A stretch of 62,649 nt of DNA, counting the filler, from Dugesia japonica (Eukaryota): NCBI GenBank assembly GCA_001938525.1. It is 6 parts of 6 records of this genome, joined end to end, with 100 filler letters (N's around TTAATTAATTAA, not from the genome) between each part and the next. Parts side by side here need not be neighbours in the genome. Positions count along the whole stretch, not along the records: positions 1 to 11,781 come from MQRL01588481.1; positions 11,882 to 24,452 come from MQRL01338704.1; positions 24,553 to 32,824 come from MQRL01614238.1; positions 32,925 to 42,100 come from MQRL01648527.1; positions 42,201 to 53,771 come from MQRL01642130.1; 1 more part is not named here. One strand, 5' to 3'. Below the pieces are notes generated by a model. It saw nothing but the letters and a program-made list of their open reading frames with translations, was not told the origin of the DNA and did not search any database. Below, piece by piece: positions 1 through 62,649 of the stretch (position 1 is the first letter of the stretch; every line of letters starts with the position of its first letter). Made by a program: the position numbers and the translations under genes.

Positions 1-67
1 GTTTTATTGTTATTCTTATTGTATTTATATGTTTGTAATAGTTTAAATTGAAGTTCCTCAATGTTGT

Positions 68-130
68 TATCAATAATCATTATCAATAATCATTATCAAT
101 AATCATTATCAATAATCATTATCAATAATC
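68..130. repeat. 13-bp tandem repeat (TATCAATAATCAT, about 5 copies)
   Basis: Directly visible tandem copies. Confidence 0.9.
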
Positions 131-154
131 TATAAAACTACGATTCTCGGAAGG

Positions 155-520
155 ATCTAAAATTTGATTTTAATTTTTCCTGAGTCAAATATTATCACCA
201 GTCATATTCCGTGATTAATCCGTGGTAATATTAAATAGTTTCCCCCAATTTAATTGCAGTCTGTCAATATATATTTGGCCCTGTTGTTGATCCATATAAG
301 GAAAAAAGTTTTGCTAGCTCTTCCGTTGCATTCATACTAGAATCCACAGCTCTCATGAAAACGAGTAATTGTGCTGTCTCTACTACATCAGTGCTTTCAT
401 CAAGGGCAATAGAAATACGCTGAAATCGTTTAATTCTCTTTATAAGTTGTATATTGATATTTTCAGAAATTTGTTCAGTTCGTCACGGTATTTCTTATAA
501 AGCGAAATATTTTCAAAAAG
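155..520 (-). mobile_element. Degenerate hAT (Charlie/Buster/GTF2IRD2-like) transposase fragment
   Basis: Minus strand reads RISIALDESTDVVETAQLLVFMRAV...TEELAK, the typical hAT first catalytic Asp region; interrupted by stops and frameshifts. Confidence 0.85.
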
Positions 521-1218
521 ATTAGGAAGAAGATGGGCGACGCACGCATGTTTTCAACGAAAAGCCGTCATTAAATGATGTAGATTTTCGGAAAGCTCGC
601 ATAAAACTTATTGGATAAACTTCTTATTGATTTATATTGGAAAATTAATGTTTCGATCTCAAAGATTTATCTGACAATTTAGTTCGAGGTTTTGTGCAAA
701 AATTATTTGCAAGTGAAAACGATCTCTAGGAATCAATTGATCTAGGTCTGATGGTGCTGAGTGCATTAGAAAGACGTTCCAGATTTCCTGTTAGTTTTCC
801 ATTCGATCTTGATAAGGTAAATAATTCTCGTCGGGGAATTCGTGAGAGATTTCCTGTTTGCCGTGATCAATTGAATTAATGATCAGGATCAAAACGGATT
901 CTAAATTCATCTTGACATTTCATAGTCGCATAAGTTGTTTTCTTGAATTCGTTCTTCTTCGTCAATTAGTAGATTTTGATGGAGTTTTTTTATCGAGTTT
1001 GTTTAACGATTTGACAACATCTTATAAGTTTGAGTTTAATCGCTGATCAACATATGAGTTGATGTTTGTTAAAAGAGGAGCATTGCTGATTTCATTATTT
1101 TGTTCGGTTGATTTTTCTAGCATAAATTCAATTGCAAAGCATGCAGTCCTTTGTTTCGATTTTTTTATAACTCAGGACATTTACTGGTGATTTTAGAGTT
1201 CAATATTTATACTCTCCA

Positions 1219-3700
1219 ATAATTAATTAAAATTAAAAATAATTAATTAAAATCTAAATTAATTAATTAAATTCAAAAATAATTAATTAAAATCAAAACT
1301 GATTAATTAAATTCAAAAATAATTAATTAAAATCAAAAATAATTAATTAAATTCAAAAATAATTAATTAAAATCAAAANNNNNNNNNNNNNNNNNNNNNN
1401 NNNNNNNNNNNNNNNNNNNNNNNNNNNNNNNNNNNNNNNNNNNNNNNNNNNNNNNNNNNNNNNNNNNNNNNNNNNNNNNNNNNNNNNNNNNNNNNNNNNN
1501 NNNNNNNNNNNNNNNNNNNNNNNNNNNNNNNNNNNNNNNNNNNNNNNNNNNNNNNNNNNNNNNNNNNNNNNNNNNNNNNNNNNNNNNNNNNNNNNNNNNN
1601 NNNNNNNNNNNNNNNNNNNNNNNNNNNNNNNNNNNNNNNNNNNNNNNNNNNNNNNNNNNNNNNNNNNNNNNNNNNNNNNNNNNNNNNNNNNNNNNNNNNN
1701 NNNNNNNNNNNNNNNNNNNNNNNNNNNNNNNNNNNNNNNNNNNNNNNNNNNNNNNNNNNNNNNNNNNNNNNNNNNNNNNNNNNNNNNNNNNNNNNNNNNN
1801 NNNNNNNNNNNNNNNNNNNNNNNNNNNNNNNNNNNNNNNNACTGATTAATTAAATTCAAAAATAATTAATTAAATTCAAAAATAATTAATTAAAATCAAA
1901 AATAATTAATTAAAATCTAAAATAATTTATTAAAATTAAAAATAATTAATTAAAATCTAAAAAAATTTATTAAAATCTAAAATAATGAATTAAAATTAAA
2001 AATAATTAATTAAAATCTAAAATAATTAATTAAAATCTAAAATAATTAATTAAAATCTAAATTAATTTATTAAAATCTAAAATAATTAATTAAAATCTAA
2101 AATAATTTATTAAAATTAAAAATAATTAATTAAAATCTAAAATAATTTATCAAAATTAAAAACAATTAATTAAAATCTAAAATAATTAATTAAAATTAAA
2201 AATAATTAATTAAAATCTGAAATAATTAATTAAAATTAAAAATAATTAATTAAAATCTAAAATAATTAATTAAAATTAAAAATACTTAATTAAAATCTAA
2301 AATTATCAATTAAAATCTAAAATAATTAATTAAAATCTAAAATAATTAATTAAAATCTAAAAAAATTAATTAAAATTAAAAATAATTATTTAAAATGAAA
2401 AATAATTAATTAAAATCTAAAATAATTAATTAAAATCTAAAATAATTAATTAAAATCAAAAATAATTAATTAAAATCAAAAATAATTTATTAACATCTAA
2501 AATAATTAATTAAAATAAAAAATAAATAATTAAAATAAAAACTGATTAATTAAAATCAAATATAATTAATTTAAATCAAAAATAATTTATTAAAATCTAA
2601 AATAATTAATTAAAATTAAAAATAATTAATTAAAATCTGAAATAATTAATTAAAATTAAAAATAATTAAAATTAAAATCTAAAATAATTAATTAAAATCT
2701 AAAATAATTAATTAAAATCTAAAATAATTAATTAAAATTAAAAATAATTAATTAAAATCTAAAATAATTAATTAAAATTAAAAATAATTAATTAAAATCA
2801 AAAATAATGAATTAAAATAAAAACTGATTAATTAAAATTAAAAATAATTAATTAAAATGAAAAATAATTAATTAAAATCTAAAATAATTAATTTAAATTC
2901 AAAAATAATTAATTAAAATCAAAAATAATTTATTAACATCTAAAATAATTTATTAACATCTAAAATAATTAATTAAAATCTAAAATAATTAATTAAAATC
3001 TAAAATAATTAATTAAAATTAAAAATAATTAATTAAAATAAAAAATAATGAATTAAAATAAAAAGTAATTAATTAAAATCTAAAATAAATAATTAAAATA
3101 AAAACTGATTAATTAAAATCAAATATAATTAATTAAAATCAAAAATAATTTATTAAAATCTAAAATAATGAATTAAAATAAAAACTAATTAATTAAAATC
3201 TAAAATAAATAATATATATAAAAAAATAATTAATTAAAATCAGAAATAATTAATTAAAATCTAAAATAATTAATCAAAATCTAAAATAATTATTAAAAAT
3301 TGAAAAATAATTCATTAAAATAAAAAATAATTAATTAAAATTAAAAATAATTAATTAAAATCAAAAATAATTAAAATTAAAATCAAAAATAATTAATTAA
3401 AATCTAAATTAATTAATTAAATTCTAAAATGATTAATTAAAATCCAAAATAATTCATTAAAATCTAAAGTAATTAATTAAATTATAAAATGATTAATTAA
3501 AATATAAAATAATTAATTAAAATCAAAATTAATTAAAATTAAAATCAAAAATAATTAATTAAAATCTAAATTAATTAATAAAAATCTAAAATAATTAATT
3601 CATATCTAAAATGATTAATTAAAATCTAAATTAATTAATTAAAATTAGAAATAATCATTAATTAAAATCTAAATTAATTTTAAAAAATCTAAATTGATTC
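1219..3700. repeat. 20-bp AT-rich satellite (consensus AATAATTAATTAAAATCTAA), about 2.5 kb including an N gap
   Basis: Directly visible 20-bp periodicity with variant units. Confidence 0.97.
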
Positions 3701-3761
3701 ATTTCGAAACAGTGTAAAAAAATAGTTGGGTGTATTATTTAAATGAAAATCTAATAAAAAG

Positions 3762-4333
3762 TTATAAAACCTTGAAAGAATAGAAATCCTCGTCCGCCAA
3801 GGCTGATGACACCAGTGATGGTTGCCCGAGATCTAATATAGAATCTACTTGATAAAGAAACAATTTTGATCCCAATTTATAAATTAATCGATTGCGATAA
3901 ATCATTAGTAGAGAATAATATAAAACTGCACAAAGACACAGCAAAATAAGGCATATGTAAAAAGGCAACATAAAATCTTCCCCTGTTTTTACAGGCTCAA
4001 GTAAACATTGAATAGTTTCGGTGGAATTCTTATTAGTTCTACTCTGAATGCAATAATTATAACTATCGTTTCCTTTAAAATAGGTAAAATTCCTGGATCA
4101 ATGAAAAATGAAATAAGAGTAAAAGATAACAAAATATCTTACTTGCAAATTGTTTCACTTTTATTTTTAACCCAAAAATCAACAATAAAATTCAGATAAA
4201 ATGTAAAATCTAAACTTTCGTTATTCCTAACTGAAAAATTTGTCCTTAAGCATTTATAGCAGTCACGATATTGATATTGAAAAACGACAGTCTCATTCAA
4301 TTCATTGAGCAAGCGAAAATTAACTACACTCAT
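3762..4333 (-). CDS. HGSNAT: N-terminal exons of a heparan-alpha-glucosaminide N-acetyltransferase (HGSNAT/TMEM76)-like gene; exon 4333-4143, 50-nt intron 4142-4093, exon 4092 to about 3771; remainder not found
   Basis: A GTAAG...CCAG intron joins ORFs 4139-4333 and 3762-3971 in frame: LLNELNETVVFQYQYRDCYKCL...ETICKNFTYF...IQCLLEPVKTGEDFMLPFYICLILL(TM)...DLGQPS. This resembles, from memory, the HGSNAT luminal domain (HNEL..CYHCL..EVC..IACDL..DSNLPV) plus TM1 and the ELGSPS motif. Possible donor AAG/GTTTT near 3770. Confidence 0.62.
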
Positions 4334-5193
4334 AAGTAGATGTTTATATAATTATTTCCAAAAATAGAATTATAACCAGAAAATTTTAAATTGAACAATT
4401 TTTATTTGAAAAATTAGGTTGTGGAATATTTAAACAACTACCGATATAGGGATTGACTCAATCAACACAACTGATGAACGGTTTTCGTGAAATTCTAGTC
4501 AATAATAATCGTTAGTAAGAAATCTAACTTTTTTAAGAAAACTTAATTTTATTAAATATTGCGTGTTTTAAAAAATTCTTGAGGTGAATATTGTATATGT
4601 AATGAGACTAAAATCACCGATGGCGTTATAAAATATAATACAGGTGGTTTAGATACTGTAAATTCAATAATAATATCTTATTATAAAGTTAAGATGACCA
4701 GATTTTAACATTCATAAAGCTGGACACCACCGACCGGGGGCAGGGTTCTTAATAATAAATTTGGTCTATATATATATATATATATATATCTTTATTATAA
4801 AAATCCAATCAAAACATTTTTGAGAGGAGTGATTTTGAAAACTGTTATAAAAGCAACTGAAAAAAATAAGTTTCGCAGTTATATTCAGTGGGAACAATGT
4901 TAAGAAACAGCCTGATCACTTATAACAAAAGAGAATCTTGTTAATAAAATGGTGCTTGTCATATGCGCTTAGACAGGAACAAATATATATACAAGGTGAG
5001 ATACAAGGGCATATATGCTCCGAAGAGTGAAATGTGAAACTTATACTCAGCGTGGAAGATGAAAACAAAACAGATAAATAAGATAATAAAGATAGAGAGA
5101 TGTAAATGGCAAGAGGAACTAGAATAAATCAAACTATTCAAACGAGATATATAGGAATTAAAGAACTCAAAATTTAGAGTAAAAAGTAATAAA

Positions 5194-5460
5194 TTGAAAA
5201 CAAGTGATGGGAAGATTTTGATTCCGAAAGATAAAAGAATATCAATGATCAAAGAGATACATACATTAATAACACATGCAGTAACAGAGAAAATGGTCAG
5301 CTACATAATCAAAGACCACGACATGGAAGAACTGAAGATGACAATAGCAGAAGTGATAAGACAATGTGAAGCGTGCCCAAAGAGCAAAGTTAATACAAGG
5401 ACAATAAAAAGTATAGTAAAATCAAGCTCAAGATATCTATTTAAAAAGATATATATATGA
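5194..5460 (+). mobile_element. Gypsy LTR-retrotransposon integrase fragment (HHCC zinc-binding domain)
   Basis: KEIHTLITHA...VIRQCEACPKSK: H-H-C-C integrase N-terminal motif, similar to the element at 36550-36690. Confidence 0.8.
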
Positions 5461-6707
5461 ACATATGTGGGTCTTTGAATTTTGGTTTTCATTAATGAAT
5501 TTTTATTTACTCAAATGAATTTTTCGGGAAAGTTATCATTCACTAACGATTTTTCGTAATTTTCCAAAATACGAAAATAAAGTAAGACTTAGATCAAAAA
5601 GATTTCAAAAAAATGTTTTTTTTAAAAATTTTATATTCAAGTTACAAAAAATTTTAAAAAACTTTTTTATTTTCCCCAAATTTTCGATTTTACCTTTCTC
5701 AGTAGTTAACTCATCCCAGTGCAGAAACTATATTAAAACACACCATTTTTCAACACATAATATTGCGACTTGCTTATGATGAAATGTAAATAGATTGGTC
5801 ATAAAATATTATAAATAATTTTTTATAAAGTGGTAATTCAAGAAATTACTAAGTGACAATCTAGACAATAAACAGGTTGAGCGTCACTAACCAAAATGTT
5901 GTATTAAATATACAGTTAATCAGATATCATAACGATTTTATTCATGATTTTTTATTGATCTTATTAAAAAATGAAGAATTCGATAAATATCGGGTAATAT
6001 TGGGTAAAATTGTTTTAATAAAAGAAATTCATAAAACGAATTATAAAAGAAAACTGTATTGGAATGAAAGTAAGATGAATTACAGGAAACCTAAAATAGA
6101 AATGTATTGATTTTATTATATTTACTGAAACATTTCGACACTTACAATAGAAACAAATGATTACGTAAACTGTGATTTATGTATTTTTAAATTTACTGGT
6201 AAAAATTGTTGACAAATATGCATAAACTGTAACTAAAGATTGAAGAACTATTGGTAATAAATAAGAACATTTTGCAACAAATAATTGAAAACAAATTATT
6301 GAGTGAACAGAATAAAGAAGTATTTAACTGTAAAATAAATCTGATTAATAATGCTGTCTTGAACAAAAGCGGGGCCTTGAAAGAAATAATAATAGAAAAA
6401 TTCTCGAAATAGAAACAAAAATCTTTGTTTTAGTTTTATTATATACACTAGAAAAACTTTTATTAATATAATTAATTACGTAATTTAAATTATTATAAAA
6501 TTTTTTATCTTTTGTTTTGGAAAAAAATTACCATAAAATAATTTATTAATTAACATTTTCTTAAAAAACGGGAACAACGTGGGTTCGTTTGCTGATTATT
6601 CTGAAAACAAATTTTAACACACTCAAATCTAAACAAAGATCAAACATATATATTTAAGATTAAATTCGATAATTAAGACAATTTTGTGGAGAATATCTTC
6701 AAAAGTC

Positions 6708-6742
6708 AATTCCTGACGAAAATAAAGTCGAAAATTAGAATT
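6708..6742 (+). ncRNA. Minimal type I hammerhead ribozyme (stem II decayed), Penelope-like/retrozyme type
   Basis: AATTC-CTGACGA-A-AAT AAA GTC-GAA-AATT-A-GAATT: 5-bp stem I, intact core, palindromic stem III. Confidence 0.65.
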
Positions 6743-6841
6743 ATCAAAAACAAATTTTGATCGAAGATTTTATTATATTTCAATCACGATCAATGGTTAC
6801 ACTAAACAATTATTCTCACAATAGTTGTGATTGTATAAGAG

Positions 6842-7124
6842 CAGGGGTGCAAAACATACGGCTCTCAAATATGGTACATGCGGCACGGAACCCAAGTTTA
6901 TGAAAAATCCAAAATGTATATTTTTATAGAAATTTAATTCTATACAACCAACTAGCTCCAAAATGATACTTTAACCGTGATATATTAAATTTTTAAATTA
7001 TATAGTATAGTACAGTAGCTATAATAATGCATAACCTTCGGCCCGGAATCTTTACACGCGTGGCCTGCGACATTGATTTAAACTGATGATGCGGCCCGTC
7101 TAGATAAACAATTGTGCACTCATG
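6842..7124. mobile_element. Non-autonomous hAT element (MITE), 283 bp
   Basis: Ends CAGGGGTGCAAAA / TTGTGCACTCATG (imperfect TIR), subterminal GCGGCCCG-type motifs, 8-bp TSD TATAAGAG/TATCAGAG (7/8 match). Confidence 0.85.
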
Positions 7125-8192
7125 TATCAGAGAACGCCTTTGTTATAAGTTACAACCCATTTTATTTACTCAAAACAAAATGAACAGTTCGACATTAACA
7201 ATTGGAAACAAATGATAGAATAAATTGTGATTTAGATACATTATTGTACATCAACTATAACTGAAGAACTATTGATAATATATCATTGTTGTAAAAATGA
7301 AACGTAGATCATATTTTGCAACAAACAAATTATTACGCCAACAGAATTCAACTGTAAAACAAATCTGATTATCAGGGCTGTCCGAAAAAAGCGGTACTTA
7401 AAAAAATTTCATACAAAATTAATCACAGAAAAATTGTCAAAGTAGAATAAAAAAAATCGTTGTTTTAGTTCTACTATATTACACTAGAAAAATTTTATTA
7501 ATATAATTAATTACATATTTAAATTATTAAGTTATTTATGGTAATTTTTTTCTAAAATAGATAATTTATTAATAACTTTTTTAAAAAAACTGTGAAAACG
7601 CGGGACAATGTTTGCTGATTATTCTGAAAGCAAATCTTAACACACTGAAATTTAAATAAAGATAAACCATTTAACTTGTTATTCAACTTCAATCAAAAGA
7701 CAATTTTGTGGGAAATACCTTTGTTATGATACTTGTTTGTAGCAACCACTTTAATTAGAACAAATTTAAAAATTATTAAGTTTAATAATACAAACAAAAT
7801 TATTGAAGAATTACTGAGCAAATTAAGAGTAAAAAAACAACTAAGACCATAAGAGGAAATATTTACTTTTAAAACATTTTAGAATAATTATTATTAATAT
7901 TTTTNNNNATTATTAATATTTTTATTGATTATGAATATTTATATTGATTATTAATATTATTTATTACAATAGAAAACTTTTATTAATAAAATTAATTACA
8001 TATTTAAATTATCAAGTTATTTATGGTAATTTTTTTCAAAAACAAAAGATGAAAATAATTTATTAATAACATTTTATTAAAAAACCGGAACAACGTGGAG
8101 CCTTGTTTGCTGATTATTCTGAAAGCAAATATTAACAAACTAGTAAATAAACAACGAAAACGATAATTGGAAATATTTATTTTTAAAACATT

Positions 8193-11100
8193 TTACAAAG
8201 TTGCAGTTTCGTGTCGAGTCAAAGTGAGTCTTGGTGTGATTTGCATGGTCATCAATTCCTGCAACAACAACTTGGTAGCGTAAGGCATGACAACTGAAGA
8301 AATATGCTGACTCGACCGACACATCTGGCACCACTCCTTGCTAGACGCCAACAATCCACACTGCTCACAAACCCATGCTCGGAATGGATCACTGCTGAGT
8401 AACATTCTCTCCTTTAGAATTTGCGATGCTCCATAACCTATCAGACAATCTCGTTCCATCTCACCAACCCTCAAACCTCCGTCATTCGATCGTCCAACCA
8501 CCGGTTGTCGGGTGAGTGGTTGATTCTTACCTAAATCCCTAGCGTGCACCTTATCTTGTACCATGTGTTTGAGGCGCTGGTAGAACACTGGACCCATGTA
8601 CACGTCGTACTCCATGATGCGGCCGTTCTTACCGGACATCAGCAACTCTTTTCCCGACATGGAGAACCCATTGGACCGCATAACCGTCGGGTAATCATCA
8701 TCGATATCCTTGTGCCCAGCCTCGCGGAATGCGGAACTGTCCCGGAACTGTCCGTCCATAACTGCGCTCTTGTTCGCCAATAACTCTATCAATTTCCCCA
8801 CTGTCATTCTGCTGGGGAATCCGTGCGGGTTCATTATGATATCTGGGACAAGTCCATCCTCTGAGTACGGCATTTCCGAGAGAGGAACAACTCGTCCAAT
8901 CACACCTTTCTGACCGTGTCGACTGCTCAATTTGTCCCCTACCTCTGGCTTTCGGTTCTGACTAGTTTTCACACGTACCAAGGTGTAGTGCCCGTCAACA
9001 GACATCATCACCTCGGTGCATATCGTGGGCTCATTGCCTTGGTACGAGGTCGTCGAGGATTTCTTCTCTAATGGCATCCTCTCAGTGATTGACGCCATAA
9101 TTGGATCTCTTACTGGGTTCACGATCTTGTGGATCACGAACTGTCCGTTCTTCACCGTTGCTCCGATATGTGGTAAACCGTCGAGATCGATCGCTTGTGC
9201 ACGTTTGTCCTCCTTCAGTGACACTCCGAGATCTTCGTTTTCTTTGATTGATTCAGTGAAGCATTTGTTAGTGAGGCTGCGGAACAATCCTCGTTGGAGG
9301 GACGCCTCGTTGATGATGAGGGCGTCCTCGATATCGTACCCGCCGAAACAGGTTATCGCGACAATCGCGTTCTGTCCGGCAGGCAATTGGTGGTAATTAA
9401 TGAGTGATCCTACTTGCGAGATCGTGAGTGGTCGCTGTGGGGAAATGAGGACGTGCTGAGTACCATCAGGACGCAATCGCTGATTGGTGGAGATGACACC
9501 AAGTGCTTGTTTGCCCATGGCGCATTGGTAGGTGTTTCTTGGGCTCTGATTGTGATGCGGGAACGGAATCAGACTCGCCACCGACCCGAGAATCGTGGCG
9601 TGATCGATATCGAGATGAGTTGAGTCCTTGGTTACCAATGATTCATTCATAGCAACAAGACACTCAGCGTACCCCTCCAGCGCGTCCAGATACTCCACCA
9701 CGCCCTCACTCACGAGATTTAACCAACCCACTTGTTTGTGTTCCCCCTGGATTCCAGCTAGGTACTCCTTAGTTAATTTGCTGCGGCCCTCCTCAACAAT
9801 CACGTAGGGACGCACCATTCTCCCCCCGTCGCTGCAAACATGCAATGTTTTCATTTCCTCCTCGTAATAGATCGACACGTGCGGATGGAACAATCCTTCT
9901 CTTCGTTTCCGCCTGAGGAACGCTCCGAATTCTTTCGGTCTATCTGTCCATCCAATCGGAACTCCGTTGATCATGATCAAGAACATTTCCGATCCGTGGC
10001 GGAACGTGGACAAATCCCCACTTGCGTACATCCTAATGAAGCGTTCCAGCTGGTTCTGTTGTTCCGGGGCGAGATTTAGCGTGATTTCCACGAGGAACGC
10101 GAGATTCTTCACGAGCCCGCATGCCTCCCCTTCTGGCGTGTCGGCGTCGCACACAAACCCAAATTGGCTCAAATGAATCGCTCTAGCACCAGAGATCTTC
10201 CTGACCTTCTCAAACTGGCTGCTGATCCTGCCGAGATGCCCCAGCGTAGCGATATAGCTCAATCGATTGAGAACTTGCGTCACCCCGGTCCGCGACATGG
10301 AGAACCTCTGTAGATGCCAGTTTCCAGTGAAACAAGCGTGCAGCATGCCCTCGGTGATGAAGGCCTGCTTGATGTATTGACAAGGATCGAGCTGGGTGGT
10401 CTTGTTCGCATTGATCGTTTTCTGCAGCTCCAGCTGCAAGCTCGACACCATCGATTGGAACTTGTCCTCGAACATCAGTGACAAATACGTTCCGACCATT
10501 TCCAACCGTTTGATCCCGTAGAAATCTCGATCGTCTGGGGAAACTCGCGCGATGCTGCCTCCGCCTCCGCCTCCATCGCCACCCTCCGCCAGGAGGATCC
10601 TGCGCACCATCAAGCCGAGATATCTCGCCCGATTGATCATGTTGTCGGGGCTGCCTTCTACGTGGTTCAGAACTCGACGATTCAGTTCTTGTCGAGCCAT
10701 CAACAAACTTCTTTCTTCTTCTTCCAGCGAGCTCGGATTTGTCGTCATTTTGTTGTCTTTATTCATCGCAACTTTGATCTTCGGAATCAACCAGAACAAC
10801 GCTTGCTTCTGCGAGAAAATTCCCAGCCCAATCGATTCTTTAACACTGCAAATCAGCTCGTTGTGAAGGTTCGATTCGACTCCGATCGATTCGAAAATAT
10901 CTTTGTGAGCGAACATGTTGAACGCGGCAAACAGAACGAAGAGAGGAATCGATTCGGTGAACAAAGAATTCTGCACATAGAAATATCCGCTGTTCTTGAA
11001 AACTGTCGTTTTCGTTTTATTGATCACTGTAAAACTCGTCACATGGCAAACGATATCGGTGTCGGGTAACTTCTCGGATAACGGCAATTTTATCCCTCCT

Positions 11101-11627
11101 TTCTTCGTGATTTTCGATTTCTCAATTATCATTCGGTTTTTTGCCATTTGTTCTTGCATTAGAAAAACTCGTTCTGTTCCTTTCGTGATAAAATATCCAC
11201 CCGTGTCGTAAATACATTCCCATTTTTCGGTTAATTTCTCTGTCGGCATTTCATATAAATTACACATTTTCGATTTTAACATCACCGGTAAACGTCCGAT
11301 TATAAATTTTTCAGTTTTAATAAGTTTATTACCTGGGCCGGGATATTGGATATCAACAGTTATATCGGCAGCATAAGTCAAATTTCTCAGTCGACATTGG
11401 TGTGGGTATAAAGGAATTTTCACATGATATTCGAATATTGCTGGTTTTTCAACTTTTATATTGGAAAATTGAACAAAATATTTAGAATTTGGAATATCAA
11501 TTCTACCATGAGTTTTTACGATTTTTCCCATTTCAACTTCAACAAAATGATTAAATGAATCGAGATGATGTCTAACAAGACTATGAGATTCATTGTATAA
11601 TTTTACTAATGAATTCGTTTGATCCAT
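8193..11627 (-). CDS. POLR3B: DNA-directed RNA polymerase III second-largest subunit (RPC2/POLR3B)-like protein, 1144 aa, intronless and divergent
   Basis: Pol III-type signatures PFPHHNQSPRNTYQCAMGKQA, GYDIEDA, GDKLSSRHGQKG, PDIIMNPHGFPSRMTVGKLIELL, LKHMV.DK.HAR, GEMERDCLIGYGAS, plus a C-terminal CxxC...CxxC zinc ribbon; single uninterrupted ORF. Confidence 0.95.
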   Translation of the reverse strand: MDQTNSLVKLYNESHSLVRHHLDSFNHFVEVEMGKIVKTHGRIDIPNSKYFVQFSNIKVEKPAIFEYHVKIPLYPHQCRLRNLTYAADITVDIQYPGPGNKLIKTEKFIIGRLPVMLKSKMCNLYEMPTEKLTEKWECIYDTGGYFITKGTERVFLMQEQMAKNRMIIEKSKITKKGGIKLPLSEKLPDTDIVCHVTSFTVINKTKTTVFKNSGYFYVQNSLFTESIPLFVLFAAFNMFAHKDIFESIGVESNLHNELICSVKESIGLGIFSQKQALFWLIPKIKVAMNKDNKMTTNPSSLEEEERSLLMARQELNRRVLNHVEGSPDNMINRARYLGLMVRRILLAEGGDGGGGGGSIARVSPDDRDFYGIKRLEMVGTYLSLMFEDKFQSMVSSLQLELQKTINANKTTQLDPCQYIKQAFITEGMLHACFTGNWHLQRFSMSRTGVTQVLNRLSYIATLGHLGRISSQFEKVRKISGARAIHLSQFGFVCDADTPEGEACGLVKNLAFLVEITLNLAPEQQNQLERFIRMYASGDLSTFRHGSEMFLIMINGVPIGWTDRPKEFGAFLRRKRREGLFHPHVSIYYEEEMKTLHVCSDGGRMVRPYVIVEEGRSKLTKEYLAGIQGEHKQVGWLNLVSEGVVEYLDALEGYAECLVAMNESLVTKDSTHLDIDHATILGSVASLIPFPHHNQSPRNTYQCAMGKQALGVISTNQRLRPDGTQHVLISPQRPLTISQVGSLINYHQLPAGQNAIVAITCFGGYDIEDALIINEASLQRGLFRSLTNKCFTESIKENEDLGVSLKEDKRAQAIDLDGLPHIGATVKNGQFVIHKIVNPVRDPIMASITERMPLEKKSSTTSYQGNEPTICTEVMMSVDGHYTLVRVKTSQNRKPEVGDKLSSRHGQKGVIGRVVPLSEMPYSEDGLVPDIIMNPHGFPSRMTVGKLIELLANKSAVMDGQFRDSSAFREAGHKDIDDDYPTVMRSNGFSMSGKELLMSGKNGRIMEYDVYMGPVFYQRLKHMVQDKVHARDLGKNQPLTRQPVVGRSNDGGLRVGEMERDCLIGYGASQILKERMLLSSDPFRAWVCEQCGLLASSKEWCQMCRSSQHISSVVMPYATKLLLQELMTMQITPRLTLTRHETATL

Positions 11628-11781
11628 AACTATAAAATGTCATAAATAAATTAATTAAAATCAAATAAAAATTACAATTTAATTCAAAAATATATTAAAA
11701 TGTATTATTTAAACAATATTATATTCACTAATCTAATTATTAGACCAAATATACTCAAAATATAAGATCAGTAACTTTATT

Positions 11782-11881
11782 NNNNNNNNNNNNNNNNNNN
11801 NNNNNNNNNNNNNNNNNNNNNNNNNTTAATTAATTAANNNNNNNNNNNNNNNNNNNNNNNNNNNNNNNNNNNNNNNNNNNN
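11782..11881. other. Artificial contig-joining spacer (44N + TTAATTAATTAA + 44N)
   Basis: Exactly 100 bp with a six-frame stop 12-mer; the same structure recurs five times. Confidence 0.95.
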
Positions 11882-11882
11882 T

Positions 11883-11916
<34 letters not shown>

Positions 11917-24633: not shown

Positions 24634-24850
24634 TCTATACTGATAATATTTTTATTTATAAAGGTCACCAGGGTGACATTTAAAATGAAAGAAATTGAAA
24701 ACGTATGAGTCAATTCAAATTTGAATTAGACTACATTTCGTTCCGGAGGATAAACAAAATGAATTGAGTCCATTCATATAATTTTTGATGCTACATTTTC
24801 GATTGAGTGATTCTGGTGGGTGCTCGCAGTGAGCAACGAAGCCCACCTAG
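24634..24850 (+). mobile_element. Non-autonomous Helitron (217 bp)
   Basis: 5' A|TCTATACTGATAAT...; 3' GC-rich hairpin GTGGGTGCTCGCAGTGAGCAACGAAGCCCAC followed by CTAG|T; inserted between A and T with no TSD. Confidence 0.8.
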
Positions 24851-25137
24851 TTTTGAAATTGTATAAAACAAGATATGAGAAGAAGAAAAGTAGTTGAGTT
24901 GATTTAAAAAAAGATATTACTGCTTAAAAGATTAAACATCACACAACAACAAAGGTTTTTGAAATTATCAACTAACAGGAGACCCAACAATCTAAAAATT
25001 CAAATTCAAGAATTATCAAAGGCAATTCAAACTCGAATAATAGAAAGTTATATATCTAATTAAAAGGTAATGGGACAAAATGTATTCTACTGATCCGAGG
25101 TCTCCACTCATCCCAGTATGTTAGGTATTGATAATTA

Positions 25138-25290
25138 AAAGAGATGAATGTTAAATAATGATAATGAAAAGAGATGAATGTTAAATAATGATAATGAAAA
25201 AAGATGAATGTTAAATAATGATAATGAAAAGAGATGAATGTTAAATAATGATAATGAAAGAGATGAATGTTAGATATTGATAATGAAAAG
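25138..25290. repeat. 30-bp minisatellite (AAAGAGATGAATGTTAAATAATGATAATGA, about 5 copies)
   Basis: Directly visible. Confidence 0.9.
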
Positions 25291-26476
25291 AAACGGATAT
25301 GTAAATGCTAATAAAGAAATGAATGTTTAAATGNNNNNNNNNNNNNNNNAAGTTAATATTTACTGGTGATGGTTCGGAGCCCTGTGGAGAAGCGTAAATT
25401 ATATTTTATTATTTTAATTTTATGATTTTATTGTATAATTCTTATTTTAATCTTAGTTTATAATGGCCTTTAATATAAATATATTTTACTTATAAATGTT
25501 TTATTATTAATTATAATTTTATGCTTTGATAATGATGATGTCGTTAATAATATAAATGCTTTAAGATTTGATTATTTCTCAGAGTTGTTAATAATTTTAG
25601 TTAGGAAGTATATTATATATTAATCATAAAAATGATAATTTTTATAACTAATCGTAAATAATGTTTTAACTTTTCCTGACTCGATAATTGAATGAAATAA
25701 ATAAAATATCTTGATTATACATGGAAACAATAAAAGTCAATTAACATCAGGATGAGTTGTGATAAACAGCGAGGTGTTTCCTATCGAAAAGGAATTTTTT
25801 GGATATAAGGTTTTGGGTACCAATTCTAATATATAATATATTTTTGTATTAATGAATTAATAATGTAACAATAAATTATAGGTTATGAACTATGAAGTCT
25901 TGAATGATTATTTCAGTAAATCGAATATAATTTTAGGAATATTAATAAATGTATTTTCAATAAATCCGGTTAATATTTCTGGATACTTTTATTTAGTTAT
26001 TATTTCAGTTATTATTTCAATATAACTAACTTATAGATATTTGTAATAATTATTCATGTAATTTCGGTTAGATAAGATATTTGAATTATGATTTTAATTA
26101 TTATTTATGATTAGTTTATTGATATTTTAAATAATTATTTTGGTATTATGAAATGTTTCAATTAAATGTTTTCTGTTTAAATTTTGATAAGCAACTCATC
26201 TTATAATATACTATTGATTAACAATATGATAATTGATCGAGATTTTAAATAATTATTTAAACTGAATGCCGCTACTTAAAATCTAGCCTAATAATAATAG
26301 ACGCATAGCGAAGGAGGAAGCTGAATTCCCTGAGAACATTAAGGTACGAAGTTCTCGCCGAGGAATTCTAACTCATGTTTCTCTGAAGTAACAATAATTA
26401 TAGGAGAGATCGATTGTAGAGTAAAGGAATTAACGATTTCATGCAACTGATTATTATTTAACTATGAATTGTTTAG

Positions 26477-26926
26477 ATGTCGAGAAGGATAAATTTATCA
26501 GAGGCCCAGAAATTGCTGAATGGGTGGTCATTTACTTCCGGAAAATATAATGATATGCCAATTCTATACGATTCATGGGGTGAAGCAAGAACCGATCAAG
26601 ACCCCTGGTGGGTAACTGAAAGTAAAATACGAATACGAGACACCAAAATCCAGGAACAAAAAGAGGAAATACGGAGGCTGCGACCTCATGTTAAACAGTT
26701 ACAAGAGCAGCTCAATGATCAGGAGAAGGATCGACAACAACAGAACACCGCACTAGCAGATTTGTTGTCTCGTGCCTCGGATCATTTAAGACAAGCTCCA
26801 AACATCACAGATCGTCAGACGGTGCTGAAGAACAATCTCCTCACCCGGAATCAGGCCGGTAAAAGAATCTGGCAACAAATCGAACATGCAATGCCTGTGC
26901 TTACAGCTCATTTAGAGACGCTATAG
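26477..26926 (+). CDS. Orphan 149-aa protein with a central coiled coil; probably preceded by spliced leader exons
   Basis: Intact ORF, GC-richer than its flanks; ATG directly after TGTTTAG; candidate upstream introns 26344-26403 (60 nt) and 26421-26476 (56 nt). Confidence 0.55.
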   Translation: MSRRINLSEAQKLLNGWSFTSGKYNDMPILYDSWGEARTDQDPWWVTESKIRIRDTKIQEQKEEIRRLRPHVKQLQEQLNDQEKDRQQQNTALADLLSRASDHLRQAPNITDRQTVLKNNLLTRNQAGKRIWQQIEHAMPVLTAHLETL

Positions 26927-27239
26927 ACAGAGGAGGTAGTAGAGTCGAAAGTGTGATAATGTGTATGAATTAATATATTTTGAAAATGTCGTTGTTAGCA
27001 CTTACTGTGAATTCACATAAACTATAAATGATTTAAAATAACAGAATTANTTAAACGATAAACGATACAAATAAAATGTTTAAAACAAACATGTCGAAGT
27101 AAAACAAAACATGATGAAATTAAAGAATTCACTAAATCAAGTAGTTTTTATCGAAGCAGCCACTCGACACTAAATTATTATAGTCATAGCACAGATTTGC
27201 AAATTAAATTAACATACAAATTTCATAAATTATTTAGAT

Positions 27240-27608
27240 ATGTCAATCAAGATCACAAAACCTACAAGAGAAGAGTTGTTGATCGAACAGCAGAATACTC
27301 GGACAGAGATCAAGAGATTGAGGAAAGAGAATCGTGAATTGTGAGAGACGGCAGGTAAGACTAAGAAGAAGTTGTCCACCTTGAAAGAAAGATTGAGTGT
27401 GAGTAGAAGAAGGGAACTCACACTCATAGTTAACAATCGGATGATAGCCGAGATTATTAAAGATTACATCGATCGAGAGAGTATCATACTCAGAGCGTCA
27501 ACGATCAAGGAGAAACAATCACAGAAGAAACCATTTTCGGTTCACCATGAACAGCGATTGAATAAATACATATTGAGTTCAGAGTTGTTTTCTTTCCCTT
27601 CGATTTAG
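27240..27608 (+). pseudogene. Orphan coiled-coil ORF with one internal stop (MSIKITKPTREELLIEQQNTRTEIKRLRKENREL*...FSFPSI)
   Basis: ATG 2 nt after TATTTAG; continuous with ORF 27372-27608 across a single TGA. Confidence 0.5.
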
Positions 27609-29197
27609 AACAAAAATAAGAGCCAATTTCAACCAGAAATTTCTGTCAAGACGAGATACCGCGTAGTCTCCTAAACTCGGAAATGGGGGATCATGATGTA
27701 GGAGAAGACATCACAAATTTCTGTGGTTACTAAGTATCATCCCCCAGACAACCTTTTGTTTTAAAAAACAACATAGCATCAAAAATTTAGATACGCAGGA
27801 GTAAATATAGCTAAAATCAAAAGCCTAGTAACCCAACATGTATTATATATGATTTATTATTTATTNNNNNNNNNNNNNNNNNNNNNNNNNNNNNNNNNNN
27901 NNNNNNNNNNNNNNNNNNNNNNNNNNNNNNNNNNNNNNNNNNNNTTATTATTTATTATTTATTATTTATTATTGTTATATTTTATTTCATAAAAAATAAA
28001 TGATTTTGCTACAAGAAATTTTAATTAAAATTTTAGTTTCAAAGAAAAGTTTAATAAGTTTAATAATATCAATCATTTTGGCAAACAAGGATTCAACACT
28101 AGATAATATTTTGGATTCCATGTTTGTATTAATAAAAGGGTTTAGAGTGAAAAAACATTATTCTAAAGATTATTCTGAAAGTAGTCTCTATTTTCAAAAC
28201 GCCTTCTTCGGAGGTAATGTGTCGTTGATATAAACAGATGAAAATCAAAAGCCACAAGATCTACCGAGTTTAGTGAATGTGGTAGTATTTCAATTCTACC
28301 AAACTGTTAATAGTTTCCGCTGATTTTCATGAGACACGTAGCCTAGAATTATGAATTCGCAACAAAACATTCTTCCGGTTGATATAAATTAGGATATTTC
28401 ATAACTTCGCAAATTCTTTTCAAGTGTGTTGAGTAAATTTCCAATTTTATACTTTGGCTATATGATAAACGTTTGCCATCACAACTTTTTTCAAATTGTA
28501 GGACTTTAGGATAAAATAAGTGACTCATTTTGGAATAGCCATTGCTATTTTTGGATATTTTAACAATACCAACTTTTTATCTTTGCAACAATCTTATCAA
28601 AAACCGTTAATTCAATATGATATTCAATTGCATTTTACAAATTTGAAACCGTTTGATCACCTAAACTTAAATCAGCTCATAAAGATCTATTGTAGGTGCT
28701 CTATATTTTTTTTACCTATTGTGCAAAGATTGTGAAGAATATCTGAATTTGCTAATTGACAACTAGGGTGAGACAGACTGGATTCTTCATACTCCCGCAA
28801 GATACTTTCCTCTAAAAAAAAAGTCTTTGTTCGTGTTCGAGGCTTGTTTCACAATTGTTGACAAACCACAATCTTGCTGTGATTTCTTTAATCTCATTAC
28901 AGCCTTCAACTTTGGCGATAAAATGGGTGTCTTCGAAGGCAAACATCATTCGTTTCCAATAATGTAATAAAATTACCAAAATTTCGTATTTTACTATAAT
29001 CTTGGGCGCAAAAAATTTCAAATTAAAAACATTATCAGAAAAATAAAGTTCATTTATTTATTATTAAATAATAATAATTAATTTATATTAATTTCAACTA
29101 AATAAAGTTCTTTTTAGTTTACGTCAAATATAAAAATATTGAATTATTAATTTATATCAAAACCTCCTTTTTAGATAATCTAATATTATTATTATTG

Positions 29198-29269
<72 letters not shown>

Positions 29270-29539
29270 NNNNNNNNNNNNNNNNNNNNNNNNNNNNNNN
29301 NNNNNNNNNNNNNNNNNNNAAATAGAGTTAAGCATAAAATGACACTGTAACAAATATATATAGCCTTTCATGAATTGGTTATGTAATAATGTCTGAGCAC
29401 TAAAATCACACACACATTCAAACAGACAATCACGCGTTCACCTAATATCACATACATATGTCAATTTACTTATATAAAGGTCAATATGAAAATATTATAT
29501 TAATCTTAGTCATATCTCACATTTCCCATTTTTAAAGTT

Positions 29540-31080
29540 TTTTAGCCATTCAATATTTTTATTATTTTTTTTACCATTAACAAGTTCTAATTTAAAACTC
29601 CTATTATGTATTTTCTTTATAATTATTGCTGGTGGTTCTTATATGTTTTCATTTTTATGTGAACTTTTAATTAAACCCAATAATAAATTTTCTAATTGTA
29701 TTATTTTTTTCTAAATTTTTGGAAATTTAATATTTATATAAATTGTTTATTATTCTTTTACGCTTTATATTTCTTTTATTTACATTTTTTTATCATTCTT
29801 AACAATCCATTCTTTGTGTTAATTTTCCCAAAAAACTATTTCATTCGTGGTTATCTGAATATTGGTGTTTATCATAAATCCTTTTTCTGATAAAATTTCG
29901 GCTCAGTCCTGCATTTTCCTTTCCTGTAAACTAACATAAATGGTATCTCTTATTGTTCGAAATTGTCTTAAAATTTTTCCATTACTACTATGATGATATG
30001 GACGTGAGTATTAGATTTCACAATTAAATTCATGAACTAATTGTCGGAATAGACTTCATACAAATGATTTTCAACAATCTGTATGTATTATTCTCGGTGC
30101 CCCATATTTCAAAATCCAATTATTTTTTTTAATATTTTAATAGTGGTTTTTGAGATATATAAATCTACTCAATTTATTAATTATGGCTAAAATATATTGT
30201 TTTCCATAAAAGTTTTCTTTAAAGAACCACAAAAATTAATATGAATTTTCAAGATGTCATCAGCTAGAATACTAATAATTTTTGCTTTTGTTTGAGTTCT
30301 CTGTGTTTTACTTAATTCACAATTTTAAAACTTCGAGTAATCGCTTTTATAATTTCTTCTAGACTTTTCATATAATATATTTTTTCTTATATGATCTGCC
30401 ATTTTTCGAGATGCTATATAATATAATGAATCGTGTTCGTTTCTTACAAATAAATTTCTGCTTTCTAAAGAAATCCAAATTTTATTATCATTTATCATTA
30501 TTATTTCATTTGAAAACTTAAATTTTATATTCATTTCATCATTTTTAAGTTACCTTTTATAATAATAATTTTGTCAGAGTTTTCTTATTACCATTTGTTT
30601 TCATTTTCCATTTTTTCACATTTTCATGATTCATTTGACATTGAATACATGTTTCGCAATAATTCCTCGACACTGCAACTGCATTTAAATGATATTCTCC
30701 TTTTCTGTATTCCATAATCATGTAAAAACTACTTAAGTAATTGATCAATGTCAGGAATTGTAGAGTAATCGGTTTTTTGGTATTATTCATAAAAGTTTAA
30801 ACTTTTAATCTTTTCCTGTATAAATAGTGTTTATAATGTTCTGTAAAAACATTTATTGCTAGAAGGTCTTTTATGGTTAAACAATAAACTAATTCATGCT
30901 TACTCTTTAGCTATAACCCGTTCATCTAACTGTGATAATACTCCACCAATTGTATCAAAGCTAGCATCTGTCTCCATTATGAATTCTTTGGATAAATAAG
31001 TATAGGAGCCTTTATTAATTATCGTTTCCACATAAACTTTCTAATATCCTCAAATGTTAAGAATAAATTTAAATGAATTT
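29540..31080 (-). mobile_element. Degenerate Gypsy pol fragment (RNase H and integrase)
   Basis: METDASFDTIGGVLSQ, KKPITLQFLTLINYLSSF, CETCIQCQMNHE, WILKYGAPRIIHTD; homologous to 36000-37200. Confidence 0.85.
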
Positions 31081-31224
31081 TCTGTAATCATTTGTAAACC
31101 TTAAAAATCCACAAATTTTTTTCCAACTCTTTGGTTGTTCAAATTATTTAATTGCTTTTGCATGAATAATTTATTTTCGTTTTCGTAGAAAATAAGCAAT
31201 TTGTTTTTAATTTCCATCACTCCA

Positions 31225-31590
31225 AAAAGTACGTTACCTCGAGAAAGCCCCATAATATCTGTATAAAGAAGCAAGCCTTCATATTTTGCTTCTATCGCTT
31301 AACACAGTTGCTTAATAATGCGAGATTTCAACTGTCTCGACTTGATGTAATTGACAATATTAACAACGCCAGTCAAAACACTTTCTAATTCTTTGAGTAA
31401 TATTTTTACAATGAGTGCTTCCCTATTTAAGAAGCAGTGGTTTAAATAAATCATATTGTTTTGTTGTTTTGCAAATGTCACAAATCCTTTGACTGACCCT
31501 ACCAATGATGGAGCTCCATCAGTACAAATTCTCCCCCATTGTTCCCAGGTTAATTTTAAATGTTCAAAGTAAGAATTAGTTACAATGATT
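31225..31590 (-). mobile_element. hAT (SCAND3/ZBED5-like) transposase fragment
   Basis: ICTDGAPSLVGSVKGFV...HCFLNREAL...VNIVNYIKSRQLKSR. Confidence 0.9.
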
Positions 31591-31679
31591 AACACTTTGT
31601 TTTAATATTATTTAGAAATTGTGTAATTTTTGATTTATAATAAATATTTAAATGAAGTCTGAAAATGTTAATGTATTGA

Positions 31680-32824
31680 CACGCCAACAACGAAAATTAA
31701 TTTTGAAGCCTTGCCTAAGAAGACTTAATAGCTTATCAATTTTAATATAAAAAAATATGATGGCAAAGATGCTTCAGACGCTACATCATGGCTGAAAGAA
31801 ATCGTCGAATAGTTCATTGTCAATGATTTAAGCTTGATGGGAATTTTCTATCTCTTGTTATCAGATGAAGCCGGAGTTTTATGGAAAAATTTTAAGTAGG
31901 ACGGAATTACGAAACAAGATGCAAAAACGTGGTTTGTAAATACTTTTACAATAAAGAAGTCTATCACGGAAATGATAATCGAGCTTGCAACAGTTAAACA
32001 AGAATCAGAAAAANAATTTNCAACGTTCAAGATACGAGTAAGAAATTTAGTTTACTGTGTATTGAATTCAGAGTTACGTAATNACGAAATTGTAAATGAT
32101 TTGCTTACAAAGAAATTCAGGAATAAGCAGAGTAGACATGAATGGAGTAAAATTGGAAATGTTGTGGGATTCGGGAGCATTGATTACAGTTATGAGCAAA
32201 GAGTACTGGTTGAAGGTAAGAAAACTATTCTTGTTATGTTGTAACGTCATATTAAATGAGATATTTTTGAGCAGTAAAGAGAGGCGTTAGAATGTGTAGA
32301 ACTGAGCATTAAATAGAATAATAAAGTGAGAGTTATTAAAATCATAATAGTTAAAAAGATACGACCACAATAAAGTTTTTTTGAAACAAAGTATATGCAA
32401 TGAAAAGCTTTGGGATAAAACTGACAGAAGTTAATAATAAAAACACTCAAACGATGAAAAAAAGAATTACGCATTAAATGTCTTCAAAGAAACAAATAAC
32501 AAATATATAAATGATCTAATTTTGAAGTTTGGTGAAATATTCATGGCATCTAAGTTTGATATATGACATACAAAATAAGTAATACACGAAATAAAAGTAT
32601 TTGGAGATCAAATCTTTCAACATCCAGAAGACAACCAATGTACTTGGAAAAGAAAATTAACGAAATAATACTGAATTTAATAAGTATTGGGTTAATTAGC
32701 AAATGTAAAAGTCCGTGGAATTCACCTTTAGTAATGGCTGGAAAAAAATATGGTTCGATAATAATGTGTGTCGATTATTGAGAATTGAATATGATCACTG
32801 AAAAAGTTTCATTTCCGATGGCAG
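31680..32824 (+). mobile_element. Degenerate Gypsy gag-protease-RT fragment, cut at the spacer
   Basis: Protease-like LWDSGA, RT N-terminus CKSPWNSPLV...MCVDY. Confidence 0.8.
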
Positions 32825-32924
32825 NNNNNNNNNNNNNNNNNNNNNNNNNNNNNNNNNNNNNNNNNNNNTTAATTAATTAANNNNNNNNNNNNNNNNNNNN
32901 NNNNNNNNNNNNNNNNNNNNNNNN
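32825..32924. other. Artificial contig-joining spacer
   Basis: 44N + TTAATTAATTAA + 44N. Confidence 0.95.
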
Positions 32925-33074
32925 TTTAGTTTCGACTTTTTAATTATATTTTGCATGATTTGGCTACATTTCTCATTAATAAAAGGTAATTTAATTTATC
33001 TTATTTTAATGAAATCTCAAATTTGATCAATGGTTAAGTCCAACAATTACTCTCACAATAATTGGAATTATAAA

Positions 33075-33177
33075 ATTCCTTTTTTTAATTTATTTAAAAC
33101 TTTTAATAATCGATTTTCATCATTAATTGGCTATAGTACGTTATTTTTTCTTGAGTTTAATCATTGAAATTTATGTG
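33075..33177 (-). mobile_element. Continuation of the Penelope-like RT ORF on the far side of the Gypsy insertion
   Basis: Reads HKFQ*LNSRK...DENRLLKVLNKLKKGI, continuing in frame from ...KIMMILNT at 37646 across the TSD. Confidence 0.6.
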
Positions 33178-33359
33178 TATGAGGAAAGACTTATTATTTA
33201 ATAATTTTTAGCCAATAGAAATTGAGTTAAAGATTTTTAAAATACTATTCAATAATCATTTCTCTTATTAAGTATAGTTTGTAGTAGTAAAATAAAAAAT
33301 GTCTAAAAATATGAATTTTGATTTGCAAAATGAATTAAAAATTGAAGATTTACCTAACA
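33178..33359 (+). repeat. 5' LTR (TATGAGG...CCTAACA)
   Basis: Direct repeat of 37454-37645, immediately followed by the PBS. Confidence 0.92.
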
Positions 33360-34419
33360 TGGTGGCAGCGGTAAATACCGATTCTATTGTTAAGAGTTTA
33401 TCACCGAAGATATTCTGCAGAGAAGATGATACTGAAAAATTTATCAAAAGGTGTGAATTGTATTTTGAAACTAAAAACATCACCCATGTGAAACAACAGG
33501 AGAGATTAATCTCTTGTTTGTTAGATGAATATTTGTTGGAAGAATATGCAAAGAAGTTGAAAAATGTTGAAGGTCTCAAGGCTGGCTTATGTATGGCATT
33601 TGAGAAAAAGAAAGATGTTATCAAAGAATTTCAAAATCTGATTAACTACAGGCGTGTAGATGAAGAAATTCAAGGTTATTTTAGAAATGTAAAAGATTTA
33701 GTAAAATGATTATTTACAAATAAAAATTTTACTGAAGAAAAATGGTTGCAAAGATGCTTGTATATTGTTCCGTTAACAAAAAAGTTGAAGAAGTGACTTT
33801 GCGGAAACGAGAGAATATAGAAGAAATTGAAGAAACGATGACGTTTGTAGATTGAATAGAGAAAAACAGAGATCGAATTGATGCAGTTAGAAGTTACGCG
33901 AAAGCTGCAAATCGAAATTATCAGAAACCTGTAAATCACACAGTGAATAGACATGTGGAGCAAAGAAAGGAAAAACAAAATATTGAATGTTGGTTATGTC
34001 ATAAGATCGNTCATACTAAAGCAAATTGTCCGACAAAAAAAGTGGTAGAGTGCTGGAGTTGTCATAAAACAGGACATATAAGTCGAGATTGTCCAAAATA
34101 AAAACCAACAAAATGTTTTGGTTGTGGAAAGGTTGGGCATATTAGAAGATTATGTCAAGAAGTGAGGTGTAAACGATGTGGTAATGGTGGACATAGAGCA
34201 GAAGAGTGCTACACAAATTTGAAAGTGAAAATAACAAGTGAGATATTTATGACTGCAGAAAGATCAAGAAACCAATATAATCGAGTACATGCGATTGAAG
34301 ATGAAGATGTCAGTACAAACGATGGATATGAGGATGCATATGAAAGTGATTCCGATAGACAGTACCCAAAAGGCAGGGCTCCACCAGTAGAGAAGTTGGT
34401 TGGAGCCATCCATTGTTAA
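33359..34419 (+). pseudogene. Gag with four CCHC zinc knuckles, disrupted
   Basis: CWLCHKIxHTKANC, CWSCHKTGHISRDC, CFGCGKVGHIRRLC, CKRCGNGGHRAEEC. Confidence 0.85.
33360..33372 (+). promoter_or_regulatory. Primer-binding site, probably tRNA-Leu
   Basis: TGGTGGCAGCGGT abuts the LTR; complementary to ...ACCGCUGCCACCA, a tRNA-Leu 3' end. Confidence 0.75.
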
Positions 34420-37400
34420 ATAAAGTTAGTAATTATCCTCAAGAAGTCGAAAAGTGGGATGATATAGGAAAAGTTACAGAAAACATTTACAGGTTTTTAA
34501 AGAGAGAAACCTTTTGCGGATGATAGAAAAATAGAATGGGTCGGAATAGTTTTAGTATGAAAGAAAATTGCAAGGCAGACCAAGTGTTACGATATCAATT
34601 CAAAGAGAAAAAGTAGAATGTCTATTAGATACAGGTGCTCGAATTAACGTTATGAGTTTGAGTTGCTTTAATAAATTACGAGAAGGAAATTTAGAAATGA
34701 GTGATGATAGATTGCGTTGTGCAAATAATGGTACACTTGAAATTGTTGGAAAAGTTAAAATTGGAGTGATAATTGATGAAGTTTGCAAAGAGATTATTTT
34801 TTTAGTTGCTGAAAGAGTGAAACCAGATCTGATAGGGGGAATAGATATGCAGACGATTTTTGGATATCAGCTTATGCGAAAGGTCGATAGCAAAACGGAT
34901 GAAAAAGTATACAATTACATTTGTAATATTGAAGCAAAATGTGGACGGCAAATTAAAAATGGAGAGCGATAGACAAGAGCTTTAAATATCTTGAAAATTA
35001 AAGAGGATCAACGGTTATTGACAATAAAGTAAAAAAGATGCTTTTATGACAGATAAATGATATGTAGAACGCACACATGTGACAAGACACAAAATAATCA
35101 CAAGTGGTGAACCAATCAATGTAAAATTGTATAGACAACCAATGAACTTAGAATTTAAAATTGAAGAAGCTATCCAAAACCTTTTCGAGAATAATATTAT
35201 CCGAAAATGCAACTCTCCATGGAATACCCCATTGATATGTGTTTGGAAAAAGGAAAAGAAAGACATAAGCATATGCTTAGATTTTAGACAATTGAATGCA
35301 GTAACGAAAAAACAAACCTTTCTTATGCCTAATGCTGGACAAGTTAGATGAAGCCAAATATTTCAGTTCAATAGATTTGAGAAATGCATACTATCAGGTA
35401 GAGCTCGAAAAAGAATCTGAAGAAAAAACGGCGTTTTCAACGAAGCACGGCAATATTGTTTTAATAGAATGCCATTTGGCATCGCAGCAGCACCAGGAAC
35501 ATTTCAAGAGATGATGACAAAATTGGTAGGCGGATACAATGGAGCCATGGTTTATCTGGATGACATTCTGATATTTACAAACAATAAAGATCAACACTAT
35601 GAAGTAATTGAAAGAGTATTGATGGAAATAATGAAAGCTGGTCTAAGAATTAATCCAGAAAGTGTCAATTTCTTCAAAGTGAAATCAAGTTTCTTGAACA
35701 CATAATTAGCAATGATAGTGTTAGAACTGATCCGTCTAAAATAAAAGCTATAAAAACATTTGGAAAACCTAACTGTGTGAAGAAGTTACAAAGTTTCTAG
35801 GGAATCTGTAATTATTACAGGAAGTTTATAGAAAACTACGCACGAAAATCAAAGATATTAGAGCAGGTGTGTAGCGGACCAAGCAACAAAACATTAGAAT
35901 GGACAGATGAAATAAACGATACTTTTGATGGTCTAAAATAATCTTTAATAAATGCACCAATATCGTGTTTTCTGGGCATAAACAAAGAACTTATATTAGA
36001 TACAGATGCCAGTTTCGATACAATTGAAGCTGTATTGTCACAGAGAGATAAAGAAGGGAGAGAAAGAGTTGTTGCCTATGGATCACACTTAATGACAAGT
36101 CATGAAAAGGGCTACTGTATTACAGGAAAGGAGTTATTAGCTGTTTATTATTTCTGTTTACATTTCAAACATTATTTGTATGGTAGAAGATTTACTCTTA
36201 GAACAGATCACAAAGCTCTAACTTTCATGATGACGTCGAAGAAACCAATTACGTCGCAATTCCAGACATGGATTAATTATTCGAGCAGTTTAGACATGGT
36301 TTTGTAATATAGAAAAGGACTTTAACATGCTAATGCAGATATGTTATCTAGACCAAGATGTGAGGTATGTGTACAATGTCAAATGTCACATGAANNNNNN
36401 NNNNNNNNNNNNNNNNNNNNNNNNNNNNNNNNNNNNNNNNNNNNAACGAGAATATTGAATATAATTGAAAAGGAAAAAGAAGATCATTTAAACATTTCTG
36501 AGGAAACAGATTTGATCATGAAACTTAAAATTCCTGATGACAACTTACATGAAACAATAGAAGAAATACATAAATTATTATGTCATGCAGGAGTTGAAAA
36601 GGTGTACGAATATATGAGAAAAAGTATATTGCAAAGAATTTGTGAAGCCAAATACAGAAGATAGTTAAAGTTGTGAAATTTGTCAGAAGATTAAAGTAGT
36701 GACAACACCAACTAAAGAGAAGACAAAGAGTTTAGCTACCAATTTATTTGAAGTGATATTCACAGATATATGTGGGCTAATGCGGGAAACAAGTGGACAG
36801 AAAAATACATTCTTGGAATAATCTACCAGTACAGTAAATATATGGTTCTTATACCATTGCCTAGACAAGACGAGGAAACAATATGAAAAGCTATTTTTGA
36901 AAAGTAGATATTCAGATTTGGATGTCCAAGAGAGATAAGATTAGATTGTGGAAAAGCGTTTGAACCCAGTGTTATGAGAGAGTTTGCACAGAAGCTAGAT
37001 ATTAAACTTTGCTTTTCGAGTCCATATCGTCATAACAGACAAATTAAAAGACAGTTCAGGAAAATTCGAGATTTGATTAATGCAACACTTCAGAAAAGAA
37101 AGTCAACAGATTTGGGAGATCTTTTACTGGAAATAGAGTTTACAATGAACGCAACCAAACGAAATACGACTGGAAAGAGCCCGGCTAAGATTTTATTTGG
37201 AAATAAAATTAGCAGAGAAAAGTGGTATGAGTCAGATGTTTCAGAAAGAGCTAAAGCAAACACTTCAGACGTGATTACTAAAAGATAGTTCAAAGTGGGC
37301 GATATGGTACTCATCAAGGTAGAAACAAGAAATAAACGCCAAGACAGCTTTGAAGGAGAAAATTCATGAAAGGTGGTATGCGGTACAAGGAGAAAATGGA

Positions 37401-37445
37401 CAACGANTAGAAAGAAATGTGGAAAAACTTAGATTGTTTCTTAAG
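34400..37445 (+). pseudogene. Pol (protease-RT-RNase H-integrase), frameshifted
   Basis: LLDTGARINV; CNSPWNTPL; CLDFRQLN; MPFGIAAAPGTFQ; YLDDILI; LRTDHKAL; EIHKLLCHAG. Confidence 0.92.
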
Positions 37446-37453
37446 AAGGGGGA

Positions 37454-37645
37454 TATGAGGAAATAATTATTATTTAATAATTTTAAGCCAATAGAAATTG
37501 AGTCAATTCTGGATAAAGATTTTTATAATAATATTCAATAATAATTTCTCTTATTAAGGATAGTTTGTAGTTGTAAAATAAAAAATATCTAACAATATGA
37601 ATTCTGATTTGCAAAATGAATTAACAATTGAAGATTTACCTAACA
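37454..37645 (+). repeat. 3' LTR, preceded by polypurine tract AAGAAGGGGGA (37443-37453)
   Basis: Direct repeat of the 5' LTR. Confidence 0.92.
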
Positions 37646-38230
37646 ATTTGTATTCAATATCATCATAATTTTACTGTTATAATCATTTTTGTTAATGATA
37701 GTTAAGCTACTGCCTTTATCAAATGTGCAAATGCTCAAATCTTTCTTTTTTAATCGTATCTATATTTTTTCATCTTTAAAATTAAGTCTTTTATTCTTGT
37801 TAATAAATTTAATAACAGAGGATTGAATATTAAACTTATTATTCAGATAATTCTGTTAGTTTAAACTATCTGAAAGGAGCAATTTAGAAAATACCGATTC
37901 AATTTGAGCCTTGAAATTAAGTTCATCTATTTTATAGTTAATACAATGTGATGGGCCAAGTTTTTGGAGATCAGATTCATCATGAGTTAAAGTTTGAAAG
38001 TTATAGTTTGAATGATTTATTATTGTATTTTGAATATTAATATCAGAAATATCAAACATTAATTTAAGTTTAGCAAGTTCTAGATAATTTTACACTTTTA
38101 AATAATCTTATTACATGAAGGATACATAAACGAAACAAGTCATTATCAATTCAAGTAAACAAAACAGCTTACTGATTAAAATCTTCCTAACACGTCTTTC
38201 AGCTTCTATAGTTTGCAATGGTAATAAAAT
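37646..38230 (-). mobile_element. Penelope-like element ORF, N-terminal RT region, split by the Gypsy insertion
   Basis: INHSNYNFQTLTHDESDLQKLGPSHC...FKAQIE followed by ICTFDKGSSLTIINKNDY.SKIM.IL, the DKG motif characteristic of PLE reverse transcriptases. Confidence 0.8.
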
Positions 38231-39534
38231 GTTTTTGAAGATTGCGTTTTTCATTGTGTGTGTGCGTTTCATTATGTGTGTGTGCGCGCGTGTGTAAAGT
38301 AACTATTATATCATTGATTCACAAATTTTTGCATGCATGATTTCAAATCGTGGCATTGATTTAAACTGATTATGCAACTGTGGTGCAGCACTGTCTTAGA
38401 TTTTTTCATAATGATACTAATCATTTGAAATATGCATTTGTGTTAATTAATAAGTAAAATATTTAATAATTTATATGTATTTGATAGTTGTTCAAAAATA
38501 GGTAAATAATCGTTAAATAAGATTAATATTCACAATGATAATAATAATAGTAATGATATATTATGTATCATAACAGTTGATTAATATTTTATGTAATGTC
38601 AAGTTCCATGAAGGTAATTAATGCCATGCTTATTATGTGTGTAATGCTTATATAATAGAGAAAACTTTATTCTCAGCTGGTCTGGTGTGTACCTATTTCT
38701 CTACTGTACAATAAATATAGTAGCCGGTAACACCGATAGCTGTTTCTTGGAAGTAAATTAAATTAAGTTAGAAATGTTATCAAGGTTAATGGTACGAGAT
38801 AATTTGTTATATCAAATTATAATAGAAATCCCCCACTTCATAGTACTAATTTAAAATTTAAATAGTAACAAAATTTAAATTAACCAAACCTTCTAAAAAT
38901 ATCAAGCGTGGCAGTGAAAAGTTGTTGATGATCAAAGAATGAAAAGAATGAAATGCTTTGTTCTCGGAACACTGAAACAATAAAAAATAATAAAAAAATT
39001 TATTGCTTGCATTAATGTGTGAAAATTCATATTTATAAAACATTTTAATAATAAAAAATAAAAAGTATGAAACTTTATCTTTTTTTTATTCTTTGCATTT
39101 AGTTGTAAAAATTCACACCTAAAAAATGATAATAAAAATATTGTTTGAAATTTTAAAAGCCAAATAAAATCATTGTTTCAAGTCAGGTATGAAAATAATA
39201 ATAATTTCATGTATTAATGCTCAGTGTATAACGCGTTAAACAAAAAAAGCAATACAAAAAAACAATTGTTTACAATAAACTATAAAATTTAAATAATAAA
39301 AAATAATATTAATAAAATAAAATAATTTTTTGAGGTAAAATAAAAGGTGTGGAAATTCACACCTCGGGTATCAGTAAGGTGTGAAAGTTTCAATATTTAA
39401 ATGTCACAACCATACACCAATAAGTTAAAACAAATAGTAGAATATTAAAATCAAAAATCAAAATTATTTTTCTAAGATTAAACAGTTTTCAAAACTAAAT
39501 TTCTAAATCGAACTTATTTTCAAAAATATCATTT

Positions 39535-40447
39535 TCAACATTTGCCACTTTTATAATTTGTAATATTTTCACAAATATTTCCCCTCACTAAGAAATCACT
39601 TCTTTCAGAACCTGTTGTAATACACAAACCATATAAATTGACCAATTTTTGAATATCTGGCAAAATTGGATTCGCCCAAAATGTTCCTGAAACAATAAAA
39701 TGCCAATTATCAATATTTGGTTGGCTCAACAAATCTGTCAAATTAAATATTGAATCTTGTTCTATCCCAAATACTTGATTTCTATAATTAGTAAAATTAA
39801 CATAATTAGCCATTGAATGATAACAATCCTTTGGATCAGAACAATTTCCATTTGTAAAATATTTCAACATATTCGTTATCAATCGATAATTAATTAATTT
39901 AGATTGAATTATATTTTTATAAAAACTAATTTTTGGATACAAAATTAATTTACTATTTCCAAATGTTCCCAATGCCATTATTACATTATTTGAGTTTCCA
40001 ACTAGTAAAGGACCAGCTGCATTAGAATCATTAATATTGAATATTGATGGGTACCCGCCATCATATATATAATTAACTCCATTCAATATTTTATATCTGA
40101 ATCCAATATTATCACTTTCATACTGAAATTAGAATATAAATCAATNAATATATTTATTAANTAAAATCTATTACTAAATTATTGTATCGATCATTGATGA
40201 AAACCGTATTGTTTGTGCAATTAGTATTTGATTGACAAATCTCAGAATATTTGTACAAAATACAATTTTTTGCTATCGAATTAAATTTGAATGCTTTGCA
40301 ATCTCTCAAACTACATTCTATTCCACATTTGATATTAGAATTCGCATTTACTGTTGTCATATTATTGAAAATACATGAATCCACAGATTCATAAATATCG
40401 CAATTTACAACACTAATTATCAATATGTAAATTATAAAATGAAACAT
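39535..40447 (-). CDS. Secreted protein of about 286 aa: signal peptide, PAN/apple-like domain, and a domain resembling the TCAF/FAM115 N-terminal region; exons 40447-40175 and 40122-39535
   Basis: A phase-0 52-nt GTAAT...TTTCAG intron joins the two ORFs in frame; hydrophobic leader MFHFIIYILIISVVNC; CGIECSLRDCKAFKFN....CILY PAN pattern. Confidence 0.75.
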
Positions 40448-41493
40448 GATTATATCTAAATAATAACATAAATGATAAATAATTTCAATTATATATCGAA
40501 ATTTTTATCGTATTTCTTTTGAATTTTTTAATGAATCCGCAAATATCTTTACATTCATTTCATAAATATAAAAGAAAATTTCAATAAACATCGTTTTAAC
40601 ACTACTTTTATTGAAATTTGTGAAAATTGTATTTTATATTGTTAGAATTTGGATTGTTTCAAATACAATTTGACGTGGTATTATTATATTTAGTTTTTTT
40701 TAACTTTTTAAGTGTATTTATGTTGGATTAGATAAAGGAATCTTCAGATGTCGTAACGATGAAATGCAAATCTAGGACAATTAAAATTTATGATTTATGC
40801 AACTTTTAGAAATTAATATTACTTTTCTATTTTAAATTAAGAAAATTAATAATAATAATAATAATAATAATAAAAATAATAATAATAAGAATAATGATAT
40901 TAATAATAATAATATTAATATTAATAATAATTGTTGGGCTAGAACACAACGGTCCAGGGAAAATCTTAAACGATTTAAATGATGAAAATTACAAAAGAAA
41001 GAATAAAACGGAAAGTTGTGGAAGTTACTGAAAAGACAAAATAATAATATAAGAAATCGGCCGAAAATTTATTAAAACATAAACAACGAGGTGCTGGACC
41101 AGATAATATAATTATTATTATCATTATTATTATGTAATTATTATTACAATAATTATTATGAGAATATTATAAAAATAGAGAACAGGAAAATTGGACATAG
41201 AGAACCCAAATTTAGAGGTGTGGAAATAAATTTTAGATATATAAGAATGAAATGATGAATTAAATAATATAAAATATTATAATAATATATTAAAGGAGTA
41301 TTTACGACCCATTTTAGTAACGCTAATTAGTGTTTAATATTATTATTATATCTTAATTAATCACGCCATTCTGGTTCAATCACTGTCTGATTAAAATTGA
41401 TACACTAAACGAATTTCAATTTCAAACAAAATGTTTACTATGCATTTGAAAAAGAGTTGAAAAGTAATAGCCGCTGTGCACAAAACGATAAAC

Positions 41494-41554
41494 CTAGAAC
41501 TGGCATGAACTAGAGGAATCCGACTGTCCAATTAGAACAAAGCGTTTTGATGGT
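41494..41554 (+). pseudogene. Short diverged 28S rRNA fragment
   Basis: AGAACTGGCATGAACTAGAGGAATCCGACTGTCCAATTAGAACAAAGC matches conserved LSU AGAACTGG...GGGAATCCGACTGTTTAATTAAAACAAAGC with several substitutions. Confidence 0.8.
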
Positions 41555-42100
41555 GAACATCAGTAGGTAGATATGAGCGTACCAAACCGTAGCCCATCGA
41601 TGGGGTGGGAGTACCCCCCCCCATGAGCCCACCCTCCGGCAATTTTTAATTTTGTGATGAGTCATACTTTTTTCTCGAAATTTTTATGTCAGAACAAAGA
41701 CCATACCCCCCTCACGGAAACACATAACTTTAAAAAAAATTTTTTTTTGTTTCAATAAATTTTTTTTTTGTTTAAATAAAAATTTTTTTTTGTTTAAATA
41801 AAAAAAATTTTTTTGTTTGTTTATATTAATTTTTTTTTTTAGACAAAGATTTTTTTTTGGTTGGACTTTTATGCAATTTTTAAAATATTTCACTGATTTC
41901 TGTAATTTATAAAAAAATTTTTGAAGACTTCTATGTAAGTTATTAAATATTTCACGACTTCTATGTAATTTTTTAAAAATTGGAATGAGTTCTATGTAAT
42001 TTTGATAATATTTTAACTATCATCTTATTAATACAATTGAAATATCTATGTAAGATAATACACAAAAGACAATTATGAGAAAAATTTATTTAAATCACAC

Positions 42101-42200
42101 NNNNNNNNNNNNNNNNNNNNNNNNNNNNNNNNNNNNNNNNNNNNTTAATTAATTAANNNNNNNNNNNNNNNNNNNNNNNNNNNNNNNNNNNNNNNNNNNN
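42101..42200. other. Artificial contig-joining spacer
   Basis: 44N + TTAATTAATTAA + 44N. Confidence 0.95.
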
Positions 42201-42994
42201 AATGACAATGATTAACAGTATTTCAAAAATATTAACATATTAACAATATGAGTAATCAAAAATCCTAATAATAACAATCAATATTTTCCATTAAATGGCG
42301 GCATGGAAATATAAAATATTAAATTCAATTGTTTAAATGAAATAAAATTTTAAAAGCAATCTAGTAGACATGAATTACATTTTTAATTTATTTAACTTCG
42401 GTTATTCGTTTGTTGAAAAAAATTAAACAAATTAAACAAAAAATTAAATTTTCTGGTTATTTCAAAAAAAAAAAAAATACAGACAGAAAATGAAATTCTA
42501 TTCAGCAACAAAAATTGAAAAATCAATTATTTATTATAAAATTAAATTTTTGTATATTTTTTTTGTTAAAAAGAAAACAACTATTTTTAATTGAATTTCG
42601 ATTTTCAAATTGAATTTCCTTTATACAGATGAAGTTCCGTTTATAAATTATTTTTGATAATAATAGTAAATAAAAATATCCAAGGTCAATAATTTTTTTA
42701 TGTATAATGTTATAAATAATGACTATTTAAATAAGTATTTGTTTGATATTTATCAATAAACATTTCCTTCATCTTTATTTAGTAAAATTTAACAATAAAC
42801 TTTTTGTGAAAAAGTAATTTTGAAAAATATTTTAATCATTTACATTTAATGGAATTGAAATATTAATTTTATTTGGTTGTTAATAATAGTTTTAAAATAT
42901 AATATTAGGTATTAAGTTGTGTACATGTTTTTAACTTTAAAAATGCATGCAGATTTTATTATTATATTCAAAATTTTAAAAAACAACAGTCATA

Positions 42995-43617
42995 AAGAAA
43001 TGTTTCTTTACCGCATCATTACTAGTGATGAAACACGGTGCCTTAATGTTAATATGAATCAACGAAAAGAATGGGTGGAAAAGTAACACTCAGAGTAAAA
43101 CAAGATTTGCAACCACGCATGACGATGATTTGTGTCTGGAGGAGTTGACAATGCTTCATCCATTACGAAATACTTGAATGCAACCAGAGTCAACGATGAC
43201 CTATAGTTTCTCCGAATGCAAGCTCAATACGGAAATTCAACATAAAATACAGAATCAAAATATGGTGTTCTCCTACAACATGCTAATGCCAGCCCTCATA
43301 TTCAAGAGTTTGGTTTGTAAGTCTTGCCGCAACATCTATATTTTCCAGAACTTGTGTCGTCAGATTCCCATCTTTTCAGGTTGCTTTCGAACAAATTATG
43401 AAAAGTTGACTTTAATCATCGAATTATGGACATAGTTGGACAAATTTTTCGTTTTAAAACCGATTATTGCAGAGGCATCCAGGAACTTTTAGAACGTTAG
43501 GAACAAGTTTTAAATAAAGAAGGAGAATATTTTATTAAATAATTTGTTATATCTTTTTTATAATTATGTTCATATTATTTCGAAAAAAAACGGACACAAC
43601 GTATGTTAACATTTAAT
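42995..43617 (+). mobile_element. Degenerate mariner transposase 3' half with right end
   Basis: FLYRIITSDET...KQDLQPRMTMICVW...IHYEILE...LLQHANASPH; mariner-like terminal AAAAAAACGGACACAACG. Confidence 0.85.
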
Positions 43618-45936
43618 GGTTTTTTACTCTACATATTGTGATGGTAATATTTCGCTATTGTTATTTAATTTCCATAATTAATAAATTATAGAATAAATAA
43701 CGATTATAAATAAAAATAACAAAAAATTAAAATAATAAAATTAATTATCTTAATTAAACGAAATTTATTTTTATTTAGCTAATAAAAATTTACGTTAAGT
43801 TATAAATATTTTTAAGAAAANNNNNNNNNNNNNNNNNNNNNNNNNNNNNNNNNNNNAAAAATAATTTCTTAGGGTTTTCAAATTTTCAAGACATACTAAA
43901 GTATAAAAGTAATAACATAAAAAATGACATAATAACATAATAATAAAACAATAAAGTAAATAAAATTAATTATAGAAAATAGAGCAACGATAAAGGTAAA
44001 TTATAATTTTTTGTAAAATTCGGAATAAAATGTCTAATGGAAAAAATTACTAAGATTTATTTCACTTCTATAATCTATGTTTTAATTTTGAATTATAATA
44101 ATATTGTTATTGGCACAAAATAAAATTCTAAATATATTTTAAAAATGAAATTAGTGTTACACATAACGCATAAATTAAAAATAAAAACGTTTCTTAAACA
44201 TTAAATTATTAATTTTTTAAATATAATATTTAATTTAATATTTAAATTTAATATAGAAGCGAGTTAAAATTTTTTGTGCTCTCATTGGATATTGTGTTTT
44301 AAAAAATATTTTAAAAAAAAATTCAAAATCATAAATTAATTAGGAAATTAAAACAAAAAAAATTTTGAAAATGTCAATTTTGTTTTGAAGTTCAGAAGAT
44401 TTTAAAATGATAAAATTAATAACAAGTGATTTTGTTTTGCAAATTTTATGAAAGTTTTTATGAAAATTTTAAAAGATATATTATTACAAATGATATTTTT
44501 TTGTTTTGAAATTTAATGAAATTTTTTTAAACAAATAATCATTATTTTTTGTTTTAAAATTTTCTAAAAATTTTTAAATTTTGTTAATACAAATGATCAT
44601 TTTTTGTTTTAAAATTTTTTAAAAATTTTTAAATGTGTTTTTAAAAAAATTAAAAATAAATAAAAATTTTTAAATGTGTTTTTAAAAAAATTATTATTTT
44701 CTGTAAAATTATCAAATTAATTTTAATCAAGTTTTAAATCTAAATTTTTAAATTTTTGAAAAATAATTTCCGATTAGAGCATAAAGTTTTAATTTTGCTT
44801 CAACTTTCATGTCTTTCCAGTGTATAATTGTTTTAAATATATCTTCTACTTTTTATATTTTTTCGTGATTTGATCTTATGTTTTATCTTTTTGTCATTGC
44901 AACTATTCATAATTAGCCATTTTGTTAAGCCATCTTTGTTTAATTTATGAGCCAATAACTTCTCTACGATTCCTTCTACTAAAATCTTCTTTTTATAGAT
45001 ACTAACATGCTCTCCGTTCCTTCGATAATTTAAAGCTTTCTACATATCCTTAAGCTGTTGAAAGAAAACCTTTCTGAATCTTCAAATTCCAATGCTTCGT
45101 CTTCATTTACATAAATTTCTCGTAGTTCTTTATCTATGAAAGCAAATACAAACAAACTCATATGACCTTTCTTTATTTTGCTAGATCAAAATATTTGGTT
45201 GTCTTCAGAAAAAATTTTGAAAATTCAAGGGTGATTTGTTTCCTTAAGCAAATCCAATGATGCGTTGGTTGCCATAATAGTTAAATTGAGAACTTCACAA
45301 CATTTTATAATTTTTCTTCACTATCAGCGTCGTTTTATTAAAGTTAAAAAGATGTAAAACAAATAATCCATATCTGCTAATATAAAATATATATTTAAAA
45401 ATTTCAGTTGTCTTTTAAACAAAAAAATACACATACGATATTTCAAAATAATTTTTTCAATTAATTTTTTACTACTTTCAAAAATCAGTAATATTTTTCT
45501 TACTATAAATATTTCAAAAAATATTATTACTTAAATTTAAAATATATTATTTAAAATAATTTTTATGCAATAAAATATAAAAAAAAATTATTTAAACCAA
45601 ATGAAATTTACAAAAAACTTGTGTCATTTCTATAAAATTGATTTATTTCTCATTAATTCACCAGAAAAATTCTGATATTATTTTTCTTTAAATAATTTTT
45701 TTTATTTGAAATATCGTGATATAGTGAATCAATGTTTGATATCCTGGCTTAATATTTTATTTTTGTATTATTTATTTATTTTATTTTTACGGTATAAATC
45801 TGTATTTTAATATTTTTTATATTTGATAATTACAATTATTGCGAGAATAATTGTTGGACTTAACCATTGATCGTCTTTGAGATTTCATTAAAATAAAGAA
45901 AAAGCATCGATCAAAATAAAATGTATTTGTATAGAA

Positions 45937-45970
45937 ATTCAAATTTTCGACACTTGTCTTCTTCAGGAAT
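45937..45970 (-). ncRNA. Minimal type I hammerhead ribozyme
   Basis: Minus strand ATTC-CTGAAGA-A-GAC AAGT GTC-GAA-AATT-T-GAAT. Confidence 0.78.
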
Positions 45971-45971
45971 A

Positions 45972-46041
45972 TGATGACTTTTTGATAGATTCAAAACGGT
46001 AAAAGATCTTTTACCGTTTTGAATCTATCAAAAAGTCATCA
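45972..46041. repeat. Perfect 70-bp palindrome (35-bp arms, no spacer)
   Basis: TGATGACTTTTTGATAGATTCAAAACGGTAAAAGA|TCTTTTACCGTTTTGAATCTATCAAAAAGTCATCA, checked base by base. Confidence 0.97.
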
Positions 46042-46227
46042 AATTTTATTGGTTTATTTAAATTAAAAAATTTTTTATTTTAAATTAAATCTCAAAAAAA
46101 CCTTTTTAATTAAATTGAATTGAAAATCTCTCAAATGTTTAAAAAAATATATATATCAAAACATTAAAACATTAAAATATTAAAATAAAAAATTTTTCTG
46201 ACAAACATTCAATTCAAAAGTCATCAT

Positions 46228-46263
46228 ATTCCTGAAGAAGACAAGTGTGTCGAAAATTTGAAT
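46228..46263 (+). ncRNA. Minimal type I hammerhead ribozyme (inverted partner of 45937-45970)
   Basis: ATTC-CTGAAGA-A-GAC AAGTGT GTC-GAA-AATT-T-GAAT, inside a ~100-bp inverted repeat (about 45885-45985 / 46216-46318). Confidence 0.78.
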
Positions 46264-47200
46264 TTCTTTACAAATACATTTTATTTTGATCGAAGCTTTT
46301 CTTCATTGTAATGAAATTTTCTTATATTATCTTATAATTTTCATTTTTTTATTATTTATATTTTATTTAATAAAAATTTCATTATAAGTTATAATTATTT
46401 GATTATTACTTTATTTGTTAATAATTATTTTAATTACTTTATTTATTAATAATTATTTTAATTACTTAACTTTTATACTAAAATCTTTTCTATTTTTTTA
46501 TGATGTTTTTTTGTCTAATAACCTTTTTTTCAATTTATTAAAGAGAGATTTTTGTAAAATAAAATTTGAAATAAAATTTTATTAAACATTTATATATGGT
46601 GTTTACTAAATAAATATCTGAAAAATACAATCAATACAAAGCTTTAATGCACAGAATTACCCTTTATTATTTTTAATAATAATTTGTTTAATCAACTTTG
46701 AAGTGATAGCACAAATGTTTTAAACATTATAATCACTTAATTAATTTTTTTATATATACTTGCGAGTTAATTGTTTCTAAGGAACACCGATTTTACCAGA
46801 TTTTGGGATTTTCAACTGTTGAATTTTGATTGAATAACATTTTTTCATGTTTGTTCAACAGGGAGATTATCTCTGTATCGTTAAATAATTCAATAAACTG
46901 AATAAATTGAATACCTTTGTTCAGGAAATGTTTGATGATAACAGATTTTGGTCTAAAGTGAAGTATTTTGTATATACGTTTTTGAAAATGCTCACTTTCT
47001 CCAAATTTTTTATAGCGCTAAAATATGAAAACTATAGTTACAGAACATTGTTTTCCAATATTATTCAAAAAGATTGATTATATTAGTTAATTATTTATTT
47101 ACAATTACAATTATTCCGAGAATAATTGTTGGACATAACCATTGATCGTTTTTTAGAATTCATTTAAAGTAAAAGCTTTTTTTATTGTTTTTTGAGATTG

Positions 47201-47233
47201 ATTCGATATTTCGACTTTGTCTTCTTTAGGAAT
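47201..47233 (-). ncRNA. Hammerhead relic (core G5 mutated)
   Basis: Minus strand ATTC-CTAAAGA-A-GAC AAA GTC-GAA-ATAT-C-GAAT; same downstream motif as the other copies. Confidence 0.65.
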
Positions 47234-49569
47234 TAACTTTTTTAATCATTTATTTATTTAATTAAAAGAGATTCTAGATTTTATTTTAAATATAAATGAA
47301 ATGCCATGTTTTACAAATTTTTCTAATTACTTTATGTGTATTGATAGTATTTTTCAGAGTACACCTTTTGTGTAACCACCATATATAAATCTTCAATATA
47401 TTTCTATTGTGAATCCTGCTGATCTATTGAAAATAGGCTTATTACAAAAAATCATAATAAAATGGAAAAGGTTTTAGTAAAAATATTAAGTTTATATTGT
47501 TTTTTTAAAATATGAAATCAATTTTCCCCATTTGTTTGAAAACAAGAATTATTTTTTAATTAACTAGTAAAATAATTTCTATTTTTCAGAGTTTAATCTC
47601 TGAAATTTTTTTATGCTTTTGATTTGTAAAATAGAAAATTGAATAACCTGGTAATATTGACAACAATTCGTTTTTAATAGAAATACCGATTTAAATTTAT
47701 TAAAATTCTAATTATACTATTTCAAATTTTATAAATATTAATTTTATAAAGACAATTTTTAAAAATAGATTTTTCTTTTAAAAAAATTATTTCCAAAAAT
47801 TGTACTTTCAAATTAAATGATTAAAACCTATTATAAAAACAAAAAATAATTAATTTAATTTGATTATTTATTTTTATTAAACAAACTTGCTATTTAAAAT
47901 ACGCATAAAGAAAATTTATTTCTAGGTATTGTTTTCAATTTATTTTGCTTTCTAACAAACTTTTCCATTTCAAATTGAATTTTATTTGTCTAATCTTAAT
48001 AAAAAAAACGTCTCGTATTTTGCAGTTAATACTTTTAAATTTTCTTGAAAAACAGCTATGTTTGAATAATTAATAAGATTTTTTTTATAATGCAGAGAAT
48101 AATGATAAAGTTGATATTCTTTGTTTTTCATGTTAATTATATTCATATTTTAATTTGATTTATAAACAGTCACAAGACATTTGTAAAAATAGTTTTCTTT
48201 CTAATCTAATCTCTCTTTTTCTTTCTCTCTCTCTATTATACTTTCATTTTAATTTAGTTTTTACGAGGCTTTTTTTATTTAAATGTAAATTTTGAATTTG
48301 AATTTTATACAGAAGAATTATTATTCTAGAAATGAAATCATTAAAAAATTTCAAAAGGAATTCGTTATGAGAATTTGAAATATTCTTTGTAAATAATTTA
48401 CTGATTTTTTAAAATTAATATTTTTATGATTAAGTTTTCATTTTTTATTATAATATATTTTTAATACCTTAAGAAATACGACATAAGAAATAAGAAAGAA
48501 ATATTTTGTTAGTGAGCTCATTTATTCTCAAACGAAGTATTCAAAAAGGTCAGTTAGCACTGTTATTAGGGTGATCATATTTAGTCTTAAGAATGATAAA
48601 ACCAAGACAAAATCGGAACTATGCTTATAAAGTTTGAGTTTTTATAAAAATTGAACGTATTAACGGTATGAGAGATATCCGAATTTAAAATGAGGAATTG
48701 AATTTGGATTTGTATAATTTAATTAAATTAAACAAGTAATCTCATTATAGTAGAATTTAGTTTAATACATAACAATACCACAATGACATTTATGATTTAA
48801 AGACAGCAACAACAACTTTTCTTTTTAACCAAATGATAAAACACTCAAAAAACTTCGAAAAAATAAAGAAGAAATATATATGCGCGCCTAGAAGGAAATT
48901 TCTCACTTACCTCGTTCAATGATTCTCTCTCAATTTGGTAGAATGTACGGGTGCCAATTTAATATAATTTTGATTTTAAGCTGCAAATATAAAATGTATC
49001 TACCTATATTAATTAAAATTTGGCAACCTAGGGAGATGCAACAACTGTTCCTTCAAAAACAAATCGTATGACAGCGCTAACTATTGTTAACGTTTTGTAA
49101 ATTTTACAGGATAAAAGACCCTAAATAAAAATGAATGAAATAAAAAATTTTAAATTTATTTCTAAAATTAAAAAAAAAATTTCTAAACATATTTAATTAT
49201 AAAAGTAAAATTATTATTATTTTCTTTGTAAAATTTCTGTTGAAAAATAATATTAATTAANTTTTCGGTATAAATATTTTTAGTTTTTAATTTCAATAGT
49301 TTCATTTATATAGTGGTCTTTCAAATAAAGATGAAGTCTGATTGTTTTTAAAAATAACATTTTTTACATGTCCTTAAGATCAGAATTTTTGAAAAATTAC
49401 TATAATATTTAATGTTGTACTTTCACACTTATATATTTACGTAATAACAACAATTAAATAAATAATTATTCTTTTCTATTTCTGAAATCTTCAAATTCAA
49501 ATGGTCGACCAAAGAGGGAAATTTTGTTAAGTTCGCAATTACCATTTTTAAAATTATCATACCAACCTT

Positions 49570-49700
49570 TTTCGGTTTTATAATATCCATACACGGCACA
49601 AATGTCTCATTCCGCTTTCGTAGCTTTTTTGGCAACGAAAAAAAAGACAAAGTAAAGTAATTGTCAAAAAAGAACTTTTTATCGCTTGAACAATAAAGTT
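49570..49700 (-). mobile_element. Possible piggyBac-like transposase remnant
   Basis: Only KFFFDNYFT (second catalytic Asp pattern) and VPCMDIIK are recognisable. Confidence 0.35.
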
Positions 49701-50949
49701 TTTGAGAAAAATGATGATAACATGTTTGTTCATGGGAATGAGCAATTTCAGATAACTGTATACACTTTACCAAAGAAATTACAAATTAGTGATAAAATAA
49801 CAAAAAAATATGAAAAGTTATTTAACAACCTAATTCATCCAAATCTCATGTTTTTTTTGAATATTTGTTTTTTTTCATTTATTAATCCCTGATCTGTATT
49901 TATCAGAAGAACATTTGCAAAGATAACAATTGTTTTTTTCTATATTTTTGTACATTGTTCAATATTTCAATAAAGTCTTCATAAAGAACGATTGTTAAAT
50001 TCATTCTATCTATAAAATTCTAATAGAAACCTAATTCAAANTTTTTTTATTTAAATCAATTCTTATTGGTTAAGAAATTACTACATTACATTCATTGAAA
50101 ACTTTTTTTTTATTTAATTTCTTTATTAAGATTTTATGATTAAAATGAGCTTTGATGTTTGCCTTTTAAATATCGTTTTATTATTTTTGTATTAATTTAT
50201 TTTTAGTATTTAAAATTTCGTAAGTTACATCATTACTAATGATTCATTAACAAGATTGATTTCACTTAGTTGTCTTTTAAATACATGTTAACTAGGAATA
50301 GTTTTTTAAAGTATATCTTTGAAAAGTTCACTTCTGAAACGTGTATTTTATAAGGACGAAAGATAAAATTAAAAAACATTTTAAAATTTTAATTTTTTCA
50401 TTAAATTAATTTATTTTTAAACAAATTTTAATAAATTTCTAACAATATGACCACACTAAGAAAACTAATCAATGTAATTATTTTCAAAAAAATTGCATAA
50501 TCTCTTGATATAGTATTTCCTTAAGAATATTATAAAAAATCTTCTCTTCCTTCATCGAATAATTGATTATTCAGCATTTTCCGAAGATCTCATAATAAAA
50601 TTTATTGAAAACATCCATCTTAAATTTCTTCTTTTCATCAAACATATTCATTTAACAATAATAATTACTTCTGGTAAAAATAGAAATGTTGAAAAACCAA
50701 TGTAATGTATTTTTTAAAAAAATTTACAAATACTTTTACACTAAGATTAGATCAGAAGGTATAATTACAATACCAAATGAATAAATAAAATTTATAATTA
50801 TGAAAATTATCAATAATTACTAACAATATGAAATACCTTTAATTTTTAAATTAACCCAAAATTCTGATTATTCAAATAGCTTTTCAAAACACACGGCATA
50901 AAAAAGCAATTTAAATTAAAAAATCTTGTATACATTAATTATCTCTAAC

Positions 50950-51365
50950 ATGCCCACTTCGATAATTTTTTTCTATATTTTTCTCAATCTTCTCTCATCT
51001 TTCTTAGTGAAGCCAGTATCTTCTCTCATGTAAATTCTCCAACATACGATAAAGATCTACAAATTTACTCTGACTTTAATCTTCTCCTTCTTTTTAAACC
51101 AGAACAAAATCACTTATTTTCAATTTACACTTCGTCTGATCTTTCCCCTTAAGTATTTCTTCTTCTTCATCAACCCTTTCCCTACTAATACATCTTCCAA
51201 ATATCAATTCTGTTGGACTCTTTTGAATTGATCTTTGAATGTTCTATTTATCCCCAACTCAACCTATAGTAGCAGTGCCGTCCAGTCTGTTATACGTCTT
51301 TTCTTCATAGTGGTATTTATCTACTTTTTCATTTTCATGAATTGTCTTTCAATTTTTCCATTCGA
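50950..51365 (-). mobile_element. Gypsy integrase C-terminal fragment
   Basis: GKIERQF...INTTMKKRRITDWTALLL*VELGIN...KSPTELIFGR. Confidence 0.7.
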
Positions 51366-53771
51366 ATTAACAATAAAATAAACAATTTAAATTAAANNNN
51401 NNNNNNNNNNNNNNNNNNNNNNNNNNNNNNNNNNNNNNNNNNNNNNNNNNNNNNNNNNNNNNNNNNNNNNNNNNNNNNNNNNAGTTAAAAAATTTAAAAA
51501 TAATAAATTTTAATTTATTATTTTTTTAAAATTTAATTAACGAAAAAACATACGAAACTATATCAAAAAAAGATTTAATTAAGAGATCTTACAAAAATTT
51601 TTTTATCGGGAGAATTCGCCAAACATAAATTAAACTGTTTAGTAGTCGTTAAATAGGTAACTTTTTTAAATAATTAATAATTTTTAACTTTAATTGATAC
51701 ATTTCATTGATTTATGATTTTTATATAAATATTCGTTAATTAAAACTTTTTTAAACTTGTTTTTAATACATGTTTTTACATTTAATTCGAATTTTAAATA
51801 TGTAAAATTTAAATTTTGTTTAAATAAAGAAAATAATACAATAAATAAAAAAATAATTTTTTATTGTTTTCAAATGATTGAATAAACGAAAATAAAAATT
51901 GATAATAAATCATCAATGTCTTCAACGTAAAAATTATTAAATATTAAATATAATTCAATTTAAAATCCACACAAATTAAAACAAAATGAAATTTAATAAA
52001 AATAAAATGGATAATAAATCATCGATTTCTTCAACATCAAAATTATTAAATATTAAATAAAATTCAATTTAAATCCACACAAATTAAAACAAAACTTATT
52101 TCTTTATCTATTTCATTTTACTTCAAATTTTATCAAAAAAAAAAGAAACCAATTATAACAATTTAAATATTTCAGTTAATGATTCATATTTATTTCTGAA
52201 TATTATAAAAAATCTTCTGCCCATCATGAAAAAGGATTAGCTAAATTAACCACAATTCACACAAAAATGCATTTTTCATTCAATCCGGATTAACGATGTT
52301 TTATTAGAAAAATGAATCAAAATTTCACTATGGAAAAAAAAATAATAATTTCTGAAATTTATCAATTCACACTCAAATAAAAATTATAAATAATTATTTA
52401 ACAGATGAACAATGAGATCAGTAGTTGTGAAAATACAATGTTTGAAGTAACAAAAAAAATTTTTGTACTGGAAATTGAAATTGAAATTTTAGAAATTTTC
52501 TGTAGATAATAAAATTCAGAATAATTAATTTTCTCCACTAAAATTAAAAGAAATTATTTAATAATAATATTTTCAAAATCAAGTTAGAAATTTTGAAAGA
52601 AAAACTTCTAGAAAATAAGTCCGATTAATTATTAATTTCAATGAGACCATGAATTTTTTGATGAATAATTACTACTTTTAAATCATGCAAGTAGTCAAAT
52701 TAGAAAGTATTATTTGAAGCATTGAAAATCTTTGATTATTTTTTTTTGACCATCTGTAGTATGTTGCTTAAATTAGAAAAATGTCTGGAATTGTATTTTT
52801 TATAAATTTAAAATAAAATCTCTTTCAATTAAACCATTTTATTTTAAGTTTTTAAAAGATTTATTTATAGTATTTATAGATCAAAATATTATTTGAAAAA
52901 TATATAAAAAAATAATCATTAAGAACTTAAAGAAATATTGGCAATTTTCTAATAAAAATAAAAGAACAACATTTAATAAAATATTTATTTGCTGCAATTA
53001 ATTTCTACAGAATAACAATCATAATCCAGAAATTAAAGATTACTAAAACGAACCATTTAAAAGGTTTAAGCGATTATACAATTTCAATTATGCAATCTGA
53101 ATAAATAATGAATATTAAGTGATAAATATTTTATTGGATGGAGTTCTTTTATTTTCATTAGGAAATAATTATAAAATTCAATATATTTAAAACCGATAAA
53201 TTAAAACACAAAATTCTCCTTTTAAAAATTAAAACAAATTAAAATTCTGCTAAAATATTTTCAATTAAAATTCCAAAAATACAAAAAAATGGAAACTTCA
53301 TGTAAAACTAAATTTTTTCTAACTAATTTTCAATCATTAAAACGATCTTAATTAATTTTCTTTATTTAAAAGGAAAATTTTTATAAAATCTAAAAACTGT
53401 TAAAAATTTCCAAGAAAAAAAAATTACTGTGATTAACAAGAATCTGTAATTACCACTGTAAATTTGATTTGGAAATGTTAATTATCATTTATCACTTTTC
53501 CGAAACATAATATTAGTAATTTTCAGTTTGAAAATCTTTTCCAACAATCCATTCAAATTTCACACTTTCAATAAAGAGAAATTAAATATTTTAAAATCTA
53601 AATGTTACATTAAAAAAGTAGAAATTCATTTTTAATGCTTTGAAATTTATTTATAAGAAATTGTTTGCCAAAAATAAATGTAGAAACAGGATTAGAGTTC
53701 CAAATTCATTGACTCCTTAACACATTAAAAACTGATAATTTTTTTTTAATTTAAAAAATAAAATTGATCAC

Positions 53772-53871
53772 NNNNNNNNNNNNNNNNNNNNNNNNNNNNN
53801 NNNNNNNNNNNNNNNTTAATTAATTAANNNNNNNNNNNNNNNNNNNNNNNNNNNNNNNNNNNNNNNNNNNN
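53772..53871. other. Artificial contig-joining spacer
   Basis: 44N + TTAATTAATTAA + 44N. Confidence 0.95.
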
Positions 53872-54355
53872 ATTATTATTATTATTATTACTATTGATAT
53901 TGTTATTGATATTATTAATTTTATTAGTAATTCTAATCTTATCAAAATCAATACCCCTATAATTCTTAATAATGTCCATAATAGCATTGCGATTATTAAC
54001 TTTATCGTCGGATCAAGACATTGCTAACATGATTAAATAGTGTTATCACTAGGACTAGGGCCTTCATGATATTGACTTGGTTATTATTATAAATTACTGA
54101 CGATATCTTCCTCGGAATTTATAGCGAATACAGATGTCGTTATTAATGGCATTACCACCATATTACTCGCTACACTTAATTATATTCGAATATATTTTTT
54201 TAAAATCATTTAGTTACTAACTACTAATACTGAAATTCCCTTTTATAATGTAATCACTGAACAATGTAATTCCGATTTCTGTTCAGTATTGTAAAGAGAG
54301 GGTCGGGGTGATGTAACAAGGTAGTAAATATTATTCTAGCTATTATTGTCAGAGT

Positions 54356-56044
54356 ATGGCAAGTGGATTAAGGAAGATCCTACGAATAATTTTGAAGCAG
54401 ATAAAGAGTGCTCGACTTCGGCAAGTCATCGGACACCGGTTATTTCCCGAAATGGTGGAGCATCCCGACGAAACAGACTTGTGGTGTTTCGCCGAGATGT
54501 TTCCACTAATTTTTAAGGTGGATCTGGACGAAAAAGCATAATTTTTATCTTTTTCAACTCTCATTAATGTTTACAAAAATAAAATTTTAATTAATTTGTT
54601 TAAAAGTTAATGTGATATGGACTATAAAACCGATATGGACTATAAATGGGAAATACTATTAGACCGCAGGACAGGCCGCACTATATTCAAAAAATATAGG
54701 AATCCCCACAATGGGGATGCAGGCATTTTTGCAGAACGGTCCAATTTGCCCCCTAAGAAGCCAACGATGAACGTGAGTGGGATGCGCTGTTTACCATTCT
54801 GTCACAAATACCCAACCAAATGCGGATGGTGAAGTCCGTTTGACTCCAGAATGGCATAAAGGACCCTCAATGGTGGGCAGCAACACTGATCAACTTACTC
54901 CGTTCTACAATTTAACTGCTTTTGTAAACGACAACTTGTGGAGCATTCTCAACACCGGAAGCGGTGAAAGTGCTGAGAATTCCGAATCCACTCTTGTCAA
55001 CGAGACTGTTTTATAACGTTTAAATTTTTACTTAGTAACTAATAAAATTTCTTTTACTTTACTCAAGTTCATTGTTGTTTGTTAATATCTTGCTAAGAAA
55101 ATAATAATAATTTTGAGTGTTGAATAGTCATTGAACTTAGTATTTATCGTAGTTATTGATATCATTTTACCTTTTCTTTCATAGTGCATTCCTCACTCAA
55201 CCGTGCAACCGCTCAAACAAAGAAAATTCGAGAGGATAGCGAAGATCCCAAAATGACGTGTGAGCTTTATCGCCTTGCTAAGCGTCGTTGGGAGGCTAAT
55301 ACCTCCACGGCAGAAGTCAAAGTGAAACGTTATAAAACCAAATGTATTTCTTTTCGGAAGGAAGCAGATACCTCCTATGCTTAGGAGCGGCTCTGGAAGA
55401 CCAAGCCGAATCTTTCGCCAAAATTATTTGGTCCCTCCATGACCGAGAGAATAAACTGGTGAGTGACTTTTTGGAATTACGAAAAAGGATACCTTTTGAG
55501 CCGCTTTTGATAGACAAAGGCACGCAAACCTCTTGGCCCTGAACGATTATGTCTATAAATAAATTTCTCCTTGCCTTGTAGCGACTTGTTTTGTTTGTCT
55601 ATATTTAAGAAACAAATTTTCCTTTTATTTAAATATTTATAATGAAGTAGTCTATAATCTAACTAGTAGTTCTTTGTTTCAGTGCCTCGTATTCAATTAC
55701 CTCGCAGCTTACAATGTTGCCATCGTCTAATCCAAAAGTTGTTAGTGGAGCGACACATCAAAAGACAGAATGAGCGTGCCCTCCTAAAACAACTGTCTCA
55801 ACGAAATAAATTAATTAAGAAACTTGAACTAGTCGTCAAAAAACAGAACGACCTAGCCGATCAAACGAAACAGTTGCTGCAACACAAAATAGATTTTTTG
55901 CAACACTATATCTCTGATTTGTCACGTCAATTAGGAAACTAGGCCTGGATTTGCTGGGATAATAACGATGACGAGGCAGTTTTTAATTACTTAAATGAAG
56001 AGCCTACCCAGTGGTTAGACCTGGGTGCTCTCGAATTTATGTGA
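54356..56044 (+). other. Cassette of four short GC-richer orphan ORF blocks (54356-54541, 54617-55016, 55184-55542, 55682-56044), partly frameshifted
   Basis: Co-oriented coding-like blocks separated by AT-rich spacers ending in T-rich + AG; the last block is coiled-coil-like. Confidence 0.5.
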
Positions 56045-56290
56045 ATTATGAATCAAATATATATTCAGTTGATTAGTCTATTTTATTTTGTTTTGTAAAT
56101 CAAAATAAGGGAAATCATGAAACGAACTTAAAGGTATACGGGTGTGCATCTCAAGTAGATGTTGGAGATCAACCGCCCTATACCGAAAATTTAAAAAAGG
56201 ACTTTAGATTAAATTATTGAAGGGTATCCCCTGAGTGCTATTTTTCCCTAGCCAACGTTTTCTACTATCTACTCAGGTGGAACCCCAACA

Positions 56291-56299
56291 ATAATAATG

Positions 56300-56344
<45 letters not shown>

Positions 56345-56394
56345 NNNNNNNNNNNNNNNNNNNNNNNNNNNNNNNNNNNNNNNNNNNNNNNNNN

Positions 56395-56457
<63 letters not shown>
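56291..56457. repeat. (AAT)n microsatellite (others near 24553-24612, 29198-29269, 40848-40930, 57005-57035)
   Basis: Directly visible; source of the spurious poly-Y and poly-I ORFs. Confidence 0.95.
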
Positions 56458-57003
56458 TAATCAATAGATAAATAAAGATACATTCCAAGAATCAAAAATA
56501 TTTTTTGGTTATGAAATTGATTTTCTAAAGAAAGCAATCACTATTGAATGTTATGATATGGTTGTAATTAAAATTTGTATATTCGGATTCCTTAAAAAAG
56601 ATCTTAGTAGAGATGATATTGAAAGATTGAACAATAATTTATTGATTGCTAAGCCAAGATTGCTAACATTTGATCCAGAATCATTTTTCATTAAGAAGTC
56701 AACAAATTAGGTATTTATAATGAAAAAGGAAAGCGGATTAGATAATTACCTGATGAAGTTCATGCTCGAATAAAAATAAAATTATTAGCCCTTAAAGAAA
56801 GGGATCAAACATTAATTTCTTCAATCTTTCATATCGATGAAATAAGAATTTCCAAAATAGAATTTGAGAGTGATGATGAAAACTAGACGATTAGTATTTG
56901 TTCACTTTCTGATTTTATTGTTTATTCATTATTAAATAAAGCTGCTTTCATTTAACGTTTTTTTATTCTTATTTATTTTATAAAATTATTTATTATTTTT
57001 CGA

Positions 57004-57036
<33 letters not shown>

Positions 57037-57709
57037 TGTTAATAAGCATTGAAACAAATTAATAATAGTAACAATANNNNNNNNNNNNNNNNNNNNNNNN
57101 NNNNNNNNNNNNNNNNNNNNNNNNNNNNNNNNNNNNNNNNNNNNNNNNNNNNNNNNNNNNNNNNNNNNNNNNNNNNNNNNNAATAAAATTTATAAAATAA
57201 TGATAATTAAAAATTGTATTGAATTGTTTTAATAAATAATAATGATAATATAATGTGATTGATAATATTGAAAATGTCTCTGTGTGTATGTATATATATA
57301 TACAAAAAAAACATAATACTTACAGGTGGAATTTAGTTAAGTTTAATAGTCCATCTATTAAACATGCTAATCTACCTTTTTCAATAAATAATATTCTAGG
57401 AGTTAGAAAAAAAACGGATTTTAGCATAGATAGGTTGATTGATTCATCATCATCATGTGATGATGAATAACAACCATCATTTAAAAATAGAAAATATATA
57501 TATATAAATAGATGGAACGATTCGCCATCAATTAGCTATAAACAATGTGATGATGAACAACAATATGCAACATATAACATGAATTTGAGAAAAAGAAAAC
57601 GTATTAATCTTAATCATGAGAATATTAAAAAATAAAAACAATCACAGATGAATATGTAAGAAAACCAAATTTTAATCGTGCCTATGTTATTTTTTTAGAA
57701 AAAGGAATT

Positions 57710-58180
57710 TTCGATCTTGAAAGAGAAGATAAGAAAGAACAGTATATTATCCGATACTTTTTATTTGTAAAGACAATGAATTATATGATATTAGTTATAT
57801 GTAAATAAATTTATATTGTCATGGAATTTATTGCTTTTTTGATATTATATTTTAAAGTTGATAATTTGATAATGGATTTCTCAATACATTGTGAAAGTTC
57901 ATGGTTCTTAATAAATTAAATAAAATCTTGTTCTCTATATTTTTTTAGTAAAATGAATTTCCGATCTTGAAAGAGAAGATAAGAAAGGACAGTATATTAT
58001 CCGATATTTTTTATTTGTTAAGACTATGAATTATATGATATTTTTTATATGTAAAAAAAATTTTTTGTTGATATTATATTTTTAAAGTTGATAATTTGAT
58101 AATTGGATGTCTCGATATATATTTTTCATGCAAGATGTGTAAGAGTCATAGTTTACAATGAAGTGTGAAAGTTCATGCTT
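57710..58180. repeat. Tandem duplication of about 250 bp
   Basis: CGATCTTGAAAGAGAAGATAAGAAAG.ACAGTATATTATCCGATA occurs at 57712 and 57962. Confidence 0.85.
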
Positions 58181-58919
58181 CACCTTTCGAATGAGTAAAA
58201 TACCGCGCGAATGATTTTTCAAAAAGTAGCAGAGTTTATAATAAAGTTTGAAAGTTTCCGACTCGTCTGTAAAATTCATGAAAAAACAGAAACATTTGAA
58301 TTCTCGCGATTAAAAAAAACAATAAAAATCCAATTGTTTAATTTAAAGTGTGAAAAAGAATTGACAGCAAAGGTTTGGAATTTTCATATCTCTGGTTACG
58401 CTTCATATGTGATATCACGCATATTGGATGAGTAAAAAACAATTCANAGTTTACATTAAGTTGTGAATGATCATGACTCTAGTGTGAAATCTCTATTAAG
58501 AAACAATAAAATTGAATTCCTCCGGTTAAAATATAATAAAAATATTAAATCTATTTTTGATATAATGTGTGAAAATTGACAGCACGTGTGTAAATTTCAC
58601 TACATAGATATCATTGTTTACTGTTTATATTAAGGTGAAAAATTCACACGTTAGGTGTCACAGTTAAAGTGCAAAATTTCACATCTACCGTGTGGTGGCA
58701 TCCTTTGTTCCAAGTCTACACGTATTCAAATTCACACGTAGATTAAAGTGTTAAATTTTACAGCTACTGTGTAGCGGCATTCATTGTCCAGTATACCACA
58801 GCGGGTGTCCAGTATACATTAAAATATAAAATTTCATGGCTACTGTAAGGCGGCAGGAACATCCTTTGTTCGAGTCTACCCGTAACCATCTACTCACTAA
58901 TACTACTTATAATATACCA

Positions 58920-61900
58920 TTGAGAAAGTGAGCCTTTAGACTCAGTTCATATCTATTTAGAGTTAAACGTAGGAATAATCTTAACAAAAAAGCTGTTTCT
59001 CTAAGATTTACTGAAATTTCATCAGTCGGAGAGTATTCCTTAGCAATGTGTAAAGAGGAATTCAGCTTCTCTGATGCTATAAAAACTTTTAATAAGTTAT
59101 ATTGTTTACAGAGTAAAAAAGCTTATGCCTGATACTTAGAGTTCGCAGTTGCCCACTCTTGCGTCTTCTTTGATAACTGTAGAAAACCCAACTTCTGCTT
59201 TAACTCTTCACAAAAGTTGGTTTAGCGATGTGTAAATCAAAGACTTCATGACTACTTATTTGTGATTCATAGTTTGTTTGTTTGGATCACTCAGATTGTG
59301 CTAATTAAGAGTGGCATTTTTTGTCGCCCTTCCAGCGCCCTTTTATCTAAAGCTTTACTCTGAAGCTTTTTAATGATGATCCTCTTTTTAACTTGGAGAT
59401 TTGAAAAGTTTGGAATAATTTCTGATAAACTGAATAGAATTAGTGCTAGTGATCCTAACTATTCATTGCGTCTGAATTCTCTGATTACAAACTTGGACAT
59501 TCCTGCATACAGTGGTCTAATTTCCAATGCCAATAACCTCATTGTAGACCAAGTAGTCTTCGGCTTGTATTAATGTGAACAATGACTTAATCTCGGAGAT
59601 TGTCTCCTTTAAAATTTTCAAAAACAAAAGTTTGTTTTTTTTGGTAAGGTCTGGGTTCTTTTTGTTTTTGACATTGCTAGGAAAATCTCTTTTTGTCTTC
59701 ATCCTTGTGATATTGAAAGTAATGCTGTTGAAAAAGCTGATATTATTCAAACTTCATGAATGCATGTCTGAATTTTGCAGGAATAAAGATATTTGAATAA
59801 TAAAACCACACTTAGCATTCCAACTTTTCAGAAAATACTAGAGAAAGTGGCTTTTTTGTGACTACATTCGATCTCTTTCTAATTTCAATATTTGAAAAGA
59901 ATGGATGTAGCTCAAATTAAATAATATCTTTAAAATTTAATTAAATTTTGATAAAAATAAAATTGGCACGCAGATTAATATTATCACAAAATATGAAAAC
60001 TAAATTTAATATTTTATTAGTAGTAAAGATCAGTAATGACATTAACACTGCTATTGATTCTTTCTACAGCTATTTACACTCTGTATGCAAAATAAGATAT
60101 TAAAACATTAATTTTAAAATTGGGATCAATGAGGAAAATATAAGACAAGTTGAAATGGATTTGGTTATGACGGCTCAATTCAAATACTCACAGAAGGTGG
60201 TTTTTGAGCTGTTCAATAATGGGGTTTCTGTTGATTGTTATCATTCCCCGCCTCATATTGAGGCGTACTTTTACTTCAAGGTTGTTAATGGTCCGCTCAA
60301 TGGGGTATCTGTTCCTCAATCAAGTCCAGTGATGAAACATTTGAGTGTGCGTGTCCTGATGATGCTACAATTAGACATATTCTTTTTTGTCTTTCTGTTT
60401 ATGCTCCTGGTATTAATAACATTACATACTAGAATATCAAATCGGCAGATTCGAATTGTCTTTTGGTTAACAAAATCTCCTCTAGAAGTTTTTCATCTAG
60501 AATAACTCCTTAGAGTTAGCGTGTGTAAAAATCTCTTATGATTTTGAAGCCTGACAAATCTGAATCTTATCATCGTATCTATTTTTGGTAATCAATTGCA
60601 CTACTATATTGTCTCTACAAGCTTTTTGTGTTTTGTCTTGTCTTCAGCTGTCAAATTTTGTTCAGAAATTCAATCTTCTTTACAATCTTCAAAAGAGTGC
60701 TGAAGTATCCAAATGGTACTTCGAGCACAATTTTTTGCTTCTTTGTTTCTTAGAAAAACAAAATCGTTATATAATTTCATCTTGTATATAGGCTTTCTAA
60801 ATATTATTGGCACCGTCGAGCGTATACTTGTTTTGATTGATCGCATTGGAGTGTCAAAAGCAGCTTTTGATTTGATTAGAAGCTTGTATAATGATATTTT
60901 GAACTACTATTATAAGTAGAAGAGGGGTCTTGCAAGGTTGAGTCTTATCAATTTTCTTTTTAACATTGGTATTGTCACTGTCATAAAAATTCTCAAATAA
61001 TTCAGGAGGAGTAAGTTATGTTTGGCATTTTATCTCTGTCTCAGTCTATGTCAATGATTATTTGCTGAGATTTGTGGCTAGAAATGAATCAAAACAGCTA
61101 AAAAATTCAAAGCTGTCTTTTATTGACAAGGCACTAAACTAGTTCGAGACAGTTACTACGCACACTATCTCGAAATGTTAGTTTCTAAGGTACAAACATC
61201 TATTACCTTTTTGAAAAGGATATTCAACTTTTAGGTCAAATTCCTGCAAAAAATCTTGAAATTTTCTTACAGATCGTTGATTGTCTCTCTGAAGAAAACC
61301 TTTTGATATTTTTNNNNNNNNNNNNNNNNNNNNNNNNNNNNNNNNNNNNNNNNNNNNNNNNNNNNNNNNNNNNNNNNNNNNNNNACATACTTGATCTTAT
61401 CTTTACTGTTCTTAGAGCGTCCCCTCAAACAAATAAACCTAACAATTTTAGTTCTATTTCTCTAGATGGCTGGCGTTTCATTCATATGGGTCGAACTTAC
61501 ACTCTTCCTGTGGATTACAATATTTGTTTCACTATTAAAATTTGCAGAGGATGTGCTTGTAGTCTTGAAACGCAGGCTTATGTCTTCTGACACCGCAATC
61601 TATCCTCGGCCTTCTGTACTAGGCATTACAATGATGTTCTAGAACTGCTTAAATACTTTGTCTGTCGTAAAATTAGTATTACAGTGGACAAGGTCCATCA
61701 GTTTCAGAGTTATTGTTGATGAACATAGAAATTTTTGAATCGCACTGATCGAGTTGATTTGAAACTGATCAGTGTGGAGAAGAGAAAGATTATTTTGTTG
61801 GATGTTGAAGTTCCTTATGACACTCCTAACAAAATAAAATTGGCTAGAGACCAGAATATCAGGAAAAACACAACACTGAAGGAAGACATCAAACATAATT

Positions 61901-62150
61901 TTTTAATTTGAAATGTCTAATTTGAAACGATATCAGTTCGATGTCTGGGAACATGGTATGTTGAAAATGATACTGTTTAGCAATATGTTGATTTTAAGTC
62001 AATGTTATAAGGAAATTTTCACTTGCCAGCGTAAGAATTTAAATATCCTGATATACAAACAACTGGCATTTTCAGGGTAGGACATTTTCACAATGGGCAA
62101 GCTATTTGCTCTGAATGTGATATCTATGATGTAAAAGGTGTCCAGTGTAC
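58920..62150 (+). mobile_element. Degenerate non-LTR retrotransposon with restriction-like endonuclease (NeSL/R5/R2-type)
   Basis: CRGCACSLETQAYVF*H...CTRHYNDVLELL...RVDLKL..EKRKIILLDVEVPYD...LARDQ is a decayed CCHC + RHN + PD..D RLE. Weaker RT remnants upstream (CRPSSA...GIIS; PDDAT; LKPDKS). Boundaries approximate. Confidence 0.72.
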
Positions 62151-62649
62151 ATAATTAAATTAAAAAGGTTCCTTCTCCCCGGTTGGTTCCGTGCGCTCTT
62201 TTTTCTTATTGTCTTTTTTTATTTTTCAGCTGTAATCCGCTGACCAAACCAGGATGTAAAGTTCTGTGTAGTATTTCCCGGATTGAAAGACAGTCTTTGT
62301 TTATCTTGGCGCAGTTTGTGTGTAGTCTCTACCTCCATGAAACAACTTTTTATGGAGACCGACATGGTGACACAACTTGGATAATAAATGGTGGAAGATA
62401 TGGATCTCAAAATAAATGAGAGAATACATGATCCAATTTGCAAAGTCAAGACAAATAAATAAAAAAAACAAATAAAAAATAAAATAAAAGATCAAAATCT
62501 TAAAATTATAAATCAAAAAAAATTCGGAAACTAAAAATAAATTTAAAAGATTAAAAAAATTTAAAAACACAAAAAACTCCAGTGTATTGAGATGATAGTG
62601 ATACGGATCAGACAAAAATTAAAAAATATCACTGGGGTTTTAATATTTT

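What the first reader, a model, noticed from the sequence alone, without database searches (positions are those of the whole stretch)
6708..47233. Dispersed family of minimal type I hammerhead ribozymes with covarying stems
Seen: five copies on three different contigs (6708-6742 +, 23070-23100 -, 45937-45970 -, 46228-46263 +, 47201-47233 -) plus a decayed one near 23395-23420. All share stemI-CTGANGA-A-stemII-GAA-4-nt palindrome-H-stemI'. Stem II covaries (GAC/GTC vs GGC/GCC) and stem III stays palindromic (AATT vs ATAT). Several copies carry a conserved motif about 45-95 nt downstream (GATCAATGGTTA...AACAATTATTCTC.CAATA), also found alone at about 33025-33065. Established: such minimal hammerheads cleave as dimers and mark Penelope-like pLTRs and non-LTR retrozymes. 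Inference: a high-copy ribozyme-bearing retroelement or circRNA-producing family, plausibly mobilised by the Penelope-like RT seen at 37646-38230.
Basis: partly seen in the sequence, partly recalled or inferred. Interest (0 to 1): 0.7.

Follow-up and report, generated by a model that had tools for sequence, protein, structure and literature searches.

The report
Penelope retrotransposon ends with minimal hammerheads
These repeats are the broken-off ends of a Penelope-type jumping gene, present in thousands of copies in a flatworm genome, and each carries a tiny RNA motif predicted to cut itself; the kind is well known, though one subfamily has lost the gene and looks like a 325-base passenger element.

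Summary
The hammerheads are real. The genome holds 7,332 intact-core matches and 10,301 exact matches of the downstream motif, with 0 in reversed controls. Only 3 of the 5 window copies are intact: 6708 has a broken stem II and 47201 has G5>A. Two subfamilies (A, B) are the pseudo-LTRs of an RT + GIY-YIG Penelope-like element. One natural locus reads hammerhead-ORF-hammerhead, and the 'downstream motif' is the first ~18 codons of that ORF, i.e. the PLE tail. Fixed 3' ends, ragged 5' ends, inverted twins and target-site duplications fit PLE integration. The RT at 37646-38230 is not the partner: it is another PLE family, ~27% identical, with its own different hammerhead. The partner leaves a 72-bp piece at 32925-32996. 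Subfamily C (23070+23395) is an ORF-less 321-334-nt head-to-tail unit, retrozyme-like. The partner RT falls in an unnamed DKT/PKDHK lineage that fails the Hydra-clade test. RNA reads show mostly read-through, with no cleavage or circle signal. Verdict: new member of a known kind; cleavage untested.

The parts
6701..6838 (+). Subfamily B pLTR remnant with tail; hammerhead C3 at 6713, H17 at 6737, stem II broken; tail codons start near 6786
   Evidence: B-type hammerheads run straight into the ORF start in L299, L304, L325
22991..23420 (-). Subfamily C partial tandem (about 1.3 units of a ~322-nt ORF-less monomer): 5'-truncated hammerhead at 23419-23393, GATCAATGG at 23302, intact hammerhead with C3 at 23097 and H17 at 23073
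32925..32996 (-). Inverted fragment of the partner PLE ORF (aa 689-711 of P0121, 91% identity), cut by the end of the stretch
33001..33076 (+).
33076..33180 (-). Continuation of the other PLE family (PLE-W) beyond the Gypsy insertion, ending where the subfamily A insertion begins
   Evidence: joins 37646-38230 without a gap in 21 of 29 other loci
37646..38219 (-). N-terminal part (up to the DKG motif) of PLE-W, a different, Penelope/Poseidon-like family; not the partner of the hammerheads reported
45821..46045 (-). Subfamily A arm with tail; intact hammerhead, C3 at 45966, H17 at 45941; tail codons at 45876-45825
46046..46317 (+). Inverted twin of the same insertion, without tail; intact hammerhead, C3 at 46232, H17 at 46259; a 7-bp repeat AATATAA flanks the pair (possible TSD)
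   Evidence: (L267 row)
47096..47241 (-). Subfamily B pLTR remnant with tail; core G5>A, so likely inactive

Best explanation
The motifs are the hammerhead-bearing pseudo-LTR ends of a family of endonuclease-containing Penelope-like retrotransposons, left as thousands of 5'-truncated, often fold-back copies, with one gene-less subfamily that is likely copied in trans. Shown: the full unit is [hammerhead - about 70-100 nt - ORF of about 840 aa with RT and C-terminal GIY-YIG - AT-rich 3' UTR - hammerhead - tail]. The tail is the first ~18 codons of the ORF. Copies end at two fixed points about 55-60 nt apart, lose their 5' ends at scattered points, often carry an inverted twin, and are often flanked by 8-13-bp duplications. 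Inferred from Frangieh et al. 2024: the PLE protein nicks AT-rich DNA and starts reverse transcription inside a more-than-unit RNA just past the start codon, so every new copy, however short, gets the hammerhead and the tail. Inferred from Cervera and De la Pena 2014: the motif has no stable helix III, so it would cut only as a dimer through its 4-nt palindrome, or with help from the element's protein, to trim tandem transcripts. Most genomic copies are decaying relics. Subfamily C has lost the ORF, so its tail runs back into its own 3' part as a 321-334-nt unit, likely moved by the A/B protein.
For: L126 holds hammerhead (696-858), ORF pieces (859-2493, with an N gap) and a second same-strand hammerhead (3026-3132). 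Hammerhead or tail runs into the ORF start in 5 of 30 loci picked on the ORF middle. Among 30 loci picked on the ORF N-terminus, 5 match a hammerhead pattern within 135 nt upstream, 3 B-type and 2 A-type. ORF fragments lie upstream of 7 of 30 A copies. Fragments hit RVT_1 (E 5e-6) and GIY-YIG (E 3e-4), both just under Pfam's cut-offs because they are decayed. The intact relative P0121 (843 aa, 70% identity) begins with the tail peptide. 3' ends: of 28 unselected A hits, 6 end at the short site, 10 at the long site and 3 run into the ORF. Inverted twins in 10, 14 and 12 of 30 loci for A, B and C. Shared flanking repeat of 8 bp or more in 12 of 24 inverted insertions against 4.9% of mismatched pairs. 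C: after GATCAATGG, 6 of 30 copies reach another hammerhead ~195 nt on, most of the rest end within ~55 nt or at the contig end, and none enters an ORF.
Against: No intact full-length copy was found: most of the 150 listed ORF matches hold stops and L126 has a gap. No ORF lay within the flanks of 30 B or 30 C copies picked on the repeat, so most B copies are tiny and may also move in trans. RNA reads show no pile-up at the cleavage site and no back-joints; 70-78% of laid reads run on into unlike sequence and both directions are covered. Seven family monomers: six fold no better than shuffles (z -0.48 to 0.69), L068 does (z -2.95). The swapped dimer scores only -0.2 to -6.0 kcal/mol. A and C have U at H17, recalled as the poorest cleavage base. 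Within subfamilies the core is barely better kept than flanks (0.92 against 0.88-0.89). No autonomous parent of C was found.
Confidence: 0.9

Rival explanations
1. The whole family is a non-LTR retrozyme: short tandem units that self-cleave into circular RNAs and only borrow a PLE RT.
For: Subfamily C is ORF-less, 321-334 nt and head-to-tail, within the 150-450-bp range given for retrozymes (PMC7229834 passages). B copies are mostly very short fold-backs.
Against: A and B run straight into an RT+GIY-YIG ORF. C shows at most two hammerheads per locus in a 30-locus scan (L374, L375, L390), not long arrays. The hammerhead is minimal, not canonical. No circle signal in four RNA runs, three oligo-dT and one cDNA.
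Confidence: 0.07
2. The copies are mobilised by the PLE seen at 37646-38230 (PLE-W).
For: It lies in the window, and the A insertion at 32925-33076 abuts its broken end. Family pieces also sit in or near 3 of 30 PLE-W loci (L037, L039, L052).
Against: PLE-W has its own hammerhead with a longer stem II and a 6-nt palindrome (10 of 30 loci). It is 27-28% identical to the partner RT and groups with DKG/PKIHK RTs (long branch, support 94). With over 10,000 tail copies in 854 Mb, such neighbours are expected by chance.
Confidence: 0.02
3. The hammerhead fold is a non-catalytic protein-binding or promoter element of the PLE, kept for structure and not for cutting.
For: In PAc, hammerhead mutants did not affect insertion in vitro and no RNA-seq ends were seen at the cut site (PMC11167929). 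No pile-up here either. U at H17 in A and C.
Against: The core, the G10.1-C11.1 pair and the palindromic 15.2-16.2 pair are kept across A, B and C while flanks align poorly, and PLE-W keeps the same core with different stems. PAc's hammerhead did cut when its protein was added.
Confidence: 0.2

Closest known systems
Minimal type I hammerheads (min-HHR) in pLTRs of metazoan PLEs (Cervera and De la Pena 2014, PMC4209133; read parts 1-2 of 4 of the text)
   Same: CUGANGA core, extra base between 9 and 10.1, G10.1-C11.1 pair, palindromic 15.2-16.2, no helix III loop, thousands of dispersed single copies, opposite-strand pairs 100-700 bp apart, several sequence families per genome.
   Different: Helix II is only 3-4 bp here (7-8 bp in the Schistosoma family described). 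Host is a non-schistosome flatworm, likely a planarian.
EN+ PLE insertion units with pLTR, inverted pLTR and tail (Adineta Pen2a, PMC3846280 passages; scheme in PMC8557442 passages; PAc in PMC11167929, parts 1-2 of 4)
   Same: pLTR and tail include the first codons of the ORF; tail on one arm only; inverted 5' twin; TSD about 9 bp; AT-rich targets; ORF about 840 aa.
   Different: The two 3' end points are about 55-60 nt apart rather than 30-40, and the ORF starts 70-100 nt after the hammerhead rather than inside it as in PAc.
Hydra clade of C-terminal EN+ PLEs (Craig et al. 2021, PMC8557442; sections 11-12 and supplement passages)
   Same: DKT in place of DKG, KDHK, a KWK like RWK, and a CxCx5C linker.
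   Different: RT motif 4 is canonical (GLAMG...LSP), the active site is YIDD rather than YRDD, and CCHH is present. Not a member.
Non-LTR retrozymes as non-autonomous PLE derivatives (PMC7229834 passages; bioRxiv 10.64898/2026.07.22.740005, parts 1-3 of 5)
   Same: Subfamily C: ORF-less, ~325-nt head-to-tail unit with a type I hammerhead, related to a PLE pLTR.
   Different: Minimal rather than canonical hammerhead; dispersed copies of at most about two units with PLE-type tail and inversions; no circular RNA shown.

Membership tests
EN+ Penelope-like element (A, B) | Single ORF with RT and C-terminal GIY-YIG | tested here: met
   decayed fragments score just under the Pfam cut-offs, intact relatives P0121/P0122 carry PF00078, and P0122 also PF01541
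EN+ Penelope-like element (A, B) | Direct pLTRs flanking the ORF, hammerhead in sense orientation | tested here: met
   L126; same-strand hammerhead downstream of the ORF end in 6 of 30 loci, query locus included
EN+ Penelope-like element (A, B) | Optional tail overlapping the ORF start | tested here: met
   about 55-60 nt, longer than the usual 30-40
EN+ Penelope-like element (A, B) | 5' truncation, inverted 5' twin, TSD | tested here: met
EN+ Penelope-like element (A, B) | Current transposition or an intact copy | tested here: inconclusive
   No intact full-length copy among listed matches; assembly fragmented (648,594 contigs)
Minimal type I hammerhead | Core, extra base after A9, G10.1-C11.1, palindromic helix III positions | tested here: met
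   95 of the 100 listed matches are palindromic (counted by eye); 3 of 5 window copies intact
Minimal type I hammerhead | Self-cleavage as dimer or with protein | not testable with these tools
   No cleavage pile-up in RNA reads, which such libraries rarely show
Hydra clade PLE | DKT motif and CxCx5C linker | tested here: met
Hydra clade PLE | CCHH motif absent from the endonuclease | tested here: not met
   P0121 has CxxC in the GIY-YIG core and two later histidines
Hydra clade PLE | Divergent RT4(B) | tested here: not met
   Canonical GLAMG and YIDD, against VTMGSYDG and YRDD in the paper's Hydra rows
Nematis clade PLE | CX2-5CxxC linker and grouping with Nematis RTs | tested here: inconclusive
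   P0121 has Cx3CxCx5C, some relatives Cx3CxxC; the 30-row clade sits in an open fork beside SDKGGE/KTHK rows labelled Nematis-like by motif only; no named references in the tree
Non-LTR retrozyme (C) | No coding capacity, 150-450-nt monomer | tested here: met
   321-334 nt; 0 of 30 continue into an ORF
Non-LTR retrozyme (C) | Tandem arrays with two or more hammerheads | tested here: inconclusive
   Two hammerheads in L374, L375, L390 and L411, mostly decayed; no longer arrays seen; short-read collapse is possible
Non-LTR retrozyme (C) | Canonical type I hammerhead with loop 1-loop 2 contacts | tested here: not met
   Minimal motif with 3-bp stem II; the 2026 preprint also counts minimal motifs
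Non-LTR retrozyme (C) | Abundant circular RNA | not testable with these tools
   Mostly oligo-dT libraries; only 11-149 reads laid, no joints, middle of the unit cut by the tool

The most novel reading that the evidence does not exclude
This genome holds an undescribed PLE lineage (DKT/PKDHK RT, Cx3CxCx5C linker, CCHH kept; about 30 unnamed relatives) together with its own ORF-less 325-nt offspring, a retrozyme caught at birth that is cut by a minimal hammerhead, circularised and copied back by the parent's RT. Parent and passenger share ribozyme and tail in one regenerable, easily manipulated animal.
Probability: 0.2. Interest if true: 0.6.

Novelty: new member of a known kind. Interest (0 to 1): 0.3.

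Why it matters
Minimal hammerheads in PLE ends are documented, so the main reading adds a family, not a concept. Two side results have some value. The partner RT belongs to a well-supported lineage that mixes Hydra-like and canonical motifs and was not found in the one reference set I could search. Subfamily C is a direct example of an ORF-less, head-to-tail derivative of a PLE pLTR, the step proposed for the origin of animal retrozymes. If the host is a planarian, the open question of what PLE hammerheads do in vivo becomes testable with RNAi and small-RNA methods.

Tried and rejected
Rfam scan: no hammerhead family at E<=5. PLE-W as partner: rejected. Hydra-clade membership: suggested by DKT and CxCx5C, rejected on RT4, YIDD and CCHH. 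The maximum-likelihood tree did not finish; FastTree was used, 91 rows of 600 aa or more with a DK motif out of 162 proteins, P0136 dropped, labels by motif only. ESM Atlas gave no result. Cluster look-up gave no organism names. Run search: no RNA holder listed; four raw RNA runs of the same species label were laid instead and showed no cleavage ends or back-joints, which is weak evidence. Monomer and dimer folding energies were uninformative. The first TSD scan was too strict (2 cases) and was loosened (24 cases). An apparent triple tandem (L217) is a rearranged local duplication and L218 spans an assembly gap. An ORF upstream of the C copy in L220 is separated from it by about 1 kb of unrelated DNA. 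Literature searches for planarian, Schmidtea, Dugesia or Nematis with Penelope or hammerhead listed no description of this family. The motifs PKDHK, GSLDV, AMGNN and SDKTK were not found in the held supplement text of PMC8557442, whose long sequence runs are cut. Repbase, subscription papers and the preprint's supplements were not available, so the family may already be catalogued. The 2017 paper on dimer cleavage of PLE hammerheads (recalled) is not held.
Full report
OBSERVATION. The window is six stretches, 20-30% GC, from an 854-Mb assembly in 648,594 contigs. The host is a flatworm: the best named hits of the RPC2 gene at 8193-11639 are tapeworm proteins at 41-44% identity. Planarian is my inference from genome size and AT content, and earlier notes say the same (unchecked). 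Three are intact (23070, 45937, 46228); a strict descriptor finds these three and none in 100 shuffles. At 6708 stem II reads AAT/GTC; at 47201 the core reads CTAAAGA. Genome-wide, the intact-core pattern has 7,332 exact matches and the downstream motif 10,301, with 0 in the reversed controls. These are lower bounds: only 5 of 29 C loci picked without regard to the core still match the pattern.

STRUCTURE. Three subfamilies share TTC-CTGANGA-A-GNC-loop-GNC-GAA-A(AT/TA)T-H-GAA. A (45937, 46228, 33025) has GAC/GTC and AATT-U. B (6708, 47201) has GAC/GTC and ATAT or AATT with C or A. C (23070, 23395) has GGC/GCC and ATAT-U. The stem II double change is real: 377 GGC/GCC against 134 mispaired GAC/GCC. 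Stem I position 4, outside the pattern, switches between A-U and G-C and pairs in 40 of 48 copies (shuffle mean 29.2, none of 2,000 as high). The pair count on 34 distinct rows gives 33 cells changed on both sides against 16.2 shuffled, but 30 of the 35 rows were pattern-selected and relatedness inflates this. Within a subfamily the core is only slightly better kept than flanks (A 228/247 against 587/665; C 310/338 against 830/936), so the copies mostly decay and selection acted on the master elements.

THE PARTNER. A copies share a sharp 3' end and ragged 5' ends. Upstream of 7 of 30 lie pieces of a GIY-YIG-ending ORF. Walking that ORF back leads to the hammerhead again: in 5 of 30 loci the hammerhead or tail runs in frame into the ORF, and L126 holds hammerhead, ORF and a second same-strand hammerhead. 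The 'downstream motif' translates as the first ~18 residues, matching the N-terminus of P0121, an intact 843-aa relative at 70% identity. B-type hammerheads precede the same ORF start in L299, L304 and L325, and a B copy follows the ORF end in L077. In the window, 32925-32996 is an inverted piece of this ORF abutting the lone tail at 33001-33076.

INTEGRATION SIGNATURE. 3' ends fall at two points about 55-60 nt apart: of 28 unselected A hits, 6 end at the short site, 10 at the long site and 3 run into the ORF; of 18 B hits, 11 end near the short site and 3 at the long site. Inverted twins lie upstream in 10, 14 and 12 of 30 A, B and C loci and usually stop at the short site. Twelve of 24 such insertions have a shared flanking repeat of 8 bp or more, against 4.9% of mismatched pairs. 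This is the pLTR, inverted pLTR, one-sided tail and TSD pattern described for Adineta Pen2a, where pLTR plus tail hold the first 22 codons (PMC3846280 passages) and in PMC8557442 (passages). Frangieh et al. tie the tail to two internal RT start sites and report protein-assisted hammerhead cleavage that is not needed for insertion in vitro (PMC11167929).

THE RT AT 37646-38230. It is the N-terminal part of another PLE, split by a Gypsy-type LTR element; the two sides join without a gap in 21 of 29 other loci. It is 27-28% identical to P0121 over the RT and groups with DKG/PKIHK RTs on a long branch. Its own pLTR carries a different minimal hammerhead in 10 of 30 loci. It is not the partner.

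SUBFAMILY C. No ORF lies within 30 C loci picked on the repeat. Five of 132 C loci have an ORF piece nearby; in the ones I read (L216, L220, L345, L382) it was not continuous with the C unit. Instead, the sequence after the hammerhead passes GATCAATGG and returns to the next hammerhead at a period of 321-334 nt. Of 30 copies picked on the junction motif (217 genome-wide), 6 reach another hammerhead about 195 nt on, one has both, most of the rest end within about 55 nt or at the contig end, and none enters an ORF. 5' ends reach at most about 340 nt upstream of the last hammerhead. The window's 23395 and 23070 motifs are one such 1.3-mer. A circular template and an uncut tandem transcript would both give this pattern; the data cannot separate them. 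It fits the proposal that animal retrozymes are non-autonomous PLE derivatives (bioRxiv 10.64898/2026.07.22.740005), where 8 of 9 tested dimers showed no cleavage.

LINEAGE. P0121 has DKT, PKDHK, KWK and Cx3CxCx5C, which recall the Hydra clade, but keeps GLAMG, YIDD and CCHH, which the paper's Hydra rows lack. In a FastTree of 91 RT cores, it sits in a 30-row clade (support 100, branch 0.7) in an open fork beside Nematis-like rows, apart from Penelope/Poseidon-like and Neptune-like rows. Labels are by motif only; no named reference and no Hydra sequence was in the tree. The ten relatives looked up carry no organism names.

EXPRESSION. Four RNA runs give 73-3,344 reads on an A locus, in both directions, 70-78% running on into unlike sequence; loose ends pile at the tail end, and there are no pile-ups at the cleavage site or back-joints. 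C gives 11-149 reads, no joints, and the tool cut reads in the unit's middle. This looks like read-through from host transcripts and says little about cleavage or circles.

VERDICT. Shown: copy number, PLE linkage of A and B, tail identity, integration signature, wrong-partner correction, ORF-less tandem unit of C. Inferred: cleavage, dimer use, priming mechanism, trans-mobilisation of C. New member of a known kind (PMC4209133); interest 0.3.

Noticed in passing
window 8193-11639 (-): Intronless RNA polymerase III second subunit (RPC2), 1148 aa, 47% GC in an AT-rich genome; best named hits are tapeworm proteins at 41-44%, one unnamed fragment at 70%.
   Followed up: partly
window 33177-37647 (+); solo LTR 19565-19767: Degenerate Gypsy-type LTR retrotransposon (zinc knuckle, protease, RT, RNase H, integrase pieces; LTRs 88.5% identical) inserted into the PLE-W ORF.
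   Followed up: partly
L032, L042, L053, L059 and others: The second PLE family (PLE-W) has its own minimal hammerhead with a longer stem II and a 6-nt palindrome, overlapping its probable start codon.
   Followed up: partly
window 1218-3679: 20-bp AT-rich satellite, about 100 copies around an N gap.
   Followed up: no
window 16500-22900: Broken ORFs that look Polinton/Maverick-like: an integrase hit at 16508-16810; ATPase-like and DNA-polymerase-like pieces judged by eye only.
   Followed up: no
window 45968-46045: Near-perfect 78-bp hairpin at the junction of the inverted pair, the source of a spurious MIR9408 match.
   Followed up: partly
window 6129-8157: Another dispersed repeat in about three pieces beside the 6708 copy.
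   Followed up: no
L102:1737-2759: A second, more distant member (about 68% nucleotide identity) of the same PLE lineage follows the first in tandem.
   Followed up: no
L359, L225, L364: The other C variant (loop ATA) also shows head-to-tail continuity in 3 of 37 copies, most of which had short flanks.
   Followed up: partly
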